The position numbers and the translations under genes are program-made. The notes under the pieces are model-generated. The model searched no databases. It worked only from the letters and a program-made list of their open reading frames with translations, and had not been told where the DNA came from. A DNA stretch of 64,000 nucleotides from Candidatus Limnocylindria bacterium (lineage in GTDB: Bacteria > Chloroflexota > Limnocylindria > QHBO01): contig DATBJR010000043.1 in assembly GCA_036556325.1 (NCBI GenBank), positions 3,285 through 67,284 on the forward strand, written 5' to 3'. Shown here piece by piece: positions 1 through 64,000 of the stretch. How positions within the stretch are numbered: the first letter of the stretch is position 1; every line of letters begins with the position of its first letter.

Positions 1-1
1 G

Positions 2-334
2 CTCGAGCAGGAGGAGCTGCGCGTCCTGCTGTTGAACACGAAGAACGTGGTGACCGGGATGGTCACCGTCTATCTCGGCAACCTGGCGGGCTCCTCGGTG
101 CGCGTGGGCGAGGTGTTCCGTGACGCGGTCCGTCGCCAGGCGGCGGCCATCGTGGTCGTCCACAATCACCCGTCCGGCGACCCATCACCGTCGGCCGACG
201 ACCTGCGCATCACCGCCGAGCTGGCGCAGGCGGGGCGGCTGCTCGACATTGAGCTGCTGGACCACGTGGTCGTTGCGCGCAACGGGTGGGTCAGCCTCCG
301 GGCCTTGGGCGCGACCAACGGCCAGCTGCCCTAG
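2..334 (+). CDS. radC: DNA repair protein RadC (JAMM/MPN domain), C-terminal part; 5' end lies outside the window
   Basis: Frame 2 is open from the first base. The [18 protein letters not shown] motif and C-terminal RadC-like sequence are present. The TTG at 32 is only the first in-window start-like codon. Confidence 0.85.
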
Positions 335-344
335 CGCCCGCGCC

Positions 345-1628
345 TCAGTGGCCGGCGACCACGTGGTAGACCGCCCCGCCGGCGATGTCGGCCACGAACA
401 GCTCGCCATCCTCGCCCGCGCCGAACGAGCTGATGGCCAGGTCGCTGTGCAGCACCGTGCGGGGCTGGTACCGGTGGCTGTCGACCTGGAGCGACCAGAC
501 CGTGCCGGAGCAATAGTCCCCGAACAGGTAGACGCCCCGCAGTCCCGGCTGCAGGGCGCCCCGGTATACGTAGCCGCCGGTCACCGAGCAGCCGGCATCG
601 TGGCCGTACTCGGCGATGGGATCCACGAACCGCGTGCGGTCGCAGCCGTCGGTGTAGCAGTGCAGCCCCTCGGTCTGGTTCCAGCCGTAGTTGCGACCCG
701 CCCTGGCCCCGGCTGGCTGGCGGTCGATCTCCTCCCACGCGTTCTGCCCGACGTCGCCGATGTAGAGGTCGCCGCGCTGGGCGTCGAAGCTGAACCGCCA
801 GGGGTTGCGCAGGCCCAGTGCCCAGATCTCCGGCGCTCCCTGGCCCGGACGCGGCCCATCCGGTCCGAACGCGTTGTCCGGCGGCAGGCCATATCCCCGG
901 CGTGCGGCGTGCGGCCCGTCCACGTCCAGGCGCAGGATCTTGCCCAGCAGCACGTCGGGGTTCTGGCCGTTGCCGAACGGGTCGCCGCCACTGCCGCCGT
1001 CACCGAGGCCCAGGTACAGGTAGCCGTCCGGGCCGAAGGCGAGCTGGCCGCCATTGTGGTTGGCGAACGGCTGGGCCACGGTCAGCAGCACCCGTTCGCT
1101 GGATGGGTCCGCGGTCTTCCCGTCGGCAGCGGCATGCAGCTCGCTGACCACCGTCGCGCCGTCGCCGGCGCGGCTGTAGTGCACGAACAGCCGGCGGTTG
1201 TCGGCGAAATGGGGATGAAAGGCCAGGCCCAGCAGCCCGCGCTCGCTGCCGGCCTCGACGCGGTCGGAGAGGTCGACGAAGGGCTGCTGACGCAGCGACC
1301 CGTCACGGTCGATCACCCGCACCACGCCACCGCGCTCGTTGACGAAGAGACGCCCGGACCCGTCGCCGGCATTCGTGATCCCGATGGGATCGGCCAGGCC
1401 GCTGGCCACCTCGTCCAGGTGAATCGCATCCGGGTCGGCCGATGGCGGGTGGCTGCTGGCGGCGGGACTGGGCGACGCCGCCGCCGGGACCGATGCGGAG
1501 GAGCTTGCCGCGGCCGATGGGACCGTGCTCGGGGACGCCGCGCTGCACGCGCCCATTCCCACCGCCAGGGCCGCGAGGCACGCCAGAACGGCGGCGAGGT
1601 GGCGAAGCGTGCGGGCTGATCCCATCAC
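345..1628 (-). CDS. PQQ-dependent sugar (glucose/sorbosone) dehydrogenase, secreted/lipoprotein-like
   Basis: N-terminal signal peptide ending near GMGAC followed by a Ser/Ala/Pro linker. Motifs GLLGLAFHP, NHNGG and GLRNPWR are typical of soluble PQQ dehydrogenase beta-propellers (YliI/Gdh_B type). Confidence 0.8.
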   Translation of the reverse strand: MMGSARTLRHLAAVLACLAALAVGMGACSAASPSTVPSAAASSSASVPAAASPSPAASSHPPSADPDAIHLDEVASGLADPIGITNAGDGSGRLFVNERGGVVRVIDRDGSLRQQPFVDLSDRVEAGSERGLLGLAFHPHFADNRRLFVHYSRAGDGATVVSELHAAADGKTADPSSERVLLTVAQPFANHNGGQLAFGPDGYLYLGLGDGGSGGDPFGNGQNPDVLLGKILRLDVDGPHAARRGYGLPPDNAFGPDGPRPGQGAPEIWALGLRNPWRFSFDAQRGDLYIGDVGQNAWEEIDRQPAGARAGRNYGWNQTEGLHCYTDGCDRTRFVDPIAEYGHDAGCSVTGGYVYRGALQPGLRGVYLFGDYCSGTVWSLQVDSHRYQPRTVLHSDLAISSFGAGEDGELFVADIAGGAVYHVVAGH

Positions 1629-1709
1629 GGCAGACTACCCCGACACCTCGCAGATGGTTGCGAGGCCCCATCAGCGGCGTGGCCCCGTGCGCCCGGTGGA
1701 TACGGTAGG

Positions 1710-3872
1710 GTGATCGGCGGACCGATGACGACGACCCGATCACGCACCCACCGCGCCCAGTCGGCCCCGCCCGCCGGTGGCGGCGCGTCGGGCGGCGCCC
1801 CGGCGCCGGACACCGGAGACGAAGGGCAGGAGCCGGCGGCCGACGAGCTCGGCACCCGGCGCAGCATCTGCATCGAGCGCATCAGCCCCATGCTCGACGG
1901 CGGCCGCTATGCGGTGAAGCGGATCGTCGGGGACGAGCTGCTGGTGACGGCCGATATCTTCGCCGAGGGCCACGGGCTGCTCGACGCGGCGCTGCTGCTG
2001 CGGGTCGAGGGCGGCGCGGCGCGCGGCGCGTGGCGCGAGGCGCCGATGCGGCCCGTCGAGAACGATCGCTGGTCGGGCTCGCTGCGGGTCGAGCGCAACG
2101 CCCGCCACCGCTACGCGATTGAGGCCTGGCGCGACGAATACGGCAGCCTGCGCGAGGCGTTGCTGAAGAAGGTGGAGGGCGAGGTTCCGTTCGCGGTGGA
2201 GCTCGAGGAGGCGCGGCTGCTGCTGGAGGCGGCACGGGCGCGGGCGGAGGCATCCGGTCGGGGTGGCCAGGTTGACGCGGCGCGCATTGCCGAATCGCTC
2301 GCGGCCCTGCGGCGCGCCCGGAGCGACGCGAGCCGGGCCCTCGTGGCCAGCGACGAGGAGCTGTTGGGCGCTGTTCGCCGCCATCCCGACCGCGGCGCGG
2401 CGACACGGTCCGCAGAGCTGCCGCTCATGGTCGACCGGGAGCGGGCGCGCTTCGGCGCTTGGTACGAGCTCTTCCCGCGCTCCCAGGGCCGCGATCCCAG
2501 CTCACCGGCGCCCACGACCTTCGACGAGGCAGCCTGGCGGCTGCCGGACATCTCCCGGATGGGGTTCGACGTGGTGTACCTACCGCCGGTGCACCCCATC
2601 GGCAGAACCAACCGCAAGGGCCGGAACAACACGCTCAAGGCCGGGCGGGACGACCCGGGCAGCCCGTACGCCATCGGCTCGGCCGACGGCGGTCATGACG
2701 TGGTCGCGCCGGAGCTCGGCGGCGAGGCCGCCTTCCTGCGATTTCGCGAGGCGGTGGAGGCGCACGGCATGGAGCTGGCGATGGACATCGCCATCCAGGC
2801 CTCGCCCGACCATCCGTGGGTGCGGGAGCACCCCGAGTGGTTTCGCCACGCGCCCGACGGCTCGATCAAGCATGCGGAGAACCCACCGAAGCAATACCAG
2901 GACATCTATCCCATCGAGTTCGGCAGCCAGTCGGCCGCGGCCCGCGCCGCGCTGTGGCAGGCGTGGCGCGACGTCTTCGCCGCGTGGATCGGGCGCGGCG
3001 TCCGAGTCTTTCGGGTCGACAACCCGCATACCAAGCCGCTGCCCTTCTGGCGATGGCTGATCGAGGACGTGCAGCGCGAGCACCCCGACGTGATCTTCCT
3101 GTCCGAGGCGTTCACCAGGCCGCGGATGATGGAGCAGCTGGCGAAGATTGGCTTCACCCAGAGCTACACCTACTTCACCTGGCGCGAGTCGCGGGACGAG
3201 CTGCGGGACTACTTCACCCAGCTGTCCCAGACGGAGCTGCGCGACTACTTCCGCGGAAACCTGTTCACCAACACGCCGGACATCAATCCGCACCACCTCG
3301 ACCACGGTCGCCCGGCGTTCGTCATCCGCACGGTGCTGGCGGCCACGCTCGGCTCCAGCTACGGGATCTACTCTGGCTGGGAGCTGTGCGAGAACGCTCG
3401 CCTTGAGGATCGGGAGGAGTACCTGGATTCGGAGAAGTACGAGATTCGCGCTCGTGACTGGGAGGCGCCGGGCAACATCAAGCCGTTGATCACCAGCCTC
3501 AACCGGCTGCGCCGCGAGTGGCGCTCGCTGCAGCTGTTCGACAACCTGCGCTTCCAGTACGTCACCGGCGAGCGGACGCTCTTCTACCGCAAGGCGCTGC
3601 CCGCCGGGAAGCCCGACGCGCTGACGGGGCATCCGCTTCGCTGGCGAGAGCCCGTGTTCGTGGCGGTGAACTGCGATCCGGCCAGCGGCGAGCGGGCGAT
3701 CCTGCATCCGGATCTGCCGGCGGTGGGCATCGGCTGGGACGAGCCGTACGAGATGATCGATCTGCTCAGCGGCCGCGTCCGTCGCGAGCGGGGCGCCGAT
3801 GTGGCGGTGGAGCTCGACCCCATGGACGAGCCGTTCCGCATCTTCACCGTCCGGCGCGCGAGCGACCCGTGA
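1710..3872 (+). CDS. glgE: alpha-1,4-glucan:maltose-1-phosphate maltosyltransferase GlgE
   Basis: 720 aa. Long stretches (RFGAWYELFPRS, GFDVVYLPPVHPIG, KGRNN, ENPPKQYQDIYP, FRVDNPHTKP) match the conserved GlgE core (GH13_3). Confidence 0.92.
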   Translation: MIGGPMTTTRSRTHRAQSAPPAGGGASGGAPAPDTGDEGQEPAADELGTRRSICIERISPMLDGGRYAVKRIVGDELLVTADIFAEGHGLLDAALLLRVEGGAARGAWREAPMRPVENDRWSGSLRVERNARHRYAIEAWRDEYGSLREALLKKVEGEVPFAVELEEARLLLEAARARAEASGRGGQVDAARIAESLAALRRARSDASRALVASDEELLGAVRRHPDRGAATRSAELPLMVDRERARFGAWYELFPRSQGRDPSSPAPTTFDEAAWRLPDISRMGFDVVYLPPVHPIGRTNRKGRNNTLKAGRDDPGSPYAIGSADGGHDVVAPELGGEAAFLRFREAVEAHGMELAMDIAIQASPDHPWVREHPEWFRHAPDGSIKHAENPPKQYQDIYPIEFGSQSAAARAALWQAWRDVFAAWIGRGVRVFRVDNPHTKPLPFWRWLIEDVQREHPDVIFLSEAFTRPRMMEQLAKIGFTQSYTYFTWRESRDELRDYFTQLSQTELRDYFRGNLFTNTPDINPHHLDHGRPAFVIRTVLAATLGSSYGIYSGWELCENARLEDREEYLDSEKYEIRARDWEAPGNIKPLITSLNRLRREWRSLQLFDNLRFQYVTGERTLFYRKALPAGKPDALTGHPLRWREPVFVAVNCDPASGERAILHPDLPAVGIGWDEPYEMIDLLSGRVRRERGADVAVELDPMDEPFRIFTVRRASDP

Positions 3873-3900
3873 CCTCCCCCTCCCGGCTACCCTCACGCCG

Positions 3901-5641
<1,741 letters not shown>

Positions 5642-5661
<20 letters not shown>

Positions 5662-6939
5662 CGTCGTCATCGACGCCGGCTGGCTTGCCTCACGACGCTG
5701 GTTCCGCCACAAGGCACGGCCGATCAGGTCCGTTCGCGTGAGCGACGCGGTGGCGCTGGGCCGTGGCTGCTCCTTGCTGGTGCTGGCGGCGCAGCTGGCC
5801 TCGGCGGAGGAGGTGCGCTACTTCGTGCCGGCGACCGGCTCCGGGGGCGAGCTGCACGAGCCGAACGACGGCGACGGCGGCTGGCGCGCCCTGCTGCGCT
5901 GGCTGGTCGCCGAGGATGGCACGGTGCCGTCCGACCACGGCACCTTCGTGGCGCACTCCGGGCCGGCCACCGAGCTGCTGCCGCCCGCCGGCGAGGTCAC
6001 GGGCCTCGAGGAGCGGCGGCTCGGTGCGCAGCAGAGCAACACCTCGGTGCGGCTCGGCGATCGGCTGCTGCTCAAGCTGTACCGGCTGCTCGAGGAAGGG
6101 ACCAACCCGGAGGTCGAGGTCTGCGCGTTCCTGAACGCGGCAGGCTTCCGGCACGTGCCGCCGGTCGCCGGCTGGATCGAATATCGCGCGGATGACGCGA
6201 GCGCAGCGGTCGCCATCGTGCAGGGCCTGGTCCCGGCCCGCGGCGATGCCTGGGAATGGATGCTTGACCGCCTGGCATCGGTCCCGCGCGGCCCGGCCGT
6301 GGCCCTGGCCGCGGTGGCGCAGCTGGGCGGCATCACGTCCGAGCTGCACGCCGCGCTGCGCTCCCGGCCCGACGCCGCGGGGTTCGAGGCGGGTCCGGCC
6401 ACGCCCGATGACCTGCGTGCCTGGCATGCCGGCGCCGAAGCGCAGCTGGCCGCGGCTCGGGCCATTCTGACCGGCGAGCCCGCCGAGCAGCTGGGCGACC
6501 TGGCGCCAGACATCTCGCACGCGCTGGCGGCCATCCCGGCGGCGTCCACCGCCATCCGGTCGCGGATCCACGGCGACTACCACCTCGGCCAGCTGCTGGC
6601 CACCGAGTCGGGCTTCGTGGTGATCGACTTCGAGGGAGAGCCGGCCCGTCCACTGGCCGAGCGCCGCCGGCCGGCCTCCCCACTGCGCGACGTGGCCGGC
6701 ATGCTCCGCAGCCTGGACTACGCCGCCCGCACGGCGGAGCGCAGCTCAGGCGGCGCGGACCTGTCGAGCTGGCTGGCCGACGCACGGGCCGCGTTCCTGG
6801 CGGCCTACGGTGAAGCCGCCGACGCCGCACTGCTGCGGGCATTCGAGGTCGAGAAAGCCTGCTACGAGGTGCGCTACGAGGCGAACCACCGGCCGGACTG
6901 GGTGTGGCTGCCCCTCCAGGCGCTCGAGCGGCTGGTGGC

Positions 6940-6943
<4 letters not shown>
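5642..6943 (+). CDS. mak: maltokinase (maltose 1-phosphate-forming; Pep2/Mak), aminoglycoside-phosphotransferase-like fold
   Basis: Sits immediately after treS, and overlaps it by 20 nt (11 nt if the ATG at 5651 is used). The kinase-like motif [17 protein letters not shown] is present. Its position between treS and the glgX/malQ genes fits the GlgE pathway. Confidence 0.8.
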
Positions 6944-9053
<2,110 letters not shown>

Positions 9054-9057
<4 letters not shown>

Positions 9058-10883
9058 CGGCGGCCCCGACGCCCGTCGAGGCTCGCTGGGTCGACGCCTG
9101 GCGGCGGCAGCGCACCACCAGCCCGGCGGCGCGCAAGGCGGTGCTCGACAGCATGCGGCTGGCGCCGGGCGAGCTGGAAGGCGCCGAGGCGTCCGTCGTG
9201 GTGGCGGCGCCGGGCGCGCAGCTGGCGAGGGCCGGTGCGGTGGTGACCGAGGACGGCGACGACCTCGGACACCTCACCCGCCTGCCGGATGACCTGCCAT
9301 TCGGCTACCACCGCCTGCGCCGCGGAACGGACGAGCAGCTCCTGCTGGTGGCGCCAGCTCGCTGTGCGCTACCGCCGGACCTGCGCACCTGGGGCTGGGC
9401 CGTCCAGCTGTACGCGGTCCGCAGCCGGGGCAGCTGGGGGATCGGCGACCTGGCTGACCTGCGTCGCCTGGGGACGTGGTCGCGCTCGCTGGGGGCCGGC
9501 GCCATGCTGGTCAGCCCACTGGCCGCGGCCAACCCCGGGCCGGACCCGGAGCCCAGCCCCTACTACCCCAGCTCGCGACGCTTTCGCAGCCCGCTGTACC
9601 TGGCGGTCGAGGCGGTGCCCGGGTACGCCGCGCTGGCCGCCGAGGTGGCGCCGTTGGTCGAGGAGGCGCGCCGGCTCAACGACGATCCGGCCATCGACCG
9701 CCCGGCGGTGCAGGCCGTCAAGCTGCGGGCGCTGGAGCGCATCTGGGCCAGGCCGCATCCGGGGCGGCATGCCGAGCTGGCACGGTTCCGCGCCGACGGC
9801 GGGGAGGCGCTGCGGCGCTGGGCGGTCTTTGCCGCGCTGTCCGAGCGGCATGGCCCCGGCTGGCAGCGCTGGCCGGCGAATCTGCGCGACCCCGACGGTG
9901 CGGCGGTGCGCCGCGCGGAGCGGGAGCTCGCGCATCGGACAGGGTTCCATGCGTGGCTCCAGCTGCTGCTCGCCGGACAGCTGGCCAGCGCCGGCGGCGG
10001 GCTGCGCCTGATCAGCGACCTGCCGCTCGGCTTCGACCCCGGCGGCTTCGACGCGTGGTGCTGGCAGCCGCTGCTGGCCGCGGCGAGCTTGGGTGCGCCG
10101 CCGGATCGGTTCAACCCGGGCGGCCAGCGCTGGGGGCTGCCGCCGTTCGTCCCGGCCCGGCTGCGCCTGGCGCGGTACGAGCCGTTCGTGGACACCATTC
10201 GGGCCGTGCTCAGCCACGGCGGCGGGCTGCGGATCGACCACGTCCTGGGCCTCTTTCGCCAGTGGTGGGTCCCCGACGGCGGCGCGCCGGAGGATGGTGC
10301 CTACGTCACCCAGCCCGCCGACGAGCTGCTGGCGGTGCTGGCCATCGAGAGCACGAGGACCGGGGCGATCGTCATCGGCGAAGACCTCGGCACGGTGCCG
10401 GTCGGCATCCGCCGCCGGCTGGCAGCCGCCAACGTCCTCTCGACCCGGCTCGCCTATTTCGAAGCACGGCCGGCGTCGCGCTGGCCACGGCGCTCGGTGG
10501 CGGCGGTCACCACCCACGACCTGCCGACCCTGGCCGGCACCTGGACGGGAGCCGATCTCGGCGACCAGGCCGCTGCCGGGCTCGACCCCGACCGTCGCGC
10601 CGCCGACCTGCTCCGGCGCCGCCTGGCGCGCAGCGGCTCGATCGCGGAGGATGCGGATCTGCCGGCAGCCCTGCTGGCCACCCATCGCGCGATCGCCGCG
10701 GCGCCCTCAGTCCTCGCCCTGGCCACCCTGGAGGATGCCGCCCGCGACCCACGCCGGCCAAACCTGCCCGGCACGTCGCGCGAGCAGCGCGACAACTGGT
10801 CGCGGGCGCTGCCGCTGCCGCTGGAGGAGCTGGAGCAGGACCCGCTGGTCGCACGCCTGGCGCAGGTGATGACCCGGGCCTAG
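9054..10883 (+). CDS. malQ: 4-alpha-glucanotransferase (amylomaltase) MalQ
   Basis: [10 protein letters not shown] motif (the typical FGIGDF equivalent) and GH77-like length. The GTG start overlaps the glgX stop (GTGA). Confidence 0.85.
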
Positions 10884-13081
10884 CCCTCGGGCAGCAGCAC
10901 CAGGGTGGCCAGTGGTGGCAGGGTCAGCGTGACCGATGCCGGCTGGCCGTGCCACGGCTCCGCATTGGCCTCGATGCCGCCCAGGTTCCCGAGGTTCGAG
11001 CCGCCGTAATGCTCCGAGTCGCTGTTCAGCGCCTCACGCCAGTGTCGCCGCCGGGGAACGCCGAGCCGGTACGCGCTGCGCGGCACCGGGGTGAGGTTCT
11101 GGACCACCACCGCCACCTCGTCACCGGCACGGCGGATCCAGCTGAACACCGACGACTCCACGTCGGAGGCATCGATCCAGGCGAAGGTCCCCGGTTCGGG
11201 GTCGGCCGCCCACAGCGCCGGGGTGGCGCGGTACAACGCCCCGAGGTCCGCCAGGAAGCGGCCGAAGCCGGCCCGCAGCGGCTCATCGGCCAGCGCGAAG
11301 TCGAGCGCCCGGTCGTGGCTCCACTCGGTCCAGGGCGCGAGCTCCGAGCCCATGAACAGCAGCTTCTTGCCCGGCTGGGTGTACATGTTGGCGATCAGGC
11401 AGCGCAGGTTGGCGAAGCGCTGCCACTCGTCGCCGGGCATCTTGGCCAGCAGCGAGCCCTTGCCGTGGACCACCTCGTCATGCGAGAGCGGCAGCACGAA
11501 GTGCTCGGTGTGCAGGTAGAGGGCCCGGAAGGTCAGCCTGTTGTGGTGGTAGCGCCGATGGACCGGATCCTCGTGGAAGTAGGCCAGCGTGTCGTGCATC
11601 CAGCCCATGTCCCATTTGAAGCCGAAGCCTAGCCCGCCCAGGTAGGTGGGTCGCGTGACGCCCGGGAAGGCGGTGGACTCCTCGGCGATGGTCACCACGC
11701 CCGGATGGCGGCCGTAGACCTTTTCGTTGACCTCGCGCAGGAAGGCAATCGCCTCCAGGTTCTCGTTGCCGCCGTACTGGTTGGGCTGCCACTCCCCGGC
11801 CTGGCGCGAGTAGTCGAGGTAGAGCATCGAGGCCACGGCGTCGACCCGCAGGCCGTCGATGTGGTAGCGGTCGCACCAGAACAGGGCGTTGGCCACCAGG
11901 AAGTTGCGCACCTCGGCGCGGCCGTAGTCGAAGATCAGCGTGCCCCAGTCAGGGTGCTGGCCGCGCTTGGGGTCGGCGTGCTCGTAGAGCGGCGTGCCAT
12001 CGAACTGGCGCAGGGCGAAATCGTCGTTGGGGAAATGCGCCGGCACCCAGTCGAGGATCACGCCGATCCCCGCCCGGTGCAGCGTGTCCACCAAGGCCCG
12101 GAAGTCGTCCGGCGTCCCGAAGCGCGCGGTCGGGGCGTAGTACCCGGTGACCTGGTAGCCCCACGAGCCGTCGAAGGGGTGCTCGGCCACCGGCAGCAGC
12201 TCGACGTGGGTGAAGCCGAAGCGCCGGCAGTGCTCCACCAGCCGCTCCCCGGCCTGGCGGTAGCCCAGCCAGGAGCCGTCGGGGTTCCGCATCCACGAGC
12301 CCAGGTGGACCTCGTAGATGGCCATCGGCTGGCGATACGGGTCGGTCACGGCCCGGCGCGCCATCCAGTCCGCATCGGTCCAGGCCTCGTCGGAGCCGAG
12401 GTCCCACACCCGGGACGCGGTCTCCGGCCGCACCTGCTGCGAGAAGGCCATGGGATCCGCCTTGACGCGCAGGCGCCCGTCGGCGCCGAGGACCTCGTAC
12501 TTGTAGAGCTCGCCGGCGCCGATCCCGGGGACGAATAGCTCCCACACGCCGGATGCTCCGAGCGAGCGCATCGGGAAGAGCCGTCCGTCCCAGCGGTCGA
12601 AGTCGCCGACCACCCGCACGCTGCGGGCGTTCGGCGCCCAGACGGCGAAGGCGACGCCTGCCACGCCGCTCGCGGTTCGGGGATGTGCGCCGAGCACCTC
12701 CCACAGCCGTTCGTGGCTGCCCTCGCCGATCAGGTGCAGGTCCAGCTCGCCAAGGGTCGGCAGGAAGCGATACGGGTCGCCCCGCTCCCAGGCGTTGCCG
12801 TCGGCGAAGCGGAAGCGGAGCCGGTACTCCGCTCCCGGGGCGAGCGGGGTGGCCGCCGCCCAGAGACCGCCACCCAGCGGTTCCATGGGCGTCGCCGCAT
12901 CACCGCCGAGCAGCTCCACGCCGGTCGCGTCGGGGTGGAAGGCACGGACCACGGACCCATGCTCGCCGCCGTGCAGTCCCAGGATCGCGTGCGGCTGGTG
13001 ATGCTCGCCGGCGGTCAGCCGGGCGGCCTCGGCGGCAGTCGGGCGCAGCAGGGGAGTGGTCGAGGGGGTGGGCCTAGCCAT
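10880..13081 (-). CDS. glgB: 1,4-alpha-glucan branching enzyme GlgB
   Basis: 733 aa with GH13_9 motifs ([54 protein letters not shown]). It is convergent with malQ and their 3' ends overlap slightly. Confidence 0.92.
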
Positions 13082-13772
13082 CGGCCTTGGCGCCGGCTAC
13101 GGATAGGTCGCGGTCCTGCATCTCCCAGGCATGGTCGAGGACGTGGTAGGCGGAGTGGCGGATGAGGTAGGGGATCGTCCACTTGCCCAGTGGCCGGCCC
13201 TCGGCGCGCCAGCCGCGCATCGCCTCCACGAAGCGATCCCGGTGGCCGGCACGGCCCTTGGCCGGCAGCAGCTCCTGCCACGCGGCCGGCTCGGGCACCT
13301 TGACACGCTTGGCGAAGTCGCCGCTCTCGACGCGCAGCACATGGCCGACGATCTCGTCGCGGGACCGGCCACCACCGCGCGGCCCGGGTCGCAGCTCGGC
13401 CGAGACCTGCCCCGCCACCTCGTCGAACTCGGCCCACGCCGCGCGCAGCAGCGCAATCCAGCGCGCGAAGGTGGCGTCGTCCATCGGCTCCCGGTCCTCC
13501 GCCGATGGTGCGAACGAGATGCCCCAGAAGTCGGTCGAGCCGGTGCCGGTGTGGTGGGCGACGACAGTGGTCGCCGCCTGACGCTCCAGCTCCGCGCCCA
13601 GGCGGGCACGCCGCGCCACCGGCAGATAGCGCGGCCGGTAGCTGCGCAGCTTCTCGACCGCCTCCTCTTCGCTCTTGCCGTTCCGCTCCAGGCCGGGCCA
13701 GTCGCCGGCGATGGCGACCCAGCGCTTTCCCTTCGGCGCCTCCTCGATCAGGACGCGCAACCGCTCAGTCAT
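13074..13772 (-). CDS. hypothetical protein; N-terminal HicB/UPF0150-like segment and C-terminal DinB/YfiT-like His-rich segment (tentative)
   Basis: Coherent ORF upstream of glgB. The N-terminus ([31 protein letters not shown]) resembles HicB-type antitoxin folds. The C-terminus ([13 protein letters not shown]) resembles DinB_2 metal-binding helices. Domain calls are weak. Confidence 0.5.
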
Positions 13773-13901
13773 CCCCTACACGCTACAGGACCAGTCCGGG
13801 GACCGTTCGAGGCGGGACCCGTGTGCTAGGGTTGCGACGCCCACCGAACCGACAGCGGAACCGTCGGTGCCACGGTCCGCGAAGCACCACGAGAGGAATC
13901 C

Positions 13902-14957
13902 TTGGGACTCTTCGACGGCCTGCTCGGCATCCTCAGCCACGATGTTGGCATCGACCTTGGGACGGCGAACACGCTGGTCACGGTCCGGCACCGCGGCATC
14001 GTCATCAGCGAGCCAAGCGTGGTGGCCATGGACACCCGCAGCAAGCGGGTCCTGGCCATCGGCGCGGAGGCCAAGCGGATGGTCGGTCGCACACCTGCCA
14101 ACATCGTCGCCATCCGGCCGCTGCGCGACGGCGTCATCAGCGACTTCGACGTCACCGAGCAGATGATCCGCTACTTCATCGCCAAGGTGCACGAGCGCTT
14201 CGCCCAGATCCGCCGGCCACGCGTCCTGGTCGGCATCCCGTCAGGGGTGACCGAGGTCGAGAAGCGTGCCGTGCGCGACGCGACCGTGAACGCCGGTGCG
14301 CGGTGGGCCCGTCTCATCGAAGAGCCCATGGCGGCCGCAATCGGCGCCGGGCTGCCGGTGTCGGAGCCGTCCGGCAGCCTGATCGTGGACATCGGCGGCG
14401 GGACGACCGAGGTGGCGGTCATCAGCCTGGGCGGCATCGTGGTCAGCCGCAGCGTGCGCATCGGTGGCGACGAGATGGACACCGACATCGTCAGCTTCGC
14501 GCGCCGGGAGTACAACCTGCTCATGGGCGAGCGCACCGCCGAGGAGATCAAGATCGCCGTCGGCTCTGCGTACCCAATCGAGGACAGCCGCACCGTCACG
14601 TTCCGCGGTCGCGACCTGCTCACCGGGCTGCCGCGCAGCGTGGAGGTGGGCAGCGATCAGATCCGCGAGGCGCTGGAGCCGTCCGTGGCGCAGATCATCG
14701 ACGCCATCAAGGAGACGATCGAGGAGACGCCGCCGGAGCTGGTGGCCGACATCATGGACCAGGGCATCGTCCTGGCCGGCGGCGGCGCGCTGCTCGCGGG
14801 GCTGGACAAGCGGGTGGCGGAGGCGACCCAGATGCCAGTCCACATCGCCGACGATCCGCTGACCTGCGTGGTGCGTGGCACCGGGCGCGTCCTGGAGGAC
14901 CTGGATGCCCTGGAGCGGGTCCTGGTCAGCGAGCAGTACACCCGCGCGCCGCGCTGA
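13902..14957 (+). CDS. mreB: rod shape-determining actin homolog MreB
   Basis: The GIDLGTANTLV start, an actin-fold phosphate loop and the IVDIGGGTTEVAVISLGG motif. Full length is 351 aa. Confidence 0.95.
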   Translation: MGLFDGLLGILSHDVGIDLGTANTLVTVRHRGIVISEPSVVAMDTRSKRVLAIGAEAKRMVGRTPANIVAIRPLRDGVISDFDVTEQMIRYFIAKVHERFAQIRRPRVLVGIPSGVTEVEKRAVRDATVNAGARWARLIEEPMAAAIGAGLPVSEPSGSLIVDIGGGTTEVAVISLGGIVVSRSVRIGGDEMDTDIVSFARREYNLLMGERTAEEIKIAVGSAYPIEDSRTVTFRGRDLLTGLPRSVEVGSDQIREALEPSVAQIIDAIKETIEETPPELVADIMDQGIVLAGGGALLAGLDKRVAEATQMPVHIADDPLTCVVRGTGRVLEDLDALERVLVSEQYTRAPR

Positions 14958-14984
14958 CGGGCGCGGCGGCATCGGCTCGAACCG

Positions 14985-15839
14985 ATGATCGGCGGACCGC
15001 ATCGCCGCAGCCGGAATGGGCTGTGGTTCGCGGCGTTCACCATCGTCTCGCTGCTGCTCCTGCTCGCGTCGCAGACGGAGGCCGCCCTGACCCTGCAGCG
15101 GGTGAGCGCCCGCGCGCTGGACCCGATCCGCCAGACGATCGGCGGCATCGGCGCGGGGATCGCTGGCGTCTTCGGGACCATCGGCGAGATCGACCGCCTC
15201 CGCAGCGAGAACGATGACCTGCGCAGCAGCCTGGCCGGGGCGCAGCAGCGGATCGCCGAGCTGCAGGAGGCGGCGGCTGAGAATGCGGAGCTGCGTGGGC
15301 TGCTGGGCCTGACCCAGTCGCTCGAGATGGACCTGCTGCCAGTGCGCGTCATCAGCCGCGATCCGTCCAACTTCACCTGGGACATCGGCATCGACGCCGG
15401 CACGGATGACGGCGTGGCGGTGGGCATGCCGGTGGTCGGTGCGGCCCAGGGGGCCGGCGCCCTGGCCGGCACGGTCGTCTCGGTCGGGGCCGATACGGCC
15501 ACCGTGCGCCTGATCGTGGACACCCGTTCCAGCGTCGTCGCGCTCGACCAGCGATCCCGCGCTTTGGGGCTGGTCCAGGGACAGCTCGGCGGGCAGCTGG
15601 TCATGGTCCAGGTCGATATCACCGACTCGCTGCAGGAGGGCGACGGCATCGTCAGTGCCGGCCTGGAGCTGTCGCGAGGTGCTGCGCGGAGCCCGTACCC
15701 GAAGGGCCTGCTCATCGGTGCCGTGCAGGCCGTGCAGCGGGACAGCAATGCCCTGACCCAGACCGGCTTCGTGCGACCCGCGCTGGACTTCCGGCAGCTC
15801 GATCGGCTCCTGGTCGTCCGCTCCTATCGGCAGGACTGA
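14985..15839 (+). CDS. mreC: rod shape-determining protein MreC
   Basis: Directly downstream of mreB. It has an N-terminal TM helix, a coiled-coil region (RLRSENDDLRS...ELQEAAAENAELR) and a C-terminal beta-rich domain. Confidence 0.8.
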   Translation: MIGGPHRRSRNGLWFAAFTIVSLLLLLASQTEAALTLQRVSARALDPIRQTIGGIGAGIAGVFGTIGEIDRLRSENDDLRSSLAGAQQRIAELQEAAAENAELRGLLGLTQSLEMDLLPVRVISRDPSNFTWDIGIDAGTDDGVAVGMPVVGAAQGAGALAGTVVSVGADTATVRLIVDTRSSVVALDQRSRALGLVQGQLGGQLVMVQVDITDSLQEGDGIVSAGLELSRGAARSPYPKGLLIGAVQAVQRDSNALTQTGFVRPALDFRQLDRLLVVRSYRQD

Positions 15840-15961
15840 CCCCGAATCCCTGACGCCGCGCCAGCGGTGCGTGGGCGCAACTGGCCCCAACGTCTGCCGC
15901 CGTCGCGACCATCGGGGCATGGAGGGCGATCCGCCGGGCCCGCACGCTTGGCGGCACACCC

Positions 15962-17731
15962 GTGCCCATGCCGTGCTCAGGGGACCGCGCATTGCCAGAC
16001 CGACTCCGCGCCATCGCCACCGCAGCCCTCACCGTCGCGCTGAGCTGGACGCTGCTGGGGGCCACTCCGGCGGCTGCGGCCGATCCGCTCAAGGTGGTGA
16101 TCATCGTGGGGCCGACCGGCTCGTTGACCGCCAGCTACCGGTCAGCCGGGAATGCCATCGCCGAGGTCGCCGTCGCGGCCGGCGCGGAGGTCGTCAAGGT
16201 CTACTCCCCGCGGGCGACCTGGGCCAGAGTCCGCCAGGCGGTGGAGGGCGCCAACGTCGTCATCTACCTGGGCCACGGCAACGGCTATCCCAGCCCGTAC
16301 AGCAGCACCGAGTGGACGGACAGGGTCAACGGCTGGGGCCTGAACCGCACCACCACCGGTGGCGACTCGGATGACTGGTCGAAGCACATGGTGTACTGCG
16401 GCCAGAAGGCCCTGGTGGGCACGCTGACGTCGGCGGACGGGGCGGCCCAGTGGAAGTACTGCGGTGGCGCGAGGGGCACCCAGGGCATTCACCCCGCCGC
16501 CAGCTGGGTGATGATCTACAACAGGGCCTGCTACACGCCCGGCGCCAGCGAGGGCTGGGACGTGAAGGCGACCCAGTCGGTCGCCTTCAAGCGCGTCAGC
16601 AACTACAGCTACCCGGCCCTCAAGGTCGGTGGCGGCGCCTACTTCGCCACCGACATGTATCGCGGCGCGGAGGGGCTGGTCGACCTGGTCCTGGCGCACC
16701 GCGACTGGACGTTCGGCGCCATCGCCGAGGCGGCGCCCGGCTACGACCTCGCGGCCCAGAGCCGGATGGAGCACCCGGACCTCCCGGGCCGCCAGCTGTG
16801 GATCCAGCGCACGGAGAACGGCATGGGCACCGACTACTGGTATGCGTATGCCGGCGACCCGAACCTGACCCCGTCCGGCGCGATGGGCGTCTATGTTCCG
16901 CCGCCGGCGCCGCAGGTGACTGCCGTGTCGCCGGCAGCCGGCACCTCCGACGCCACGACCGACACTGCCCTGACCGCCGCGTTCGACCTGCCGGTGACCG
17001 GCGTCAACGCCGCCTCGTTCCTGGTCCGCGACGCCTTCGGGCTGACCATGTCGGGCGTGGTGAGCTACAGCGCCGCCACGCGCACCGCCACCTTCACGCC
17101 GAGCACCCCGCTCGAGGCCGGGCTGCCGTACACCGCCAGCCTGACCAAGGGCATCAGGAGCCGCCTGGGGGCTCGCCTGGCACGGTACTCGTGGTCCTTC
17201 AGCGTGGCGGGTCCGACGGGCGCCGCGGTCACCCTGTACGACGAGCCGCAGGCGCTGGTGCTCGAGCCTGGCACCAACACCCGCTACCTGTTCACGCGCG
17301 ACGGCGTCCTGCGCGGGGAGCAGACGGCCACGCTCCTCGACGCCGCGCAGGTCACCACGTCCATCCGTCGCACGCTGCCGAACCAGTCGGGCACCTGGTT
17401 CTACGTCGACGCCGGCACCTGGGCGCACTACTGGCTGCGCGAGTCGAGCGCGGTCCACCTGGCCGATGCCGTGGCCGCGGCCACGACTGGCGGCGAGGAC
17501 GCGTTCTCGCCGGCGGCCCCGGTGCGCATCAAGCGCGGCACCCACACCGGGTACGCCTTCGACGGCGGGACGATGACGGCCCACAAGACGCTGACCCTGA
17601 CCGGCGGCCGTCGGGCTTACGCCGGCGAGCTGCGGAGCCTGCCCGGCCAGACCGGCCTCTGGTTCCACATCACTGCGGGCAGCTGGTCCGGCCGCTGGCT
17701 GCGCGCCTCGGACGTCGTCTACCTCGAGTAG
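15962..17731 (+). CDS. secreted multidomain protein: N-terminal domain with caspase-like His/Cys dyad context, one Big_5/SbsA-type Ig-like domain, two C-terminal copies of a novel ~80-aa Trp-rich repeat
   Basis: Signal peptide ending AAAADP. A hydrophobic strand + HG (ANVVIYLGHGNG, His at 16274-16276) and a hydrophobic strand + AC (SWVMIYNRACYTPG, Cys at 16529-16531). The Ig-like segment is VTAVSPAAG...TASLTKG. C-terminal repeats cover roughly 17222-17476 and 17504-17728. Confidence 0.75.
   Translation: MPMPCSGDRALPDRLRAIATAALTVALSWTLLGATPAAAADPLKVVIIVGPTGSLTASYRSAGNAIAEVAVAAGAEVVKVYSPRATWARVRQAVEGANVVIYLGHGNGYPSPYSSTEWTDRVNGWGLNRTTTGGDSDDWSKHMVYCGQKALVGTLTSADGAAQWKYCGGARGTQGIHPAASWVMIYNRACYTPGASEGWDVKATQSVAFKRVSNYSYPALKVGGGAYFATDMYRGAEGLVDLVLAHRDWTFGAIAEAAPGYDLAAQSRMEHPDLPGRQLWIQRTENGMGTDYWYAYAGDPNLTPSGAMGVYVPPPAPQVTAVSPAAGTSDATTDTALTAAFDLPVTGVNAASFLVRDAFGLTMSGVVSYSAATRTATFTPSTPLEAGLPYTASLTKGIRSRLGARLARYSWSFSVAGPTGAAVTLYDEPQALVLEPGTNTRYLFTRDGVLRGEQTATLLDAAQVTTSIRRTLPNQSGTWFYVDAGTWAHYWLRESSAVHLADAVAAATTGGEDAFSPAAPVRIKRGTHTGYAFDGGTMTAHKTLTLTGGRRAYAGELRSLPGQTGLWFHITAGSWSGRWLRASDVVYLE
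17222..17728 (+). repeat. protein-level tandem repeat module (2 copies) of a ~80-aa Trp-rich domain, consensus approx YDP-R-L-LRRG-HTGY-F---G-----------------G-W--V-SG-LAGYWLRES--VHL
   Basis: Seen directly when the C-termini of the three consecutive secreted proteins are aligned by eye. It has conserved RxGxHTGY and G(Y/R)W(L/V)RE(S/T) blocks. Confidence 0.7.
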
Positions 17732-17851
17732 CCCTGGCCCCGGGGGGATCGCCGCTGGCCCTTCCGTACCATGGTTCGGAGCGGCTGGGATCGGTAGGGT
17801 GGAGACCGCTGCGGTCATACGCGACCGCGGCTGCGATCCCGACCCCGCGAG

Positions 17852-20800
17852 GTGACCGACCCCATGCGCCGCCTGCCAGCCGCCATCCTCGGCCTCCTGC
17901 TCACCCTCGGCTCGATGCCGACCGCCGCCGTCCGCGCTGCTGATCCCTCCCCGGCCTCATCCGTCTCGCCGGAGCCGCTGGCGACGGGTGCGGTCCTCAC
18001 CGCCGACGGACGCGTCCTGCCACCGATGCCGGCCGGGATGGAGCAGACGTCGGTCCACGCCGAGATGCTCGCCGCCCATGCCGCCGATGTCGTGCGCTTC
18101 ACGCCGGGCGGCGCCCCATCGGTGCTGCTCACGCCCACCGGCAAGATCCAGATGGCGGGGGCCGCGGTGGCGCCGGATGGCGGAGCCGTCAGCGCGCAGG
18201 TCTCCGCCGCCGGGCTGCCGAACGGGCTGCGCAAGGAGGTGTTCGGCTTCCTGCCGTACTGGATGCTGTCCGGCTCGGCACTGTCGTCGATGAACTACCA
18301 CCTGGTCTCGACCATCGCCTACTTCAGCGTCAACGCCAAGATGACCGGCTACCTGGCCAAGGGCACCAGCACCAACCCCACGGCCGGCTGGGCCGGTTGG
18401 AAGAGCTCGGCCATGACCGGGGTGCTCAACCGGGCCCATGAGCAGGGGGTGCGGGTGGTGCTGACCGTCACGATGATGGCCTGGGACAGCGCCTCCGCCA
18501 GCCGGCAGGCGTCGCTGCTGCAGACGGCCAGCGCGCGCAGCCGGTTGGTGAACCAGATCGTATCGGCCGTGCGCGACCGCGGCGCCGATGGCGTCAACCT
18601 GGACTTCGAGCCGCTGGCGACGAGCCTCCGCGACGAGTACGTCAGCTTCGTCAAGCAGCTGAAGCGCGGGCTCGCCAACGCCGGCGTGGGCGATTACCTG
18701 ACGGTCAGCGTGATGGCCAGCGCAGCGACCTGGGCGACCGGCTACGACGTGGCGGGGCTGACGGCCGCCGACGCCGCCGACGCCCTGTTCGTGATGGGCT
18801 ACGACTACAACTGGTCCGGCTCGTCGCGCGCAGGCGGCGTGGCCCCGATCCAGAGCCCGTTCACGATCGACGTGGCCGGCACCATGGCCGACTTCCTGAC
18901 CCAGACCAGCGGCTCGAAGCTGATCTGGGGCGTGCCGTACTACGGCCGGACCTGGCCGACGAAGGCCAAGACCCTCAACTCGGCCACGCTCGGTGGCGGG
19001 TCGAAGGCGTACACCTACACCGGCCACCTGGCCGAGGCCGGGCGCTACGGCCGGCGCTGGGACGACGTGGGCAAGGTGCCGTGGTATCGCCACTGGGATG
19101 GCGCGGCCGGTCACTGGGTGCAGGGCTACTACGACGATTCGCATTCGCTGGGCGTGAAGTACGACCTCGTCAACTCGCGCGGCCTCAAGGGCACCGGCAT
19201 GTGGACCCTGCTCATGGACCAGGGCCGCGACGAGCTCTGGCGCCTGCTGGCGCGCAAGTTCGTGAACGACACGGCGCCGCCGGTCGGCGGCATCAGCCTG
19301 CTGCCGAGCTCGGTCGACGGGGAGGCCTTCAAGGTCAGCTGGCGCGCCCAGGACTACGCGTCGGGGGTATCGACCTACGGCGTGCAGTGGCGACGCCCGG
19401 GCGGCGTCTGGCAGCAGTGGCTGAGCAACACGAAGGCGACGTCGGCCTGGTTCACCGGGACCGCCGGTCGCACCTACCAGTTCCGGATGCGCGCCATCGA
19501 CGCCAAGGGCAACGTCCAGCCCTGGACGAGTCCTCCGGCGACGCCGACGTCGCTGACCCCGGCCGCCTTCGGCAAGGTGGTGGCCGCCACGCTCAACGTG
19601 CGGACCGGGCCCGGGACGGGCTACGGCATCATCGACAGCGCCGCCGCTGGCGACCTGGTGTACGTCCTCGAAGGGCCCGTGAGCTCCGGCGGATACGAGT
19701 GGTATCGGGTCCAGTACGGCTTCACCGAATGGCCCAGCGCCGACTACCCGACCATCGCCTGGATGGCCGGCAGCTCGTCCGGCACGCCGATGATCGCGCC
19801 GGCGCAGGCGCCAGCCGTGACCAGGCTGCGCCCCTTCGTGTCCCAGGGCAGCCGAACCGCCGCATTCAGCCCGAATGGAGACGGCGTGCAGGACAGCGCC
19901 ACCATCGGTTTCAACCTGGCGGGGGCCACGAGCGCCACCCGGCTCGAGATCGTCGATGACGGCGGGGCGGTCGTCCGCTCCATTGGCCTCGGCGCACGTT
20001 CGGCCGGCGCCAACCAGGCGAGCTGGAACGGGCAGCTGGCATCCGGCGATCCGGCGCCCGACGGCCGTTACCTGGCCCGCATCGTGGCGACCGATGGAAG
20101 CGGCACGCTGCACGTCGGCCCGAGCGGCACCCTCAGCGCCGCCGCCCTGAAGCGCTGGGGCATCACCGTAGATGACGCTGCACCCGGCGTGGACGCCACG
20201 CCCGGGTCCGGCACATCGATGGTGCCGGCCATGGCCAAGGTCGAGGTCGCCTTCACCGAGCCGATGGCGGGGCTGGACGGCGCCGCGGTCCAGCTCACGG
20301 CTGATGGCGTGCCCCTGGCCGCGCACGCGTACGTCCGCGCCGACGACCGCAGCGTCCTGCTCCGAGCGGACGATCCGCTGCCCACCGGCGCTGCCATCGG
20401 CGTGGTCCTGGACGCGTCGGTGCGGGACGCGGCCGGCAATCGGCCGGCGATGACCGCCTGGACCTTCAGCACGGCGCCCGGCCGGGCCTACGACCCGGCA
20501 CGACACGGCACGCTGCGGCGCGGCACGCGGACCGGGTACGCCATCGGCGCCGATGGCGACCTGCTCCTCCGCCACACCGCGGGGCTGTCCGCGGCGCGGG
20601 ACGTCACGCTCAGCCAGCGCGCCGTGCTCCCGAACCTGCCGGGTCGCTGGCTGTATGCCAGGAGCGGCCCCCTCGCCGGCCGCTGGCTGCGAGAGACGGC
20701 CAACCAGCACGTCGACGGGTTCGTCTCGCGCACGACCTATGACACGGCCCAGCGGATCAAGCTGCGCGCGGGCGATCACCTCGGCTACCGCTTCACGCTC

Positions 20801-21208
20801 GACGGTCGCGTGCTGCGCACCAAGCGGCTCAGCCTGCGCAGGGGCGTGCTTGCCGCCTCGTCGGTGCGCGCCGTGATCAATGGTGTGACCTGGTGGCGGC
20901 TGTCTGGCGGGGCGCTGGACGGCTACTGGGTCGAGCAATCCGCGGCGGTGCATCGCCGCGGCGCCGTGGGCAGGCTGCAGTTCGCCGCTCCGCCGCGCGT
21001 CGACGTCGCCGCCGGCACGTACACGGCGTACAGCTACGACTGGCTGGGACGGGTCCGCGGCTCGGTGACGGCGAAGGTCGGCAGCAGCACCGGTGTCCGC
21101 GTCGCGGCCTGGGCCGTCATCAACGGCACGCCCCGCTATCTCGTCAGCAGCGGGCCCTGGGCGGGCATGTGGCTGGCGGAGACCTCCGACACCCGGCTGC
21201 ACGTCTGA
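17852..21208 (+). CDS. secreted GH18 (chitinase/peptidoglycan-glycosidase-like) multidomain protein: GH18 - FN3 - SH3b - FlgD_Ig-like - Big_5 Ig-like - 3x novel C-terminal repeat
   Basis: Signal peptide AVRAADP. The GH18 core FGFLPYW...DGVNLDFEP...MWTLLMD sits at about 18233-19219, with a DGxNxDFE variant of the DGxDxDWE motif at 18587-18610. FN3-like about 19277-19537. SH3b-like (ATLNVRTGPGTGYGII...YEWYRVQY) about 19565-19771. The FSPNGDGVQD FlgD_Ig-like motif lies within about 19817-20116. A Big_5 domain at about 20177-20479. Three repeat copies at about 20483-21205. Confidence 0.85.
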   Translation: MTDPMRRLPAAILGLLLTLGSMPTAAVRAADPSPASSVSPEPLATGAVLTADGRVLPPMPAGMEQTSVHAEMLAAHAADVVRFTPGGAPSVLLTPTGKIQMAGAAVAPDGGAVSAQVSAAGLPNGLRKEVFGFLPYWMLSGSALSSMNYHLVSTIAYFSVNAKMTGYLAKGTSTNPTAGWAGWKSSAMTGVLNRAHEQGVRVVLTVTMMAWDSASASRQASLLQTASARSRLVNQIVSAVRDRGADGVNLDFEPLATSLRDEYVSFVKQLKRGLANAGVGDYLTVSVMASAATWATGYDVAGLTAADAADALFVMGYDYNWSGSSRAGGVAPIQSPFTIDVAGTMADFLTQTSGSKLIWGVPYYGRTWPTKAKTLNSATLGGGSKAYTYTGHLAEAGRYGRRWDDVGKVPWYRHWDGAAGHWVQGYYDDSHSLGVKYDLVNSRGLKGTGMWTLLMDQGRDELWRLLARKFVNDTAPPVGGISLLPSSVDGEAFKVSWRAQDYASGVSTYGVQWRRPGGVWQQWLSNTKATSAWFTGTAGRTYQFRMRAIDAKGNVQPWTSPPATPTSLTPAAFGKVVAATLNVRTGPGTGYGIIDSAAAGDLVYVLEGPVSSGGYEWYRVQYGFTEWPSADYPTIAWMAGSSSGTPMIAPAQAPAVTRLRPFVSQGSRTAAFSPNGDGVQDSATIGFNLAGATSATRLEIVDDGGAVVRSIGLGARSAGANQASWNGQLASGDPAPDGRYLARIVATDGSGTLHVGPSGTLSAAALKRWGITVDDAAPGVDATPGSGTSMVPAMAKVEVAFTEPMAGLDGAAVQLTADGVPLAAHAYVRADDRSVLLRADDPLPTGAAIGVVLDASVRDAAGNRPAMTAWTFSTAPGRAYDPARHGTLRRGTRTGYAIGADGDLLLRHTAGLSAARDVTLSQRAVLPNLPGRWLYARSGPLAGRWLRETANQHVDGFVSRTTYDTAQRIKLRAGDHLGYRFTLDGRVLRTKRLSLRRGVLAASSVRAVINGVTWWRLSGGALDGYWVEQSAAVHRRGAVGRLQFAAPPRVDVAAGTYTAYSYDWLGRVRGSVTAKVGSSTGVRVAAWAVINGTPRYLVSSGPWAGMWLAETSDTRLHV
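20483..21205 (+). repeat. same ~80-aa repeat module, 3 tandem copies at the C-terminus of the GH18 protein
   Basis: The copies begin RAYDPARHGTLRRGTRTGYAI, TTYDTAQRIKLRAGDHLGYRF and LQFAAPPRVDVAAGTYTAYSY. Each ends in a G-x-W-[LV]-x-E block. Confidence 0.7.
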
Positions 21209-21321
21209 CGCAGGCACCCCATCGGTACCAGACCGATTAGGTCATGCCCCGGCCGCATGGTGCTCCGTAGGGTGAGCCCGAACTCATCCGACTGACCACT
21301 GCCAGAGGGGGACTCATCCAG

Positions 21322-22323
21322 ATGCCCCAGTCCACGGGACGCGGACGCCTCGTCGCCGCACTCACCGCCCTGATGCTGCTGGCGGGCGCCGTCGCCGCCT
21401 CGCCAGCCACCACCCTCGCCTACGGTGGCGACGGGCTGCGGGCAGCCGCCAACCGGCTCCGCGCCGACGCCCATGTCCCGCCGGTGGCCGGCACCGCGCT
21501 GCTCGACGACATCGCCAGCCACCGCGCCAGCCAGCTGGTCCGCCTTGACCGCCTGGAGCACGACATGGACTACGTCACCCATCGGCTCAACGACGCCGGG
21601 GTGTGCTGGAAGCAGGCGGGCGAGATCCTGGCCTGGGAGAGGGGTGCCTCCGATTACGACTACCGGCGCACCGGGCAGGCCTGGTTCGATTCCGACACGC
21701 ACCGGGACATCATGCTGGGCGCCGACTACAACGCCGCGGGTGGCGCCTGGCGCAGCGCGCCGCACCTGCAGCATTACTCGGTCATGGTCCTGGTGGAGCT
21801 GTGTGGCACGACCACCAGCTCGGTCAGCATCAGCGCCCTCAGGCCGCGCCGGACCTACGACCCGGACCGGCCGCTCGTCCTGCGCCGCGGCCGGCATACC
21901 GGCTACAAGCTGAGCGCGGAGGGATTCGTCGTGTCGCGCCGGACCGTGTCGTATGCCCACCGTGCCACGCGAACCACCTCCGGACGCGTCTACGTCGGCA
22001 ACACGGCCTACCTGAAGGTCAGCAGCGGGAAGCTGCGGGGCTACTGGGTTCGGGAGAGCAGCCACACCCACGTCAGGGGCATGACCCAGTACCGCGAGTT
22101 CCAATCAGCGCGGGCCATCTCGGTGGCGGCCGGCCGCCACCGCGGCCATCGCTTCGATTGGCTGGGACGCGTCACCGACTCCCGCGGCCGCATCTATCGC
22201 CACGCCACCCTGACCGCCGCCACCGCCCGCGCGGTGATCAACGGGCGCGTCTACCTGCGCTTCGCGAACGGCTGGCTGGCCGGACACTGGGTGCGGGACA
22301 CCGGCCACATCACCTTCAGGTAG
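21322..22323 (+). CDS. secreted CAP/SCP (YkwD-like) domain protein with two C-terminal copies of the novel repeat
   Basis: Signal peptide. A YkwD-like signature (AWFDSDTHRDIMLGADYNAAGGAW) is present. Repeat copies are at about 21847-22080 and 22081-22320. Confidence 0.7.
   Translation: MPQSTGRGRLVAALTALMLLAGAVAASPATTLAYGGDGLRAAANRLRADAHVPPVAGTALLDDIASHRASQLVRLDRLEHDMDYVTHRLNDAGVCWKQAGEILAWERGASDYDYRRTGQAWFDSDTHRDIMLGADYNAAGGAWRSAPHLQHYSVMVLVELCGTTTSSVSISALRPRRTYDPDRPLVLRRGRHTGYKLSAEGFVVSRRTVSYAHRATRTTSGRVYVGNTAYLKVSSGKLRGYWVRESSHTHVRGMTQYREFQSARAISVAAGRHRGHRFDWLGRVTDSRGRIYRHATLTAATARAVINGRVYLRFANGWLAGHWVRDTGHITFR
21847..22320 (+). repeat. same ~80-aa repeat module, 2 tandem copies at the C-terminus of the CAP-domain protein
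   Basis: RTYDPDRPLVLRRGRHTGYKL...GYWVRESSHTHV and ISVAAGRHRGHRFDWLG...GHWVRDTGHITF. Confidence 0.7.
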
Positions 22324-22359
22324 GGGCCACGGTCCCCACGCGTCGTAGAATCGGCGCCG

Positions 22360-23091
22360 ATGTCTATCGCCGTTGCCCGCCGTCCCGATGGACGCGCCAC
22401 CACCCAGCTCCGGCCGGTCAAGATCGTGACCGACTACCTGAAGTTCGCCGAGGGTTCGGTTCTGATCCGGGTCGGGGATACGCGCGTCATCTGCGCGGTC
22501 ACCATCGAGGATCGGGTGCCTGGCTGGCTACGCGGCAAGGGCACCGGCTGGGTCACCGCCGAGTACAGCATGCTGCCGCGCGCCGGGACCGAGCGCAGCC
22601 AGCGTGAGGCGCACACCGGTCGCATCGGCGGGCGGACGCACGAGATCCAGCGCCTGATCGGACGGTCGCTGCGCGGGGTCATGGACCTGGCGAAGCTCGG
22701 CGAACGCACCGTCACCGTCGACTGCGACGTGATCCAGGCGGATGGCGGCACGCGTACGGCCAGCATCACCGGCGCCTACGTGGCGCTGGCCCGCGCACTG
22801 AAGAAGTACGGCATGGCGCACCTGCTGACCGGGCAGGTGGCCGCCGTCAGCGTCGGCATGTCGGGCGGCACGCCGCTGCTGGATCTGAACTACGCGGAAG
22901 ACTCGACGGCCGACGTCGACTTCAACGTGGTGATGACCGATGACGAGCGATTCGTCGAGGTGCAGGGCACGGCTGAGCACCGCGCCTTCGACCGCGCGCA
23001 GATGAACGCGATGATCGACCTGGCGGCCGCCGGCATCCGCCAGCTGTTCGAGCTGCAGCGCACGGCCATCGACGCACCGGCTGCCGAGTGA
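22360..23091 (+). CDS. rph: ribonuclease PH
   Basis: Whole-length match to the RNase PH family ([37 protein letters not shown]). Confidence 0.95.
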
Positions 23092-23696
23092 GGGACCTCC
23101 TGCTGGCGACCGCGAATCGCGGCAAGCAGCGAGAATTCGGCCGTCTGCTGGCCGGCATCCCCGGCCGGCTCGTCTTCCCGCAGGAGGTGGGCATCGACCT
23201 GGATGTGCCGGAGCCGTATCCGACCTACGCCGGCAACGCGGCTGCCAAGGCGGAGGCCTACTGCCTCGCATCCGGGCTGCTGACCCTGGCCGATGATTCC
23301 GGCATCGAGGTCGAGGCACTCGACTGGGGGCCCGGCGTGGTGACCGCACGGTTCGGGGGCGATGACGTGGCCGATCGGGTGGGGCTCCTGCTGGACGCGG
23401 TCGGCGACACGTCGCGTCGGGCGGCGCGCATGGTCTGCGTCCTGGCCTTGGCCACCCCTGCCGCGGGACCGGGCGGGTCGCCACGAATCGAGATCTTCCA
23501 CGGAGAGATGAGTGGCGAGCTGACGCGCCAGGCACGCGGCGATGGCGGCTTCGGCTACGACCCCGTCTTCCTCGGGCCGAACGGCCGCACGAACGCCGAG
23601 CTGCCGGAGGGCGAGAAGGACGCGATCTCGCATCGGGGCCGCGCGGTCGCGGCGGCCATGCCGCGGCTTCGCGAGCTGCTGCAGGCGCCGGCATGA
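23088..23696 (+). CDS. rdgB: non-canonical purine NTP pyrophosphatase (dITP/XTP pyrophosphatase) RdgB/Ham1 family
   Basis: [13 protein letters not shown]-terminus and GFGYDPVF motif. The classic rph-rdgB gene pair, with a 4-nt overlap. Confidence 0.9.
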
Positions 23697-24286
23697 GCGA
23701 GCCGGCGTTCGTCCACCCGACTGCCGAGGTCGAGCCGGGCGCGGAGGTCGGCAGCGGATCCCGCATCTGGAGCCACAGCCAGGTGCGAGCCGGGGCACGC
23801 ATCGGGTCGGGCTGCAACGTCGGCCGCAACGTCTTCGTGGACGTCGACGTGATCGTCGGCGACCGGGTGAAGATCCAGAACAACGCCAGCCTGTTCCGGG
23901 GCGTGACCGTGGAGGATGGCGTCTTCATCGGTCCGCACGTGTGCCTCACCAACGACCGCCAGCCCCGCGCGGTGAACGCCGATGGCAGCCTGAAGACGGA
24001 CGACGACTGGCAGGTGACGCCCATCCTGGTGCGCACCGGCGCGGCAGTCGGTGCGGCCAGCGTCGTGCTGCCGGGCGTGACGATCGGCCGCTGGGCCATG
24101 GTCGGGGCCGGCTCGGTGGTCACCCGCGACGTCGCCGATCACGAGCTCGTGTTTGGCAGCCCCGCCCGCCGGCGCGGCAGCGTCTGCGTCTGCGGCCAGC
24201 CACTGCCCGATGGGCTCGACGGTGCCCCGTTTGCCGGCAGCTGCCCGGCCTGCGGACGCCCGTTTCCGCCCGAGGCCGAGCGGTGA
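23693..24286 (+). CDS. left-handed beta-helix (hexapeptide-repeat) sugar N-/O-acetyltransferase (WbpD/PglD/NeuD-like) with a C-terminal Cys4 zinc-ribbon-like tail
   Basis: Repeated [LIV]G-x-x-x-x hexapeptides (IGSGCNVGRNVFVDVDVIVGDRVKIQNNA...). The C-terminus is CVCGQPLPDG...GSCPACG. The ATG overlaps the rdgB stop. Confidence 0.8.
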   Translation: MSEPAFVHPTAEVEPGAEVGSGSRIWSHSQVRAGARIGSGCNVGRNVFVDVDVIVGDRVKIQNNASLFRGVTVEDGVFIGPHVCLTNDRQPRAVNADGSLKTDDDWQVTPILVRTGAAVGAASVVLPGVTIGRWAMVGAGSVVTRDVADHELVFGSPARRRGSVCVCGQPLPDGLDGAPFAGSCPACGRPFPPEAER

Positions 24287-25377
24287 GGGTCGTCACCGTG
24301 GTCGGTGCCCGTCCGCAGTTCATCAAGGCCGCACCGGTGAGCCGCCAGCTGCGGCCGCGGCACCGGGAGATCCTGGTGCACACCGGCCAGCACTACGACG
24401 ACGCCATGAGCGCAGCCTTCTTCCGCGAGCTCGAGTTGCCGGACCCCGATCTCAACCTGGAGGTCGGCAGCGGGACGCACGGGGCGCAGACGGGGGAGAT
24501 GCTGCGCGCGCTGGAGCCGGTGCTGCTGGAGCACGAGCCCGACGGCGTGCTGGTCTACGGCGACACCAACTCCACTTTGGCCGGCGCACTGGCAGCGGCC
24601 AAGATCGCCTATCCCGGGGGCCGCCGTCCGTGGCTGGCGCACGTGGAGGCGGGGCTGCGCTCGTTCAACCGGGCGATGCCCGAGGAGCGCAACCGCATCG
24701 TCGCCGATCACCTGGCGGACCTGCTGCTGGCGCCGACGCCGGCCGCGGCCAGCCAGCTGTCGGCTGAAGGGCTGGGCGAGCGTACCCGGGTGGTGGGTGA
24801 CGTCATGGCCGATGCCGTCTGCTGGGCCGCCGATCGCGCCGATCTGCACCTGCCCGCCGAGGCCGAGCAGCGACCCGGCTTCGTGCTGCTCACGCTCCAC
24901 CGGGCCGAGAACGTGGATGATCCGCGCCGCCTGGCCGCCTGCCTGGCCATGCTGCCGCACGATCGCCCGGTGATCTGGCCGATCCACCCCCGGACCGCGG
25001 CCGCGCTGAGCGCCGCCGGACTCGCGCCGGCGGCCAACGTCTGCGTGCTCGAGCCGGTCGGCTACCTGCCGATGCTGGCGCTCGAGCGTGCCGCGGCGGC
25101 CGTCGCCACCGACTCCGGCGGCGTGCAGAAGGAGGCCTACCTCGCCGGCACGCCGTGCATCACGCTGCGCGCCGAGACCGAGTGGGTCGAAACCGTCGCT
25201 GCCGGCTGGAACCGGGTCGCCGGCGAGGATCCCGATGCGCTGCGGGCGGCCCTGGCCGATGCGGCGTTCATGGACCGCTCCCGGGCACGGCCCGAGCTCT
25301 TCGGCGACGGCCACGCCGCGGAACGCATCGTCGCCGCGCTGGAGCGGCTTGACGTGGCATTCCCGGCCTCCGGATGA
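24283..25377 (+). CDS. wecB: UDP-N-acetylglucosamine 2-epimerase (non-hydrolysing)
   Basis: VVGARPQFIKAAPV N-terminus, HVEAGLRSFN and DSGGVQKEAY motifs. The GTG at 24283 overlaps the upstream stop (GTGA). The 611-aa track ORF from 23542 is the same frame read through upstream. Confidence 0.9.
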   Translation: MRVVTVVGARPQFIKAAPVSRQLRPRHREILVHTGQHYDDAMSAAFFRELELPDPDLNLEVGSGTHGAQTGEMLRALEPVLLEHEPDGVLVYGDTNSTLAGALAAAKIAYPGGRRPWLAHVEAGLRSFNRAMPEERNRIVADHLADLLLAPTPAAASQLSAEGLGERTRVVGDVMADAVCWAADRADLHLPAEAEQRPGFVLLTLHRAENVDDPRRLAACLAMLPHDRPVIWPIHPRTAAALSAAGLAPAANVCVLEPVGYLPMLALERAAAAVATDSGGVQKEAYLAGTPCITLRAETEWVETVAAGWNRVAGEDPDALRAALADAAFMDRSRARPELFGDGHAAERIVAALERLDVAFPASG

Positions 25378-26372
25378 CCGGCGAGGCGCTCCGCGTCGGG
25401 GTCATCGGCCTGGGGAGCATGGGCCAGCATCACGCCCGGGTCTGGTCGTCGCTGCCCGGTGCCGAGCTGGTGGCGGTCGCCGATCCGCGCGCCGACGTGC
25501 TGGAGCGCGCCACCGCGGCGACCGGCTCGCGCGGGTACGCCGATGCGCTGGAGATGCTGGCTGGCGAACGGCTGGACGTCGTCAGCGTGGCAGCGCCGAC
25601 GTCCCTGCACTGCGAGCTCACGGTGGCCGCCCTGCGCGCCGGGGGCAACGTCCTGGTCGAGAAGCCAATCGCCGCCGACCGGCGCGAGGCGCAGACGATG
25701 ATGGAGGCCGCGGCGGTCGCCGGCCGCCTGCTGACGGTCGGCCATATCGAGCGCTTCAACCCGGCCATCGTCGAACTGCGCCGCCGCCTCGGCCTTGGCG
25801 AGCTGGGCCGCATCTTCGAGGTTCGGGCGGAGCGGCTGGGACCGTTCCCGGACAGGATCCGCGACGTCGGAGTGGTTGTGGACCTCGCGCCCCACGACCT
25901 GGACGTCATGCGCTTCCTGCTCGGCTCGGACCCGGTGCGGGTCTACGCGGAGACCGAGCAGCGCATCCACACCGATCACGAGGACCTCTTCGTGGGCGTG
26001 ATCAAGTTCGCCAACGGCGCGGTCGGCCTGCTCGATATCAACTGGCTGACGCCCACCAAGCAGCGGCGGCTGTCGGTGACGGGTGAAGGCGGGATGTACG
26101 TGGCGGACTACCTGTCGCAGGAGCTGACCTTCTTCGCCAACCCGTCCGATGCCTCCGTCGCGGCGGGTCCGTCGCAGCCGCGCCACATCGAGCGGCGCGA
26201 GCCGCTGGAGGTCGAGCTCGAGGCCTTCGTCGCCGCGGTGCGCGACGGCGGGCCTCCACCGGTCGAACCGCGCGAGGCGCTGGTGGCGCTGCAGCTGGCG
26301 CGGGCCATGGTCGAGGCCGCCAACACCGGCAACGCGCTGAGCGGCCCGGCGCTGGCCGAGGCGCTGCGGTGA
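25374..26372 (+). CDS. Gfo/Idh/MocA-family NAD(P)-dependent oxidoreductase (WbpB-like sugar-nucleotide dehydrogenase candidate)
   Basis: An N-terminal Rossmann segment VGVIGLGSMGQHHAR and a GHIERFNP motif. It overlaps wecB by 4 nt. Confidence 0.85.
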   Translation: MTGEALRVGVIGLGSMGQHHARVWSSLPGAELVAVADPRADVLERATAATGSRGYADALEMLAGERLDVVSVAAPTSLHCELTVAALRAGGNVLVEKPIAADRREAQTMMEAAAVAGRLLTVGHIERFNPAIVELRRRLGLGELGRIFEVRAERLGPFPDRIRDVGVVVDLAPHDLDVMRFLLGSDPVRVYAETEQRIHTDHEDLFVGVIKFANGAVGLLDINWLTPTKQRRLSVTGEGGMYVADYLSQELTFFANPSDASVAAGPSQPRHIERREPLEVELEAFVAAVRDGGPPPVEPREALVALQLARAMVEAANTGNALSGPALAEALR

Positions 26373-26382
26373 GGCGCCGGAC

Positions 26383-27657
26383 ATGAGGATCGCGGTGGTC
26401 GGCCTGGGCCAGATCGGGCTGCCCCTGGCCGTGCAGTACGCGTCGCGGGGCCACGAGGTCATCGGCTGCGACGTCGACGCTCGCGTCGTCGACAGTGTCA
26501 ACCGTGGCGAGCCGCCGCACCCGGGCGAGGCCGAGGTCGACGAGCGGCTGCCTGGTCTGGTGGCGTCGGGTCGGCTGCGGGCGACCACGGACGATCGGGC
26601 CGGGGTGGACGGCGCCGAGACAGTGGTGGTCATCGTGCCGGTGGCCGTGGATGGCGAGCGGCGCATCGACTTCGCCGCGATCGACGGAGCGACGCGCGAC
26701 GTGGGCAGCGGCCTCTCCGCGGGAACCCTTGTCGTATTCGAGACGACCCTGCCGGTGGGGACCACCCGGAACCGGCTGACGCCGGTGCTCGCGGCCGAGA
26801 GCGGCCTCACCCTCGAACGCGACCTCTTCGTCGCCTTCTCGCCGGAGCGCGTCCTGGTGGGCCGCGTGCTGGTCGACCTGCGGCGCTATCCCAAGGTCGT
26901 GGGCGGCATCGGGCCGGAGTCGGCGCGCCGGGCCGTCGGCTTCTACACGGAGGTCCTCGATGCCGGGACAGAGATCCGGACGCTGGCCAGCGCCGAGGCC
27001 GCGGAGATGACGAAGCTGGCGGAGACGACGTACCGCGACGTCAACATCGCACTGGCCAACGAGTACGCCCGTTTCGCCGCGGCGCGCGGGATCGACGTGA
27101 TGGAGGTCATCGACGCCGCCAATTCCCAGCCGTACAGCCACGTGCATCGGCCAGGCGTGGGCGTCGGCGGGCACTGCATCCCGGTCTACCCCTATTTCCT
27201 CTTCACCGATGCACCCGAGATGCGCCTGCCGCCGGCGGCCCGTCGCGTGAACGACGAGATGGCCGCCTGGGCGGTGGCGGCCGCCGACGAGGCCCTGGGC
27301 GGCCTGCGCGGCGTTCCGGTGCTGGTGCTCGGCATCGCCTACCGCGGCGACGTGCGCGAGGATGCCTTCAGCTCCGCCTTCGCCCTGCGCGATGCCCTGC
27401 GCGCGGCCGGCGCCGAGGTGCACGGCCACGATCCCTACTTCGGCTCCGATGAGCTCGCGGCGCGCGGCTTTGCGCCGTGGCGGCCGGGCGACTCGGCGTC
27501 GATTCGCGTCGTCTTCCTGCAGGCGGACCATGCGGCGTATCGCGACCTCGACCTGGGCGCCATCGGCTCGCTGGAGCTGGTGGTCGACGGCCGCAACGCG
27601 CTTGACCCCGATGCCGTGCGCGCCGCGGGCGTCCGCTACCTCGGCATCGGTCGCTGA
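26383..27657 (+). CDS. wecC: nucleotide-sugar dehydrogenase, UDP-N-acetyl-D-mannosamine dehydrogenase (WecC/Cap5O)-like
   Basis: An N-terminal Rossmann segment IAVVGLGQIGLPLA. The catalytic Cys context GVGGHCIPVYPYF is typical of WecC/Cap5O rather than UGDH. It lies downstream of wecB. Confidence 0.8.
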   Translation: MRIAVVGLGQIGLPLAVQYASRGHEVIGCDVDARVVDSVNRGEPPHPGEAEVDERLPGLVASGRLRATTDDRAGVDGAETVVVIVPVAVDGERRIDFAAIDGATRDVGSGLSAGTLVVFETTLPVGTTRNRLTPVLAAESGLTLERDLFVAFSPERVLVGRVLVDLRRYPKVVGGIGPESARRAVGFYTEVLDAGTEIRTLASAEAAEMTKLAETTYRDVNIALANEYARFAAARGIDVMEVIDAANSQPYSHVHRPGVGVGGHCIPVYPYFLFTDAPEMRLPPAARRVNDEMAAWAVAAADEALGGLRGVPVLVLGIAYRGDVREDAFSSAFALRDALRAAGAEVHGHDPYFGSDELAARGFAPWRPGDSASIRVVFLQADHAAYRDLDLGAIGSLELVVDGRNALDPDAVRAAGVRYLGIGR

Positions 27658-27660
27658 TCA

Positions 27661-28452
27661 GTGTCCGAGCAGCAGCAGGTCGGAGCCGCGGAGGCGACCG
27701 CGCATGTAGGACTGGCAGCCGGCCGCGGGGTGTGGGTGGTGCTGCCGACCTACAACGAGCGGGAGAACCTGGAGGCGGTGAGCGCGGCCATCCTGCGCGC
27801 CCTGCCCGAGGGACAGCTGCTGGTGGTGGACGACAGCTCGCCGGACGGGACCGGGCTGCTGGCCGACACGCTCGCCGCCGGTGAGCCGCGGGTGCAGGTG
27901 CTGCACCGGCCCGCCAAGGAGGGCCTGGGGGCCGCGTACCGCGACGGGTTCCGCTGGGCCCTCGGCCAGCCCGGAACGCGGGCGGTGGTGCAGATGGACG
28001 CGGACTTCAGCCACGACCCCGGCGACCTGCCGCGCCTGCTCGCACCGTTGATGCGCGACGCCGACCTCGTCCTCGGCACGCGCTACATCAGCGGGGGCGG
28101 GACCATTGGCTGGCCGCTGTACCGGCAGGTGATCAGCCAGGGCGGGACGCTCTTCGCCCGAACCGTCCTGCTGCTGCCGTATCGCGACCTCACCGGCGGC
28201 TTCAAGGCGTGGCGTCGCGAGCTGCTGGAGGCGGTCCGGCTGCGTGACGCGAACGCGTCGGGCTACGGCTTCCAGATCGAGATGACGTGGTGGTCGCACC
28301 GCCGGGGGGCGAAGATCGTCCAGGTGCCGATCATCTTCCGCGAGCGGGTCGCCGGCCGCTCGAAGATGTCCGGCAGCATCGTGCGCGAGGCACTGCTGCT
28401 GGTGGTCAGGCTGCGACTCGGCGCCATGCTCGATGCCGTGCGACGCCGCTAG
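27661..28452 (+). CDS. GT2 polyprenol-phosphate glycosyltransferase (dolichol/undecaprenol-phosphate mannosyltransferase Ppm1/DPM1-like)
   Basis: VVLPTYNEREN, VVDDSSPDGT and QMDADFSHDP motifs. Confidence 0.85.
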   Translation: MSEQQQVGAAEATAHVGLAAGRGVWVVLPTYNERENLEAVSAAILRALPEGQLLVVDDSSPDGTGLLADTLAAGEPRVQVLHRPAKEGLGAAYRDGFRWALGQPGTRAVVQMDADFSHDPGDLPRLLAPLMRDADLVLGTRYISGGGTIGWPLYRQVISQGGTLFARTVLLLPYRDLTGGFKAWRRELLEAVRLRDANASGYGFQIEMTWWSHRRGAKIVQVPIIFRERVAGRSKMSGSIVREALLLVVRLRLGAMLDAVRRR

Positions 28453-28455
28453 CCG

Positions 28456-28477
28456 GGCTGCCTGCTAGCATGCAGCC
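28456..28477 (+). terminator. GC-rich hairpin (GGCTGC-N10-GCAGCC, containing the palindrome TGCTAGCA) 4 nt after the GT2 stop; possible intrinsic terminator/attenuator, no U-tract
   Basis: The inverted repeat is read directly from the sequence. It lies in the 75-nt gap before the PPIase gene. Confidence 0.3.
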
Positions 28478-28527
28478 TCGCCCATTGGTGTTGACCCCAG
28501 TATCCGTGTGTCCGAGGCGCTCCGAGC

Positions 28528-30264
28528 ATGGCCTTCCGTAACCGTCCGGTTCTCGATCGCAAGCACCGTCCGCGCTGGCAGGACGAGTTGCGCATGCAGC
28601 AGCTGCTGGTCGCGGGCTTCGCCGTCGCGATCGCCATCGCGATCGGCATCTTTGCGGCGGCCGCCTGGAGCTCGTTCTTCGAGTCGAACCTGCGGCAATC
28701 GGCGCTGGTGGGTGGCGTGCCGGTCGACCGCTCGGCGGTGCTGACGCGCGTCAACATCCAGGCCGCCGAGCTGCAGGCCAAGGGCAGCGACCTGGCCTCC
28801 CTGACGGGCGGCATGACCGGCGACCGCTACTCGCAGCAGCTGCAGGGCATCCAGACCGCACTGAACCAGGTGCCGCAGAGCGGCGCCGATTCGCTGGTGA
28901 CCGGCATGGTCCTGGATCGGCGGGCGGCGGACTACGGCCTGAGCGTCACGCCGGCCGCGATCGATGCCGAGGTCGACAAGCGAATGCACCTCCCCGAGCG
29001 CCGCCAGCTGTCCATCATCATGGCCTCTCCCAAGAAGCCCAAGGGTGCCAGGGACAGCGACAAGCCGACCGATGCGGCCTGGGCCGAGGCCAAGCAGCGC
29101 ATCGACGATCTGAAGTCGCAGGTCGACGCCGGCGGCGACTTCGCCGCGCTGGCCAAGGACCAGAGTGACGACGGGAGCAAGTCGAAGGACGGGTCGCTGG
29201 GCTGGGTGCAGGCCGATGACCCGAACTACGCCGACTACTTCACCACGGCCGCCAAGGCGCAGACCGGCGACGTGCTGGGGCCATTCCGCAACGACGCCGG
29301 CTGGTACATCCTCAAGGTCGACGGCATCCGCCAGGCGACCGAGAACGCGACCCTGCGCGACCTGCTCACGGCCAGCGGCGTGAGCGACGCGGCCTATCGG
29401 GACTTCGTCCGGCAGGAGCTGCTGCGCGACCAGTACCAGCACTACTTCGAGACGAAGGTCGTCACCGAGTTCGAGCCGCAGCGCAAGGTCGCCCAGATCG
29501 TCATCACCAAGGATGCGCCAGGCTCCCCGGGCACCAAGCTCCGCCTGCGCCACGTCCTGGTGGCGCCGCTGCCCGGCGAGCCGGACCAGAGCAAGGCCAC
29601 GGCCAAGCAATGGCGGGCCGCGCTCGTCAGGGCCCGCGCGCTGCACGCCGAGCTGGTGAAGCCGGGCGCCAACTGGTGGGAGCTGGCCAAGCAGAGCGAC
29701 GATCCGGGCACGGCGACGCGCGGCGGCGCGCTCGGCTGGGCAGACCCCGGGACGCTGAACCAGCAGTTCGTGCCGGAGTTCGCGCGTGCCGTGCTGCGCA
29801 TGGCGGTCGGCGACACGAGCGAGCCGGTGAAGTCGCAGTTCGGCTACCACATCATCCAGGTCGTCGACCGTCGGACCTCCGTGCAGAGCTTCGCCGATGA
29901 CCTGGCGGCCAAGCTGCAGAAGGATCCCGATGGCTTCGCCGACATGGCCCGCGACCTGAGCGATGACTTCGCCACGGCCGGCGCCGGCGGCGAGCTCGGC
30001 TGGGTGCTCCACTACCAGCTGGCCAATGCGGCCGACGACGCGATCTTCGGGCTCGCCAAGCCAGGTGACGTGTCGGAGGCGGTCGCCACCAAGGGCGAAT
30101 ACACCATCTACAAGCTCGAGGAGGCGGCCGATGACCGCTACGCCACCAGGACGGCGCGCAACAAGGCCAAGGCCGGGTTCGGCAACTGGCTGGACAAGCT
30201 CAAGCAGGACGTCGGCTACTGGCTCGACGCCGAGTTCCTGCCGACCACCACCGCCGTCGGCTGA
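28528..30264 (+). CDS. membrane-anchored peptidyl-prolyl cis-trans isomerase, SurA/PrsA/PpiD-like with multiple parvulin (PpiC) domains
   Basis: N-terminal TM helix. Three repeats of the parvulin signature (GGDFAALAKDQSDDGSKSKDGSLGWV; ELAKQSDDPGTATRGGALGW; MARDLSDDFATAGAGGELGWV). Confidence 0.75.
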   Translation: MAFRNRPVLDRKHRPRWQDELRMQQLLVAGFAVAIAIAIGIFAAAAWSSFFESNLRQSALVGGVPVDRSAVLTRVNIQAAELQAKGSDLASLTGGMTGDRYSQQLQGIQTALNQVPQSGADSLVTGMVLDRRAADYGLSVTPAAIDAEVDKRMHLPERRQLSIIMASPKKPKGARDSDKPTDAAWAEAKQRIDDLKSQVDAGGDFAALAKDQSDDGSKSKDGSLGWVQADDPNYADYFTTAAKAQTGDVLGPFRNDAGWYILKVDGIRQATENATLRDLLTASGVSDAAYRDFVRQELLRDQYQHYFETKVVTEFEPQRKVAQIVITKDAPGSPGTKLRLRHVLVAPLPGEPDQSKATAKQWRAALVRARALHAELVKPGANWWELAKQSDDPGTATRGGALGWADPGTLNQQFVPEFARAVLRMAVGDTSEPVKSQFGYHIIQVVDRRTSVQSFADDLAAKLQKDPDGFADMARDLSDDFATAGAGGELGWVLHYQLANAADDAIFGLAKPGDVSEAVATKGEYTIYKLEEAADDRYATRTARNKAKAGFGNWLDKLKQDVGYWLDAEFLPTTTAVG

Positions 30265-30270
30265 TCGCAC

Positions 30271-31398
30271 GTGGCCGGCTCGCTGGACGCCCTGCTGCGC
30301 TCGGCCGGCCTGGACCCGGCGGACGGTGTCCAGCTGGCCGGCTCGGATCGGCTGACCGGCATCGCCTTCGACCCCTCGCTGCCGCTCGTGCTGCTGCGGC
30401 CGGCCGCCGGCGCGCCAGCCGTTGCCACCGTGGAGACCCTGCCCGGCCGCCACGCGCGCCACGGCCTGCGGGAGGTGCTGCTGGCCCTGTACCCGCATTC
30501 GCATCCGGTCCGGCCGCTGCCGGCCGGTGAGCCGCGACCCCTCGACTCGCTGACGGACGAGGAGCTCCTGGCCGGGGAGTGGCTGCTCCCCGCGCTGCCT
30601 GCGCTCGACAACCTGGCCAGCCCCCACGGGATGGCAGCCATCTCCGCCCGGCTGCGCGACGAGGACGGCTGCCCGTGGGACCGGCGCCAGACCCACGCCA
30701 GCCTGCGGCCATTCGTGCTCGAGGAGGCGTACGAGACGGTGGACGCCATCGAGCACGGCGCCCCGGCCGACCTCGCCGAGGAGCTGGGCGACCTCTTCCT
30801 GCAGATCATCCTGCACGCCCAGCTGGCGGCGGAGGACGGCCAGTTCGACCTGACCGATGTCTACCGCACCCTGGGCGCCAAGATCGTGCGTCGCCATCCG
30901 CACGTCTTCGCCGACGTCGAGGTGGCCGATGCGGCCGAGGTTCTGCGCAACTGGGAGAGCATCAAGGCCGGTGAGCGGGCGGCGGCGGGCGCCGAGCCCT
31001 CGCCGTTCGCCGGCATCGCCCGCGCCCTGCCGGCGCTGCCGGCCAGCCGCGAGATCCAGGAGCGTGCCAGCTCGCTCGGCTGGGACTGGCCGGTCATCGA
31101 GGGCGTGTGGGGCAAGGTGGGCGAGGAGCTGGACGAGCTGCACGGCGCGGCGGCGGCCGGCGACGAGGGCCGGGACCAGCGCCTGCACGAACTGGGCGAT
31201 GTCCTCTTTGCGGTCGTCAACCTGGCCCGCTGGCTGAAGCTGGACCCCGAGGAAGCGCTGCGCGCCGCCAACCGCCGCTGGATCGAGCGCTACCAGCGCG
31301 TGGAGCGACTGGCCGCGGAGCGCGGCCAGGCCCTGGGCGACCTGTCGCCGGACGAGAAGGATGCGCTCTGGAACGAGGTGAAGGTGAAGCCCGCGTGA
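30271..31398 (+). CDS. mazG: nucleoside triphosphate pyrophosphohydrolase MazG with ~115-aa N-terminal extension
   Basis: Two MazG EEXXE-type helices (LEEAYETVDAIE, EELGDLFLQI; LHELGDVLFAVVNLARWL). Confidence 0.8.
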   Translation: MAGSLDALLRSAGLDPADGVQLAGSDRLTGIAFDPSLPLVLLRPAAGAPAVATVETLPGRHARHGLREVLLALYPHSHPVRPLPAGEPRPLDSLTDEELLAGEWLLPALPALDNLASPHGMAAISARLRDEDGCPWDRRQTHASLRPFVLEEAYETVDAIEHGAPADLAEELGDLFLQIILHAQLAAEDGQFDLTDVYRTLGAKIVRRHPHVFADVEVADAAEVLRNWESIKAGERAAAGAEPSPFAGIARALPALPASREIQERASSLGWDWPVIEGVWGKVGEELDELHGAAAAGDEGRDQRLHELGDVLFAVVNLARWLKLDPEEALRAANRRWIERYQRVERLAAERGQALGDLSPDEKDALWNEVKVKPA

Positions 31399-32588
31399 GC
31401 CGGGTGGCGATCGTCGTTCACGCCATCTACCCCGGCGACACCCGGGTCCGCCGCCAGGCCGACGTTCTGCTCGCCGCGGGTCACGAGGTCGACCTCTTCT
31501 GCCTGCGGCAGCCGGGGGAGCCGGCCGAGGAGGCCTCCGGGGGCATGCGCATCCATCGGCTCCCGCTGAACCGCCTCTTCGGCAGCTTTGCCGGCCACCT
31601 GGCCGAGTACGTGGCGTTCGCCGGCCTGGCCACGGTGCGTCTGGCAGCCGAGCACCGGCATCGGCGCTATGGCCTGGTCCAGGTCGCGACGGTGCCCGAC
31701 TTCCTGGCCTTCGCCGCCGCGCCCGTCCGGCTGGCCGGCGTGCCCCTCCTGCTCGACCTGCACGAGGACATGCCCGAGTTCTTCCGCGACCGATTCGCCC
31801 ACCCGCTGCTGCGTCCGCTGCTGCCCGCCGTTACCGCCTCGGCGCGGGCCGCGGCCGCGTTCGCGACCGAGATCATCACCGTGCATGAGCCGCTCCGCCA
31901 GCTGTCGATCGCGCGCGGCGTGCCGGCCGAAAAGGTGCACGTCGTGATGAACGCGCCGGATACCCGCCTGTTCGACGCTGGCCGATACCGGCGTCGGGCA
32001 TTCATGGAGGACGGCGAGCTGCGGCTGATCCATCACTCCAACCTGCAGCGCCTCTACGGCCTGGACCTGGCGGTCGAGGCCGTGGCACAGCTGGATCCCG
32101 ACGCCCTGCCGCACCGGCTGGACGTCTACGGGGATGGGCCCTTCCGGCCGGCCATCGAGGCGGCCGTCGCCCGCACCGGGACCGCCGATCGCGTGCACCT
32201 GCACGGCCGCGTCCTGCTGGACGAGCTGCCCGGCCTGCTGGCCGGTGCGGACATCGGCCTGGTGCCCTCGCGCCCGGAGCCCTATTTGCGCTACTCGCTC
32301 AGCGCCAAGCTGCTCGAGTACGCGGCCATGGGCGTGCCGATCGTCGCCAGCGACCTCGCCACCTTCCGGGCCCACTTCAGCGACGCCGCCATCCGCTACG
32401 TGCCCGGCGGCGATTCAGCCGCGCTGGCGGCAGCCATTCGCGAGCTGGCGGACGATCCCGAGCGCGCCGCGCGCATGGCGGCGGAGGCCCGGCAACAGCT
32501 CGCCGCCTACAGCTGGGAGCTGCAGGCGGCGCGCTACCGGGAGATCGTCGAGCGGCTGCTCGCGCAGCCGGCTACGACACGACGGTGA
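31395..32588 (+). CDS. GT4-family glycosyltransferase
   Basis: GT-B fold C-terminal EX7E-type region (LLEYAAMGVPIVASD). The GTG at 31395 overlaps the mazG stop (GTGA). Confidence 0.85.
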   Translation: MSRVAIVVHAIYPGDTRVRRQADVLLAAGHEVDLFCLRQPGEPAEEASGGMRIHRLPLNRLFGSFAGHLAEYVAFAGLATVRLAAEHRHRRYGLVQVATVPDFLAFAAAPVRLAGVPLLLDLHEDMPEFFRDRFAHPLLRPLLPAVTASARAAAAFATEIITVHEPLRQLSIARGVPAEKVHVVMNAPDTRLFDAGRYRRRAFMEDGELRLIHHSNLQRLYGLDLAVEAVAQLDPDALPHRLDVYGDGPFRPAIEAAVARTGTADRVHLHGRVLLDELPGLLAGADIGLVPSRPEPYLRYSLSAKLLEYAAMGVPIVASDLATFRAHFSDAAIRYVPGGDSAALAAAIRELADDPERAARMAAEARQQLAAYSWELQAARYREIVERLLAQPATTRR

Positions 32589-33930
32589 GCGAGAAGGTGT
32601 CCGCCAAGATCGTGCCGTTCAGGCTCGTCACCGACATGACGATCCTGGCGCGCACGGTGCCTCCCGGCGCCGTCACATTCCGCTCGGACAGCGTCCAGCC
32701 GGTAGGCCCGGTGAACACCGCGATCCCGGTGGTGCCGATCTTCGCGCCGTTGCCTCCGAACCAGACGATGCGGATGCGGTACGTGAAGGTGTCGGTGGTC
32801 GACGGGATCCGCGTCCAGCCGGAGAAGTGGTACGTCTCCCCGGCCACCACGTCATTGAGGTCCTGGCGCACGCTGTAGCTCAGGTCGGCGGTCCCGCGAT
32901 GGCGACCCGAGTACGACCCGTCGTGCTTGGCCAGGCTGGTCCGGGTGAACTGCGCGTTCAGGCGGTCCTTGACCCAGTAGTCCGGCTTGTGGTTGCCGTT
33001 GCGGTCGAGCTCGAAGCCGCCGTTGCGGATCAGGTTCGGCGGGCGCGGCACGGTCCGCAGCTCGACGATCTTGCCGTCGTTCTCGTTCGGGTGGCCGGCG
33101 TTGTCGACGCCGCGGTCGGCGACGTAGAAGCTCTTCTGCGAGGGGCTGATGCTCGACGGTCCGTAGGCCAGGGCCGACGGATGCCTGACCCCCGCGGTCG
33201 ACAGGTCGAAGGCGCGGATGACCGTCCCATCGGCAGGGTTGATCTCCAGGATGTCGGCGTTCTTGCGGTTGGCGACGATGAAGAGCCGATGGTCGGCGAA
33301 CTCGATGCCCTCGATGTCGCTGGCGACGCCGCTCAGGTCGAGCGCGGTGATGACGTCGTCGCTCCCCACGCCCTCGATCTTGCTGTTCGGGCCCGGGTCG
33401 ATCTTGTAGACGAAGCCGGTGCTGCCGTCGCTGACCCACAGGTTGCCATCGCCGAAGGCCAGGCCCTCGGGATCATGGGAAGCCGGCGTGAACAGCGCGG
33501 TCGAGAAGGACCGCCGATGGTCGTCGCTGGTGCCGTAGATGTGGTCCGCGCCGAGGCCCTTGACGTAGATCCGGCCCTTCACCCCGCTGAACGGCAGGTC
33601 ATCAGAGAAGTACCAGACGTTGCGGGTCACGTCGGAGGCGATGTCCGTGGGCTCGCGCGACCACGGCTTGGTGCTCATCGTGCGCTGGACGGTGCCGTGA
33701 CGCGAAATGCGCCAGATGTTCTTGCCCTTGTCGCGAATGGTCTCGTCCACCTCCGAGTCCACCACCAGCAGCTGGCCCTTGAACAGGTCCAAGCCGGTTG
33801 GGTCGGGGCTCGGCGTGCTCCATCTGGAGGTGAAGATCACGTGGCGGACGGCGGTGCTCGTGGCGGCGACCGGCGTCGCGTTGGGCAGGATGACGAACAG
33901 GGCAAAGACGAAGGGCAACAGGCGGCGCAT
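32572..33930 (-). CDS. secreted beta-propeller (NHL/SMP-30-like) protein with C-terminal CBM4_9-like carbohydrate-binding domain
   Basis: Signal peptide MRRLLPFVFALFVILPNATPVAA (start moved to the ATG at 33930). Repeated GxxxGDGNLWVSD-type blades. The C-terminus (NGGFEL..YHFSGWTRI) resembles a CBM4_9 jelly-roll. Confidence 0.6.
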   Translation of the reverse strand: MRRLLPFVFALFVILPNATPVAATSTAVRHVIFTSRWSTPSPDPTGLDLFKGQLLVVDSEVDETIRDKGKNIWRISRHGTVQRTMSTKPWSREPTDIASDVTRNVWYFSDDLPFSGVKGRIYVKGLGADHIYGTSDDHRRSFSTALFTPASHDPEGLAFGDGNLWVSDGSTGFVYKIDPGPNSKIEGVGSDDVITALDLSGVASDIEGIEFADHRLFIVANRKNADILEINPADGTVIRAFDLSTAGVRHPSALAYGPSSISPSQKSFYVADRGVDNAGHPNENDGKIVELRTVPRPPNLIRNGGFELDRNGNHKPDYWVKDRLNAQFTRTSLAKHDGSYSGRHRGTADLSYSVRQDLNDVVAGETYHFSGWTRIPSTTDTFTYRIRIVWFGGNGAKIGTTGIAVFTGPTGWTLSERNVTAPGGTVRARIVMSVTSLNGTILADTFSLTVVS

Positions 33931-34165
33931 TGATTCTCCCCGTGAGCGTGGGCTGGCTCGGTTGATGCCGATGATGGCCGGCGCATGATGCACCATCCGC
34001 TTCGGCGTGTCGACCGGCCGCCAATGGGGTAGGCCGGGGAAGTACCGGTTTCTGTTGACGACCTGCAACGGTCAGCGCGGCCGGACCCCGACCGCGGCCG
34101 ACCGGTTCGTTGTGCACGGCCAAGCCTGCCTGTACCCTCTCGGGCCCAGAGGTCCAGAAAGCCAG

Positions 34166-35305
34166 ATGTCGATGTCCGCTGCCGCACGCCTTCTCCTGGC
34201 CGTCGTGCTCGCCGTCGCTGCGAGCGGCGCCGGGCTGCTCGATCGCGGCCTCGCGCTCGGCGCCGACTGCACGGTGAGCATCGGACCATCGGTCGACAAG
34301 GTCGACGGAGCCGCCGATGGCCGCATCGGCCCCGGCTCGGTCGTCTGCCTGGCCGCGGGACAGCGCGGGAACCTGAAGCTCTTCAACCTGCGCGGCACCG
34401 CCGAGCGTCCGGTCGTGGTTCGCAACGAGGGCGGTCCGGTGACGATCAGCGGCACGAAGTTCGGCGACGGCGGGATCATCATCGGCGGCAGCTCGTTCCT
34501 GCGCCTGACCGGCAGCGGCACGACCCACCTCTGTGGCGCCGAGTACGACGCCACCGAGCAGCAGTGCGGGATCGCGATCGACGGTGCCAAGAAGGGCATC
34601 AAGATGGTCACCGACAAGGGAACGGTCCACGATCTCGAGATCGACCACGTCGCGGTGCTGCGTGTGTCACAGAAGGTGAAGACCCGCGGAATCCTGATCC
34701 ATCCGCTGCCCGGCCAGGTCATCTCCGGCCTGCACATCCACCACAACTTCGTGACCAATACCCTGGCCGAGGGTATCTACCTCGGCAGCGAGCCGCACGG
34801 GCGGCCATTCGCCAGCCTCGCCAAGCTGGAGCGGGTGGAGGTCGACCACAACCTCGTCAAGGACGTCGGCTACGACGGCATCAAGGTCAAGGTCGCCATC
34901 GCCGATGTCTCCGTCCACGACAACGTGATCCTCAACGCCGGCATCTCGCGGACTCCGGCGCACCAGGGCGGCATCAAGCTCGCCATGAGCGTCGGCGACT
35001 ACTACAGCAACACCGTGGTCGGCGCGGTGGAGGGCATCCGGATGGGTCGGACGATCCCGAATGCCACCACCCGGTACTTCAACAACCTGGTGGCCGGCGT
35101 CGTGGACGTGGGCATCGAGGCCGATGAGACCGGTGCCCAGATCTTCAACAACATGGTGGTGAGCAGCGCCGGCGCCGGCATCCGCGCCACCGGCAGAGGC
35201 GCCTCGGTCTCGAAGAATGTCGTGGTGGCGTCCGTGCTGCCGCTCGACGTGACGCGCGGAACCGCGACCGGCAACCTCGTTCTGCGACTGGATCAGGGCT
35301 CGTAG
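34166..35305 (+). CDS. secreted right-handed parallel beta-helix repeat protein (pectate-lyase/C5-epimerase/polysaccharide-depolymerase fold)
   Basis: Signal peptide MSMSAAARLLLAVVLAVAASGA. Periodic ~22-aa beta-helix rungs rich in N/G/V/I (VHDNVILNAGIS, IFNNMVVSSAGAGI). Confidence 0.65.
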   Translation: MSMSAAARLLLAVVLAVAASGAGLLDRGLALGADCTVSIGPSVDKVDGAADGRIGPGSVVCLAAGQRGNLKLFNLRGTAERPVVVRNEGGPVTISGTKFGDGGIIIGGSSFLRLTGSGTTHLCGAEYDATEQQCGIAIDGAKKGIKMVTDKGTVHDLEIDHVAVLRVSQKVKTRGILIHPLPGQVISGLHIHHNFVTNTLAEGIYLGSEPHGRPFASLAKLERVEVDHNLVKDVGYDGIKVKVAIADVSVHDNVILNAGISRTPAHQGGIKLAMSVGDYYSNTVVGAVEGIRMGRTIPNATTRYFNNLVAGVVDVGIEADETGAQIFNNMVVSSAGAGIRATGRGASVSKNVVVASVLPLDVTRGTATGNLVLRLDQGS

Positions 35306-36225
35306 CCGAAGCGCCGCAGCTCGCGGCGGCCCACCATTCCGAACCAGCGCCGGACCAGCGGGTGAACGCGGGATCGCCACCGATCCACGCTGCTGCGATC
35401 GAAGCCTGCCGCGGCGTGGCGGTCCTGCTCGAAGCTCGATCCCACGACCACGGTCTCTTCCAGCAGGCCCGGGTCGAACGGGATGCCGATGAAGTCGCAG
35501 ACACCTCGCAGGGTGGCCTCGGGCTCGGTCACCAGGTCCTCGAAGCGGACGAGGCGGTAGCGCTCAGCCAGCGCCGCCGCGTGGCGGTGATGGAGGCGGG
35601 CGGCATCCAGCCAGACCCGTGAGGTCTCGAGGACCTCGATCGGCGCCAGGATCGGGTCCAGCAGGCGGGCCGGAACGCCGGGCAGCCGCGCCTTCATGCC
35701 GCGCGTGCCGGCTTCGGAGCGAACGATGCGCGAGGCGTAGATCGCGCGCGGGTCTCGGAAGGTGTGGATGAAGCGCGCCTGCGGGAACCATTCGGCCAGC
35801 ATGCCCAAGCCGTAGATGTGGTCCGGCGTCTTCTCGCCCCGAATCGTCACCGGACGCGCTCCACATGCCTCCTCGACGTACAGCTCCAGGAGGAGGTCGA
35901 ACAGCGCGCGCTCGCTGAGGTCGGTCGCCAGCAGGCGGGCGGTGAAGCGCTCACGTCCGACGTTGCGCCCCAGCCATGGCCAGAAGCGCGGGCCCAGCAG
36001 GTCGCGGACGACTGGATCGAGCAGGGCGGCCCGGTCGTCGGCCGGCGCGGCCCTGGCGCGCTCCAGTTTCCGGTCGAGCTTCAGGCGACGCGCCGATTTG
36101 AGGAAATGCGTCTCCGACGCCAGGCAGACCTGCGGCGATCGGTTCAGCACATGGCGCAGCAGGGTCGAGCCCGTTCGCGGGCTGCCGACGATGAAGAGCT
36201 GGCGGGCTCCGCCGTCCGGTTCCAT
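35293..36225 (-). CDS. sulfotransferase family protein (PAPS-dependent), type A
   Basis: The 5'-PSB motif FIVGSPRTGSTLL lies near the chosen ATG at 36225. An arylsulfotransferase-like region follows (ETHFLKS...FIHTFRDPRA). Confidence 0.75.
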   Translation of the reverse strand: MEPDGGARQLFIVGSPRTGSTLLRHVLNRSPQVCLASETHFLKSARRLKLDRKLERARAAPADDRAALLDPVVRDLLGPRFWPWLGRNVGRERFTARLLATDLSERALFDLLLELYVEEACGARPVTIRGEKTPDHIYGLGMLAEWFPQARFIHTFRDPRAIYASRIVRSEAGTRGMKARLPGVPARLLDPILAPIEVLETSRVWLDAARLHHRHAAALAERYRLVRFEDLVTEPEATLRGVCDFIGIPFDPGLLEETVVVGSSFEQDRHAAAGFDRSSVDRWRSRVHPLVRRWFGMVGRRELRRFGYEP

Positions 36226-36239
36226 CGCCCGTCTCGCGG

Positions 36240-36968
36240 CTAGATGTAGGCCCGCAGGTATCGCCAGTAGAGGCGGGCGAAGAAGCTGAAGATCGCGTAC
36301 TGGATCCGGTGGGTGCGGGTCGGCGGCCGGACGCGCCATGCCGCCGGGAACTCGTAGCCCCAGCGCTCCATGTAGGGGCCCATCACCCGTCGCGCGCGGC
36401 GGATGGCCCGCGGCGAGTAGTAGCTCGCGAAGTCGCGGTCTCGGCGTCCGGTGCGGTTGACCACCGGCAGCGGCCGGACCGGCTCCACCCCGATGCGGCG
36501 CAGCGCCTCGGCGAAGTCATCGGCCAAGCGCTCGAAGCGCATCACATAGCCGAACCGCTCGTGGGAGAGGCTGGCCCAGGTGTCGTGCGGGAATTGGTAG
36601 AACTTCAGGAAGAAGGTCGAGAAGTCGGCGTCCTCGCCGGCGACGTAGCGGAACATGGCCCGATCGCGGAGGCCATTCAACAGGCGCTGGTGCTTCGGGG
36701 CCCGGTCGGGATCGGTCCGCCGCGAGTTATGGTCGGTCTTGAGCTTGAAGTAGAGGCTGACCGCGTCATCGAGCGGGTTGCGGATGCTCGAGAAGACGAA
36801 GTAGGTCTTCTCGTCCGGCGTCGCCTTGCGCAGGAACTCGTCGTAGGTGGCGTGCTTGTGCAGAATGGGCCGGGCGCCGTAGACATCGCGCAGCTCGCGA
36901 CGGACCGCCGTCGAGCCGGTGCGCGGCAGCTCGACGAAGACGAAGCGGTGCTCATGGCTGATCATCAC
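36240..36968 (-). CDS. sulfotransferase family protein, type B (Sulfotransfer_2/3-like)
   Basis: An N-terminal FVFVELPRTGSTAV P-loop-like PAPS motif. It sits in tandem with the upstream sulfotransferase. Confidence 0.7.
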   Translation of the reverse strand: MMISHEHRFVFVELPRTGSTAVRRELRDVYGARPILHKHATYDEFLRKATPDEKTYFVFSSIRNPLDDAVSLYFKLKTDHNSRRTDPDRAPKHQRLLNGLRDRAMFRYVAGEDADFSTFFLKFYQFPHDTWASLSHERFGYVMRFERLADDFAEALRRIGVEPVRPLPVVNRTGRRDRDFASYYSPRAIRRARRVMGPYMERWGYEFPAAWRVRPPTRTHRIQYAIFSFFARLYWRYLRAYI

Positions 36969-37045
36969 GGCGGCGTCACCTTACCATCGGCCCCGGGTTG
37001 CGACGGATGCGAGCCGATGGCGCCGTCCGCCTACAATGACGCGCC

Positions 37046-37122
37046 CGGGGCGTAGCGCAGCCTGGTAGCGCACCTGCTTTGGGAGCAGGAGGTCGCCCGT
37101 TCGAATCGGGCCGCCCCGACCA
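37046..37122 (+). tRNA. tRNA-Pro (anticodon UGG)
   Basis: Folded by hand. Acceptor stem CGGGGCG/CGCCCCG, D-arm GCGC..AGCGC, anticodon stem CCTGC/GCAGG with loop TTTGGGA (U33, anticodon TGG, G37), T-arm GCCCG-TTCGAAT-CGGGC, 3' A-CCA encoded. Confidence 0.9.
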
Positions 37123-37155
37123 TCGCCTGGTCACCCAGCGCCGGGAGATAGCCCG

Positions 37156-38121
37156 ATGATCTCCGCGACCGCGTTCCTCGTCGCCTTCGTCGCGGCCATC
37201 TTCCTCACCCCGGTCGTGCGTGGCGTGGCGCGCAATGCGGGCCTGCTCGATCAGCCCGGCGGTCGGAAGGTGCACGCGATCGCCGTGCCGCGGCTCGGCG
37301 GCTTCGCGATCGCCACGGCCTTCTACCTCGGCATCGCGGTGGCGCTGGTCGTGGCCCGCGCCATCTTCGGCCGGCGCATCGACATCGAAACCGGCCACCT
37401 GGCCGCCATCCTGGCTGGCGTCGCCCTGATCGCCGGCCTGGGCCTCATGGACGACCTGCAGAGCATGCGAGCGCGCGTGAAGCTCGGCGCCCAGATCGTC
37501 ATCGTGCTGGCCATCTACGGCCTGGGGCTGTCCATCGATCGCCTCGACGGCCCGTGGGGCTCGCTGCAGCTCAGTTGGTGGGCGTCGCTGCCGCTCACGC
37601 TGCTCTGGATGGTGGCGATCATCAACGCCATGAACCTCATCGACGGGCTGGACGGGCTGGCGGCCGGGGTGGCGCTCATCGGCCTCGCCGCCTTCCTGGG
37701 GGTCGCGCTGGTCCACGGCGGCTCGAATCCGGTGCAGGTCGTGCTGGGTGCCGCCGCGGGGGGTGTGCTGGGCTTCCTGCGCTTCAATCTGCCGCCGTCG
37801 ACGATCCATATGGGCGACTCGGGCTCGATGCTGCTGGGGTTCGTCCTCGGCGCCGCGGCGATCACCGTGACCCAGGCCGGCCGGCACGGCATCCCGCCGT
37901 GGGTTCCGCTGCTGATCCTGGCGTTGCCGCTGGCCGACACGCTGCGGGTCATGGTCATGCGGCTGCTGGCCGGGCACCCCGTCTTTCGCCCTGATCGGCG
38001 TCACGTGCACCATCGCCTGCTGCGGCTGGGCATCTCGCAGGGGAGCGCCACGCTGGTGCTGTGGGCGGCCTCTGCGCTGCTGGCGGCGGTCGGGGTGCTG
38101 CTCGCCGCGCTGGCGAGCTAG
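37156..38121 (+). CDS. wecA: UDP-GlcNAc:undecaprenyl-phosphate GlcNAc-1-phosphate transferase (WecA/TagO, MraY-like)
   Basis: About 10 TM helices and the MraY/WecA motifs IINAMNLIDGLDGLA and HMGDSGSM. Confidence 0.9.
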   Translation: MISATAFLVAFVAAIFLTPVVRGVARNAGLLDQPGGRKVHAIAVPRLGGFAIATAFYLGIAVALVVARAIFGRRIDIETGHLAAILAGVALIAGLGLMDDLQSMRARVKLGAQIVIVLAIYGLGLSIDRLDGPWGSLQLSWWASLPLTLLWMVAIINAMNLIDGLDGLAAGVALIGLAAFLGVALVHGGSNPVQVVLGAAAGGVLGFLRFNLPPSTIHMGDSGSMLLGFVLGAAAITVTQAGRHGIPPWVPLLILALPLADTLRVMVMRLLAGHPVFRPDRRHVHHRLLRLGISQGSATLVLWAASALLAAVGVLLAALAS

Positions 38122-39686
38122 CCCTCGGGCCCGAGGGACCGCGAGGCCAGGTACCAGCCCTGCAGGCTGTCCGCGCCGAAGAGCCGGCGCATCAGGCGGC
38201 GGATGTCGTCGCGGCGCGGGGTGAGGACGTAGGTGGCATTCAGGTCCGCCGGCGGATCGACGTAGCGCGGCACGCCCAGCACCACCCGCTTGATGTCCGG
38301 GCCGGTGATGAGCGGCAGCAGGGAGGCAAGGTCGCCGGCCTTGTCGCGCGGGAAGTCGGTGTGGACCGTGGCCCCCACCGCCTGCAGCGTGCGCGGCAGC
38401 TCGAAGAAGAGGTCGAGCTTCGCGAACTCGCGCCGCAGCTCCAGCAGGACCTGCTGTTGCCGATCGGCGCGCATGAAGTCGGTCAGCACTTCAACCGTGC
38501 CGTCGGGGAGCGTCAGCGTGCCCTTTCGCGCGCGTGCGTAGGCGAGGGCATGGATGCCGTCGTACTCGGCACAGCCCGGCTTCAGGACGATGCCGCGCTT
38601 GTAGCTGGTCCAGGTGTCGCCGGGCCCCTGGTAAGTGGGATCGTCGAGCGTCCCGTTCAGGCACAGCCGCAGGGGGCCGACCGCGTCGATGAGGTGGGTG
38701 AAGCCCTCGAGGTCGATGGTGGCGTAGTACTGGATATCGATCCCCAGGTAGAGGCCCACTGTTCGTTCGAGGGTCCGCAGGCCACAGGCGACTCCATCGG
38801 CGGCCGGCATGTCCGGGCACCAGCGGGCCGGGTCGTTGCCCGCCTCGGTCGACAGCGCGTTGATCTTGTTGGGGTAGAGACCGTCGGGATAGACGCTGCG
38901 ATCGGGTAGCGGCGTCATCACCGTGTCGCGCGGGACCGAGATCATGGCCGCCGTCTTGGCCACCGGATCGACGCTCACCGCCAGGATGGTGTCGGTCAGC
39001 GCCTCGTCCCGACCCGGGCCGCTGTCGATGCCGAGCAGCAGGAAGTTGATGCGCTCGGTCCCGTTCCACGCGTACTCCGGCCGGTTTAGGGGTCCGCCGT
39101 TCCCGAGACCGTGCCCGTCGCCCTCGCTGCTTCCCTGGCCGCCGAAGACGTCGCCCAGGGTGCTGTTGATCTCCGTCAGCAGCAGGCCCGCCCAGGCATG
39201 CATCACGATGGTGACCGCCATCATGACCGCCACCACGGCCAGCGTGCCGGCCCGGCGGGCCGAGGGAAGCTGGAGCCGGGCGCGGGATGCCACCGCATCG
39301 GCCGATGCGGACGCGGCGTGCACAGGGAACGCCGTCTCGCGCTGCCCGGTCGCTGTGGGCCGCGCCAGGCCGACCTGCCCGATCGCCAGCAGCCGCCACG
39401 CGAGCAGCGCCGCGTCGAGCACCACCAGCGCGGTCAAGAACGTGGCCGACAGGACGCTGTTCAGCACCTGCGAGCCGCCCGCCAGCAGCATCCCCAGCGC
39501 GACCAGGATGAGCAGCGCCACCGGCAGCGCAAACAGCGCGGCGAGGCGGCGACTGCCGGCGTAGGCCTGTCCGAGCCCCGGGAAGAGGAACGACAGGAAC
39601 GCCGCCAGCGCGGGATGGCGAGAGCTCCGCGATTCGATCATCGACACCAAAACGCCGCGGGCCATCCGCGCGTTGCGCGGCTGCAC
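38118..39686 (-). CDS. LytR-CpsA-Psr (LCP) family glycopolymer phosphotransferase
   Basis: N-terminal TM segments, then the LCP core FLLLGIDSGPGRDEALTDTILAVSVDP...MISVPRDT. The start is ambiguous (MQPRN at 39686 or MARGVL 6 codons in). It converges on the wecA 3' end with a 4-nt overlap. Confidence 0.85.
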   Translation of the reverse strand: MQPRNARMARGVLVSMIESRSSRHPALAAFLSFLFPGLGQAYAGSRRLAALFALPVALLILVALGMLLAGGSQVLNSVLSATFLTALVVLDAALLAWRLLAIGQVGLARPTATGQRETAFPVHAASASADAVASRARLQLPSARRAGTLAVVAVMMAVTIVMHAWAGLLLTEINSTLGDVFGGQGSSEGDGHGLGNGGPLNRPEYAWNGTERINFLLLGIDSGPGRDEALTDTILAVSVDPVAKTAAMISVPRDTVMTPLPDRSVYPDGLYPNKINALSTEAGNDPARWCPDMPAADGVACGLRTLERTVGLYLGIDIQYYATIDLEGFTHLIDAVGPLRLCLNGTLDDPTYQGPGDTWTSYKRGIVLKPGCAEYDGIHALAYARARKGTLTLPDGTVEVLTDFMRADRQQQVLLELRREFAKLDLFFELPRTLQAVGATVHTDFPRDKAGDLASLLPLITGPDIKRVVLGVPRYVDPPADLNATYVLTPRRDDIRRLMRRLFGADSLQGWYLASRSLGPEG

Positions 39687-39906
39687 CCATTCTCTGGGCG
39701 GGAGGGGCAGTCTACCACTGGGTGCTCGCTCGGTCGGCGAGCGGACTTAGACCATCTTTGTGGTGCCCGCGCGCGACGCCGTGGGTACTACGGTTCGGTT
39801 CGGTGCACTGGTACCTTTGCGGCCCTTCGGATGGGACCCTTAGACTAGCCGCGGTCGGTGCCGAGCGGCTGCCCCGTCAACGTCCCACCCCATCCATCAG
39901 GACGAC

Positions 39907-41526
39907 GTGCCACCAGAGCTCATCTTCCTCATCGTCAGCGCAGCCGTAGCCGTCCTGCTGGGGGCCGGCGCGGTGGTGGCTGCGCTCCGCAGCCGGCGCG
40001 CGGCCGAGGCGGCGGGCGACCAGTTGCAGCTTCCCGACGCCGCCCCTCAGCCCGACAAGTACGACGGTGGTGCCGGCGAAGTCGAGCGGCGCAGCCGCCG
40101 AAGCTACGCCACGGCCGTGCGCGTCCTCTGGTGGGTGTCGATTGCCGGCGTCCTGATCGGCGTCGGCCTGTCGGATGCGTACGACGCCTCGCAGGCGGGC
40201 ATCTATGCCGTGGGCGCGGTGGCGGTCGGCGCCGTGGTGCTGCTGCACGACCTGCTGCCGGAGCGCTTCCGCACCGCGCCGGTCGTGACCATCGAGATCC
40301 TGCTGGCCCTTGGCCTGACCACGGCCCTGGTGGCCCTCACCGACTTCGGCACGTCGCCGTTCGCCTTCGGCTACAACCTGGTGGCAGTGGCGGTTGCGCT
40401 GGCGCTGGGCGGGCCGATGGCGCTGGTCGTGGCCGCGCTGGCGACCCTGGCCTACCTCGGCGTGCTGGCCGTCGACCCGTCGCTGCCGCAGTACGGCACC
40501 GCCGACCTGCTGCGCTTCGGCCTGCAGATCGGCTCCATCTGGCTGCTGGCCTACGTGGCCGGCGTGTTCGCGTCTGGCGAGCGGCGGATGCGGGCGCGCG
40601 TCCTCCAGATGTCACGCACCGACGAGCTGACCGGGCTCTACAACCGTGGGCAGCTGTTCCCGACGCTCGAGGAGGAGGTCCAGCGCACGCGGCGCAGCGA
40701 GCGCGGCTTCTGCCTGCTGATGATCGACCTGGACGGCCTGAAGGCCGTCAACGATTCCTATGGCCATCATCGTGGTGACGAGGTGCTGCGCCAGCTCGGC
40801 AACGTCTTCCGCCACTCGATCCGGCTGGTCGACACCGCCTACCGCTACGGTGGCGACGAGTTCCTGGTGCTGCTGCCGGAGACCGACTTCGCCGGCGCCT
40901 TCGTGGTGGCCGAGAAGATTCGGATGGGGGCCGAGGAGATCGGCCTGGTGGCAGGCGGTGGCGAGCTGCTGACAAGCGTCAGCATCGGCCTGGTGTCATG
41001 CCCGGAGGACGGGACCAGCGTCGAGGAGCTGATGATCGCGGCCGACCGGGCCATGTACCAGGCCAAGTCACTCGGCAAGAACCAGGTGAGCGGCAATCCG
41101 CGCCCACGACGGCTGGTCTACAGCCCCGACGGCGACGCCGCCGCCCCTCGGCCTGAGGCTCCCTCCGCCCCGGCGGTGACAGCGGAGCGATCCGCTCCCG
41201 AGGCCGCCGAGGCGGCAGCGATCAGCGTCGAGCCGGAGCCCGTCGCCGCCGCTGGTCCGATCCCGATGGGGCCGATCGTCAGCGAAGGCGCACCGGTCCA
41301 GGCCGAGGTTGCGCCGCCGGCGGTCGAGGTTGCGCCAGCGCCGGTAGCCGCTACGACGGGTGCGCCGGCTGCCACTGCAGAGGGTGGCGACGAGGATGAG
41401 GCCGATCCCAGCGAGGTCCGGCGGCAGATCGCAGCGGCGCGTCGCAACATGGACCCGGACCACCAGATCCGGCGCGCGATGGACGCGTTCCTCTCGCCGA
41501 CGCGCCCGAACGACCCGCCGAACTAG
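39907..41526 (+). CDS. membrane-integral diguanylate cyclase (GGDEF domain) with Pro/Ala-rich C-terminal tail
   Basis: About 6 N-terminal TM helices. The GGDEF domain carries an intact RYGGDEF active site and RxxD I-site context. The C-terminal ~130 aa is low-complexity A/P/E rich. Confidence 0.85.
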   Translation: MPPELIFLIVSAAVAVLLGAGAVVAALRSRRAAEAAGDQLQLPDAAPQPDKYDGGAGEVERRSRRSYATAVRVLWWVSIAGVLIGVGLSDAYDASQAGIYAVGAVAVGAVVLLHDLLPERFRTAPVVTIEILLALGLTTALVALTDFGTSPFAFGYNLVAVAVALALGGPMALVVAALATLAYLGVLAVDPSLPQYGTADLLRFGLQIGSIWLLAYVAGVFASGERRMRARVLQMSRTDELTGLYNRGQLFPTLEEEVQRTRRSERGFCLLMIDLDGLKAVNDSYGHHRGDEVLRQLGNVFRHSIRLVDTAYRYGGDEFLVLLPETDFAGAFVVAEKIRMGAEEIGLVAGGGELLTSVSIGLVSCPEDGTSVEELMIAADRAMYQAKSLGKNQVSGNPRPRRLVYSPDGDAAAPRPEAPSAPAVTAERSAPEAAEAAAISVEPEPVAAAGPIPMGPIVSEGAPVQAEVAPPAVEVAPAPVAATTGAPAATAEGGDEDEADPSEVRRQIAAARRNMDPDHQIRRAMDAFLSPTRPNDPPN

Positions 41527-41548
41527 CCGTTCCGCTCTTGGCGGCGGC

Positions 41549-42682
41549 TCAGTGCTCCTTGACGGTGGTGTAGAGCGGCAGAATCTCGCGCCACACGACG
41601 CCGGGTGGCAGGACCACGGTGTCGCCGCCGTGGAGGTACGTCCATCGCGTCCGGCTCTGCGCCGTCGGCCGCGACCAGTGCACGGCGATCGCCCGCCCGG
41701 CGACGTACAGCGTGGCACGCCCCTCGCCGACGAGGTGGTGGTAGCGACGGGGATAGCCGCCCGGGTCGTGCGGGCCGTAGACGATGTCCTCGCGGACGTA
41801 CTGGACCATGACGCTGGTGGCCGCCAGCACTCGATGGGTGCCGGCGTCGACATGCTCCTGGCCGGCATCGTTGCGGCGCCACGCGTCCAGCTGGGCATCC
41901 CACTCCCAGCCGAAGTTCCAGAAGCTGTTGGTGAAGAACTGGACGTGCGCCACGGGCCGGCCGGCGGGCAGCTTCACGTCGGGCTCGAAGCGGAACGGAG
42001 CCCGCAGGTCGCCGGTACGGGCCGCCAGCCGGTCGATCGCCTGGTTGTGCCCGAAGTCGTTGCGGACCTTCTGCAGGTCGGCGTAGAGATTGTGGGGTGC
42101 TGGCCGGTCGTGGCTGCGCAGGTAGTACGGCCATTGGCCGGTGATGCCGTTGATGTACGGCAGGTGCGCCGCGTGGTAGCGCCGCACGCCCTCTCCACCG
42201 GCGCCGAACATGAACGGCAGCACGTGCATGTCCTGCCACAGGTCGATGCTGTAGTAGCGACCGGATCGTACCGGGCCGACGAGCCCATCGGCCTTGCGGC
42301 AGAGGTAGATGCCGGTGAAGCGCGTGACGTCACCCTCGACGGTGGCCTCCACCACCATGTCCGCCAGGCCCAGGTTCGTCACCGGGCGCGCCAGCGGATG
42401 GTTCTCGATCTGGACCGCCAGGGCCGGGCGCTTGAGCCGATGCCGATCCGTCAGCGCCAAGCCGTCGAGCGGGCACCGGGCTGCCGGCTCGGGCGTGGCG
42501 CTCGGCGTCGGCGCCGGACTGGGGGTTGCCGATGGCGTCGGGGACGGCTTGGCGACGCTTGGCAGCGGCGTGGGGATCGGTGAGGGCGGCCCCGTGAACG
42601 CCAGCCAGCCTCCCCCCACGATCGCGAGCAGGAGGACGGCTGCGGCGCCGAGCATGGCGGGCCGTGACCGCAGCAGGTCCAT
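41549..42682 (-). CDS. DUF3048 (YerB-like) domain lipoprotein/secreted protein with Pro/Thr/Ser linker
   Basis: Signal/TM N-terminus and a PSPIPTPLPSVAKPSPTPSATPSPAPTPSATP linker. The globular domain resembles YerB-type DUF3048, but that recognition is weak. Confidence 0.45.
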   Translation of the reverse strand: MDLLRSRPAMLGAAAVLLLAIVGGGWLAFTGPPSPIPTPLPSVAKPSPTPSATPSPAPTPSATPEPAARCPLDGLALTDRHRLKRPALAVQIENHPLARPVTNLGLADMVVEATVEGDVTRFTGIYLCRKADGLVGPVRSGRYYSIDLWQDMHVLPFMFGAGGEGVRRYHAAHLPYINGITGQWPYYLRSHDRPAPHNLYADLQKVRNDFGHNQAIDRLAARTGDLRAPFRFEPDVKLPAGRPVAHVQFFTNSFWNFGWEWDAQLDAWRRNDAGQEHVDAGTHRVLAATSVMVQYVREDIVYGPHDPGGYPRRYHHLVGEGRATLYVAGRAIAVHWSRPTAQSRTRWTYLHGGDTVVLPPGVVWREILPLYTTVKEH

Positions 42683-42744
42683 CGGCCGCCCATCCTAGCC
42701 GAGTCGGCGGTGGGGCCGAGGGCCCCTGCTAGACTCGGCCGGTC

Positions 42745-43920
42745 ATGGCCGGCTTCTCGACCCGAGCGATCCGTGCGGCCAGCCGCGTGCCCGCCGCGCC
42801 ACAGCCGCCCGTCAACGTCCCCATCTACCAGAGCAGCACGTTCGAGGTCTCGAGCGCCGGCGAGCTGGCCGAGCTGCTGGAGTTCGCGCGGCCCGGCCAT
42901 TCGTACAGTCGCTACTCGAATCCCACGCACGCGGCCCTCGAGGACGCCCTGGCCGAGCTGGAGGGCGCCGAGGCATGTCATGTCACGGCCTCCGGCATGG
43001 CGGCCATCCACGCCGTCATGCTCTCGACGCTCAGCGCCGGCGACCAGGTCCTGATCCCCGGTGCCGTGTACGGAGGCGTCATCGGGCTGGCGCACGCGGT
43101 CCTCGAGCGCTCCGGGATCGAGGCGGTCGCGGTGGACACCACCGACGCCGAGGCGGTCCGCGCCGCCATCGGCGACCGCACCCGGCTGCTGTGGCTGGAG
43201 ACGATCAGCAACCCGACCACTGCCATGGCCGACGTCGGCCGCCTCGCCGCCATGGCGCACGAGCGCGGCATCACGGTGGCGGTGGACAACACGTTTGCCT
43301 CGCCATACCTCGCCAACCCGCTCTCGCTCGGCGCCGACGTGGTCGTGCACTCCACCACGAAGTACGTGGCCGGCCATTCGGACATCACCGGCGGCGCCAT
43401 CCTGGGCAGCGGCGAGCGGGTCGACGCCGCGCGCCGGATCGTCATCAACGCCGGCGGCAACGCGGCTCCGCTGGAAGCCTTCCTGGCGCTTCGGGGCCTG
43501 AAGACGCTCGCGCTGCGCATGCAACGTCACTCGTCGAACGCGCTGTGCGTGGCCCGTGCGCTGCAGGACGCGCCCGGTATCGGTGCGGTGCTGTACCCCG
43601 GCCTCGAGTCGCATCCGCAGCATGAGCTGGCGATGCGAACCCTGCGCGACGGCATGGCCGGCGGGATGCTCAGCATCGATCTCGCCGGGGGCCGTGCCGC
43701 GGGTGAGCGGTTCCTCGATCGGCTGCAGGTCGCCGTCCACGCGACCAGCCTCGGCAGCGTCGAGACGCTCTGCAGCCACCCGGCGTCCTCGTCCCATCGG
43801 CAATTCGGCGAGGACGACCTTGCGCACGCGGGGCTGACCGCGGGCATGGTCCGCGTCTCGGTCGGCCTGGAGGATCCGGAGGACCTGGTGGCCGATCTGA
43901 CGGTCGCCGCAGCACCCTAG
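42745..43920 (+). CDS. PLP-dependent trans-sulfuration family enzyme (cystathionine gamma-synthase / O-acylhomoserine sulfhydrylase / methionine gamma-lyase family)
   Basis: PLP-Lys motif VVHSTTKYVAGHSD. Family-typical segments NPTHAALE and LGSVETLCSHPASSSH are present. Confidence 0.85.
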   Translation: MAGFSTRAIRAASRVPAAPQPPVNVPIYQSSTFEVSSAGELAELLEFARPGHSYSRYSNPTHAALEDALAELEGAEACHVTASGMAAIHAVMLSTLSAGDQVLIPGAVYGGVIGLAHAVLERSGIEAVAVDTTDAEAVRAAIGDRTRLLWLETISNPTTAMADVGRLAAMAHERGITVAVDNTFASPYLANPLSLGADVVVHSTTKYVAGHSDITGGAILGSGERVDAARRIVINAGGNAAPLEAFLALRGLKTLALRMQRHSSNALCVARALQDAPGIGAVLYPGLESHPQHELAMRTLRDGMAGGMLSIDLAGGRAAGERFLDRLQVAVHATSLGSVETLCSHPASSSHRQFGEDDLAHAGLTAGMVRVSVGLEDPEDLVADLTVAAAP

Positions 43921-43931
43921 GCCCGCACCGC

Positions 43932-44945
43932 ATGACGAGCGTGGTCGACGTCTGGCGCGCGATCGATCCCGAAGCGCGCCTGCTCGCCGGGCCCCCGACC
44001 GGGCTGGTCCGGCCGATTCGCTCCGTGCTGCGCAGCCGGGCGACGCCGCCGCATCTGCCCGATCCGGCCGAGGCGGCACTGCTGATCGTCGACGCAGCCG
44101 CGCTGGGGCTGCGCGACACCGCCGACCTGTTCGCCGCCCTGGCCGAGGCACGGCTCGAGCCGGCCGCCATCCTGCTGCCCGGCGCGGCGAGCCTGGATGT
44201 GGCCGATGCGCCGCTGCCAGTCCTTTCCAGCGCCCAGCCGATGACCCGTCTGGCCGCCGACGCGGCCGCCTACCTGGCCGACGAGCCCGGTTCCCTGGCG
44301 CGGCTGGCCATCGACCTGCGGCTGGCATGTGCCGAGGCGGCGCTGGCGGAGCCGCAGCTCTCGACACCGGCCGGTCTGGTCGCCGCCCGCCTGGACCGTG
44401 GCGTCGCAGTCGCCGTCGACGGCACGTTGGCGACCCTGCATCCGCGCTCGGCGGGCCGCGCACTCGCCGCCAGGTTCGCGGCGCTGCATGCCCGCCTCCT
44501 GTCGGCCGGCGGCGCCGGGTCGCGTGGACCACAGCGTCAGTCGCGTGAAGGCCTGTGGCTGGCCGAGGGCCGTATCCGCCACGGCGCCTCGGTCTGGCTG
44601 TTCGACGACCGGCCGCTGGCCGCGGTCGACGAGGTCGCGGTCGAGGCGCTGACCGCCACCTCGCGTGCCCTGCTGCGGCGGCCAGCGGCTGACGTGCTGT
44701 TGCGCCCCGCTCAGCGCGGCGTCCGGCCGGTGCCGGCGTCGCCGGCAGGGGATCCACTTGACGCCACCCTGCTGGCCGTGGCGCTGGCGAACGGTCGTGT
44801 GGCACCGGCGGCCCGGGCCCTGGGGGTGCATCGCAACACGGTGCTCTACCGGCTTCGTCGCGCCCGGGCGGAGCGCGGCGTCGACCCGCGCCTGCCAGAG
44901 GACGCGCTGCGGATCCTGACCGACCGAAGGTCGCCGCACGCATGA
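43932..44945 (+). CDS. PucR/CdaR-family transcriptional regulator
   Basis: A C-terminal PucR-type HTH (LLAVALANGRVAPAARALGVHRNTVLYRLRRA). The N-terminal domain is unassigned. Confidence 0.7.
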   Translation: MTSVVDVWRAIDPEARLLAGPPTGLVRPIRSVLRSRATPPHLPDPAEAALLIVDAAALGLRDTADLFAALAEARLEPAAILLPGAASLDVADAPLPVLSSAQPMTRLAADAAAYLADEPGSLARLAIDLRLACAEAALAEPQLSTPAGLVAARLDRGVAVAVDGTLATLHPRSAGRALAARFAALHARLLSAGGAGSRGPQRQSREGLWLAEGRIRHGASVWLFDDRPLAAVDEVAVEALTATSRALLRRPAADVLLRPAQRGVRPVPASPAGDPLDATLLAVALANGRVAPAARALGVHRNTVLYRLRRARAERGVDPRLPEDALRILTDRRSPHA

Positions 44946-44969
44946 CCAGCCGTTACTCGACGAGATCCG

Positions 44970-44986
44970 TTGTGCACACTGCACAA
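44970..44986. promoter_or_regulatory. perfect 7-bp inverted repeat TTGTGCA-cac-TGCACAA, 112 nt upstream of glnA and 25 nt after the PucR-regulator stop; candidate operator
   Basis: Read directly from the sequence. It is the only perfect palindrome of this size in the 152-nt intergenic region. Confidence 0.4.
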
Positions 44987-45097
44987 CAAATCAACGACGT
45001 CCAACGGCGAAGCCGCCGTGCCATCGGGCTCCGTGGCGCCTAGGCTCTACGGGTCCCATTCGGGGCAGCCATCCACACCAGAGGAGCCGATCGACCG

Positions 45098-46462
45098 ATG
45101 CCGTCCAAGGAGCTGAACGCCGCCCTGAAGCTGGCCGAGGAGCGCAACCTGCGCTTCGTCAGCCTGCAATTCACCGACATCGTGGGGGCGGTGAAATCGG
45201 TCCAGGTGCCGATGCACCAGCTCGAGGAGGCGGTCGAGCACGGGAAGTGGTTCGACGGCTCCAGCATCGAGGGCTTCGCCCGCATCGCCGAGTCGGACAT
45301 GTTCCTGGTGCCGGACCTGTCGACGTTCGCCGAGATCCCCTGGGAGCCGGGCCGCGAGCCCGACGGCAGCGAGCGCGCGACCGGTGCGGCGCGCGTCATC
45401 TGCGACGTCTTCACCCCCAATGGCGAGCCATTCCCCGGTGACCCGCGCTGGGTCCTGCGGCGGCAGCTCGATCGGGCCAAGCAGCTTGGCTACGTCCTGA
45501 ACACCGGGCCCGAGCTCGAGTTCTTCCTCCTGCGCCGCAGCGAGACCGACGTGGAGACGCTGCCGCACGACGCGGCCGGCTACTTCGACCTCTCCGAGGA
45601 CCTGGGGACCGAGGTTCGCAAGGAGATGATGAACGACCTCGAGGCCTTCGGGATCAAGGTCGAGACCGCGCACCACGAGGTCGCCACCGGCCAGCACGAG
45701 ATCGACTTCGAGTACGCCGATGCCCTCCGCACCGCCGACAACGCGGTGACCTTCAAGACCACGCTCAAGGCGGTGGCCGCCCGGCACGGGCTGTACGCGA
45801 CCTTCATGCCCAAGCCGTTCTTCGGCATGAACGGCAACGGCATGCACACCCACCAGAGCCTGTGGGACGTCAAGAAGGGTCGCAACGCCTTCGCCGACGA
45901 GAAGGACGACTACGGGCTGTCCGACACGGCCCGCAGCTACATCGCCGGCATCCTGGAGCACGCCCGCGGCATGATCGGGGTGCTGGCACCGCTGGTGAAC
46001 AGCTACAAGCGGCTGGTGCCCGGCTACGAGGCCCCGGTCTACATCGGCTGGGCCCGGATCAACCGCTCGGCACTGATCCGGATCCCGCAGATCAGCAAGG
46101 GCCAGATGAACTCGACCAGGATCGAGCTGCGCTGCCCGGACCCGTCCTCGAACCCGTACCTGGCCTTTGCCTGCATGCTGGCCGCCGGCCTGGATGGCAT
46201 CGAGCGCAAGCTCACGCCGCCGGCACCGGTCGAGGAGAATCTCTACCACTTCGATGCCGCCAAGCTGGCGAGCCGCAAGATCAGGCAGCTGCCAGGTACG
46301 CTGCGCGAGGCGCTGGACGAGCTCCAGGCCGATGCGGTCATCGGCGAGGCGCTCGGCGAGCACGTCTACGAGCGGTTCGTGGAGGCCAAGACCGAGGAGT
46401 GGGACGAGTACCGGATGCAGGTCACCTCGTGGGAGGTGGAGCGCTACCTGGAGGCCTTCTAG
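45098..46462 (+). CDS. glnA: glutamine synthetase, type I-alpha (GlnA, Bacillus-like short form)
   Basis: 454 aa. The N-terminus (RFVSLQFTDIVGAVKSVQVP..FDGSSIEGFARIAESDMFLVPD) and GS catalytic motifs (NGNGMHTHQSL, NSYKRLVPGYEAP) are present. Confidence 0.9.
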   Translation: MPSKELNAALKLAEERNLRFVSLQFTDIVGAVKSVQVPMHQLEEAVEHGKWFDGSSIEGFARIAESDMFLVPDLSTFAEIPWEPGREPDGSERATGAARVICDVFTPNGEPFPGDPRWVLRRQLDRAKQLGYVLNTGPELEFFLLRRSETDVETLPHDAAGYFDLSEDLGTEVRKEMMNDLEAFGIKVETAHHEVATGQHEIDFEYADALRTADNAVTFKTTLKAVAARHGLYATFMPKPFFGMNGNGMHTHQSLWDVKKGRNAFADEKDDYGLSDTARSYIAGILEHARGMIGVLAPLVNSYKRLVPGYEAPVYIGWARINRSALIRIPQISKGQMNSTRIELRCPDPSSNPYLAFACMLAAGLDGIERKLTPPAPVEENLYHFDAAKLASRKIRQLPGTLREALDELQADAVIGEALGEHVYERFVEAKTEEWDEYRMQVTSWEVERYLEAF

Positions 46463-46499
46463 CGACCACTCTCGCCCGGGCGTCTGCCCGCGCCCGCAG

Positions 46500-47660
46500 G
46501 TGAGCGGGCTCCGCCTCGCCTTCCTGGGTGATCCTGGGAGCGTTCACCTGCACCGCTGGCTGGCCGCGTTCGTCGCGCGTGGTCATGCCGTCTGCCTCCT
46601 CGAGCCGCACGGCCACCCGGCTGACGATGCCGGACCGCCCGCCGGCGTCGAGCGACTGCAGTTCCGCTCGGTCCAGGCCGACCGCTCGCCGATGGGTTTG
46701 TGGCGGGCGCGCGCCGACCTGCGGCGCACCCTGGCCGCCTGGCGGCCGCACGTGCTGCACGCGCACTACGCCCGCAGCCCGGCCTGGCACGCCTGGCTGT
46801 CGGGGTGGCGACCCTACGTGGTGACGGTGTGGGGCTCGGAAGTCCTGCGTGCAGCCGAGATGCCGCGGCTCGGACGGCTGTTCACGCGGCTGGCGCTGCG
46901 TGACGCGGCGCTGGTGACGGCCGGCACGGAGCAGCTCGCGGCGGCGGCCGTGCGCCTGGGCGCGCGCCCCGAGCGCGTGCGCCATGCCGAGTTCGGGATC
47001 GACACCCTGCGCTTCCACCCCGGGATGGCAGGCGCGCAGCGCGCCGAGTTGCGGGCCGAGCTGGGGCTCGGCGACGCCCGGGTGGTCGTCTCGCCGCGCA
47101 TCCTGGCTCCGCTGTACCGGCACGAAGTGGTGATCGAGGCGCTGGCGCGCATGCCCGCGGACGTGCTGGTCCTCTCCAGCGGCATGCGGGCCGATCCCGC
47201 CGAGCGCCAGCGGCTCGAGGCGCTGGCGCGGCAGCTCGGCGTCGCCGAACGATGGCGCATCTTGCCGGCCATGGACGCCGATCGGATGGCGGACCTCTAC
47301 CGCCTGGCCGATGTGGTCGTGTCCGTACCCGAGAGCGACGCGATGCCACAGAGCGTGATGGAGGCCATGGCCACCGGGACGCCGGCGGTCGTCAGCGACC
47401 TGCCTGATCCGCGCGGGTGGCTTGGCGACCTGACACCGCAGCTGATCGTGCCGGTGGGTGACGCCGCCGCGACCGCGGCGGCAATGCAGCGTGCGCTGGC
47501 CCTGTCAGGCGGGGAGCGGCGCGCCTTGGGCGAGGAGCTGCGCCAACGCGTCATCGAGCGCGCCGACGCGACACGCAGCATGGACGAGGTGGAGGGCTGG
47601 TACCGCGAGCTGGCGGAGGCTCGCCACGGGCGCCGTGGCGGGCGGGCTGGCGCCGGATGA
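46500..47660 (+). CDS. GT4-family glycosyltransferase
   Basis: A GT-B C-terminal region (PESDAMPQSVMEAMATGTPAVVSD). A GTG start at 46500 is chosen. The upstream part of the track ORF overlaps the glnA 3' end. Confidence 0.8.
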   Translation: MSGLRLAFLGDPGSVHLHRWLAAFVARGHAVCLLEPHGHPADDAGPPAGVERLQFRSVQADRSPMGLWRARADLRRTLAAWRPHVLHAHYARSPAWHAWLSGWRPYVVTVWGSEVLRAAEMPRLGRLFTRLALRDAALVTAGTEQLAAAAVRLGARPERVRHAEFGIDTLRFHPGMAGAQRAELRAELGLGDARVVVSPRILAPLYRHEVVIEALARMPADVLVLSSGMRADPAERQRLEALARQLGVAERWRILPAMDADRMADLYRLADVVVSVPESDAMPQSVMEAMATGTPAVVSDLPDPRGWLGDLTPQLIVPVGDAAATAAAMQRALALSGGERRALGEELRQRVIERADATRSMDEVEGWYRELAEARHGRRGGRAGAG

Positions 47661-48985
47661 GCGACCGTCCCAGCTTCGGCTCGCAGGTGGCGCGGGTCTA
47701 CGCTGCGCGACTGGTGCAGTTCGGCTGCACGGTGGCGGTGGCCTTCCTGCTGGCTCGCCTGCTCGGGCCGAGCGGTCGCGGGGAGTACTCGCTCCTGCTG
47801 CTCCTGCCCTCCACGCTGTTTGCGCTGGGCCAGCTGGGGCTGCCGTCGGCCCTGACCTACTTCGCCGGCAGCGGGCGTTCGGTGGCCTCGCTGGCGGCGG
47901 CGGCCGCGGTGGTCGCCACCGTGCTGTCCGCCGTCCTGGTGGCCGGCAGCTTGGCGGCCCTGCCGACCCTGCACCCCGCGCTGTTCGCCGCCGCCCCGCT
48001 GGGGCTCCTGCAGGTCGCCACCGTGGCGCTGCCGATCCTGCTGGCCACCTCGTTCTTCGGCTCCATCCTGTGGGGCCGACAGCTGGTGCGGCCGTACAGC
48101 CGCGTGCTGGCGAGCCAGTCGCTCGGCTGGCTGCTGGCGGTCATCGGCCTGGTGGGCGTGGCCCACCTGGGGGTGACCGGCGCGCTGTCGGCGTACCTGC
48201 TGGTGACCGGGGTGGGCGCCGCGGCAGTGGTGGTGCTCGTACTCCGTGAGCGGTCGCGCGCGGCCGCCGATGAGCCGCCCGCCGGGGCCGTCAACCTCGG
48301 CGCGTTGCTGGGGTACGGCCTGCGCCTCTACCCCGCCGGCGTGTCGACCTTCCTGAGCTACCGCGCCGACCTCTTCCTGCTCAGCGCGCTGCGCGGCGAC
48401 GCGGCGGCCATTGGCCTGTACGCCCTGGCAGTGTCACTGGCCGAGATCACCTTCCAGGTCCCGGACTCGGTGGCCACCCTCTTCTATCCGCGGGTGGCCG
48501 GCGCCGAGCGGGAGGAGGCGGACCGCCTGGCGCCCTCGATCGCACGCTTCAGCCTGCTGCTCACCGGCCTCGCCGCCGTGGCGCTCATCCCGATGGCGTG
48601 GCTGGCCATCCGGATCGTGCTGCCGGGCTACGACGGCAGCCTGCTGCCCTTCCTGCTGCTGCTGCCCGGCACGGTGGCGCTGGGGCTGTCGAAGGTGCTG
48701 TCGGGCTACATCTCGGGGCTTGGGCGGCCCGAGCCGGTGGGCATCATCGCGATGGTGGCGCTGGGGGTGAACCTGGTCGTCAACGTCGTCCTCATCCCGC
48801 CGCTGGGCATCGCCGGCGCCGCACTGGCCTCGATGATCTCGTACAGCCTGCACGCCGCGCTGACCGTGTGGCTGGCCAGCCGTCTGTCAGGCGTCCGGCC
48901 GCTGGAATTCGTCACGCCCGGACGGGCCGAGGTCAGCCGGCTGGTCGAGCGGCTCGCCAGCCTCTGGCCCAGCCGCGCCGGCTGA
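47657..48985 (+). CDS. Wzx-type oligosaccharide flippase (MOP superfamily polysaccharide biosynthesis protein)
   Basis: 12-14 predicted TM helices of PST-family type. The ATG overlaps the upstream GT4 stop (ATGA). Confidence 0.75.
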   Translation: MSDRPSFGSQVARVYAARLVQFGCTVAVAFLLARLLGPSGRGEYSLLLLLPSTLFALGQLGLPSALTYFAGSGRSVASLAAAAAVVATVLSAVLVAGSLAALPTLHPALFAAAPLGLLQVATVALPILLATSFFGSILWGRQLVRPYSRVLASQSLGWLLAVIGLVGVAHLGVTGALSAYLLVTGVGAAAVVVLVLRERSRAAADEPPAGAVNLGALLGYGLRLYPAGVSTFLSYRADLFLLSALRGDAAAIGLYALAVSLAEITFQVPDSVATLFYPRVAGAEREEADRLAPSIARFSLLLTGLAAVALIPMAWLAIRIVLPGYDGSLLPFLLLLPGTVALGLSKVLSGYISGLGRPEPVGIIAMVALGVNLVVNVVLIPPLGIAGAALASMISYSLHAALTVWLASRLSGVRPLEFVTPGRAEVSRLVERLASLWPSRAG

Positions 48986-50461
48986 GGCCGCCCGCCCGCC
49001 CGGCAGCGACCAGGCCAGGCCCGCCAGCAGCGCCACCGCCAGGACGTCGCCGTTCATGGTCCGGTAGGGCCGATACAGGTCGTTGCCGAACAGGGTGGCC
49101 ATGGCCACGAACCCGATCAGCGCCAGGGCCACCGCGACGCCGGTGATGCGCTCGGGTGCGATCGTCGATCGGCGTGTCCCCAGCGCACGCCAGAGGACCA
49201 ACGCCAGGCCGATGGCGGCCAGCAGCGCGAACGGCAGCCCGTACTCGGCGGCCAGGTTCGGCAGCAGGTTGTGGGCGGACTGCAGCTCCGGCACGCTGGC
49301 ATCCGGGCGGATGCGCTCGAACTCGGCCTGAAACCCCCCTGGCCCCACGCCGAGCAGCGGGGACTGCGCGGTGATCTCGGCGGCGGCGCCCACGGCTTCC
49401 AGCCGAATGCCGATGGAGCCCGAGCCGTTGTACGTGTCCGGATCCCAGGATTCGACACGCCCCTCGCCCTGCATCCCGACCAGCAGCGACTCGTAGGCGG
49501 CGGCCACTCCGGGCGCGACGACGCGAAGGGCTGCCAGTGGGTAGGGAACCACCACCGCCAGCAGCAGCGCGATCACCGCCAGCAGCGCCAGGCGACGCCG
49601 CCAGCCGCGCACCAGCAGCAGCACCATCAGCGCAGCCACCAGCGCTGCCGAGAGCCAGGCACTCTTCGTGTACGTGAAGAACAGCGCGAGGATGATGAGG
49701 CCGATCGCGGCCCAGCCGACAAGGGTCGCGACCCGGCGCCGGCTGGCCCAGGGCCACGCGAACACGACGCTGGCGGCCGCCGGCAGGGCAACCACCAGCA
49801 TCGTGCCGAAGATGCCGACGTTGAAGTAGGTCAGCCGCGCGAACAGCATGCGCTGCTCGTACAGGTCGCGGGGCCCCACCACGATCAGCAGCCAGGCGAA
49901 GTTGAGGAGCGTGGCGACCACCACTCCGGCCGCCACCGCCAGCAGCGCGGCGGACACCTGGCGCAGGGTGGGCCGCAGGGCGAAGGCGACCGCGAACAGC
50001 GCGAGCGGCTCCAGCACGCCGTGCAGCGTGATGTTGACCGCGTCGTCGCGGGAGGGCGCGGCCAGCGTCGCGACCACGGCAAGGCCGGCTCCCAGGATCA
50101 TTGCGATCCAGGTCGGCCACCGGTTCCGCTCCTCAGCACGATCAGGGGTGCGGTCGAGCAGCGCGCCGACCGCCAGCGCTGCGATCACGATCGTCGCCGG
50201 CAGGACCTGGACAGGGCCGACCACCGCCTCGGCGCGCGCGACGTTGACGATGGGCAGGGCGGCCGCCAACAGCAGCAGCCCGGACCAGGGCCGAGCCACC
50301 GCCAGGACGACCATCGCCGCCGCCAGCGTCGCCGCCACCACGGCGGCCGCCACGCCGAGCGCCGGGGGCGCCTCGACCGGCCGGTAGGCACCGGCCATGG
50401 CCAGGGCGGCCACCGCGAGGGCCAGCGCGCCACCGGCAGTCCAGCGCACGGCGGTCGTCAC
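48887..50461 (-). CDS. O-antigen ligase/polymerase (Wzy_C domain) family membrane protein
   Basis: Polytopic membrane protein with a Wzy_C-like core (FFTYTKSAWLSAALVAALMVLLLV) and a periplasmic loop. The GTG start at 50461 overlaps the upstream GT4 stop (GTGA). The 3' end overlaps the convergent Wzx by ~100 nt, so one of the two ends may be shorter. Confidence 0.65.
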   Translation of the reverse strand: MTTAVRWTAGGALALAVAALAMAGAYRPVEAPPALGVAAAVVAATLAAAMVVLAVARPWSGLLLLAAALPIVNVARAEAVVGPVQVLPATIVIAALAVGALLDRTPDRAEERNRWPTWIAMILGAGLAVVATLAAPSRDDAVNITLHGVLEPLALFAVAFALRPTLRQVSAALLAVAAGVVVATLLNFAWLLIVVGPRDLYEQRMLFARLTYFNVGIFGTMLVVALPAAASVVFAWPWASRRRVATLVGWAAIGLIILALFFTYTKSAWLSAALVAALMVLLLVRGWRRRLALLAVIALLLAVVVPYPLAALRVVAPGVAAAYESLLVGMQGEGRVESWDPDTYNGSGSIGIRLEAVGAAAEITAQSPLLGVGPGGFQAEFERIRPDASVPELQSAHNLLPNLAAEYGLPFALLAAIGLALVLWRALGTRRSTIAPERITGVAVALALIGFVAMATLFGNDLYRPYRTMNGDVLAVALLAGLAWSLPGGRAASAGAAGPEAGEPLDQPADLGPSGRDEFQRPDA

Positions 50462-51513
50462 GTGAGCCGCTCGACGATCTCGGCCGCCCGGTCGTCCCAC
50501 GTCGAACCGGGCGCCACCGCGAGCGCGCGTGCCGCGGCAGCCAGCCGCTCGGCGAGCGCGGCGTCGCGCAGGACCGACAGCAGGCCGGCCGCGATGGCGG
50601 CGGCGTCATCGGCCACCAGCAGTCCTGCGCCCGACGGCGCCAGCAGGGCAGCCGTCTCGGCCGCCGCGGTGGCGACCACCGGCTTGCCCAGTGACAGGTA
50701 GTCGGCCAGTTTCACCGGCCGCGCCAGGTCGGTGTAGCGGTTGATCGGCCTGGGGATCACGCAGGCGCGCGCTGCCCCAAGCAGTCGCGGCAGGTCGCCC
50801 CGGCTGCCGGCCACGAGGTCGACCCAGTCCGGCAGGCTGCCGGCCGTGGAGCCGCTGACCACCAGCAGCCGCGCCGCCGGCAGCTCGGCGCGCACCAGCG
50901 CCATGGCGTCGAGCAGGCGGTCGAAGCCGTCGGCCGCGTTCAGGGCGCCGACGTAGGCCACGATTGGCTGTTCCCCGGCGCCCAGGTCCGGCTGCCGCGG
51001 ATCGGTCCCTGGCGGCAGGAGCACCGCTCGACGCAGCCGCAGGGCCGTCGCAAGGCCCGACGACGGGGCGAAGGGCACCGTGGCCAGCCGGCGCAGGAGG
51101 CGGATGCTGAAGCGCCAAGCCAGGTCGGACAGACGCTGGCGGAACGAGCCGGGCGGGTAGAGATCGCGGAAGAGCTGGTAGGCGTCACGAAAGTAGATCC
51201 CCACCGGGCGCCGCATGGCCCGCGCGGCGGCGAGTGCCAGCAGGTCCCATGGCATGCTGGCGCCGGTGGGCGACTCCACGTAGACGGCATCCACCCGGCG
51301 GAGCTGCCAGAGCACGTTGGGCAGGGCCGCGAGGCGCTGCCAGCGGCCGCGATCGGCGCGGACGAGGCGAGCTCGGCGCTCCAGGGCGTCGGCCAGCAGC
51401 GCGATCCGCACCCGCGGGGCGCTGGCCGGGATCCTGGCGTCGTACATGCCGTACAGCAGCAGGCTGGGGCGCCGGGGTGGCGAGTCGCGATGAGGCGCAG
51501 AGCCGTTGGCCAT
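50458..51513 (-). CDS. GT4-family glycosyltransferase
   Basis: A GT-B C-terminal segment (RPVKLADYLSLGKPVVATAAAE). The start is set to the ATG at 51513, 10 nt after the ppa stop. The longer track ORF reads through ppa in another frame. Confidence 0.75.
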   Translation of the reverse strand: MANGSAPHRDSPPRRPSLLLYGMYDARIPASAPRVRIALLADALERRARLVRADRGRWQRLAALPNVLWQLRRVDAVYVESPTGASMPWDLLALAAARAMRRPVGIYFRDAYQLFRDLYPPGSFRQRLSDLAWRFSIRLLRRLATVPFAPSSGLATALRLRRAVLLPPGTDPRQPDLGAGEQPIVAYVGALNAADGFDRLLDAMALVRAELPAARLLVVSGSTAGSLPDWVDLVAGSRGDLPRLLGAARACVIPRPINRYTDLARPVKLADYLSLGKPVVATAAAETAALLAPSGAGLLVADDAAAIAAGLLSVLRDAALAERLAAAARALAVAPGSTWDDRAAEIVERLT

Positions 51514-51523
51514 GCGAACGCGC

Positions 51524-52078
51524 CTAGCGCCAGGTGCCGGGGTTGGCCGCCTCGCCCTCGCTGTCGGTGCCGCGGCGCCCGGCCTCCGCGGCGGCGTCGA
51601 TGATGCGCCACGCCTCCTCCACGCCCAGCCAGCCGGAAACCTCGGTCGGACGACCCTCCAGCTCCTTGTAGATATCGAAGAAGTTTTCGATCTCACGCAG
51701 GCGATGCGGCGAGAGGTCCTCGAGCGTCTCGGTCTCGTCCCAGCGAGGGTCGTCGTGGGCCACGGCCAGGATCTTGAAGTCGTGGCCCTTCTCGTCCTTC
51801 ATGTCCAGCACGCCGACCGGGCGGGCGCGGACGATGCAGCCGGGGAAGGTCGGCTCGCTGATCACCACCAGGACGTCCAGCGGGTCGCCGTCATCGGCCA
51901 GGCTGCCATCGATGAACCCGTAGTCGCACGGATAGTGCACGCTCGAGTACAGCACGCGATCGAGGACGAATCGGTGCCGCGCGTGGTCGTACTCGTACTT
52001 GTTGCGGCTGCCGGAGGGAATCTCGACGGTGACCTGGATCGGCTCGCGCGCTGGCCCCATGGCGCGAGTATGCGGCAT
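51524..52078 (-). CDS. ppa: inorganic pyrophosphatase (family I)
   Basis: EIPSGSRNKYEYD, DGDPLDVLV and FKILAVAHDDPRWDE motifs. The alternative start MGPARE is 6 codons in. Confidence 0.9.
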   Translation of the reverse strand: MPHTRAMGPAREPIQVTVEIPSGSRNKYEYDHARHRFVLDRVLYSSVHYPCDYGFIDGSLADDGDPLDVLVVISEPTFPGCIVRARPVGVLDMKDEKGHDFKILAVAHDDPRWDETETLEDLSPHRLREIENFFDIYKELEGRPTEVSGWLGVEEAWRIIDAAAEAGRRGTDSEGEAANPGTWR

Positions 52079-52105
52079 GGGACCCGGTGGCGGCCGTGGT
52101 CGAAC

Positions 52106-54184
52106 TCAGGGCAGGTGATCGAAGGCCCAGCTGAGCTGCTGGGCGAGGACCGTCGTGATGGTGGCGGTCAGGTGCCCGTTGTTCCGGTAGACGAGGTAGT
52201 CGCCCAGGATCAGCGGGCACGAATCGGCGCGGCAGAGCCAGGGGATGGTCGGGATGAGGTGTGCGCCGCTGGCCGCCGTGGTGCGGTGCTCGAGCTCCTC
52301 GTAGGCGCTGCTCACCAGGCGACGGCGCGGCACGGTGCAGGCCTCGACGCGCCCCTCGGTGGCCAGGCAGCGCGGCGGGTCGAAGTGGAAGTGCGGCGAT
52401 TCGCCGATGAGCACCACCCGCTCGGTCAGCCCGCGCAGAGCGGTCAGGGTGCGGAGCATGCCTGACTCCCACCCGGCATAGGCATTCGTGGGCAGCGGTT
52501 GCCCGCTCGCGCTGACCAGCTGGTAGTTGCGCGAGCCCGCGACGAAGATGATCGCCGGATGCTCGCGCGCGATGACGTCCATCGCCAGCGGGCGCCATTG
52601 GTCGCACTCCGTCAGGGGTCGGTCGAGCGAGGGCCGCCAGACGGAGACCTCGAACGGGGGGCAGGCGACCTTGATGACGGGCACCACCCGCCAGTGGCGG
52701 TCCGCCGCCATCAGCTCGATGGCCGGCAGCCACATGGCCGCATGCGAATCGCCGTACAGCACGACGGTGGTGCTGCCCTGCTGGTCCCCGACGACGCACG
52801 GATCGGGCTGCGTCTCGACGATCAGGGTGACGCAGGTTTCCTGGCCGATGGGCCCCCGATCGTCGCGCGCCTGGGCCAGCGTCGGTCGCAGGCCCTCGGG
52901 GATCGGCCCGGCGAGGATCGGCTGAAGCAGGGCCGGCTGCGGATCACCGCTGGCCGGCAGGCTCGGCGCCGGGACGTCCGCGACGGGCGGCGCGAACAGG
53001 CTGCCGCTGACCAGGACGGCGGCCAGCGCCACGCCGAGCGAGGAGGTGCCGGCGAACGCCAGGGTCCGCACGGTGGCGAGGCGTGAGCCGCGGCCGACCC
53101 GGAAGGGGGTCTCGATGAACCAGGTGCTGAGCGCCGCCACCCCGATCGAGACCAGTGCCAGCGCGACCCGGACCCAGCCGCCGCCATGGCCGATGAGGAG
53201 CGGGCCCAGGATCAGGATCGGCCAGTGCCAGAGGTAGAGCGAATACGAGATGCGACCGAACCAGCGGGGCACCGGCGTCGCCAGCGCGCGTGCCGCGAGG
53301 GTCAGATGGCGCTCGCCACCCACGATGACCAGCGCGGTGCCGCCGGCCGGCAGCAGCGCCGCGAGCCCCGGGAATGGTGTGGATGGGCTGATCAGCAGCA
53401 CGCCTGCGCCGATGAGCGCCAGCCCGAGGGCCGTGGCCGTCGACGCAACGAGCGTCGGCCAGCGGGCCGGGATGGCGAGCACCCCCAGCGCCGCCAGCGC
53501 GCCCAGGGCGAGCTGCCAGGCGCGGGTCGGCAGTGAGTAGAACGCCCACGGCGCGTCGACCTGGGTGATCCACAGCGAAAGCGCGAACGAGGCGACCGCC
53601 ACCGCCACGGCCACCGCCCACAGGCGACGCACGGCCCACAGCCGGGCTGCAACCAGGAGCAGGAGCGGCCAGAACAGGTAGAACTGCTCCTCCACGCCCA
53701 GCGACCAGTAGTGGAGCAGCGGCGACGGGGCACTCTGCGCCGCGAAGTAGTCGGTCGCCACCAGGGCAAAGCGGTAGTTCGACACGTAGACCGCGGCCGC
53801 CGCTCCGTCGCGCGCGACGTCCGGGAAGTCGATGTCGGGCAGCAAGATCCACGAGGCGACCAGCGTCACGGCGATCGCGACCAGTGCAGCGGGCAGCAGC
53901 CGGCGAGCGCGCCGGGCGTAGAAGCGCGGCAGGTCGATCCGCCCCGAGCCGCGCAGCTCGCGCAGCAGGAGGCCGGTGATGAGGTAGCCCGAGATCACGA
54001 AGAAGACGTCGACGCCGATGAAGCCGCCCTGCAGGAAGGGGAGTCGGGCGTGGAAGGCCAGCACGGCCAGGATGGCGACGGCGCGAAGGCCTTCGATATC
54101 GGGCCGGAAGTGCTCGCCGCCGACGCTCGAGACGGCGGCATCCCACGCGGACGCCTCCGTCGACGCAGCGCGCGCGGGGGTCAC
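52106..54184 (-). CDS. OatA-like O-acyltransferase: acyltransferase-3 (OafA/YrhL) membrane domain fused to C-terminal SGNH hydrolase domain
   Basis: The Acyl_transf_3 signature (RPDIEGLRAVAILAVLAFHA..GFIGVDVFFVISGYLIT) and about 10 TM helices. The C-terminal domain has VLYGDSHA (SGNH block I). The GTG at 54184 overlaps the GT26 stop (GTGA). Confidence 0.85.
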   Translation of the reverse strand: MTPARAASTEASAWDAAVSSVGGEHFRPDIEGLRAVAILAVLAFHARLPFLQGGFIGVDVFFVISGYLITGLLLRELRGSGRIDLPRFYARRARRLLPAALVAIAVTLVASWILLPDIDFPDVARDGAAAAVYVSNYRFALVATDYFAAQSAPSPLLHYWSLGVEEQFYLFWPLLLLVAARLWAVRRLWAVAVAVAVASFALSLWITQVDAPWAFYSLPTRAWQLALGALAALGVLAIPARWPTLVASTATALGLALIGAGVLLISPSTPFPGLAALLPAGGTALVIVGGERHLTLAARALATPVPRWFGRISYSLYLWHWPILILGPLLIGHGGGWVRVALALVSIGVAALSTWFIETPFRVGRGSRLATVRTLAFAGTSSLGVALAAVLVSGSLFAPPVADVPAPSLPASGDPQPALLQPILAGPIPEGLRPTLAQARDDRGPIGQETCVTLIVETQPDPCVVGDQQGSTTVVLYGDSHAAMWLPAIELMAADRHWRVVPVIKVACPPFEVSVWRPSLDRPLTECDQWRPLAMDVIAREHPAIIFVAGSRNYQLVSASGQPLPTNAYAGWESGMLRTLTALRGLTERVVLIGESPHFHFDPPRCLATEGRVEACTVPRRRLVSSAYEELEHRTTAASGAHLIPTIPWLCRADSCPLILGDYLVYRNNGHLTATITTVLAQQLSWAFDHLP

Positions 54185-54975
54185 TTCCGCCGCGCGCGGA
54201 GCATCCACCAGAAGAAGCGCGGGTCGTCCCAGAGGTAGCGGCGCGCCAGGCGGCGCGGATCATGGACGAGCCGATACGCCCATTCCAGGCCGACCCGCGT
54301 CATCCACGCCGGCGCGACCGGTTGCCTGCCGCCGAGCACGTCGATCGCCTGGCCGATGCCGACCATCACTGTGCGTGGCAGCGCGGCGGCGTGGCGCGCC
54401 ATCCAGCGATCCTGCTTCGGCGAGCCAAGCCCGACGAACAGGACCTGCGGATCGGCATCGGCCAGCAGCCGCACCGCCGCCTGGTCGGCCTCGCCGCCGA
54501 TTGCGAAGCCCATGGGCGGCGAGGTCGCGGCCCGCACATCGCCACCCAGCTCGCGCAGCCGCTGCGCCGCCGGCTGGGTGGCGCCCGGCAGCCCGCCCAT
54601 CAGCGCCAGGCGCAGCCGGTCGGGGTGGCGCGCCAGCGCGGCCGGCAGCAGCCGTCCGGTGATGCTGCCGCGCAGCGGGCTGCCCGCCAGGCGCGCGCCG
54701 TACACCACACCCATGCCATCTGGCACGCGTAACCGCGCCCCGTCGATGATGGCGCGGAAGGACGGGTCGCGATGCGCGCGGACCACGTAGTCGACGTTGG
54801 TGGTGACCACGTACCCGCCGCTGCCCTCCCGCGCCCAGCCGGCGATGGTCTCGACGGTGCCCTCGAAGCCGATGTCGTCGACGGCAATGGAGTCGATCTG
54901 CACCCTGGGACGGGTGGCCGGTGCATCGGTCGCGCGGCGGTCCGACGAGGCGATGGCAGGAATGTTGCTTTCCAA
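54181..54975 (-). CDS. GT26 WecG/TagA/CpsF-family glycosyltransferase (N-acetylmannosamine/ManNAcA transferase)
   Basis: GT26 motifs (RVPDGMGVVYGARLAG, VLFVGLGSPKQDRWM). Confidence 0.85.
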   Translation of the reverse strand: MESNIPAIASSDRRATDAPATRPRVQIDSIAVDDIGFEGTVETIAGWAREGSGGYVVTTNVDYVVRAHRDPSFRAIIDGARLRVPDGMGVVYGARLAGSPLRGSITGRLLPAALARHPDRLRLALMGGLPGATQPAAQRLRELGGDVRAATSPPMGFAIGGEADQAAVRLLADADPQVLFVGLGSPKQDRWMARHAAALPRTVMVGIGQAIDVLGGRQPVAPAWMTRVGLEWAYRLVHDPRRLARRYLWDDPRFFWWMLRARRK

Positions 54976-55049
54976 GGGCTGTTAGCCTAGCGCGCGCGAT
55001 CCTCGCCGCGCCCGCCACCGGGGGGTGACAGGAGGTCCAGCTCCCGCCC

Positions 55050-55937
55050 GTGCTGCCAACGTTCCTGATCGGTGGTGCGCCGAAGGCCGGCACCACCGCG
55101 CTGTGGGCGCTGCTCGACGCGCATCCCGAGGTCTTCATGACGCGGATGAAGGAACCGCGCTTCTTCACGCGCAACCTGAACGAGCCCGCGCCCGGCGTCC
55201 ACATGATCGGGCCACCTCGCCGCGTGAACTTCGACCGCGGGATCGACTGGTACCAGTCGCTGTTCGCGGGCAGCGAGGGCGCGCTGGCGCGCGGAGAGGC
55301 GAGCCCGCAGTACATCGGCGCGCAGGATGGGCCGGAGATCATGGAGCGCTGGGTGCCGGGGGTGAAGATCGTGTTCGCCCTGCGGCAGCCGGTCGAACGT
55401 GCCTACTCGCAGTACTGGCAGCATTGGAAGAAGGGCTGGCGGATGGCGCCCTTCGAGCGGCTGCTCGAGGACGAGCCGAGCCTGCGCTATCTCGAGTACA
55501 TGAGCCGCTATGCCCAGCATCTCGAGCGCTATCGCCACGCTTTCGGCCCGGAACGGGTTCATCTCGTCCTGTTCGACGACCTCCGCAAGGAACCGCAACG
55601 GGTCTACCGGGAGCTGTGCCGCTTCATTGGCGTCGATGACACGTTCCAGCCCGCGTCGTACGACGAGGCCTACAACGAGTTCACGTCGCCGCGGTTTCGC
55701 TGGCTGCAGCGCGGGCTGATGGCGACGCACTTCGCACGGTTCGGCCGGCTCGTCCCGAGCGGCGCGCGGCCGCGGCTGCGCCGGCTCCGCCTCCGGGTCG
55801 AGGGCATGAACCGCAGCGCCAGCCGCTATGTGCCGCTCGACCCTGCATTGCGCGCGCGGCTGACGGAGCGCTTCGAGGACGACATCGCCTACGTGGAGCG
55901 CCTCACCCGGCCACTTCCCGAATGGCGAGCGCGCTGA
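55050..55937 (+). CDS. sulfotransferase family protein, type C (Sulfotransfer_1-like)
   Basis: The N-terminal 5'-PSB motif FLIGGAPKAGTTAL, and 3'-PB-like RQPVERAYSQY. Confidence 0.8.
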   Translation: MLPTFLIGGAPKAGTTALWALLDAHPEVFMTRMKEPRFFTRNLNEPAPGVHMIGPPRRVNFDRGIDWYQSLFAGSEGALARGEASPQYIGAQDGPEIMERWVPGVKIVFALRQPVERAYSQYWQHWKKGWRMAPFERLLEDEPSLRYLEYMSRYAQHLERYRHAFGPERVHLVLFDDLRKEPQRVYRELCRFIGVDDTFQPASYDEAYNEFTSPRFRWLQRGLMATHFARFGRLVPSGARPRLRRLRLRVEGMNRSASRYVPLDPALRARLTERFEDDIAYVERLTRPLPEWRAR

Positions 55938-55938
55938 T

Positions 55939-56838
55939 TCAGCCGGTGCGGCTCCAGGCGCCCAGGTCGCGACCGATCAGCTCGCCCAGGGCGGCGACCT
56001 CCGGGGCGAGCTCGGCAGTCAGCCGGCGACGGAGCTCGGCATCCATCGGCCGTCGCGCCTCCGGGACGCTGTTGGCGCTCACGACCGTGTCCCGCAGGCG
56101 GTGGACCAACGGGAAGCGACGGAGCAGCGGGACGACCCGGCGCAGCGGGCCCGGCGGGCGGTAGATCAACCGCTGCAGCACGCCGGAGCGCGCCCGGCGA
56201 TTCGGATTGCGCACTCCCAGGTCAACCCCCACGTTCGGGTCAACGCGGAGGAAGGCGAACGTGCCACGCACCACGGCGGCTGCATCGGCGACCAGGTCGT
56301 CGTGGACGATGACGTGGACCCGCTCGCGACCGAAGACGTCGAAGTAGCGCTGCAGCTGCTCGGCGAAGCGGACGCTGTGCCGGTAGAACAGCGCCTCGCG
56401 CCGCAGGGCGCCCGCCGGGATGCGACGTCCAGCGCGCCGATCGGCCTCGGCGGCCAGCGCCTCGCCGAAGTCGACCAGGTCTTCCCGCTGGTTGAAGCGC
56501 AGCTGGCTGTGCTGGGCGTGCATCACGTCGACCGGGTTGCGCAGCATGACGATCGCCTGGGCCCCCGGCGAGAAGGCCTCGATCTCGCGCGCCGCGCTCG
56601 CCGAGTAGAGGTACCACGGCGAGGCCTCGCCGACGCGCTGGCCCGGGCGGGCATCGGCGAAGAGGCGAAGGTACTCGTCCTCGGTCATGCGCCGATACCG
56701 GGCATCCAGGTCCGCCCCGAAGTACATCGGCTCCTTGTGGAACGGCATGAACACCTGCGGGTGCTGGCGCAGGGACTCGTAAAGCGACGTGGTGCCCGCT
56801 TTGAAGGCACCGACGATGAAGAAATCGGGGCGCGTCAT
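55939..56838 (-). CDS. sulfotransferase family protein, type C (paralog 2)
   Basis: FFIVGAFKAGTTSL PSB motif, and MLRNPVDVMHAQHSQ. It is about 55-60% identical by eye to the next gene. The ATG overlaps the upstream paralog's stop (ATGA). Confidence 0.8.
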   Translation of the reverse strand: MTRPDFFIVGAFKAGTTSLYESLRQHPQVFMPFHKEPMYFGADLDARYRRMTEDEYLRLFADARPGQRVGEASPWYLYSASAAREIEAFSPGAQAIVMLRNPVDVMHAQHSQLRFNQREDLVDFGEALAAEADRRAGRRIPAGALRREALFYRHSVRFAEQLQRYFDVFGRERVHVIVHDDLVADAAAVVRGTFAFLRVDPNVGVDLGVRNPNRRARSGVLQRLIYRPPGPLRRVVPLLRRFPLVHRLRDTVVSANSVPEARRPMDAELRRRLTAELAPEVAALGELIGRDLGAWSRTG

Positions 56839-57749
56839 GCGGCGCGGACGCGGGAGCCGTCCAGCCAGGCCGACAGGTCGCGCCCCACCAGCTCGCCCAG
56901 CTCCCTGATCTGCGGCGCGAACTCCTCCAGCAACCGGCTTCTGAGCGTCGCGTCCATGGGAGGCCGGCTCGCGGCGGAGCTGTTCAGACGCAGCACCCGC
57001 TCGCGCACGGCATGCGCCAGCGGGAAGCGGCGGATGATGGGCACCAGCCTCAGCAGCGGACCGGGTGGCTGGTAGACGAGCCGCTGCAGGGCGCGGAAGC
57101 GGACGCGCTTGTTCGGGTTGCTGACGGCGAAGTCCGGGGCGAACGTCGGGTCCACGCCCAGGAACTCGAGCACGCGACGATAGGTGCCCGGCGTGTCGGC
57201 CACGAAGTCGTCGAAGACGATCACATGCACCCGCTCGCGGCCGAAGGCATGGAGGTAGCGGCGCAGCTGGTCGGCAAAGCGGACGCTCTCTCGGTAGTAG
57301 AGGTTCTCGACTCGCAGCGGCCCGGGTGGAAGGCGGCGGCCAGCCCGCCGTTCCGGCTCGGCGTCGAGCGCCTCACCGAAGTCGGCGATGTCCTCCTCCA
57401 CGTTGAACAGCAGCTGGCTGTGCTGGGCGTACATCACGTCCACCGGGTTGCGCAGCATCACGATGATCTTCCCCCCCGGCGCGGCAGCGTGGATCTCCGT
57501 TGCCGCCGAGCGGGAGTACAGGTACCAGGCCGATGCCTCCCCGATGCGCTGGCCGGGCTTGGCGTCCGCGAACAGGGCTTCGTACTGGGCGCGGGTCATG
57601 CGCCCGTAGCGACGGGTCAGATCGTCGCCGAAGAACAGCGGCTCCTTGTGAAAGGGCATGAAGATCTGCGGGTGCGGTCGCAGGTAGTCGTACAGGGCCG
57701 TGGTGCCACACTTGAAGGCACCCACGATGTAGAAGTCCGGAATCGGCAT
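56835..57749 (-). CDS. sulfotransferase family protein, type C (paralog 3, tandem duplicate)
   Basis: FYIVGAFKCGTTAL PSB motif. Long nucleotide stretches are near-identical to 55939-56838, for example the GTGCTGGGCGT(G/A)CATCACGTC(G/C)ACCGGGTTGCGCAGCAT segments. Confidence 0.8.
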   Translation of the reverse strand: MPIPDFYIVGAFKCGTTALYDYLRPHPQIFMPFHKEPLFFGDDLTRRYGRMTRAQYEALFADAKPGQRIGEASAWYLYSRSAATEIHAAAPGGKIIVMLRNPVDVMYAQHSQLLFNVEEDIADFGEALDAEPERRAGRRLPPGPLRVENLYYRESVRFADQLRRYLHAFGRERVHVIVFDDFVADTPGTYRRVLEFLGVDPTFAPDFAVSNPNKRVRFRALQRLVYQPPGPLLRLVPIIRRFPLAHAVRERVLRLNSSAASRPPMDATLRSRLLEEFAPQIRELGELVGRDLSAWLDGSRVRAA

Positions 57750-57869
57750 GGATCGTCCTGCGAAGGTGGCCGAGCGTTGCCGCCCGCCCTGTTAGCCTAC
57801 CGTGAGCGCGAACTCGGCGGCTCCAGCCACCGGCGGCGCCCGGTGGAGGAACCTTGAGGAGACGGCTGC

Positions 57870-59501
57870 TTGACTGAGGCCTGGATTCCTGCCGATCACG
57901 GCAGCGGGCAGCAGGGCCTGCGCCGCCAGGTTGCGCGCGGCCTGACCTGGACCTTCGTCCACACCTGGGGCGGCCAGCTGCTGAGCCTGCTGGTGTTCCT
58001 GGTGCTGGCCCGCCTGGTCAGCGTCAACGATTTCGGGCTGGTGGCCTACGCCGCGCTCTTCGTGGCCTTCGCCCAGCTGCTGATCGACCAGGGCTTCGGC
58101 GACGCGATCATCCAGCGGCCCAGCGTCACCCGTGGGCACATCGACACCGCCTTCTGGGTCGCGGTTGCCACCGGGCTGCTGCTGTCGGTGATCGGCGTGG
58201 TCATCGCCGCACCGCTGGCGAGTTTTCTCACCGGCAAGGCGCCGGCCGATGCGCCGCGGCTGACCCCCATCATCCAGGTCCTCTCGCTGTTGTTTGTCAT
58301 CTCGTCGCTCAGCAGCACCCAGCAGGCGCTCCTGCGCCGCGAGCTGGCGTTCCGCAGCCTGGCCACCCGCGGCCTGCTGGCGCTGGGCGGCGGCGGCGTG
58401 GTGGGGATCGTCATGGCGTTCATGGGCTTCGGCGCCTGGGCGCTGGTCGGGCAGCAGATCGCGGCCGCGCTGATCGCGGTCGTCACCCTGTGGACGATCA
58501 GCCCGTGGCGCCCGGGCCTGGAGGTTTCGCGGGCGAACTTCACCGAGCTGTTCAACTTCGGCATCAAGGTCGTCGGCTCCGACATCCTGACCTTCCTGTC
58601 CCGCAACAGCGACAATTTCCTGGTCGGCATCTTCCTGGGCCCGACGCCGCTCGGCCTGTACGCGGTCGCCTATCGGATCCTGGACACGACCCAGAAGGTG
58701 CTCGTCAGCGTCTCGCGCCGGTTGGCATTTCCAGCCCTTTCGAAGCTCCAGGGCGACCGGGAGCGGATGTCGCGGGCGTACCTGCAGCTGACGCGGATCG
58801 CGGGTTCGGCCATCCTCCCGGGCTACGTCGGCCTGGCCCTGGTGTCGCCGGAGATGACCGTCGCCCTCTTCGGTGCCAAGTGGCAGTACGCCGGCGTCGT
58901 CTCCTCGGTGCTGTTCCTCATCGGCCCGGTCCTCTCGATCCAGGCGTTCTCGACCTCGCTCCTGACGGCAGCCGGCCACCCGTCGATCGTGTTCCGCTTC
59001 CGGCTGATCAGCACGATCGTCAACGTGCTCGGCTTCTTCCTGGCGGTGCAGATCGGTAAGGACATCCTGTGGGTGGCGTTTGCCTTTGCGTTGCGCGGCT
59101 ACCTGCTCCTCCCGCTGAACCTGTCATGGCAGCGACGGTACGCCGGCATTCCCATTGGCGCGTACCTGCTGCAGATGCGCGGCACCGCGCTGGCCACGCT
59201 GGCGATGACGGCGGTCGTGCTGGCAGTGAAGCTGCTGCTGTACGGGGTGCTTCGACCGACGCCGCTGCTGCTCGTGGAGGTCGTCGCCGGCGCGGTGACC
59301 TTCCTGCTGGCGATGTGGCTGCTGGACCGCCGCCTGCTGCTCGAGATGTGGCGCATCACCCGCCAGAGCGTCCCCGGCCTGCGCCGCTTCTCCGGCGTGC
59401 TGCCGCGCGGTCGGCCGCGGGCGCTGGCCGAAGCCTCGCGTGAGCCCGCGGCCGAGGCGAAAGCGGATCCGCTCAGCCCATCGATCCGGGGCGACGAATG
59501 A
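57870..59501 (+). CDS. Wzx-type flippase (MOP/PST polysaccharide biosynthesis protein), second copy
   Basis: 14 TM-helix PST-family topology with an N-terminal conserved segment (GLTWTFVHTWGGQLLSLLVFLVLARL). Confidence 0.8.
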   Translation: MTEAWIPADHGSGQQGLRRQVARGLTWTFVHTWGGQLLSLLVFLVLARLVSVNDFGLVAYAALFVAFAQLLIDQGFGDAIIQRPSVTRGHIDTAFWVAVATGLLLSVIGVVIAAPLASFLTGKAPADAPRLTPIIQVLSLLFVISSLSSTQQALLRRELAFRSLATRGLLALGGGGVVGIVMAFMGFGAWALVGQQIAAALIAVVTLWTISPWRPGLEVSRANFTELFNFGIKVVGSDILTFLSRNSDNFLVGIFLGPTPLGLYAVAYRILDTTQKVLVSVSRRLAFPALSKLQGDRERMSRAYLQLTRIAGSAILPGYVGLALVSPEMTVALFGAKWQYAGVVSSVLFLIGPVLSIQAFSTSLLTAAGHPSIVFRFRLISTIVNVLGFFLAVQIGKDILWVAFAFALRGYLLLPLNLSWQRRYAGIPIGAYLLQMRGTALATLAMTAVVLAVKLLLYGVLRPTPLLLVEVVAGAVTFLLAMWLLDRRLLLEMWRITRQSVPGLRRFSGVLPRGRPRALAEASREPAAEAKADPLSPSIRGDE

Positions 59502-60850
59502 GCGAAGACCTGGATCGAGCAGCGTCATCGGCCGCCGCAGGCAAGCCGGCTGGGCCGACGGAGCAACCGCCGGAGCTCGGCAAGGCGATGTGGGGCCTGA
59601 CGGGAGCGCGGCCTGGCCTGCGGATGGCGGCCAAGTTCGCACGGCGCAACGCCATGTCGGCCGTCTTCCTGGCCAGCCGCCTGTCGCGTCGCGACAAGCG
59701 GGTGTGGCTCTTCGGCAACCACAAGGGCTTCCGTGACAACCCGCGCTACCTGGCCGAGCACATCGTGGCCGAGCATCCCGAGATCGAGGTCTGGTGGCAG
59801 GCTCGCAGCCGCCGGGAGGCGGAGGCGGCTCGCGCGGCGGGGCTCAAGGTCGTGCTGCGCAGCTCGCGGACGAGCGCACGGCTGCACCTGCGGGCCGGCG
59901 TGGCCTTCCTCTGCTCCGGCTTCATGGATCTCCGCGTGCCGCGGCTGGGCGGCGCCTACATCGTCCACCTCTACCACGGCACGGCGCTGAAGCGGATCTC
60001 CCTGGACGTCGACTTCGAGCGGTTCGTGTCCGGGTCGCGCTTCGGGCGCTGGTACGCCGCGCGGCAGCACGCGGGGCTGCAGTCGCGCCATCGCCGCGTC
60101 TCCATGGTGGTTGCGGCCGGTGAGCTGGCCAGGCGCCGCTTCGAGACGGCCTTCGGCCTGCCGCCGGAACGCATCCCGATCCTCGGTACACCGCGCTTCG
60201 ACGTGATCCTGGGCGGTCCGGCCTATCGGCGCGTGGCCGGCGACGACCTGCGCGGGCGCCTGGGCATCGGCGCCGCCGACCACCTGGTGCTGTGGCTGCC
60301 GACCTGGCGCGAATCGGGCGACGCCGGCTGGCTGCCGGCCGTCGACAGGGCCGCGGTGGACAAGGCGCTCGGGGGTTCGAAGGTCCGGATGCTGGTCAAG
60401 CCGCATCCCTACGCGGACTTCGACGTCTACCGCCAGCGCCTGCCCGATCACCCGGCCCTGCGCCTGCTCCGCGAGGATGACACCGACGTCAACGCCCTGC
60501 TGCACATCGCCGACACGCTGGTGACCGACTACTCCAGCGCCATGTTCGATTACGCGCTGCTCCATCGGCCCATCCATTTCTTCGCCCCGGATGCCGCCGA
60601 GTACACCGAGGGTCGTGGCTTCTACGAGCCGTACGACGAGCTGACCGGTGGCCATCAGCATCTCGCCTGGGGCACGCTGCTGCCCGCGCTGCGAGAGGCC
60701 GCCGAAGGCACGGACGCGGCCGGCCTGGCCATGGCCGAGCGCATCGCCGCGCTCGCTGGCAACTGCGAGGAGCCAGGCAACAACGAGCGAATCTTCCGCG
60801 CCGTCGCCGAGGCCGCCGGCGTGCCGCTCCCGGACGGACGAACGGCATGA
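59498..60850 (+). CDS. CDP-glycerol:poly(glycerophosphate) glycerophosphotransferase family (TagB/TagF-like, Glyphos_transf)
   Basis: Signature segments HLVLWLPTWRE and ADTLVTDYSSAMFDYALLHRPIHFFAPD. It overlaps the Wzx stop by 4 nt. Confidence 0.85.
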   Translation: MSEDLDRAASSAAAGKPAGPTEQPPELGKAMWGLTGARPGLRMAAKFARRNAMSAVFLASRLSRRDKRVWLFGNHKGFRDNPRYLAEHIVAEHPEIEVWWQARSRREAEAARAAGLKVVLRSSRTSARLHLRAGVAFLCSGFMDLRVPRLGGAYIVHLYHGTALKRISLDVDFERFVSGSRFGRWYAARQHAGLQSRHRRVSMVVAAGELARRRFETAFGLPPERIPILGTPRFDVILGGPAYRRVAGDDLRGRLGIGAADHLVLWLPTWRESGDAGWLPAVDRAAVDKALGGSKVRMLVKPHPYADFDVYRQRLPDHPALRLLREDDTDVNALLHIADTLVTDYSSAMFDYALLHRPIHFFAPDAAEYTEGRGFYEPYDELTGGHQHLAWGTLLPALREAAEGTDAAGLAMAERIAALAGNCEEPGNNERIFRAVAEAAGVPLPDGRTA

Positions 60851-62145
60851 GCGAGGAGACGCCGCGCGCGATCACGGCGCCCATCAAGGCCCTCCAGGAC
60901 GAGCGCGGCGCGCGTCGCATGGTCACCAGCTTCGTGCGGCGCATCGGCGGGGCCGGCATCTACTACCTCAGCCACCTGTCGCGGCGCGACCCGACAGTGT
61001 GGGTGTTCGGCAATCACAAGGGCTTCCGCGACAATCCACGCTACCTGGCCGAGCACATCGTCCATGCCCATCCCGAGCTGGAGCCATGGTGGATCGCCCG
61101 CACGCCCGCCGAGGCGCAGCTGGCCAGGGATGCCGGCCTGCACGTGGCCATGTTCGCCGGCAAGCTCGGGGCTCGCATCCAGCGGCGGGCAGGGGTGGGG
61201 TTCCTCTCGAACGCCTTCATCGACCTGCGCTCGCCGTACCTCGGCGGCGCGCTGATCGTCCACCTCTACCACGGCACCGCCCTCAAGCGGATCCTGCTGG
61301 ACATGGACGTCACCCGGGTCATGCGTGGCTCGCCCCTGACGCGGGCGTTCAAGCGACTGCATCGCTGGTCGATCGCCCGCCGGCTGCGCCAGGTGGACCT
61401 GATCATGGCCGCCGGCGAGCTCGCGCGGGAGCGGTTCGTGACGGCCTTCGGCATCCCGGCGGAGCGTATCCCACCGGTCGGCACGCCGCGCTTCGACGTC
61501 ATCCAGGGGGGCGCCGCCTACGACCGCGTGGTGCACGGAGACCTGCGCGCCCAGCTTGGCGTGCAGCCGGACGAGCACCTGGTGCTGTGGCTGCCCACCT
61601 GGCGCGAGCACGGGGATGCTCCCTGGCTGCCGGCGCTCGACGCCTCGACGGTCGAAGCGGCGTTCGGGCGCACCAACGTGGTGATGCTGGTCAAGACCCA
61701 TCCGTATGCCGACCAGGAGGTCTACGAGCAGCGGCTGCCGCCGCATCCGAAGATCCGCCTGCTGCCCGAGGCGGACGTGGACGTCAACACCCTGCTGCGC
61801 ATCGCCGATACGCTGGTGACCGACTACTCCAGCGCCTTCTTCGACTACGCCCTGCTGGAGCGGCCCATCCACTTCTTCGCCCCCGATACGGACGAGTACC
61901 GTGGTGGACGGGGACTCTACGAGCCGTTCGAGAGGCTGACGGGCGGGCAGCACCACACCGAGTGGCACTCGCTGCTGACGGCGCTGGCGGACGCGTCCCG
62001 CGGCGAGGACGAGCAGGGCATGGCCATGATGCGCCGCGTCGTCGCCTTCGCCCGCAACAACACCGAGCCGGGCAGCTGTGAGCGCATCGTGCAGACCGTG
62101 GCACAGGCGGCCGGGGTGCGGCTGCAGCCCGCCCGCGCCGACTAG
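60847..62145 (+). CDS. CDP-glycerol glycerophosphotransferase family (TagF-like), tandem paralog
   Basis: The same signatures (HLVLWLPTWRE, ADTLVTDYSSAFFDYALLERPIHFFAPD). Extensive nucleotide identity to 59498-60850. The ATG overlaps the preceding stop. Confidence 0.85.
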   Translation: MSEETPRAITAPIKALQDERGARRMVTSFVRRIGGAGIYYLSHLSRRDPTVWVFGNHKGFRDNPRYLAEHIVHAHPELEPWWIARTPAEAQLARDAGLHVAMFAGKLGARIQRRAGVGFLSNAFIDLRSPYLGGALIVHLYHGTALKRILLDMDVTRVMRGSPLTRAFKRLHRWSIARRLRQVDLIMAAGELARERFVTAFGIPAERIPPVGTPRFDVIQGGAAYDRVVHGDLRAQLGVQPDEHLVLWLPTWREHGDAPWLPALDASTVEAAFGRTNVVMLVKTHPYADQEVYEQRLPPHPKIRLLPEADVDVNTLLRIADTLVTDYSSAFFDYALLERPIHFFAPDTDEYRGGRGLYEPFERLTGGQHHTEWHSLLTALADASRGEDEQGMAMMRRVVAFARNNTEPGSCERIVQTVAQAAGVRLQPARAD

Positions 62146-62885
62146 GACGGCGGCGGCTCCAGGAACTTCGGCAGCAGCCGGCGCGCGGTTTCCAGGTCCT
62201 CGGCGAAGTCGATCTCGGTCCACGCGCGCCCCCGGGTTGGCACGGCGACGGCGTCGGCGCCGCCGTCGGCCAGGAGCCGGTTGATGGCCGCCTCGAAATA
62301 GGAGCCGATGGCGCCGTCCGCCACCTCCCGCTCGATGGCGTCGACCAGCCCGGGCACGATCCGCGCCCGGAACAGCCCGATCCCGATGAACTCGCCCGCC
62401 GTCCGCTCGTCCGGAAGCTCCTTGGAGAGGTGCAGGATGCGGTCGCCCGCGACCTCGGCCTTCATCTGCTCCGGCTCGCACGCCCGCAGGTCGACCGGCA
62501 GCGCGATATCGGCTTCGGCCGCCAGCAGGTCGTCGAGGATGGTCGGGTCGAACACCGTATCGGCATGGGCGTAGACGAAATCGTCATGGAGCCGGTCGCG
62601 CGCGAACCAGGCCGAGCCGAGCACGTTCGTCACGCTCCAGAACGGGTTGAAGACGAACTCCAGGCCGATGCGTCCCGCGGCGCGCCGCTCGGCCGCCGCC
62701 TGCAGCAGATCGCGGCGATAGCCGGTGACCAGCACCGCTCGCCCGACGCCGCGCGCGATGAGCACCTCCAGCTGGAGCTCCAGCGGGCTGATTCCGCCCA
62801 GGTCGATCAGCGCCTTCGGCCCGTCGTCGGTGAGGCCGCCCAGCCGCGACCCGCGTCCGGCAGCCATGATCAGCGCATCGGTCAC
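62142..62885 (-). CDS. sugar/alditol-phosphate nucleotidyltransferase (GT-A-like NTP_transferase fold; candidate CTP:glycerol-phosphate or ribitol-phosphate cytidylyltransferase)
   Basis: N-terminal IMAAGRGSRLGGLTDDGPKALIDLG nucleotide-binding loop. The GTG at 62885 overlaps the upstream dehydrogenase stop (GTGA). The 410-aa track ORF is a frame artefact extending upstream. Confidence 0.7.
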   Translation of the reverse strand: MTDALIMAAGRGSRLGGLTDDGPKALIDLGGISPLELQLEVLIARGVGRAVLVTGYRRDLLQAAAERRAAGRIGLEFVFNPFWSVTNVLGSAWFARDRLHDDFVYAHADTVFDPTILDDLLAAEADIALPVDLRACEPEQMKAEVAGDRILHLSKELPDERTAGEFIGIGLFRARIVPGLVDAIEREVADGAIGSYFEAAINRLLADGGADAVAVPTRGRAWTEIDFAEDLETARRLLPKFLEPPPS

Positions 62886-64000
62886 CAGCTCGCCTCGTAG
62901 AGGGCCGTCAGCGCGTCCGGATCGGTGGGTCCCGGGTCGTTCTCCAGCGTTCCCTCGACCATGCCCGCCAGGCGGGGCAGATCCTCGCGGCGGATGCCCA
63001 GGTCGCGCAGGCGCGGCTGCAGGTCGATGCGCTCCATGAACGACAGCACCGAGGCGGCGACCGCCGCGGCCGCGTCGCCCTCGTCCCGGGCGGCACTGCC
63101 GATGCCCGCCGCGAAGGTGGCCAGCCGCTCCGGAGCGTGCCGCAGCACGCGGTCCAGCCACGCCGGCGTGAGCGCCGCCACGCCGGTGGCATGCTCGCTG
63201 TGCGCAACTGACCCCAGCGGGTACTGCATCCGGTGCGGCAGGCAGGTGGTGGAGTTGGCGAGGTTGACGCCCATCAGCATCGCCGCGTAGGCGGCGGCCG
63301 AGCGCGCCGCCAGGTCGCCGGGCTGCGCCATCGCTCGCGGCACGGCGTCGAGCAAGCGTGGCAGCGCCTCCCATGCCAGCGTGCGCGTCACCGGGCTGGC
63401 GGCGCGCGAGATCGTCGTCTCCACCGCGTGAGCCACGGCATCGAAGCCGGCGCGGGCCGTGACCCGCGGCGGGCAGCCGACCGCCAGCTCCGGATCGACG
63501 ATCGCCGCGCGCGCGGCGACGCCGCGGCCCCGAATGCCATGCTTCCGGCCGGTGTCGGGGTCCGTCACGATCGCGCCGCGGCTGACCTCCGCGCCGGAGC
63601 CCGCCGTGGTGGGCAGCGCGACCACGGGCAGCCCCACCGGGCTGTCGAAGCGGGGCCCGGTGGCCAGCTGCTCAGCATCCAGCACCGAGTGCGCGCTGAC
63701 GGCCGCCGCCTTGGCCAGGTCGATGACACTGCCACCACCCACCGCCACCACCACCGTCGCCCCGTGCTCCCGGAACGCGTCGGCCGCCGCCAGGACGCTG
63801 CCGAGCTCGGGTTCCGCGGTCACCTGGCAGCGGACCACGGCCTCCACCCCCGCCGCCCGCAGCGCGTTTTCGATCTCCGCGCCGTGCGGTCCGGCGGCGA
63901 GCGAGTGCGCGCCGGTGACAAGGGCTGCGCGCTCGCCGAACGCGGCCGCGATCCTGCCGACCTCGGCCCGCCGGCCGACGCCGAAGGAGACGGTCGTATC
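62882..64000 (-). CDS. iron-containing alcohol dehydrogenase / glycerol(-1-phosphate) dehydrogenase family (DHQS-like fold); 5' end beyond window
   Basis: A GGGSVIDLAKA glycine-rich NAD motif, DPDTGRKHGIRGRGVAARAAIVDPEL, and metal-His motifs (AVAHAVE, H..TGVAALTP). The frame stays open to the window edge. Confidence 0.7.
   Translation of the reverse strand, partial: DTTVSFGVGRRAEVGRIAAAFGERAALVTGAHSLAAGPHGAEIENALRAAGVEAVVRCQVTAEPELGSVLAAADAFREHGATVVVAVGGGSVIDLAKAAAVSAHSVLDAEQLATGPRFDSPVGLPVVALPTTAGSGAEVSRGAIVTDPDTGRKHGIRGRGVAARAAIVDPELAVGCPPRVTARAGFDAVAHAVETTISRAASPVTRTLAWEALPRLLDAVPRAMAQPGDLAARSAAAYAAMLMGVNLANSTTCLPHRMQYPLGSVAHSEHATGVAALTPAWLDRVLRHAPERLATFAAGIGSAARDEGDAAAAVAASVLSFMERIDLQPRLRDLGIRREDLPRLAGMVEGTLENDPGPTDPDALTALYEASW

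Follow-up and report, generated by a model that had tools for sequence, protein, structure and literature searches.

In the 64,000-nucleotide stretch of DNA analysed here (the window), a gene encoding a secreted multidomain protein, called gene X below, lies behind the cell-shape genes mreB and mreC and in front of genes for a GH18-family protein and a CAP/SCP-domain protein (Table 1). No mreD was found after mreC at this locus. The product of gene X consists of a signal peptide, a domain of predicted caspase-type fold, a Big_5 Ig-like domain and two repeats of about 80 amino acids. On inspection of the sequence, residues 1-40 pass from a basic N-terminus to a hydrophobic Ala/Leu-rich stretch and end in AAAA followed by D; the domain comprising residues 41-300 begins right behind this signal-peptide-like N-terminus, and the consensus of the homologues starts in the same way. 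The C-terminal repeat module, already mentioned in an earlier note on this DNA, is real and made up of residues 421-505 and 506-589. No Pfam model exists for this repeat, of which the GH18 protein carries three further copies (880-1116) and the CAP protein two (179-251 and 260-325).

The order mreB-mreC-X-GH18-CAP is conserved. Of 80 loci, 54 show the mreB-mreC-X arrangement and 62 have a GH18 gene downstream. Divergent compact paralogues of gene X occur in mreB-mreC-rml-X arrays at 3 of the 4 loci examined, two of them with GH18. A scan for promoters and terminators between mreC, gene X and the GH18 gene was uninformative. The position of gene X beside mreBC and the GH18 gene suggests a part in wall remodelling; as evidence for function this synteny is weak, since members of this class keep the whole block of genes from glgB to RNase PH in the same order.

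Table 1. Genes, domains and conserved residues at the gene X locus, in window coordinates.
Feature	Coordinates	Strand	Basis or remark
mreB	13902-14957	+	Pfam MreB_Mbl 4e-145; block directly upstream of gene X
mreC	14985-15839	+	Pfam MreC 1e-32; between mreB and gene X
Gene X, 589-aa secreted multidomain protein	15962-17731	+	ORF list; GC3 0.93; Pfam Big_5 only
Signal peptide, Sec-type (residues 1-40)	15962-16081	+	assigned by eye
Caspase-hemoglobinase-like alpha/beta/alpha domain, unclassified family (residues 41-300)	16082-16861	+	predicted; AlphaFold2, Foldseek
GHGNG motif after strand b3 (residues 104-108)	16271-16285	+	invariant 142/142; strand position in model
His105 codon	16274-16276	+	putative catalytic histidine
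Cys146 and Cys167 within b3-b4 insertion	16397-16462	+	invariant in 121/121 close homologues
Gln148, at family Glu position	16403-16405	+	Glu in 135/141 representatives; Gln in gene X and L001
ACYTPG motif after strand b4 (residues 189-194)	16526-16543	+	Cys in 120/132 representatives
Cys190 codon	16529-16531	+	putative nucleophile
Glu197 and Arg211, downstream of Cys motif	16550-16594	+	Glu 130/133, Arg 125/132
Big_5 bacterial Ig-like domain (residues 316-414)	16907-17203	+	Pfam E 1.4e-13
Two ~80-aa repeats	17222-17728	+	self and cross BLASTP; presumed envelope-targeting module
GH18-family protein (GH18, fn3, SH3_3, FlgD_ig, Big_5)	17852-21208	+	Pfam; downstream of gene X
CAP/SCP-domain secreted protein	21322-22323	+	Pfam CAP 1.6e-4

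The domain of residues 41-300 belongs to a family of 1123 representatives at 50% identity, for which neither Pfam nor NCBIfam holds a model, whose members bear no family name and of which no description was found in literature searches. By organism, the named members are almost all from Ca. Limnocylindria or other Chloroflexota and the rest from other uncultured MAGs; the cluster names of distant members ('hypothetical', 'FlgD', 'cell wall-binding') are uninformative. Homologues of the domain occur fused to SLH, CWB2, SH3_3, FlgD_ig and Big_5 domains.

The earlier note had singled out a strand-HG and a strand-AC motif about 85 residues apart as the mark of clan CD peptidases, and this pair was borne out. 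His105 lies within VVIYLGHGNG (residues 99-108) and Cys190 within WVMIYNRACYTPG (residues 182-194), the strand contexts being VVIYLG-H105-G and WVMIYNRA-C190 and the spacing exactly 85 residues. Each directly follows a predicted, hydrophobic beta-strand: in the numbering of the AlphaFold2 model, whose residue 1 is residue 38 of the protein, strand 62-67 ends immediately before His105 and strand 146-152 immediately before Cys190. Conservation was assessed in 145 family representatives at 50% identity, with the number of aligned sequences varying from column to column. G104, H105, G106 and G108 are invariant in the 142 aligned representatives, and His105 also in all 119 close homologues. At position 190, 120 of 132 representatives have Cys, 11 have His and one has Pro; Cys is retained in all of the closest relatives, and conservation across the sample shows that the GHGNG/AC pair is not a chance match. 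Of the dyad that the earlier note had proposed, the histidine is thus invariant and the cysteine dominant, the exception being one clade with His at position 190.

This His-type group forms one large monophyletic clade in which all other conserved residues are kept, and 16 species representatives have a His-type gene in the same mreBC-X-GH18 position as gene X. By Fitch parsimony the sample holds a single Cys-to-His change, with Cys across the rest of the family, and Cys190 appears to be the ancestral state. Among the other conserved residues, Glu197 and Arg211 are candidates for a substrate pocket. Cys146 and Cys167 are mostly absent or gapped across the wider family and probably form a disulfide specific to the subfamily of gene X.

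AlphaFold2 predicted the domain of gene X with a pLDDT of 94.1 and that of a compact paralogue with 97.7, and both models are confident alpha/beta/alpha sandwiches running b1-a1-b2-a2-b3-[His]-insert-b4-[Cys]-a-b5, given as the order of elements only. Clan CD is recognised by a sandwich resembling caspase-1 and other members, His before Cys, the sheet order 2-1-3-4-5-6 with the His and Cys side chains next to each other, and P1-directed thiol endopeptidase or transpeptidase activity. In Foldseek searches the compact paralogue matched best the SAVED-CHAT structure 8tl0 (E 1.1e-4, probability 1.0, TMq 0.45, 209 columns), followed by separase 5fc3 and the Craspase TPR-CHAT structures 8d9f and 7xsq (E 5.5e-3 for the latter two). 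Gene X's own model gave no match below E 0.01; its top matches were separase (E 0.011), caspase-11, -6 and -4, and legumain, all at E of at least 0.011. The best matches to the predicted caspase-like sandwich were therefore from clan CD, significantly so for the compact paralogue and weakly for gene X. Flavodoxins score nearly as high as separase, and the TM-scores, at most 0.46, mean that the structural similarity is limited to the core. Neither gingipain structures nor any metallohydrolase, Amidase_2/3 or M14/M15/M23 structure appeared among the best 50 matches for either model. The models thus favour a caspase-type fold for residues 41-300.

The only enzyme profiles that matched the domain repeatedly were those of clan CD (Peptidase_C50, C25, CHAT and PorU), all below threshold, so the earlier note had been right in finding no specific family for it. 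The protein of gene X reached its own best clan CD score with Peptidase_C50 (PF03568), namely 10.8 bits (E 0.27) against a gathering threshold of 27.8 bits. This was also the most frequent sub-threshold profile in the family, with weak matches in 39 of 105 members (best E 1.3e-3), and its alignment places profile positions 273-332 on b1-b3 and stops exactly at GHG.G. Peptidase_C25 (PF01364) had no match in the gene X protein and gave weak matches in 24 of 105 and 17 of 95 members, none reaching the gathering threshold of 23 bits; the best E was 8.1e-4 among the 95 full-length members and 1.6e-3 (18.2 bits) among the 10 trimmed homologue domains listed. CHAT (PF12770) scored 14.4 bits (E 0.027) in the compact paralogue, below its gathering threshold of 24 bits, and NCBIfam PorU (NF033707) was matched at sub-threshold level in 3 members. 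Some matches to C25 (profile 188-300) and CHAT (profile 102-228) cover both the His and the Cys motifs.

In an hhalign comparison, the family aligned with a small C25 alignment, seeded from an RgpB fragment and comprising 13 mostly partial proteins, at E 1e-3 and a probability of 21%, with the Cys side out of register; the two have the blocks YSPxAT...Y.GHG and W.VFGDP in common, and the relationship so indicated is suggestive only. A profile-to-sequence alignment to human legumain covered no more than 20 columns and lacked significance (E 0.2), and sequence searches of the PDB with the gene X protein and two family profiles returned nothing relevant. Pfam and NCBIfam scans of the domain showed no Amidase_2/3, M14/M15/M23 or other metallopeptidase or amidase profile. 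A match to the NCBIfam 'peptidoglycan hydrolase' model NF052336 was discarded: on the sequence that still carried its signal peptide it reached 19.3 bits, against a curated cut-off of 500 bits, it was lost when the signal peptide was removed, and it was found in only 2 of 95 distant members. Literature searches gave no trace of the apparent locus tag behind this model.

Taken at the level of fold and motifs, these results support the clan CD reading of residues 41-300 in the earlier note, and they favour an undescribed family within an established clan. Of the two outcomes that the earlier note had named as refuting its reading, no caspase-like sandwich in the predicted structure and no conservation of His and Cys in orthologs, neither came about. 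The best structural matches are the CHAT proteases (SAVED-CHAT of CBASS and type III CRISPR signalling, and TPR-CHAT/Csx29 of Craspase), which have the same His-then-Cys order on adjacent strands. However, CHAT proteases are cytoplasmic, effector-regulated enzymes of defence and signalling, whereas the gene X protein is secreted, carries Ig-like and repeat domains and has no SAVED or TPR partners. Separase (MEROPS C50), among the top Foldseek matches of both models, is a eukaryotic nuclear protein with giant regulatory domains, and its sequence alignment extends to the His half only, at 10-15 bits. Gingipain and the T9SS sortase PorU (MEROPS C25) are, like the gene X protein, secreted bacterial proteins with Ig-like C-terminal domains, and they have local blocks in common with the family (Y[SD]P.AT...G...Y.GHG, AC and W.[VA][FY].GDP); unlike them, gene X has an insertion of about 60 residues between b3 and b4, with the probable disulfide, and no T9SS context. 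Legumain, of the legumain/GPI8 family (MEROPS C13), was among the weak Foldseek matches, and at b1 the block VVIVAGS.G..NYRH resembles KVVIIVGPTG..T..YR, but legumain is eukaryote-centred and its P1 pocket differs. Comparable in function only is Cwp84 of C. difficile, a cysteine protease anchored to the wall through cell-wall-binding repeats (CWB2); some gene X homologues carry CWB2 or SLH. It is not homologous to gene X, since it has a papain fold (clan CA, family C1; PMC12445089).

A clan CD fold with His/Cys motifs, secretion, and a location with cell-shape genes on one side and a glycosidase gene on the other make gene X the probable source of a new cell-envelope peptidase. On balance, we consider it probable that residues 41-300 are a clan CD-like cysteine peptidase of an unclassified family, held in the envelope and serving the cell wall together with the GH18 protein. 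Such an enzyme would be exported via its Sec-type signal peptide and retained in the envelope by Big_5 and the two repeats, which are also present on the GH18 glycosidase and the CAP protein. His105 would serve as general base/acid for the thiol of Cys190, which would attack the peptide bond, and the P1 side chain might be accommodated in a pocket of the conserved residues Arg60, Glu197, Arg211 and position 148, normally Glu and here Gln. Together with the GH18 enzyme it would act on the wall in MreB-guided growth, most likely by cleaving stem peptides or cross-links of peptidoglycan, or alternatively by maturing wall-associated proteins. Besides the sub-threshold profile scores, the weak structural matches of gene X's own model and the limited weight of the synteny, other points speak against this proposal. 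We know of no clan CD enzyme that cleaves peptidoglycan; gene X has Gln at the near-invariant Glu148; and His should not be able to stand in for a thiol nucleophile, as it would have to in the His-type clade.

The substrates could instead be proteins, with the domain an active clan CD peptidase that matures or anchors surface proteins, comparable to Cwp84, which processes SlpA, or the sortase-like transpeptidase PorU, and with the GH18 and CAP proteins as candidate substrates. In favour of this explanation, the substrates of all clan CD enzymes characterised so far are proteins or peptides with an L-residue at P1 (PMC12445089). The weak C25 and PorU matches point in the same direction, and the SLH and CWB2 fusions recall surface-protein proteases. 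Transpeptidases are known within clan CD, namely PorU, GPI8 and the legumain ligases. However, neither a candidate cleavage motif nor a substrate was found. The conserved neighbours are mreBC, GH18 and genes for wall polysaccharides, not an S-layer gene, and we regard this explanation as unlikely.

The exchange at position 190 could also be explained by a metal site on a caspase- or flavodoxin-like scaffold. Residue 190 would then be no nucleophile but, along with His105 and perhaps Glu197 or Glu148, a ligand of a metal such as Zn, and the enzyme would be a metal-dependent hydrolase that might act as an amidase or peptidase on peptidoglycan. Exchange of Cys and His is typical of metal ligands, as in the Zn sites of Amidase_2/PGRP enzymes, and in the gene X family the two interchange between clades at the same locus with H105, E148, E197 and R211 kept. 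The NF052336 match would agree with such a hydrolase, but it depends on the signal peptide and is rare in distant members. Since the exchange occurred only once in the sample, and since neither the best 50 structural matches nor the profile searches showed similarity to a metallohydrolase, the metal site is ranked lower and appears distinctly unlikely. A non-catalytic caspase-fold module could have a role in binding wall material or in controlling the GH18 hydrolase, much as dead LytM factors activate amidases. It would suit the persistence and diversification of the His-for-Cys clade, the Gln at Glu148 in gene X and the lack of any sign of a prodomain or zymogen control in the sequence, but is highly improbable given that GHG.G, [AL]C and several polar residues are near-invariant in a family of over 1000 clusters at 50% identity, a selection pattern like that of an active site.

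The clan CD-like peptidase, if active, would add a new family, comprising over 1100 clusters at 50% identity, to the clan of caspases, gingipains and separase, and a role in the wall, if true, would offer a handle on the wall growth of little-known monoderm bacteria. In its most far-reaching form, gene X would found a clan CD family whose enzyme was the first of caspase fold to be devoted to the growth of bacterial walls, a peptidase of peptidoglycan or another wall polymer working with GH18 beside MreB/MreC in monoderm Chloroflexota, of which one clade had swapped the thiol for His and adopted a thiol-independent chemistry; as a whole this is unlikely. The natural Cys-to-His swap leaves the remainder of the site intact and is in itself a ready-made test of the chemistry of the caspase scaffold. 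The repeat of about 80 amino acids that the three adjacent secreted proteins have in common may represent a novel module for envelope targeting.

The flagged domain of X, a 589-residue protein with features of a secreted product, carries no existing annotation. The only Pfam match in X was a Big_5 Ig-like domain, the NCBIfam scan gave a single match, to a 'peptidoglycan hydrolase' model, at 19 bits against a cut-off of 500 bits, and sequence searches of the PDB, with X and with two family profiles, returned no relevant match. The ORF has the codon-position bias of a real gene, and the domain begins directly past a predicted Sec signal peptide-like N-terminus (a basic stretch, a hydrophobic Ala/Leu stretch and AAAA|D). 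The strand-HG and strand-AC motifs reported in the earlier note at a distance of about 85 residues were confirmed, with His105 and Cys190 exactly 85 residues apart and both following predicted strands.

Features of X and its neighbourhood in the window
Feature	Residues	Position	Strand	Remarks
Glycogen/alpha-glucan genes		6904-13081		Immediately precede the mreBC block; glgB is on the minus strand
mreB		13902-14957		Directly upstream of X
mreC		14985-15839		Directly upstream of X
X ORF	1-589	15962-17731	+	GC3 0.93
Signal peptide-like N-terminus (predicted)	just before 41
Flagged domain	41-300	16082-16861	+
VVIYLGHGNG	99-108	16274-16276 (His105 codon)	+
Cys146	146	16397-16399
Gln148	148	16403-16405
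Cys167	167	16460-16462
WVMIYNRACYTPG	182-194	16529-16531 (Cys190 codon)	+
Big_5 domain of X	316-414
Repeats of X	421-589	17222-17728		2 copies
GH18-family protein		17852-21208		1118 aa; downstream of X
Repeats of GH18 protein	880-1116	~20489-21199		3 copies
Repeats of CAP protein	179-325	~21856-22296		2 copies
mreB-mreC-X-GH18-CAP-RNase PH		13902-23091

AlphaFold2, run on the window domain with an input including 104 homologues, gave a model with a pLDDT of 94.1 and a pTM of 0.93. Model residue 1 being residue 38 of the protein, the elements run b1(7-12)-a1-b2(39-44)-a2-b3(62-67)-[His68]-insertion and then b4(146-152)-[Cys153]-a-b5(189-193), after which come helices and a small sheet at the C-terminus. 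As modelled, this order is that expected of the caspase-hemoglobinase fold, which would put each dyad residue at the C-terminal end of one of two neighbouring strands. In the PDB, Foldseek had no match to this model with E under 0.01; the weak matches that headed its list were mainly separase, caspase-11, -6, -4 and -1, legumain and a CHAT anti-sigma factor, with flavodoxins mixed in. Since both Limnocylindria types of X homologue, with Cys or His at position 190, carry an insertion of about 60 residues with a predicted disulfide, the domain of the compact paralogue P0221 (about 35% identity to X over 186 aligned residues) was modelled as well, with a pLDDT of 97.7. It matched SAVED-CHAT 8tl0 (E 1.1e-4 and 1.6e-4; prob 1.0, TMq 0.45, 209 columns), separase 5fc3 (E 5.5e-3), Craspase TPR-CHAT 8d9f and 7xsq (E 5.5e-3 and 5.9e-3) and, in shorter alignments of about 160 columns, flavodoxins (E about 7e-3). 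The structural check proposed in the earlier note for residues 41-300 yielded a caspase-type order of elements, together with Foldseek matches that are weak for the window domain and better for the paralogue.

No Pfam clan CD model reached its own threshold on the domain or its homologues; the only enzyme models that recurred on the domain were clan CD ones, all sub-threshold in Pfam. Peptidase_C50 matched 39 of 105 members (best E 1.3e-3) and Peptidase_C25 24 of 105, while among distant members C25 was found in 17 of 95 (best E 8e-4) and C50 and CHAT matched too. The NCBIfam model of the PorU sortase, a C25 enzyme, matched three members. With trimmed domains, the C50 matches span b1-b3 and stop at GHG.G, and some CHAT (profile 102-228) and C25 (profile 188-300) matches cover both the His and the Cys motif. 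A small alignment of C25 was built up from an RgpB fragment, and hhalign of the family against it returned E 1e-3 and a probability of 21%; the blocks Y[SD]P.AT...G...Y.GHG and W.[VA][FY].GDP are common to the two. Against human legumain there was no significant similarity. Taken with the predicted structure, these profiles make relatedness at the level of the clan likely and lend computational support to the caspase-fold reading, with catalysis as a prediction. Membership in C11, C13, C14, C25, C50 or CHAT was rejected by the models of those families, none of which passed, so the earlier remark that no specific family fits holds, and the X domain is most aptly placed in a new family inside the caspase-like clan.

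Relatives of the domain numbered 793 among 90%-identity clusters; at 50% identity there were 1123 representatives with E <= 1e-3, 849 of them with E <= 1e-10. Almost none bears a functional name, and the rare 'FlgD', 'cell wall-binding', 'S-layer family' and 'Ig-like domain-containing' describe modules at the C-terminus rather than the X-type domain. Named sources were mostly Candidatus Limnocylindria/Limnocylindrales, Chloroflexota or Chloroflexia MAGs, with a minority labelled Dormibacteraeota, Methylomirabilota, Steroidobacteraceae, Acidimicrobiales or Marmoricola. Species-representative genomes contained at least 503 related coding stretches, and the best 80 of these came nearly all from Limnocylindria/Chloroflexota MAGs, with up to 82% identity. 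The G+C content of the window, 70-74%, fits the approximately 69% of Limnocylindria, an uncultured class of Chloroflexota (PMC10608941). In homologues the domain is fused to Big_5, SLH, CWB2, SH3_3, FlgD_ig or PKD, architectures which by their sequence are extracellular and envelope-associated.

No mreD was found after mreC in the window. Downstream of X, the GH18-family protein contains GH18, fn3, SH3_3, FlgD_ig and Big_5 domains by Pfam and is followed by a CAP/SCP protein and RNase PH. The Pfam model covers its GH18 domain only partly (profile 79-317), and chitin-like or peptidoglycan glycan are candidate substrates. The order from mreB to RNase PH is widely recurrent: among the best 80 related loci, mreBC lies upstream in 54 and GH18 downstream in 62. 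The surroundings of four compact paralogues were looked up. Three of them have the array mreB-mreC-(dTDP-rhamnose genes)-X, in which the dTDP-rhamnose genes are inserted between mreC and X; all three also have a glycosyltransferase and two have GH18, and the fourth had an unrelated context. The glycogen/alpha-glucan set comprises an isoamylase-like gene, a GH77 4-alpha-glucanotransferase and glgB; the last is kept upstream of the mreB-to-RNase PH order, on the opposite strand, across Limnocylindria. The entire block, with glgB and RNase PH as part of it, is collinear throughout the class, which makes synteny by itself weak functional evidence. One repeat of about 80 residues, for which there is no Pfam model, ends the X, GH18 and CAP proteins; its copies are pairwise similar (BLASTP E down to 1e-13), and in X and the GH18 protein Big_5 immediately precedes them. 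The shared repeats, and Big_5 in two of the proteins, point to three secreted proteins sent to the same envelope structure, and the repeat may be a new envelope-targeting module.

The mechanism proposed here has as its observed basis the modelled fold, the motif pair and the conservation of gene order. X would be exported and tethered to the wall through Big_5 and the repeats, and His105 and Cys190 would cleave on the C-terminal side of a specific P1 residue. The pocket for this residue would be formed by conserved charged residues, at Arg60, position 148, Glu197 and Arg211. Arg60 follows b1, which we take to be where the S1 residues of legumain and caspases are located. Given the partners of X, the substrate most likely lies in the wall; stem peptides or cross-links of peptidoglycan are candidates, and so are proteins of the wall. 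To our knowledge no clan CD enzyme cleaves peptidoglycan, so that this step is speculative. By analogy with Cwp84 and PorU, X could instead be a surface-protein maturation or sortase-like enzyme; a further alternative is that the domain is a non-catalytic regulator.

Conservation was counted over 145 family representatives at 50% identity. The G104-H105-G106-x-G108 motif was invariant (142 of 142 aligned), P110, Y113, G124-x-G126-L127, Tyr191 and Gly194 were near-invariant, and Glu197 (130/133), Arg211 (125/132) and a Glu at position 148 (135/141) were mostly kept. Position 190 was Cys in 120 of 132, His in 11 and Pro in one. The conservation anticipated for the dyad thus stood for His105 but only in part for Cys190, which is His in one derived clade. 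In close homologues His (70/120) exceeds Cys (50/120) because two clades were sampled. The motif reads ..[NK]ACY[AT]PG[AE].E. in the Cys type, to which the window protein and all nearest relatives (>=57% identity) belong, and ..QAHYAPGFGER in the His type. One change suffices on a neighbour-joining tree with Fitch parsimony, from which we infer a single derived His clade and an ancestral Cys. The exchange suggests that His105 and Cys/His190 may form a metal site. Against this, the exchange arose only once, and no similarity to a metallohydrolase appeared among the top 50 Foldseek hits of either model or in the Pfam and NCBIfam scans.

The reading as a caspase-like cysteine peptidase leaves the His clade without explanation. 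Even so, its members do not look like genes in decay: apart from position 190 they retain the conserved residues, H105, C146, E148, C167, E197 and R211 among them, the gene lies in the same mreBC context at 16 loci, 15 of them also with GH18 downstream, and at least five genomes have a Cys type at the mreBC locus plus an extra His-type paralogue elsewhere. The predicted fold and chemistry are familiar; X stands out by its probable envelope location, its conserved pairing with GH18 and mreBC, its b3-b4 insertion and the clade that carries His where the nucleophile is expected; this clade and the biology around X merit experiment. Loci L026, L028, L031 and L035-L046, among others, belong to the His clade. 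The insertion-bearing subfamily has an invariant Cys146 and an invariant Cys167, which the compact one mostly lacks, and a disulfide between the two probably staples the insertion. The window protein and that of locus L001 have Gln148 in place of the Glu of the conserved [YCF]-G-E motif.

Follow-up and report, generated by a model that had tools for sequence, protein, structure and literature searches.

The choice and control of the hydrolases that act in MreB-guided growth are known for only a few model species, and there the enzymes are endopeptidases. In Bacillus subtilis, LytE and CwlO are secreted NlpC/P60 endopeptidases that have been coupled experimentally to MreB-directed elongation and are encoded away from mreBCD. 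In other bacteria, the slot behind mreBC is usually occupied by mreD-mrdA-rodA. Peptidoglycan-related members of the glycosidase family GH18 are represented by Bacillus YdhD (3cz8) and SleL/YaaH (4s3j, 4s3k), spore-cortex enzymes with LysM domains. For SleL, N-acetylglucosaminidase activity on peptidoglycan has been shown (Lambert and Popham 2008, as cited in PMC11218509 and PMC10653849). Peptidoglycan-active GH18 enzymes have been characterised on spore cortex fragments only and not on vegetative sacculi, and the GH18 paralogs of B. subtilis are listed as candidates by similarity only. Tandem C-terminal modules of about 80 residues with an SH3-like β fold occur in the GW proteins of the Firmicutes, such as Listeria InlB, the Ami/Auto-type autolysins and LygA, staphylococcal Atl and Lactobacillus SlpA, where they keep the proteins attached to lipoteichoic acid or wall teichoic acid (PMC4944223 and PMC10335673).

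Here, we analysed a GH18 gene in a window of 64,000 nucleotides from a Candidatus Limnocylindria bacterium of the Chloroflexota (Table 1). Its notable feature is the place behind mreB and mreC across the class; the catalytic motif is the usual one in its subfamily. The reading frame 17852-21208 on the forward strand is open and its codon-position GC of 0.66/0.58/0.93 shows that it is coding. An antisense reading frame of 1086 residues had values of 0.93/0.57/0.66 and was ruled out as a high-GC artefact. The first-pass annotation had given the protein 1118 residues from the GTG; the reading frame and the GH18 assignment are real, but the product is likely 1114 residues long and starts at the ATG, because the GTG is part of a Shine-Dalgarno-like element, AGGTGA, that precedes this ATG by 8 nt. 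A 1114-residue NCBI entry from a Ca. Limnocylindria MAG, named glycosyl hydrolase family 18 protein, is 100% identical to the product, and residues are numbered accordingly below. The automatic JGI name of the gene, spore germination protein YaaH, is misleading, since there is no sporulation context and no LysM domain.

Table 1. Features of the GH18 locus, in positions of the window
Feature	Position	Strand	Evidence and remarks
mreB	13902-14957	+	Pfam MreB_Mbl 4e-145; upstream, same strand, in 51/51 informative loci
mreC	14985-15839	+	Pfam MreC 1e-32, TIGR00219 above cut-off; 51/51 informative loci
p589, secreted protein of 589 aa	15962-17731	+	Signal peptide, N-domain (about 16058-16930), Big_5, two GW-like repeats (17225-17464, 17492-17728)
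GH18 multidomain gene	17864-21208	+	Probable ATG start; GTG start of the earlier reading at 17852
Predicted Sec signal peptide	17864-17938	+	MRRLPAAILGLLLTLGSMPTAAVRA, followed by AD; inferred by eye from the translation; lipobox Cys absent
GH18 catalytic domain	18215-19291	+	Pfam PF00704; about aa 122-480 of the ORF
Catalytic motif DGVNLDFE	18587-18610	+	Asn for the middle Asp; aa 246-253 of the ORF, 242-249 of the 1114-aa protein
MGYDY motif	18794-18808	+	Tyr/Asp equivalent to ChiB Y214/D215; M, G, Y and D invariant in 84 orthologs
FN3-like domain	19310-19534	+	Pfam fn3 E 3.8e-4, 21.1 bits, below the cut-off of 25
Bacterial SH3 (SH3_3) domain	19589-19747	+	Pfam 30.2 bits, cut-off 27
FlgD_ig Ig-like domain	19892-20098	+	Pfam 4e-14
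Big_5 Ig-like domain	20177-20473	+	Pfam 9e-10
Three GW/SH3b-like repeats of about 80 aa	20483-21202 (20483-20719, 20723-20962, 20969-21202)	+	AF2, Foldseek, unit HMM, unit alignment
Secreted CAP/SCP-domain protein	21322-22323	+	Pfam CAP; two GW-like repeats (21844-22080, 22087-22320)

The catalytic domain was recognised by the Pfam profile search with 104.6 bits (cut-off 29.6, E 1e-29). Its top match in the PDB was YdhD 3cz8 (2e-21), and SleL and YaaH followed at about 1e-12; the nearest solved relatives are YdhD, 4wiw and SleL/YaaH, where the best sequence matches, YdhD and SleL/YaaH, share only about 30% identity with the protein. HMMER alignments to canonical chitinases placed the Asn of DGVNLDFE opposite the middle Asp of DGxDxDWE (DGCDIDWE in 8hw6, DGIDIDWE in 6le7). 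This agrees with the first-pass annotation, no full DxDxE being obtained, and excludes an alignment artefact. Across 84 orthologs (44-86% identity), the motif residues D, G, N, L, D, F and E did not vary. The equivalent of ChiB D140 is thus absent and replaced by Asn245, whereas the D-x-E residues D247 and E249 are kept. M311, Y313 and D314 were also invariant, and the strand-8 W447 was found in 83 of the 84. As D-x-E, M-x-Y-D and the strand-8 Trp are invariant or nearly so, the Asn is excluded as the mark of a pseudo-enzyme, and the protein is expected, by its sequence, to be active on β-linked GlcNAc at subsite -1.

The position of the middle Asp is also altered in the solved relatives. YdhD and YaaH share the D-x-E and M-x-Y-D residues with the protein but have Thr and His, respectively, at this site, and 4wiw has Val. 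The Asn itself is present in the structural-genomics proteins 4q6t (AGINLDFE) and 5jh8 (SGINVDFE) of the same YdhD-related clade, which are single-domain proteins of about 320-350 residues named glycosyl hydrolase family 18 and probable chitinase in the PDB. Among the nearest cluster representatives, 112 of 121 that could be scored had the Asn. With E < 1e-30, the subfamily comprises 787 clusters, and its Asn-bearing members span several phyla with the signature DGxN[LIV]DFE. The Asn is therefore no peculiarity of one protein or lineage. By sequence, the domain is assigned to this large, uncharacterised subfamily related to YdhD and YaaH(SleL). The first-pass annotation had compared the Asn with peptidoglycan-directed GH18 members, which is right in that the YdhD/YaaH-type relatives have no middle Asp; the Asn, however, marks a very large subfamily and is nothing special here. 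For this subfamily, the automatic names chitinase and spore germination protein YaaH are probably incorrect.

The protein differs from YdhD and YaaH in its architecture and surroundings. No LysM match was found at E <= 1 and the locus has no sporulation or germination context, but an Ig/SH3 stalk, GW-like anchors and the linkage to mreBC are added. The SH3_3, FlgD_ig and Big_5 domains listed by the first-pass annotation lie above the Pfam thresholds; its FN3 domain is below the cut-off and is otherwise supported only by precomputed PF00041 matches on several orthologs. The C-terminal 240 residues form three units of about 80 residues, and the three wall-module repeats proposed earlier were borne out by a confident AF2 model (pLDDT 96). 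Foldseek matched this model to 5jqc, a Listeria autolysin (1e-4, probability 1.00), to 1m9s (probability 0.99) and to 8alu, 7qeh and 4epc; the matches include InlB GW domains, the teichoic-acid-binding domain of SlpA and AtlE repeats, with probabilities of 0.93-1.00 for the Firmicutes GW proteins. In contrast to these, the repeats have G-x-W instead of GW, occur in a Chloroflexota host and gave no Pfam match, to SH3_8/GW, another wall-binding repeat or any other family, on aa 880-1118 of the ORF at E <= 5. For homologs, a weak Choline_bind_4 match was the only one. Seven repeat units could be aligned in register, and repeats of this kind were found on four different secreted enzyme families; both secreted proteins that flank the GH18 protein carry them. 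The modelled fold is that of GW/SH3b-type wall-binding modules, with a teichoic-acid-type polymer as putative ligand. The Limnocylindrales orthologs have no such repeats, so this anchoring is not universal.

The linkage to the shape genes was followed through the relatives. In all 51 species-level loci that were informative, having 8.3 kb or more of DNA upstream, mreB and mreC came before the GH18 gene, across the class Limnocylindria, and in 49 of the 51 the p589 gene stood between it and mreC. The order mreBC-p589-GH18 holds down to 42% identity. A relative is encoded in more than 545 species-level genomes. Since the genome scan was searched by the DGVNLDFE pattern, the motif conservation in the scanned loci is ascertainment-biased. 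The first-pass annotation had placed the gene right after mreBC, which is not correct because the p589 gene intervenes; its reservation that the neighbourhood might not be conserved in relatives was removed by the 51 loci. No mreD, pbpA (mrdA) or rodA family was detected among the GC3-supported window ORFs scanned. The GH18 gene is separated from its neighbours by gaps of 113-132 bp. A consensus scan of 13600-24400 gave no promoter and two terminator-like matches inside the p589 ORF, which is chance level, and a scan of the window for Rfam families and tRNAs detected only a tRNA-Pro (37046-37122) and nothing near the GH18 gene. The neighbours of the gene are mreBC, genes for secreted wall proteins, rph/rdgB and sugar-nucleotide genes.

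We propose, with a probability of about 0.5, that the GH18 protein is a wall-anchored peptidoglycan endo-β-N-acetylglucosaminidase linked to mreBC. The protein would be exported by the Sec pathway and would probably be held non-covalently on the cell wall. Its TIM barrel would operate by substrate-assisted catalysis, with the Asp positioning the 2-acetamido group and the Glu acting as acid/base. The most likely substrate would be the cell's own peptidoglycan, cut at the GlcNAc-β1,4-MurNAc bond as by SleL. The FN3-like, SH3b, FlgD_Ig and Big_5 domains would serve as a stalk, and the three C-terminal modules may anchor the enzyme to the wall, with the teichoic-acid-type polymer that the window encodes as a plausible ligand. 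Because the GH18 gene travels with mreB, mreC and p589, the two secreted proteins may form a hydrolase pair for sacculus remodelling in rod-shaped hosts, p589 being GW-anchored and having an invariant His and Cys. The first-pass annotation had suggested a wall-remodelling role tied to elongation. The mreBC context on which it drew is kept, and a role in elongation is plausible, if unproven; what points to it is synteny, that is, gene order, from which alone neither co-transcription nor functional coupling follows. Cell separation, wall turnover or the processing of another wall polymer fit the data equally well. The resemblance to LytE and CwlO is accordingly a functional analogy, as the present protein is a glycosidase and is connected to elongation by gene order.

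A different function would be that of a cell-surface chitinase or chitodextrinase, displayed by the GW-like modules, that exploits environmental chitin as a source of carbon and nitrogen or is antifungal, with the vicinity of mreBC being accidental. GH18 is mainly a chitinase family, the active chitinase of the fungus Rhizomucor miehei (5xwf) has the same Asn variant (DGLNLDWE), and Limnocylindria are soil and freshwater heterotrophs (PMC10608941). In addition, distant subfamily members with T9SS tails resemble secreted degradative enzymes. Against this, neither the window nor five other contexts, those of distant members, yielded a chitin-binding module, a GH20 or genes for chitobiose transport or catabolism, and chitin-utilisation genes were absent from the five. 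Three of these five contexts were uninformative. The neighbours of P0387, in contrast, comprise two GH3(NagZ-like) fusions, NamZ, an Orn/DAP decarboxylase, a transporter and a TonB receptor, which looks like a peptidoglycan-scavenging locus; P0399 adjoins BacA with FtsEX-M23 nearby, and the subfamily member P0380 is fused to an Amidase_3 domain. These contexts point, for the large DGxNxDFE subfamily, to peptidoglycan and not to chitin. The closest solved relatives are peptidoglycan-related and not processive chitinases, the class-wide synteny of a single locus with shape genes is unusual for nutrient acquisition, and the distribution of the relatives is housekeeping-like and atypical of a nutrient-scavenging chitinase. 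A literature search found no publication that deals with GH18 or with the use of chitin in Limnocylindria. We consider a chitinase function unlikely.

It is likewise improbable that the substrate to be hydrolysed or remodelled is not peptidoglycan but a GlcNAc-containing secondary wall polymer of the teichoic-acid type or the ManNAc/rhamnose type, which the enzyme would, for example, trim or release in growth. Such polymer genes are indeed at hand. The window has the TagO-like, TagA, two TagB/F, flippase and LCP genes of a teichoic-acid-type pathway as well as AT3-SGNH and sulfotransferase genes, and UDP-sugar modification genes lie downstream of the GH18 gene; in the Limnocylindrales, rmlABD is inserted between mreC and the p589 gene. 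Although polymer genes flank the GH18 gene in both orders, they differ between the orders while the GH18 domain and its motif are unchanged, which favours a substrate that the two orders share, such as peptidoglycan. The GH18 mechanism requires a gluco-configured 2-acetamido sugar at subsite -1, and ManNAc(A) or rhamnose linkages are unsuitable for this chemistry. That the protein is a non-catalytic, chitinase-like lectin which only binds glycans is hardly credible: one canonical residue of DxxDxDxE is substituted, but the known inactive chitinase-like proteins have lost the acid/base Glu or the adjacent Asp, whereas D247, E249, Y313, D314 and, in 83 of 84 orthologs, W447 are kept here, and the substituting Asn is shared with the active 5xwf.

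The glycosidase and a second secreted enzyme behind mreBC, class-wide in abundant, uncultured Chloroflexota, are a testable candidate for a solution different from that of the model species. The uncharacterised N-domain of the p589 protein contains an invariant GHGNG His and an ACY Cys. In its AF2 model (pLDDT 86.6) the His-Gly follows strand 3 and the Ala-Cys follows strand 4 of a caspase-like sheet. The best Foldseek matches were caspase-4/1/11 and separase, though weak (E 7e-3, TM 0.3-0.38), and Peptidase_C50 matched weakly in 10 of 30 homologs (best E 0.023). PDB searches with the N-domain, as single sequence and as profile, returned nothing but matches to the Big_5 part. A weak NCBIfam match at the N-terminus (E 6e-4) is named peptidoglycan hydrolase NF052336, a name that was not traced in the literature. 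A more specific proposal, which we regard as doubtful, is that the slot behind mreBC in Limnocylindria holds dedicated elongation-specific 'space-maker' autolysins, the caspase-fold-like p589 and the GH18 glucosaminidase, both bound, in the lineage of the present genome, through a new GW-like module to a teichoic-acid-type, possibly sulfated, polymer. If true, this would be the first glycan-strand cutter and putative peptide cutter genetically hard-wired to MreBC. The GW-like anchors and the teichoic-acid-type pathway are also further evidence that this lineage has a Gram-positive-style envelope. On the other side of the GH18 gene, the gene of the CAP/SCP-domain protein follows only in the closer relatives.

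The GH18 gene at 17864-21208 (+) encodes what may well be a wall-anchored peptidoglycan glucosaminidase, a reading to which we give a probability of about 0.5. The first-pass annotation had proposed a wall-directed GH18 protein, and this was the best-supported direction; the sequence features it named are real. The window has a G+C content of 72%, which gives rise to long chance ORFs in several frames. The codon-position GC of the ORF 17852-21208 (+) was 0.66/0.58/0.93, and an overlapping antisense ORF of 1086 aa was rejected as a gene, since its values of 0.93/0.57/0.66 are the pattern of the antisense frame. In a Pfam scan of the ORF, GH18 (1e-29), SH3_3, FlgD_ig and Big_5 were above the threshold and fn3 was just under it (21.1 bits versus 25). 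The GTG at 17852 is part of an AGGTGA element that precedes the ATG at 17864 by 8 nt, and the deposited NCBI protein, which is 100% identical to the product, has 1114 aa. The gene therefore probably starts at the ATG. The GH18 identity of the protein is already found in the database annotation. Between the signal peptide and the barrel, a conserved segment of about 90 residues (17939-18214, residues ~30-120 of the ORF; consensus GRVLPPxP...PSVHAEMLAxHA...FxPGGxP) matched no family; it may serve as a pro-region or have a regulatory role.

The window belongs to a Candidatus Limnocylindria (Chloroflexota) MAG. More than 100 full-length orthologs with the same architecture were found at 44-86% identity, many of them carrying the JGI name 'spore germination protein YaaH'. 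When 84 orthologs were aligned, D242, G243, N245, L246, D247, F248 and E249 were invariant, as were M311, G312, Y313, D314 and D452, and W447 was kept in 83 (numbering of the 1114-aa protein; adding 4 gives that of the longer ORF). Since the other catalytic residues show no or almost no variation, an active GH18 enzyme is to be expected from the sequence. HMMER alignments placed the Asn of the motif opposite the middle Asp of the canonical DGxDxDWE chitinases, so proper alignment does not turn the protein into a canonical chitinase with the full motif. The nearest solved relatives of the catalytic domain were YdhD (2e-21), 4wiw and SleL/YaaH, which have a T (YdhD), a V (4wiw) and an H (YaaH, 4s3k) at this position; the related structures 4q6t (AGINLDFE) and 5jh8 (SGINVDFE) carry the Asn. 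The catalytic domain was used as the query of an exhaustive HMMER search, which yielded 6339 clusters at 50% identity (E < 1e-3), 787 of them with E < 1e-30. When the best 146 representatives were taken, the Asn was present in 112 of the 121 that could be scored, including Lentisphaerota and Marinimicrobia proteins, some with T9SS sorting tails. The active fungal chitinase 5xwf has it as well (DGLNLDWE). The variant motif emphasised in the first-pass annotation is thus real but not special: it is a clade signature and therefore carries little weight.

In the established GH18 mechanism, subsite -1 has to hold a 2-acetamido sugar of gluco configuration, so that this enzyme, if it cuts peptidoglycan at all, would do so at the GlcNAc-MurNAc bond. 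The substrate was approached through the gene contexts of distant DGxNxDFE members. P0380 combines its GH18 domain with an Amidase_3 (MurNAc-L-Ala amidase) domain in one protein, and P0399 adjoins BacA with FtsE-FtsX-M23 close by. P0387 is flanked by two GH3 (NagZ-like) fusions and neighbours an SSF transporter, an Orn/DAP decarboxylase, a TonB receptor and NamZ, named as an exo-N-acetylmuramidase family. This gene set, with a GH18 of the DGxNxDFE subfamily, is that of L083 (1-14842) in an unrelated T9SS-bearing bacterium, where the GH3 fusions are of the GH3-β-lactamase-fold type; it is an apparent peptidoglycan-scavenging gene set. Three further contexts carried no informative neighbours and no chitin-utilisation genes. 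Among the solved relatives, the peptidoglycan enzyme SleL is an N-acetylglucosaminidase (Lambert & Popham 2008, cited in PMC11218509 and PMC10653849). Taken together, the contexts are suggestive, not conclusive, of peptidoglycan as the substrate, and provide new computational evidence for a large peptidoglycan-directed GH18 subfamily.

The C-terminal region (residues ~877-1118) was modelled from an alignment of 37 sequences and predicted to be all-β, with three units of about 80 residues (pLDDT 96). Its best Foldseek matches were all wall-targeting modules of Firmicutes: the Listeria GW autolysin 5jqc (1e-4, probability 1.00), the GW domains of InlB (1m9s), the teichoic-acid-binding domains of Lactobacillus SlpA (8alu, 7qeh) and the staphylococcal AtlE repeats (4epc). 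The three-domain query explains the low TM-scores. No Pfam model covers the repeat, and the homologs gave only a weak Choline_bind_4 match. Two further copies of the unit lie in the upstream 589-aa protein and two more in the downstream CAP protein, and all seven align in register. An HMM of the units detected the repeat on ORFs of ~910-985 aa in the loci of five relatives; Pfam annotation covers the one in L002 and shows Peptidase_S8 and Big_5. Since the unit recurs on several different secreted proteins, it would behave as a modular anchor, and computationally it represents a new GW-like anchor family in Chloroflexota.

No sequence family was found for the N-domain of the 589-aa protein, and the AF2 model of this domain was confident (pLDDT 86.6). 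In it, the invariant His of GHGNG comes after strand 3 and the invariant Cys of ACY after strand 4. The top Foldseek matches, caspase-4/1/11 and separase, were weak (E 7e-3, TM 0.3-0.38), and a weak Peptidase_C50 match recurred among the homologs (10 of 30). That the domain is a clan-CD-like cysteine hydrolase is a fair guess rather than a finding; the protein may represent a new family of cysteine hydrolases.

The linkage to mreBC was followed in a scan of species-representative genomes, which gave more than 545 loci encoding a GH18 relative, of which 80 were retained. The search patterns included DGVNLDFE, and this biases any count of the motif in these loci. When the loci were probed by tblastn with window sequences, mreB and mreC were upstream on the same strand in each of the 51 that offer 8.3 kb or more of upstream sequence, and in 49 of them the N-domain of the 589-aa protein lay between these two genes and the GH18 gene. 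The neighbourhood is therefore kept in relatives. The gene had been described as lying right after mreBC; it is in that cluster, but the 589-aa gene separates it from mreC. The arrangement persists at identities as low as 42%, in Limnocylindrales, an order in which rmlA/B/D follow mreC as an insertion and the accessory domains are different. Conservation of the CAP gene and of the rph-rdgB neighbourhood was limited to the closer group of relatives. That the gene is linked across the class both to mreBC and to another secreted protein, a putative enzyme, is new at the computational level and is our most interesting result. The linkage shows only co-inheritance, not co-function. The ORFs scanned in the window included no MreD, PBP2 or RodA family. 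A specific function of the GH18 protein in elongation is plausible, but we hold it with clearly lower confidence than the glucosaminidase reading.

Features of the window around the GH18 gene and of the wall-polymer region
Feature	Position	Strand	Remark
mreB	13902-14957	+	
mreC	14985-15839	+	
Secreted Big_5 protein	15962-17731	+	589 aa
DGVNLDFE catalytic motif	18587-18610	+	read from translation
Secreted CAP/SCP-domain protein	21322-22323	+	weak YkwD-like match; two GW-like repeats
rph, rdgB, sugar-nucleotide genes		+	after the CAP gene
Four sulfotransferase genes	36240-36968, 55050-55937, 55939-56838, 56835-57749		
Wall-teichoic-acid-type set	37156-39686 and 48887-62145		also Wzx-type flippase, Wzy_C protein, AT3-SGNH acyltransferase
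TagO-like GT4	37156-38121		
LCP ligase	38118-39686		
TagA/WecG	54181-54975		
Two TagB/F glycerophosphotransferases	59498-62145		

Upstream of mreB, radC (32-334) is set apart by a GlgE-pathway α-glucan cluster (32-13081 region) whose minus-strand genes are glgE, a TreS-like amylase, maltokinase, glgX, malQ and glgB. In Limnocylindrales, locus L079 has radC ~1.3 kb upstream of mreB, and a single oxidoreductase gene occupies the interval. Two GC3-supported ORFs had no Pfam match at E <= 0.01 (13074-13772 (-), 232 aa; 47657-48985 (+), 442 aa).

A Wbp-like UDP-sugar cluster at 23693-27657 comprises a hexapeptide acetyltransferase, a 2-epimerase, a GFO oxidoreductase and a UDP-sugar dehydrogenase. 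In the relatives' loci L001 and L002, a DegT aminotransferase gene separates the epimerase gene from that of the oxidoreductase, whereas the window cluster is without it; tblastn detected a DegT homolog nowhere in the window, and 38 of the fetched loci have one. The four sulfotransferase genes hint that the wall polymer is sulfated.

Follow-up and report, generated by a model that had tools for sequence, protein, structure and literature searches.

Five sulfotransferase (ST) genes lie amid genes for building, exporting and probably wall-anchoring a glycopolymer in the 64,000-nucleotide stretch of DNA analysed here (the window), and this combination predicts a sulfated cell-wall polymer of acidic sugar type that also carries teichoic-acid-type phosphate. 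The DNA comes from an uncultured soil bacterium of the Limnocylindria (Chloroflexota), neither an actinobacterium nor a classical Gram-positive. Sulfation, wall attachment and PAPS supply are what we infer from sequence. In the literature searched, we found no description of such a wall polymer for bacteria, and no paper there contains the phrase "sulfated teichoic" or "sulfated teichuronic". Because G+C content of the window is 72%, genes were called by third-position GC; the called genes were then profiled with Pfam and NCBIfam. Five ST genes among about 50 called is far above the usual frequency in bacteria. The genes of interest form three sub-clusters (23.7-28.5 kb, 31.4-39.7 kb and 46.5-64+ kb). 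WecA, LCP and the nucleotide-sugar genes are set apart from the main cluster by unrelated genes, and seven such genes interrupt the region in all (PPIase, MazG, a GGDEF protein, DUF3048, a MetB-like enzyme, PucR and GlnA).

Judged by family, all five STs are genuine PAPS-type enzymes. A previous sequence-only reading had placed five at 35293-36968 and 55050-57749, and every one exceeds its Pfam cut-off. ST_A (35293-36225, minus strand, 310 aa; the start is set by orthologue lengths at the ATG at 36225, not 36339) matches Sulfotransfer_3 at 115 bits versus a cut-off of 27 and has the motifs SPRTGST and RDPRAIYAS. Among PDB sequences, OLS/CurM ST domains and protein-tyrosine sulfotransferases come closest to it. 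ST_B (36240-36968, minus, 242 aa) is a divergent Sulfotransfer_2-type enzyme (26.1 bits versus a cut-off of 22) that takes up the sulfotransferase fold and shows no relation to the other four by BLAST. ST_C (55050-55937, plus) is a heparan-sulfate-OST-like carbohydrate sulfotransferase (Sulfotransfer_3 65.8 bits, Sulfotransfer_1 55.7 bits) with canonical motifs APKAGTT and RQPVERAYS that are kept across 120 homologues; its top PDB match is 3rnl (6e-28), followed by HS 3-OST and NDST. The paralogues ST_D (55939-56838, minus; Sulfotransfer_3 48 bits) and ST_E (56835-57749, minus; Sulfotransfer_3 60 bits) are 64% identical, and ST_E is also heparan-sulfate-OST-like (3rnl at 3.5e-41, then HS 3-OST-3A). 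ST_C is 31-35% identical to ST_D and ST_E, and ST_A about 25% to ST_C; by these BLAST identities the three sequence types proposed earlier become three to four. A simple hydropathy scan found no membrane segments in any of the five.

Among solved sequences, carbohydrate (heparan sulfate 3-O-/N-) sulfotransferases and 3RNL (Alicyclobacillus) are closest to ST_C and ST_E, at an identity of only 25-35%. Shared features are the PKxGTT loop, the KEP glutamate and, in ST_C, the RxPxxRxxS motif. The glutamate is invariant throughout the ST_C/D/E family, and from the motif we infer it to be the counterpart of the catalytic Glu in heparan-sulfate 3-OSTs. Conservation of the PAPS-binding residues holds for the 5'-PSB loop of all five proteins (FKAGTT in ST_D) and for the 3'-PB motif of ST_A, ST_B and ST_C, but not for ST_D and ST_E, where Val and Ala replace the canonical Arg and Ser (RNPVDVMHA in ST_D). 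The ST_E variant is kept in its orthologues in the related loci L010, L011 and L013.

As the sequence-only reading had stated, the window lacks PAPS-supply genes: neither ATP sulfurylase nor APS kinase was found by Pfam on all called ORFs or by tblastn with E. coli CysD/N/C. PAPS-synthesis genes are reported to be missing from most freshwater Chloroflexi MAGs in a set that includes Limnocylindria (PMC6169038). Together with the non-canonical 3'-PB motif of ST_D and ST_E, these absences could indicate ST-like proteins that do not sulfate in vivo, through absence of a PAPS pathway, use of another donor or decay of the paralogues. We regard this as extremely unlikely, given that motifs and full-length ORFs are kept down to 50-55% identity with 3-9 paralogues per cluster, that the variant motif is itself kept among orthologues, and that distant family members elsewhere adjoin cysD/cysN/cysC (L023) or cysC (L071). 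The L011 cluster holds an NrnA-like candidate PAP phosphatase.

Of the five STs, ST_A probably stands apart, in a conserved pair of its own. Its partner (34166-35305, plus) is a secreted right-handed β-helix enzyme that resembles alginate and other polyuronate C5-epimerases and lyases. The model of this protein matches both polyuronate epimerases and lyases, which fits a uronic-acid polymer, and the pair probably acts on the same uronic-acid polymer or on another. It also occurs in relatives without glycopolymer genes nearby, and stands alone in L100 and L101. The view that five STs serve one system is supported for ST_C, ST_D and ST_E, which lie inside the cluster, but probably does not hold for ST_A. 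Next to the pair is a gene (32572-34068, minus) for a protein with a weak NHL-repeat match (Pfam NHL 23 bits) and one N-terminal hydrophobic segment. In L015, an NHL-CBM4_9 protein flanks an ST-rich cluster.

The isolation of the ST_A pair raises the question of whether the 40 kb comprises two or more unrelated systems, with 46.5-64 kb making one sulfated polymer, ST_A and ST_B (together with the NHL and β-helix proteins) and the sugar genes at 23.7-28.5 kb making other products, and the supercluster being partly coincidence. The seven interrupting genes, the two flippase candidates and the occurrence of ST_B relatives in different, ST-rich clusters without TagF would all agree with this. We nevertheless consider it unlikely in light of L013, a divergent relative in which counterparts of all three sub-clusters form one contiguous cluster. 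There, four STs (three of ST_C/D/E type and an ST_B homologue at 53% identity) accompany Wzx, Wzy, GT4s including a GT4a homologue, TagF, NTP-transferase, LCP, AT3-SGNH, UDP-sugar dehydrogenase and ppa. Most of these genes also occur in L011. Contiguity in L013 supports one functional system, and L013 and L011 together give comparative support for joining the dispersed window pieces and the LCP ligase. The 40-kb supercluster first proposed has support as a system, but is not an uninterrupted stretch. Close relatives L002 and L010 have a gene order identical to that of the ST_C/D/E plus Wzx/Wzy/GT26/TagF/AT3 cluster; the order differs in L011 and L013 (52-54% identity). Some other relatives have 8-9 STs per cluster.

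For the preferred single pathway, we identified a nucleotide-sugar operon. Its first gene (23693-24286, plus) encodes a hexapeptide-repeat sugar acetyltransferase (NeuD/PglB/WbpD-like; Pfam Hexapep 68 bits; NCBIfam NeuD/PglB/VioB subfamily 105 bits, below cut-off). This ORF is not wecA. There follow a non-hydrolysing UDP-GlcNAc 2-epimerase of WecB type (24283-25377, plus; Epimerase_2 311 bits; wecB equivalog 276 bits, above the cut-off of 210) and a GFO/IDH/MocA oxidoreductase (25374-26372, plus; Pfam GFO_IDH_MocA), a candidate WbpB-like UDP-sugar 3-dehydrogenase whose best NCBIfam match, UDP-GlcNAc 3-dehydrogenase, scores 287 bits, below the cut-off of 450. The window has no DegT-type aminotransferase, which making a 2,3-diacetamido sugar would require. 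An NDP-sugar 6-dehydrogenase closest to UDP-ManNAc dehydrogenase (26383-27657, plus; UDPG_MGDP_dh N, central and C domains; NCBIfam NDP-sugDHase 304 bits, above cut-off) would be the source of a uronic acid, and its orthologue sits within the ST cluster of L013/L014. Last is a GtrB/Ppm1/PpgS-like GT2, a polyprenyl-phosphate sugar synthase-like protein (27661-28452, plus; Glycos_transf_2 102 bits) with weak NCBIfam matches to PpgS and AglJ; it was described earlier as Ppm1-like.

Most assembly genes of the sequence-only reading were recovered. The initiating wecA/tagO transferase is a WecA/TagO-family polyprenyl-phosphate GlcNAc-1-P transferase (37156-38121, plus; Glycos_transf_4 135 bits; best NCBIfam match ECA_wecA, 144 bits, below cut-off) with eight predicted membrane segments. 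The GT26 enzyme (WecG/TagA/CpsF family; 54181-54975, minus; Glyco_tran_WecG 150 bits; NCBIfam superfamily model 116 bits, above the cut-off of 69) may put on the second sugar, of ManNAc/ManNAcA type. Instead of four GT4s we found three GT4-type genes: GT4a (31395-32588, plus; Glyco_trans_1_4, Glyco_trans_4_4), whose homologue adjoins LCP in L011, L013 and L014; GT4b (46500-47660, plus; Glycos_transf_1, Glyco_trans_4_4), unchanged in position in L010; and GT4c (50458-51513, minus; Glyco_trans_1_4 55 bits). One of two proposed Wzx flippases is clear, a TuaB-like Wzx/MOP protein (57870-59501, plus; Polysacc_synt_3 270 bits; NCBIfam MOP flippase 236 bits and TuaB 193 bits, both below cut-offs). 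The other (47657-48985, plus; nine hydrophobic segments by simple hydropathy scan) is a multi-pass membrane protein, probably a second MOP-family flippase with weak similarity: it has no Pfam match, scores 28.6 bits to NCBIfam MATE, far below cut-off, and is 31% identical to the first over 101 aa. An OatA-type AT3 + SGNH O-acetyltransferase (52106-54208, minus; Acyl_transf_3 117 bits, SGNH 105 bits; eleven membrane segments) is also present in L002, L011 and L013. Between it and GT4c lies the embedded ppa, an inorganic pyrophosphatase gene (51524-52078, minus; Pyrophosphatase 188 bits), with gaps of 27 and 10 nt; the minus-strand genes from WecG to Wzy, ppa included, are a probable operon. In L002, L010 and L013, ppa is likewise within the cluster.

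The expected Wzy/ligase-like protein is a polytopic Wzy_C-domain protein (48887-50500, minus; Wzy_C 66 bits), a repeat-unit polymerase or ligase kept in L010, L011 and L013. Wzy_C is common to WaaL ligases and PglL/WsaB-type O-oligosaccharyltransferases, and alone cannot tell these from polymerases. The protein might hand a sulfated oligosaccharide to lipid or to a protein of the surface or S-layer, with neither polymerisation nor wall linkage. Pfam found no Wzz/PCP chain-length regulator among the called ORFs of the window, and a CW_binding_2 surface protein lies within the L015 ST cluster, as such transfer would allow. It is very unlikely, since the cluster travels with LCP and TagF-like genes and the window has no evident acceptor protein.

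Both TagF-like glycerophosphotransferases named earlier were confirmed as polyol-phosphate transferases by family (59498-60850 and 60847-62145, both plus; Glyphos_transf 169 and 170 bits; 58% identity to each other). The second matches PDB TagF 3l7i at 1e-25, and its "HGT" histidine plus one further histidine line up with TagF histidines that we take to be the catalytic residues H444 and H584. For possible donor supply, the window has a candidate CDP-alditol synthase (62142-62885, minus; NTP_transf_3 49 bits), and an NTP-transferase adjoins TagF in L010, L011 and L013. Beside it, a class III iron alcohol dehydrogenase (62882-64000, minus; Fe-ADH, ADH_Fe_C), whose 5' end lies beyond the window edge, is a candidate alditol-phosphate-pathway reductase. 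Its NCBIfam matches are PsrA/SarD/GbsB/lactaldehyde-reductase-like, not glycerol-1-phosphate dehydrogenase. In syntenic L010, the gene after Fe-ADH encodes an FGGY kinase most similar to xylulokinase.

Wall attachment is suggested by the predicted LCP ligase, an LCP (LytR-CpsA-Psr) protein (38118-39686, minus; LytR_cpsA_psr 83 bits; NCBIfam LCP domain 67 bits, above the cut-off of 62) that is a candidate glycopolymer-to-peptidoglycan ligase. WecA plus GT26, both present in the window, is the classical linkage-unit pair of wall-attached polymers (TagO/TagA), and in L011, L013 and L014 LCP and the ST/TagF genes form one contiguous cluster. Alternatively, the same pathway could, like that for synechan, yield a sulfated capsule or exopolysaccharide that is free or loosely bound, and LCP could serve another polymer. 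In the window, some 7 kb with unrelated genes separate LCP from the main cluster, a similar multi-ST cluster in Rubrivirga has Gram-negative-type export genes, and the sulfated Wzx/Wzy products characterised to date are EPS or CPS (PMC8205485; PMC11641403). Against the linkage-unit pair and the LCP-containing clusters of the relatives, we judge this unlikely.

Turning from these alternatives to the wall polymer, its closest parallels lie in several known systems. The Bacillus subtilis tua operon makes an anionic uronic-acid wall polymer with the Wzx-like flippase TuaB, a Wzy-like polymerase, GT4-type enzymes, a UDP-sugar dehydrogenase and LCP attachment, and lacks sulfotransferases as well as TagF-like enzymes and an OatA-type acetyltransferase; the likeness of the window Wzx to TuaB falls short of an equivalog-level match. 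The wall teichoic acid pathway runs TagO-TagA-TagB-TagD-TagF-TagGH-LCP. Shared with it are TagO-/TagA-type linkage-unit enzymes, TagF-family phosphotransferases, a CDP-alditol module and LCP, whereas the window has no TagGH ABC exporter, TagD-type cytidylyltransferase or TagB equivalog, and instead has the NTP_transf_3 nucleotidyltransferase and class III Fe-ADH. By gene content, export and polymerisation are of Wzx/Wzy type, like teichuronic acid or capsules, and the pathway is not a canonical TagGH teichoic-acid one. Also akin are Wzy-type polyol-phosphate glycopolymers (pneumococcal teichoic acid; capsules with glycerol-phosphate side groups); like wall teichoic acids, these are not known to be sulfated. 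In pneumococcal capsule loci, genes for Wzx/Wzy assembly stand alongside dedicated CDP-glycerol genes and one for a glycerol phosphotransferase (PMC1391919).

Among sulfated products, the marine Gammaproteobacteria Vibrio sp. KMM 8419 and Cobetia marina have chemically proven sulfated capsular polysaccharides with ST genes in the biosynthetic locus; unlike the system predicted here, the Vibrio locus is Gram-negative, with ABC-transporter (Kps) export and in-locus cysDNC copies, and lacks wall ligation and polyol phosphate (PMC11641403). Also related are synechan (xss, Synechocystis sp. PCC 6803; PMC8205485) and the predicted wps-1 of Actinoplanes missouriensis (PMC13390465), both Wzx/Wzy clusters with several glycosyltransferases and at least two PAPS-type STs of different subfamilies, where the lipid-linked unit is presumed to receive its sulfate on the cytoplasmic side (PMC8205485; PMC13390465). 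The window cluster shares this heteropolysaccharide type with multiple in-cluster ST subfamilies. It differs in that xss and wps-1 products are released or matrix EPS, that both have PCP/OPX or Wzz components (and xss the regulators XssQ/R/S), and that their descriptions make no mention of LCP, TagF-like, WecA + GT26 linkage-unit or AT3-SGNH genes. The window cluster comes from a Chloroflexota lineage and adds polyol phosphate.

The proposed pathway takes its gene families from the annotations above and its substrates and order from our reading of them. UDP-GlcNAc would be converted to a ManNAcA-type uronic acid by the 2-epimerase and 6-dehydrogenase, and the oxidoreductase and acetyltransferase may take this on to a 2,3-diacetamido form. 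WecA/TagO would prime undecaprenyl phosphate with GlcNAc-1-P, the GT26 enzyme and GT4s would finish the repeat unit on the cytoplasmic face, and the two TagF-like enzymes may add alditol-phosphate from CDP-alditol, a donor that would be made by Fe-ADH reductase, NTP-transferase and the FGGY kinase that L010 carries past the point where the window ends. Soluble ST_C, ST_D, ST_E and probably ST_B would carry out PAPS-dependent sulfation of the lipid-linked unit. The unit could then be flipped by Wzx and polymerised by the Wzy_C protein, O-acetylated outside the membrane by AT3-SGNH and joined to peptidoglycan by the LCP enzyme. Overall, we lean, at slightly better than an even chance, towards the three sub-clusters encoding a single Wzx/Wzy-dependent pathway whose product, an acidic and heavily decorated heteropolysaccharide of the cell surface, would be a sulfated, polyol-phosphate-bearing, teichuronic-acid-like wall polymer.

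The window is 70-74% G+C throughout and, as a consequence, spurious frames crowd the raw ORF lists. Genes were called from third-position GC and frame plots, and start codons were then corrected. All called ORFs were scanned against Pfam and key ORFs against NCBIfam. A minus-strand ORF at 43917-44984 that has no Pfam match was rejected; the real gene there is PucR, on the plus strand. Scanning 46-64 kb for promoters and terminators gave signal no higher than the shuffled expectation, and such a scan is uninformative for this high-G+C phylum.

The central feature of the region is a set of five genes for sulfotransferases (STs), all found where a sequence-only reading had placed them and all scoring above the curated Pfam gathering cut-offs. 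ST_A (35293-36225, minus strand) matches Sulfotransfer_3 at 115 bits versus a cut-off of 27, and ST_B (36240-36968, minus) matches Sulfotransfer_2 at 26.1 bits versus 22. ST_C (55050-55937, plus) matches Sulfotransfer_3 and Sulfotransfer_1 at 65.8 and 55.7 bits. The Pfam sulfotransferase matches of ST_D (55939-56838, minus) and ST_E (56835-57749, minus) reach 48 and 60.1 bits, and the Sulfotransfer_3 and Sulfotransfer_1 scores of ST_C, ST_D, and ST_E lie within 48-66 bits. By BLAST, ST_D and ST_E are 64% identical, ST_C is 31-35% identical to either, ST_A and ST_C share about 25% identity, and ST_B is unrelated. The solved structure closest in sequence to ST_C and ST_E is 3RNL, a bacterial sulfotransferase (E values of 6e-28 and 3.5e-41, respectively), followed by heparan-sulfate 3-O- and N-sulfotransferases, i.e., carbohydrate sulfotransferases. 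For ST_A the closest solved relatives are the ST domains of OLS/CurM and protein-tyrosine sulfotransferases. ST_B, the weakest-scoring member, has the sulfotransferase fold; a search of 1.84 billion representative proteins put the size of its family at 153 clusters (50% identity) with E <= 1e-30.

The same reading had described these proteins as PAPS-type enzymes. This holds throughout for the 5'-phosphosulfate-binding loop, which is present in all five (SPRTGST in ST_A, LPRTGST in ST_B, APKAGTT in ST_C, AFKAGTT in ST_D, and AFKCGTT in ST_E) and is also kept in homologs. For the 3'-phosphate motif the picture is mixed: the leading Arg and final Ser occur in ST_A (RDPRAIYAS), ST_B (RNPLDDAVS), and ST_C (RQPVERAYS), and only ST_C has the internal Arg of R-x-P-x-x-R-x-x-S. 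In ST_D and ST_E the motif reads RNPVDVM(H/Y)A, retaining the first Arg with the internal Arg and the Ser substituted. This variant looks like a selected feature, since orthologs from three further assemblies retain it, but it is still a caveat for these two proteins; a third orthogroup, in the related loci L011 and L013, retains the Ser. Both ST_C motifs are almost invariant across 120 homologs, and a K-E-P motif is invariant across the whole ST_C/D/E family. From the motif, rather than a residue-level check, we infer that its Glu is the counterpart of the catalytic Glu of heparan-sulfate 3-O-sulfotransferase. None of the five STs has a membrane segment, which fits PAPS-dependent action in the cytoplasm. 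We judge it highly improbable that these ST-like proteins do not sulfate.

The STs lie among genes for glycopolymer synthesis. We identified a WecA/TagO-type initiating transferase (37156-38121; PF00953, 135 bits) and a TagA-type GT26 glycosyltransferase (54181-54975; PF03808, 150 bits), both assigned at the family level, below equivalog cut-offs. An LCP protein (38118-39686; PF03816, 83 bits) also exceeds the NCBIfam cut-off for the LCP domain. Other genes encode a GT2 (27661-28452), a Wzy_C protein (48887-50500), an inorganic pyrophosphatase gene product (ppa, 51524-52078), an OatA-type AT3+SGNH acetyltransferase (52106-54208), a Wzx flippase (57870-59501), and a pair of TagF-like proteins that are 58% identical to each other (59498-62145). 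All of these had been recognized from sequence alone. Several details required revision. The ORF at 23693, taken for wecA, encodes a hexapeptide acetyltransferase; three GT4 genes were found rather than four; and the second of two proposed Wzx flippases is a multi-pass membrane protein (47657-48985) with nine hydrophobic segments in a simple hydropathy scan and only weak MOP similarity. Nor is the region one uninterrupted 40-kb supercluster, as seven unrelated genes break it up (PPIase, MazG, a GGDEF protein, DUF3048, a MetB-like enzyme, PucR, and GlnA). Among the envelope genes, the PPIase (28528-30264) is membrane anchored and PrsA/SurA-like, with three parvulin domains, and the DUF3048 protein (41549-42682) is lipoprotein-like.

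Upstream of the ST region and unrelated to it, at 1620-13096, is a GlgE-pathway α-glucan cluster that encodes GlgE-like maltosyltransferase, α-amylase/TreS-like, maltokinase-like, and isoamylase-like proteins, 4-α-glucanotransferase, and the branching enzyme GlgB. The genes mreB and mreC (13830-15839) point to rod-shaped cells that synthesize lateral wall. At 15854-21208 are genes for two large proteins, probably secreted, that contain Big_5 Ig-like domains; the second (1136 aa) contains GH18, fn3, SH3_3, FlgD_ig, and Big_5 domains. Possible roles are as surface proteins associated with the wall or as an enzyme resembling chitinase or muramidase.

For sugar supply, the window encodes a four-enzyme nucleotide-sugar operon (23693-27657) comprising the hexapeptide acetyltransferase, WecB (276 bits versus an NCBIfam equivalog cut-off of 210), a GFO/IDH/MocA oxidoreductase whose closest model, below cut-off, is UDP-GlcNAc 3-dehydrogenase, and a UDP-ManNAc-dehydrogenase-like protein. 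These cover all but one of the five activities by which the WbpA/B/D/E/I route leads to 2,3-diacetamido-mannuronic acid. The full pathway to UDP-ManNAc3NAcA is ruled out for the window, where the DegT aminotransferase was not found. The operon is predicted to yield at minimum a ManNAcA-type uronic acid, for which the GT26 enzyme would be suited.

For polyol phosphate transfer, the TagF-like proteins match Glyphos_transf at 169 and 170 bits, and both retain, in alignment to Staphylococcus epidermidis TagF (3l7i, 1e-25), two histidines that are presumably the catalytic pair. Neither reaches the equivalog cut-offs for TarF, TarL, or TarB. Beside them (62142-64000) are genes for an NTP_transf_3 nucleotidyltransferase and a class III Fe-ADH. 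The nucleotidyltransferase, the window's sole candidate for a TagD/TarI-type cytidylyltransferase, resembles inositol-1-P cytidylyltransferase and sugar-1-P nucleotidyltransferases weakly, and NCBIfam models of TagD/TarI gave no match to it at E <= 1e-5. Assignment of the Fe-ADH as a glycerol-1-phosphate dehydrogenase, which would supply sn-1 glycerol phosphate, was rejected on account of its class III membership and of a score of only 22.7 bits for that match. In the close relative L010 (15429-18869), counterparts of both genes occur together with a xylulokinase-like FGGY kinase, and the three would make up a candidate CDP-alditol pathway that is unusual and, it appears, undescribed.

This inventory bears on the type of pathway. 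No TagGH or other ABC-transporter domains were found in the window's called ORFs, which encode Wzx and Wzy_C instead, and TagB and TagD were not found in the window. No Wzz or GNVR domain, indicative of a Wzz/PCP chain-length regulator, was detected in its ORFs. Without an ABC exporter, TagB, or TagD, the predicted pathway is Wzx/Wzy-dependent, like that for teichuronic acid or capsules, rather than the canonical teichoic acid pathway. Of the canonical teichoic acid enzymes, TagO-, TagA-, and TagF-type proteins and LCP are present. The initiating transferase, MOP flippase, Wzy-type protein, and several glycosyltransferases occur together, and the neighborhood is kept in L010, L011, and L013. 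Alternatively, the Wzy_C protein could be a ligase acting in protein or lipid glycosylation, which we find very unlikely. A polytopic GGDEF diguanylate cyclase (39907-41526) adjoins the LCP gene, an adjacency repeated in L017, and the ST-rich locus L016 encodes a Wzz-GGDEF fusion (16530-17657). These arrangements hint that the polymer is under c-di-GMP control.

Comparison with relatives addresses whether the window contains one system. Homologs are almost all metagenomic, and those with names are from Candidatus Limnocylindria, Limnocylindrales, or Chloroflexota MAGs; Limnocylindria is a class within Chloroflexota. ST_C is 85% identical to an ST of the soil MAG SMAG_U1237, where gene order is unchanged. 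JGI metagenomes, among them one called soilH2, supplied the matches that are exact or nearly so, and an exact look-up with GlnA gave only soil metagenome contigs of 3 kb. Judged from these sequences, the source is an uncultured soil Chloroflexota; an actinobacterial origin, first considered on account of the 72% G+C, was rejected. In L010 (81% identity) the order is identical: GlnA, GT4, membrane protein, Wzy, GT4, ppa, GT26, three STs, Wzx, two TagF, NTP-transferase, and Fe-ADH, with the FGGY kinase next, past the point that matches the window end. Gene order is shuffled in L011 and L013/L014 (52-54% identity). L013 encodes in a single contiguous cluster three C/D/E-family STs, Wzx, Wzy, GT4s (including a homolog of the GT4 at 31395-32588, plus strand, in the window), TagF, NTP-transferase, LCP, AT3-SGNH, UDP-sugar dehydrogenase, and ppa, with an ST_B homolog (53% identity) at its end; L011 holds most of this gene set. 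Counterparts of the window's three sub-clusters (23.7-28.5, 31.4-39.7, and 46.5-64 kb) are therefore contiguous in L013, the best available evidence that the three would work together and that LCP would be part of the system.

ST_A is more aptly regarded as one partner in a conserved gene pair than as part of the main cluster. The other gene (34166-35305, plus strand; the pair spans 34166-36225) encodes a secreted β-helix protein that resembles alginate epimerases/lyases. On two contigs of >1 Mb, L100 (8787-11143) and L101 (8924-11143), β-helix orthologs (68-73% identity) neighbor ST_A orthologs (75% identity). The pair is kept there among the housekeeping genes trigger factor, ClpP, and ClpX, with no glycopolymer genes nearby, which sets ST_A apart. 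ST_A and the β-helix protein are predicted to lie on opposite sides of the membrane. We speculate that the pair combines sulfation with extracellular epimerization or cleavage of a uronic-acid polymer. PDB sequence searches with the β-helix protein and with an NHL protein returned no useful match. Weighing this separable pair and the seven intervening genes together with the contiguity in L013, we consider it improbable that the region comprises two or more unrelated systems.

In three independent assemblies (L015, 1693-16480; L016, 2818-13458; L102, 1791-17529), relatives of ST_B occur in clusters with eight to nine STs, three GT4s, Wzy, and UDP-sugar dehydrogenase. This density, eight to nine STs per about 15 kb, is very high for bacteria. 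These clusters also encode APH-like kinases, and L015 adds a CW_binding_2 surface protein. Outside the phylum, a Wzx/PCP cluster of Gram-negative type in a cultured Rubrivirga contains six STs. Among the loci compared, TagF and LCP are associated only in L010, L011, L013, and L014, the relatives closest to the window.

As the sequence-only reading had stated, ATP sulfurylase and APS kinase were not found in the window, either with Pfam on the called ORFs or by tblastn with Escherichia coli CysD/N/C. In favor of PAPS dependence, more distant members of the ST_C/D/E family adjoin cysD-cysN-cysC (L023) or cysC (L071). These came from a metagenome scan with an ST alignment that recovered mainly distant relatives (26-37% identity), informative on cysDNC association rather than synteny. 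The L011 ST/TagF cluster includes a DHH/DHHA1 protein (12997-13989) whose top NCBIfam match, at 89 bits and well below cut-off, is NrnA, a model for bifunctional oligoribonuclease/PAP phosphatase. This protein may clear PAP, the by-product of sulfotransfer. Counting against it, most freshwater Chloroflexi MAGs were reported to lack PAPS synthase and sulfate adenylyltransferase (Mehrshad et al., PMC6169038), the only study of PAPS genes bearing on Limnocylindria that we found.

Building on the observed gene families, motifs, predicted topology, and conserved co-localization, we infer the following pathway. WecA would prime Und-P with GlcNAc-1-P, and GT26 and the GT4s would assemble a repeat unit containing uronic acid. 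Alditol phosphate would be added by the TagF-like enzymes, and several PAPS-derived sulfates by cytoplasmic ST_C, ST_D, ST_E, and probably ST_B. The unit would be flipped by Wzx and polymerized by Wzy, and the polymer O-acetylated by AT3-SGNH and linked to peptidoglycan by LCP. The embedded ppa, whose placement L002, L010, and L013 share, would draw forward the nucleotidyl transfers that release PPi, as well as the ATP-sulfurylase reaction if that enzyme is present. We lean modestly toward this mechanism as a whole. A free exopolysaccharide or capsule could come from the same Wzx/Wzy machinery, a product that we regard as unlikely.

LCP ligation is textbook knowledge, as are the pathways to teichuronic and teichoic acids. 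Sulfated polysaccharides are still regarded as rare in bacteria and have been described as essentially cyanobacterial (PMC8205485, PMC13390465). In the synechan xss cluster the STs lie within a Wzx/Wzy cluster, as do ST_C, ST_D, and ST_E between GT26 and Wzx; however, xss includes XssS/R/Q regulators and OPX/PCP, whereas the window ORFs lack a STAND regulator, two-component pair, OPX, and PCP. STs are also predicted in the Wzx/Wzy cluster wps-1 of Actinoplanes. Loci for sulfated capsules of marine Vibrio encode both STs and cysDNC, unlike the window, which has no PAPS-synthesis genes. The kinase-reductase-cytidylyltransferase logic of the window and L010 resembles that of the genes dedicated to CDP-2-glycerol in pneumococcal capsule loci (PMC1391919). 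Open-access literature, in which older subscription papers may be missed, yielded no paper on Limnocylindria and sulfotransferases, and neither "sulfated teichoic" nor "sulfated teichuronic" occurs there; nor did it describe a wall polymer of teichoic or teichuronic type that carries sulfate. We likewise found no description there of polyol phosphate and sulfation combined, in Chloroflexota, with a wall-linkage set of LCP, WecA, and GT26. The predicted pattern is conserved over multiple assemblies of an uncultured soil lineage.

Overall, Limnocylindria loci repeatedly show three to nine predicted carbohydrate-type STs joined with Wzx/Wzy, TagF-type polyol-phosphate transfer, and LCP ligation. 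Tentatively, and with more doubt than confidence, we suggest that the peptidoglycan of Limnocylindria is covered by a polymer that is heavily sulfated, resembles glycosaminoglycans, and bears teichoic-acid-type polyol phosphate. It would be the first bacterial sulfated secondary cell-wall polymer and could be a substantial, unrecognized source of soil ester sulfate. If this chemistry is true, sulfate would join phosphate, carboxylate, and pyruvate as an anionic group of wall polymers, and the STs would be new polysaccharide enzymes for making sulfated glycans. Because much of the organic sulfur in soils is ester sulfate, the lineage could then contribute to that pool as a microbial source. The loci would also provide a first handle on the cell envelope of Limnocylindria.

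Follow-up and report, generated by a model that had tools for sequence, protein, structure and literature searches.

Bacterial sulfated polysaccharides are still referred to as essentially cyanobacterial in recent papers (PMC8205485, PMC13390465). In the synechan (xss) cluster, a Wzx/Wzy-type cluster for a sulfated EPS, the sulfotransferase XssA is encoded together with a WecB/TagA/CpsF glycosyltransferase and with XssE, a sulfotransferase of a second subfamily (PMC8205485). The wps-1 cluster of Actinoplanes missouriensis, a Gram-positive Wzx/Wzy cluster, encodes WpsH, a predicted heparan-sulfate (HS)-type sulfotransferase, and sulfation of its product has been predicted (PMC13390465). Adjacent paralogous sulfotransferases are found in the glycopeptide cluster encoding Teg12, Teg13 and Teg14, which act on AA3, AA6 and AA4, respectively, of the teicoplanin aglycone (PMC11727664).

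Here, we mainly focus on three sulfotransferase genes, S1, S2 and S3, in a 64-kb stretch of DNA (hereafter, the window) from a Candidatus Limnocylindria bacterium, along with related loci in Candidatus Limnocylindria MAGs, which carry L numbers (L001-L004 being contigs of the closest relatives). Candidatus Limnocylindria is an abundant class of Chloroflexota that lives in soil and freshwater and is largely uncultured, and a literature search returned no paper linking Limnocylindria, or Chloroflexota polysaccharides, with sulfotransferases. We consider S1-S3 to be probable PAPS-dependent cytoplasmic sulfotransferases acting on a Wzx-exported wall glycopolymer, with S2 and S3 as an ancient, non-redundant pair, and give this reading a probability of about 0.62.

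Gene structure, neighbourhood and catalytic motifs

The three open reading frames have exactly the coordinates and strands of the original prediction (Table 1), and the GC3 of each, 0.89-0.90, is typical of coding sequence in this genome of 72% GC. Long opposite-strand ORFs over S1-S3 (e.g., 56101-57075 +, 57012-57857 + and 54987-55730 -) were rejected as GC artefacts because they failed the GC3/GC2 coding filter, which the sulfotransferase frames pass. The minus-strand junction between the S3 stop and the S2 start reads GCATGACG and contains the anticipated ATGA overlap, while S1, correctly described as a divergent and convergently oriented third member, ends 1 nt from the stop codon of S2. 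An ungapped alignment of S2 and S3 spans 295 residues (E 7e-139), so the two have one common architecture, as had been proposed.

Table 1. Features of the window, in order of position
Feature	Coordinates	Strand	Remarks
ST5 sulfotransferase (Sulfotransfer_3)	35293-36225	-	Other subfamily than S1-S3; likely start ATG at 36225
ST4 sulfotransferase (Sulfotransfer_2)	36240-36968	-	Other subfamily than S1-S3
WecA/TagO-like initiating transferase	37156-38121	+	Pfam/NCBIfam annotation
LCP-family ligase	38118-39686	-	Pfam/NCBIfam annotation
GT4, 442-aa membrane protein (weak MATE/MOP), Wzy_C protein, GT1, inorganic pyrophosphatase	46167..52078	.	Starts approximate
AT3-SGNH O-acyltransferase	52106..54208	-	Pfam annotation
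WecG/TagA/CpsF-family glycosyltransferase	54181..54975	-	Pfam PF03808, 6e-44; NCBIfam EpsA/TarA-like
CTGTTAGCCTA, extended -10-like motif	54979..54989	+	71 nt upstream of S1 start
S1 sulfotransferase	55050..55937	+	295 aa, GTG start; divergent member, 31-35% identical to S2/S3
S2 sulfotransferase	55939..56838	-	299 aa; downstream member of tandem pair
ATGA overlap, S3 stop / S2 start	56835..56838	-	4 nt; translational coupling
S3 sulfotransferase	56835..57749	-	304 aa; upstream member of tandem pair
CTGTTAGCCTA, second copy	57789..57799	+	81 nt upstream of Wzx start, in S3/Wzx divergent intergenic region
Wzx-type flippase (Polysacc_synt_3)	57870..59501	+	Divergent from S3; place beside S3-type gene conserved
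Two TagF-like glycerophosphotransferases	59498-60850, 60847-62145	+	Conserved in L079
Nucleotidyltransferase	~62142-62882	-	Pfam/NCBIfam annotation
Fe-alcohol dehydrogenase	62882 onward	-	Cut by window end (64000); Pfam/NCBIfam annotation

The gene order Wzx-S3-S2-WecG/TagA is conserved across related loci in more than 20 genomes, and in relatives the WecG-type gene lies directly downstream of S2, with a 4-nt stop/start overlap in at least six loci. Only in the lineage of the window is S1 found antisense between S2 and WecG, a position shared by S1 orthologues of 77-86% identity in L001 and L003. Together with ST4 and ST5, whose homologues in Limnocylindrales loci are no more than 4-8 kb away from the S3/S2 pair, five sulfotransferases are encoded in the window. 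At its far end, the nucleotidyltransferase and the Fe-alcohol dehydrogenase may supply an activated polyol phosphate. The apparent N-terminal truncation of the latter was considered as a frameshift and rejected, its frame being open to the window end and its orthologue in L079, which is preceded by an FGGY kinase, having 382 aa. A tRNA at 37046-37119 is the only Rfam match in the whole window.

Exactly two copies of the promoter-like motif CTGTTAGCCTA are present in the window, where 0.13 would be expected. In the intergenic regions that were read, a variant with one base changed, CTGCTAGCCTA, precedes S1 in L001 and Wzx in L001-L004, and the exact 11-mer was not found in related loci. Between 54000 and 58500, a consensus promoter scan returned no promoter-like site, and a terminator scan returned one terminator-like site, located inside wzx, against 1.4 expected, which is uninformative.

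The description of the three products as same-type sulfotransferases holds, as S1, S2 and S3 all match both Pfam Sulfotransfer_3 (PF13469; 65.8, 48.0 and 60.1 bits, respectively; cut-off 27) and Sulfotransfer_1 (PF00685; 55.7, 21.7 and 34.2 bits; cut-off 22, with S2 just under it), and NCBIfam holds no model matching S1, S2, S3 or ST4. Sequence matches in the PDB are headed by 3rnl (E 3.5e-41 and 5.7e-28), followed by HS 3-OST-1, -3 and -5 and NDST1. An AlphaFold2 model of S3 (pLDDT 93.1, pTM 0.90) was compared with solved structures by Foldseek, in which 3rnl again came first (E 7e-20), ahead of HS 3-OSTs and NDST1 (E 1e-12 to 1e-8); for the single-domain chains, the TM-scores, normalised to the target, are 0.63-0.87. 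By motif and predicted fold, S1-S3 are assigned to the heparan-sulfate-like carbohydrate branch of the sulfotransferase superfamily, with 3RNL, the HS 3-O/N-sulfotransferases and XssA as closest relatives. We know of no member of the S1-S3 subfamily with a biochemically defined acceptor.

Conservation was counted over 66 S1-, S2- and S3-type sequences, with residues numbered as in S3. K35, E36, R100 and P102 are invariant, and conservation is 90% or higher at the PSB-loop positions K13, G15, T16 and T17. This 5'-PSB loop reads PKAGTT in S1, FKAGTT in S2 and FKCGTT in S3; no complete sequence of the S2 or S3 clade lacks its lysine, and K, KEP and R are fixed in the two clades alike. S1 also carries the catalytic-base motif KEPRFF and the 3'-PB motif RQPVERAYSQY, including its Ser. 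The Glu of the K-E-P-x-F-F motif aligns to GAEPHFF of HS 3-OST-3 (alignment to 1t8t) and, following published structures, we take it to be the catalytic base in the 3-OSTs. The 3'-PB Ser, the residue contacting the 3'-phosphate in HS enzymes, is replaced by Ala in S2 and S3 of the window, throughout the S3 clade (32 of 32 sequences) and in 13 of the 27 S2-clade members, the outgroups having 51 Ser versus 27 Ala; donor binding by S2 and S3 may thus differ in detail.

From the fold and motifs of S1-S3, PAPS is predicted as the sulfate donor. A hydrophobic segment was not found in any of the three (KD maximum below 1.2 for 19-residue stretches), and the N-terminus begins directly with the PSB loop; a cytoplasmic location is therefore predicted. 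Genes for PAPS supply were searched for by Pfam annotation of all called window genes and by tblastn with the APS kinase of a relative, and neither APS kinase nor ATP sulfurylase genes were detected in the 64-kb window or in the L001-L004 contigs; 23 related loci have an APS-kinase gene (PF01583) no more than 10 kb away from the S3-type gene, often abutting a sulfotransferase paralogue.

Divergence and age of the S2/S3 pair

S2 and S3 had been predicted to be freshly duplicated and to share long near-identical DNA runs. Pairwise identity and dN/dS leave part of this standing: the two are each other's closest paralogues, but they are not near-identical, with 63.5% protein and 69.7% DNA identity. 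Their longest exact DNA runs are 21, 17, 12 and 12 nt and code for HAQHSQL, MLRNPV (the 3'-phosphate-binding motif), HKEP (the catalytic base) and LGEL. Identity reaches 92% in the best 60 nt and 81% in the best 150 nt, falling to 59% in the worst 150 nt, and a repeat search gave stretches of 300 and 237 nt with 77% and 74% identity, respectively. Gene conversion was rejected as the source of the identical runs, because these fall on catalytic motifs and the pair is equally diverged in L001, L002 and L003 (61-66% identity within each); there is thus no concerted evolution.

Synonymous divergence between S2 and S3 is high (dS ~0.8, Nei-Gojobori). Where the two proteins have the same amino acid, 107 four-fold sites were compared; third bases agree in 54% of these, while local codon usage would predict 47% (sd 4.8%), and the synonymous sites are therefore saturated. 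Each copy has its own orthologues in L001-L004, at 78-92% identity. All 120 best matches listed for S3 have 65-100% identity to it, as against 64% for S2; likewise, all 120 best matches listed for S2 are at 66-92%, as against 64% for S3. The S2 clade, with 27 sequences of which 26 come from related loci, and the S3 clade, with 32 sequences, unite with 98.5% NJ bootstrap; given this mutual closeness of S2 and S3, tandem duplication is their likely origin, in agreement with the original prediction. In the same NJ tree, bootstrap values for the separate S2 and S3 clades are only moderate (75% and 70%, respectively).

Both types of gene occur together in 26 of 33 species-level loci, and the pair has the same order and strand in all but one of these 26; 12 of these 25 pairs retain a 4-nt (A/G)TGA overlap. 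Compared with orthologues, dN/dS is 0.09-0.23 overall (0.13-0.22 for S1 and 0.09-0.17 for S2). S2 and S3 have the marks of an ancient, retained tandem pair, namely sister clades, conserved order and orientation, and purifying selection, and show none of those of recent duplicates, such as near-identical DNA, low synonymous divergence or absence from sister lineages. Judged from these comparisons, the duplication is ancient, and the two genes have stayed neighbours in no fewer than 25 related species. As it is not fresh, the locus offers no snapshot of ongoing gene-family birth.

Proposed function and alternative readings

In the mechanism that we propose, assembly of the polymer would be begun by the WecA-like and WecG/TagA-like enzymes, and S1, S2 and S3 would sulfate the undecaprenyl-linked oligosaccharide in the cytoplasm before its export by the adjacent Wzx flippase. 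The polymer would then be decorated with glycerol phosphate by the TagF-like enzymes and with acyl groups by AT3-SGNH, and would probably be attached to the wall by the LCP ligase. S3 and S2 stem from one tandem duplication older than the split of the sampled Candidatus Limnocylindria lineages and have since persisted as an S3-S2(-WecG) operon with translational coupling, purifying selection acting on both copies. S1 is a more distant paralogue with its own copy of the Wzx-type promoter-like motif. Long retention under purifying selection with intact catalytic residues implies that S2 and S3 have two non-redundant activities, most simply directed at two acceptor hydroxyls or residues. Different sulfation positions on one polymer are thus plausible for the two enzymes. 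Only five conserved positions discriminate the S2 and S3 clades, mostly by conservative exchanges (L/M38, P/A144, N/A149, L/V253 and I/V281); these type II sites are thin evidence for different acceptor specificity and do not tell the hypotheses apart.

A scarcity of specificity-type differences would also be expected if S2 and S3 formed a heteromeric complex, with one of them doing most of the catalysis and the other contributing specificity or a scaffold, and with the ATGA coupling ensuring equal protein amounts. The joint occurrence of both types and the persistence of the 4-nt overlap in about half of the paired loci over long evolutionary time are in keeping with such a complex, which we nevertheless regard as unlikely. 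Every catalytic residue is kept in S2 and in S3, stop/start overlaps are common among unrelated operon genes (the S2/WecG junction overlaps alike in several loci), S3-type genes lack an S2-type neighbour in L005, L009, L030 and L037, and the pair is split by 1-2.7 kb in L013, L018 and L022.

The acceptor might instead be a glycolipid, small metabolite or peptide, the glycan genes being mere neighbours, given that the Sulfotransfer_1/3 families include lipid, Nod-factor, glycopeptide and polyketide sulfotransferases, that the CurM ST and TPST are found further down among the Foldseek matches, and that ST5 has a far-sub-threshold NCBIfam match to NoeE. However, the best structure and sequence neighbours are the polysaccharide sulfotransferases HS 3-OSTs, NDST1 and XssA, the pair keeps its place between Wzx and WecG/TagA, often in one overlapping operon with WecG, and no NRPS, PKS or lipid-synthesis genes were found near S1-S3 among the annotated genes of the window, all of which makes a non-polysaccharide acceptor rather improbable.

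That S1, S2 and S3 are redundant copies catalysing the same reaction and kept for dosage would accord with their common fold, shared catalytic residues and few clade-specific sites; however, redundant copies are not expected to last at 64% identity across many species under the purifying selection measured here, and S1 is even more distant from the other two, so that dosage is a very improbable explanation. Finally, a recent, lineage-specific tandem duplication with young copies still diversifying in this genome, as suggested by the adjacency, co-orientation, similar length and ungapped alignment of S2 and S3 and by their identical 17- and 21-nt runs, can practically be dismissed in view of their saturated divergence, the orthologues of each copy at up to 92% identity in other genomes, the 25 loci with the same-order pair, the equal within-genome divergence elsewhere and the location of the identical runs on catalytic motifs.

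Beyond the action of S1-S3 on a wall glycopolymer, we tentatively suggest that Limnocylindria possess a multiply sulfated, peptidoglycan-anchored, teichoic-acid-like wall glycopolymer, built with an ancient, class-wide S3-S2 module (possibly a heteromer), lineage-specific paralogues and often an in-cluster APS kinase; this broader picture is possible, though we would not bet on it. If true, it would give a phylum from which no such polymer has been described a sulfated wall polymer. In the surface-glycan loci of an entire class of uncultured Chloroflexota, an uncharacterised branch of HS-like sulfotransferases is fixed as a conserved module of two genes. Should chemistry confirm the prediction, sulfated cell-surface glycans would reach beyond cyanobacteria, and S1, S2, S3 and XssA-like enzymes would be candidates for regiospecific enzymatic polysaccharide sulfation. 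We regard the locus as a useful lead for glycobiology that will not surprise a specialist.

Comparison with known systems

The closest solved structure is PDB 3RNL, a sulfotransferase of Alicyclobacillus acidocaldarius with 31% identity over the full length, including the C-terminal helices; it is a structural-genomics entry for which, to our knowledge, no function has been published. The animal HS 3-OST-1, -3 and -5 and the NDST1 sulfotransferase domain share the fold of S3 (Foldseek probability 1.0; TM 0.63-0.75, normalised to the target and obtained with isolated domain chains) as well as the PSB-loop lysine, the Glu of KEPxFF and the 3'-PB arginine with S1-S3, although identity is only 16-20%. 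Unlike the HS enzymes, which act in the Golgi lumen on finished polymer, S2 and S3 have Ala at the 3'-PB Ser position and an extra helical insert at about residues 120-155.

Teg12, Teg13 and Teg14 provide a precedent for adjacent paralogues whose sulfation targets are different positions on a single scaffold. The analogy is one of logic only, since their acceptor is a peptide aglycone in an antibiotic pathway and they are not among the sequence or fold matches of S1-S3. WpsH likewise adjoins a second sulfotransferase of another family (WpsB/WpsH), but wps-1 belongs to an actinomycete, serves a sporangium matrix polymer and has no tandem pair.

XssA (sll5042, on plasmid pSYSM of Synechocystis sp. 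PCC 6803) belongs to the same HS-like branch, with 28-31% identity to S1-S3 (E 1e-21 to 1e-28) and KEPxFF and RxPxDRxxSxY-type motifs; at about 30% identity, it is a homologue and not an orthologue. XssE, in turn, resembles ST5 of the window. By gene content, the window is a synechan (xss)-type cluster, with predicted XssA- and XssE-like sulfotransferases, Wzx, Wzy_C, WecG, GT1 and GT4. There are, however, clear distinctions between the two systems: the synechan host is a cyanobacterium and its polymer a released EPS, and its cluster has a single gene of the XssA subfamily without a tandem paralogue pair and lacks TagF-like, LCP and AT3-SGNH genes, all of which are present in the window.

Architecture of the sulfotransferase trio and its locus

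Because spurious long ORFs occur on both strands in DNA this rich in GC (70-74% along the whole window), genes were chosen by third-position GC (>0.85) together with domain hits. The three neighbouring sulfotransferase genes (S1, and the tandem pair of S3 upstream and S2 downstream) all match Pfam Sulfotransfer_3 (PF13469) and Sulfotransfer_1 (PF00685), which bears out the original prediction of three same-type enzymes. Its gene arrangement holds as well: the stop codon of S3 overlaps the start codon of S2 in the predicted ATGA (minus-strand sequence GCATGACG), and the third gene is convergent, the stop codons of S1 and S2 facing each other one base apart.

Positions of features in the window
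Feature	Position	Strand	Remarks
GlgE-type alpha-glucan gene set	1710-13081		complete-looking
Big_5 gene	15962-17731	+	
Gene for 1118-aa protein	17852-21208	+	GH18, fn3, SH3, FlgD-Ig, Big_5 domains
Hexapeptide acetyltransferase, UDP-GlcNAc 2-epimerase, GFO/IDH/MocA oxidoreductase, UDP-ManNAc/UDP-Glc dehydrogenase-family enzyme, GT2	23693-28452	+	
ST5	35293-36225	-	Sulfotransfer_3, XssE-like; likely ATG start 15 nt past ST4 stop
ST4	36240-36968	-	Sulfotransfer_2
tRNA gene	37046-37119	+	between ST4 and WecA-like gene; sole Rfam match in window
WecA-like initiating transferase	37156-38121		further upstream in window
LCP ligase	38118-39686		further upstream in window
GT4 enzymes			further upstream in window
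GGDEF diguanylate cyclase	39907-41526	+	adjoins LCP ligase
Wzy_C protein		-	downstream of S2
GT1 glycosyltransferase		-	downstream of S2
Inorganic pyrophosphatase		-	downstream of S2
AT3-SGNH acyltransferase	52106-54208	-	downstream of S2
WecG/TagA-family glycosyltransferase	54181-54975	-	downstream of S2
CTGTTAGCCTA copy	54979-54989	+	71 nt upstream of S1
S1	55050-55937	+	295 aa, GTG start
S2	55939-56838	-	299 aa
S3	56835-57749	-	304 aa
CTGTTAGCCTA copy	57789-57799	+	81 nt upstream of wzx
Wzx flippase	57870-59501	+	beyond S3
Two TagF-like glycerophosphotransferases	59498-62145	+	beyond S3
Nucleotidyltransferase and Fe-alcohol dehydrogenase	62142-64000	-	after TagF-like genes; Fe-alcohol dehydrogenase runs off window end

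Judged by its neighbours, the trio is located in a surface-glycopolymer region of the window. Two further sulfotransferases of other subfamilies, ST4 and ST5, lie head to tail and bring the window total to five; in Limnocylindrales loci their homologues are found within 4-8 kb of the S3/S2 pair, and many relatives have 4-6 sulfotransferase genes inside a stretch of 10-20 kb. The epimerase/dehydrogenase block (23693-28452) looks like a nucleotide-sugar supply of ManNAc(A) type, as would suit the WecG/TagA enzyme. The nucleotidyltransferase and Fe-alcohol dehydrogenase beside two TagF-like genes may resemble the CDP-2-glycerol (Gtp1-3) three-gene route of pneumococcal capsules, and in one related locus (L079, 1273-5631) an FGGY-family kinase and an aldolase precede their homologues. 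The GGDEF gene also falls within the glycopolymer region, and a homologue lies near the S3/S2 pair in another related locus (L017). Elsewhere in the window, the alpha-glucan set comprises GlgE, a TreS-like amylase, a maltokinase cap domain, isoamylase, 4-alpha-glucanotransferase, and branching enzyme GlgB, and the two Big_5-containing genes directly follow mreB/mreC.

The order Wzx-S3-S2-WecG recurs across related loci, at least six of which show a 4-nt overlap of the S2 stop and the WecG start; the ancestral unit was therefore an S3-S2-WecG operon. An S1 gene antisense between S2 and WecG is confined to the window and two of its four closest relatives (L001 and L003), whereas a third (L004, 402-6814) has an S1-type gene behind wzx, in the same orientation. 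The position of S1-type genes thus shifts between lineages, and the antisense placement splits the operon seen elsewhere. The 11-mer CTGTTAGCCTA, which resembles an extended -10 element (TGnTAnnnT), has exactly two copies in 64 kb against 0.13 expected, and a variant, CTGCTAGCCTA, occupies the corresponding places in all four closest relatives (L001-L004); it may represent a shared promoter of S1 and wzx.

Divergence and age of the tandem pair

The original prediction described S2 and S3 as freshly duplicated and sharing long near-identical DNA runs. The comparison it named, pairwise identity and dN/dS between the paralogs, yields 69.7% DNA identity, 64% protein identity (295 residues aligned gap-free, E 7e-139; S1 shares 31-35% with either), and a Nei-Gojobori dN/dS of 0.36 at a dS of ~0.8. 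The longest exact DNA matches are 21, 17, 12, and 12 nt and encode HAQHSQL, MLRNPV, HKEP, and LGEL; all of these peptides but LGEL are cofactor-binding and catalytic motifs. Identity peaks at 92% in 60-nt windows, and 150-nt windows range from 81% down to 59%. Since strong codon bias might distort dS, four-fold sites under identical amino acids were additionally compared with what local codon usage predicts. Agreement at these sites is 54% (47% expected, sd 4.8%), which marks them as saturated.

Relatives elsewhere are at least as close to each gene as the two are to one another: the best 120 matches listed are all 65-100% identical for S3 and 66-92% for S2, with Candidatus Limnocylindria, a class of Chloroflexota, as the source name. 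In a neighbour-joining tree of 144 homologues, S2-type sequences (27) form a clade apart from S3-type sequences (32), with bootstrap values of 75% and 70%, respectively, and 98.5% for their union, and both clades are represented in 26 loci. A scan with one genome per species gave 76 loci, 25 of which carry both types side by side with the S3-type gene first; the (A/G)TGA overlap is retained in 12 of these 25, and in the remainder the two genes are separated by a 10-385 nt spacer or a 1-2.7 kb insert. In L001, L002, and L003, the genome's own S2-type and S3-type copies are 61-66% identical, equal to the distance of the window pair, and concerted evolution is therefore absent. Orthologue comparisons give dN/dS values of 0.09-0.17 for S2, 0.13-0.23 for S3, and 0.13-0.22 for S1.

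Since S2 and S3 fall into sister clades, a tandem duplication very probably gave rise to them, as originally claimed. What fails is its freshness: the tree and distances place the duplication before the split of the sampled Limnocylindria and Limnocylindrales genomes, and purifying selection has acted on both copies ever since.

Protein family and predicted mechanism

By sequence, the three proteins can be assigned to a known group, the polysaccharide-cluster sulfotransferases of the HS/XssA-like branch, for which NCBIfam holds no model matching S1, S2, or S3, so that the branch is uncharacterised. Among solved structures, 3RNL, an Alicyclobacillus sulfotransferase that is itself uncharacterised, comes closest (E 3.5e-41 for S3 and 5.7e-28 for S1), followed in the PDB ranking by heparan-sulfate 3-O-sulfotransferases and the NDST1 sulfotransferase domain; Foldseek with the confident AlphaFold2 model of S3 (pLDDT 93, pTM 0.90) ranks these neighbours identically. 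Across 66 S1/S2/S3-type sequences (S3 numbering), the KE of KEPxFF, whose Glu aligns with that of GAEPHFF in 3-OST-3, and R100 and P102 of the 3'-phosphate-binding motif are invariant, and K13, G15, T16, and T17 of the PSB loop are at least 90% conserved. The Ser of the 3'-phosphate-binding motif is replaced by Ala in the window S2 and S3 and in all S3-clade sequences; as this position varies in the wider family, a loss of function was not adopted. None of the three sequences contains a hydrophobic segment and the PSB loop begins only a few residues after the N-terminus, which suggests soluble, cytoplasmic enzymes.

Genes for APS kinase or ATP sulfurylase are absent from the 64-kb window, and no APS-kinase gene was found in L001-L004. 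In one relative, whose chromosome is complete, an APS-kinase gene (PF01583) and the end of a sulfotransferase paralogue overlap ~6 kb from the pair, and tblastn places one within 10 kb of an S3-type gene in 23 related loci (e.g., L078:2926-3468, L012:5218-5757, and L025:7018-7533), in most cases adjoining a further sulfotransferase paralogue. These neighbourhoods are good comparative evidence for PAPS use by the related loci, and they concern those loci rather than the supply of this organism.

We favour, at a probability of roughly 0.6, a reading in which S1, S2, and S3 would sulfate a lipid-linked oligosaccharide at the cytoplasmic face before its export by Wzx, with S3 and S2 produced in coupled fashion and performing two non-redundant sulfations; the functional diversification of sulfation originally proposed is plausible. 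The main rival, an S2:S3 heteromer, would fit a coupling kept for so long and the small number of clade-specific sites between the two proteins, but four loci have S3-type genes with no S2-type neighbour and overlaps of S2 and WecG are equally common, making it rather unlikely. Acceptors other than a glycan are improbable, plain redundancy of S1-S3 is very improbable, and a recent S2/S3 duplication is refuted.

Relation to known sulfation systems

A search for literature on Chloroflexota or Limnocylindria with sulfotransferases or polysaccharide returned nothing. For sulfated wall glycans in an uncultured class of this phylum, the locus offers a reasonable lead, if no surprise to a specialist. 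Sulfated LPS, capsules, and EPS have been reported from rhizobia and marine bacteria, and to call bacterial sulfated polysaccharides essentially cyanobacterial is too strong. That description is given in both the synechan paper (PMC8205485) and a 2026 Actinoplanes paper (PMC13390465). Teg12/13/14 offer a precedent for adjacent paralogous sulfotransferases acting on one position each (PMC11727664), a likeness to S1-S3 by analogy and not by homology. The synechan cluster of Synechocystis, which has been studied genetically, likewise includes Wzx and a WecB/TagA/CpsF glycosyltransferase; its XssA is homologous to S1-S3 (28-31% identity, E as low as 1e-28), and its XssE resembles ST5.
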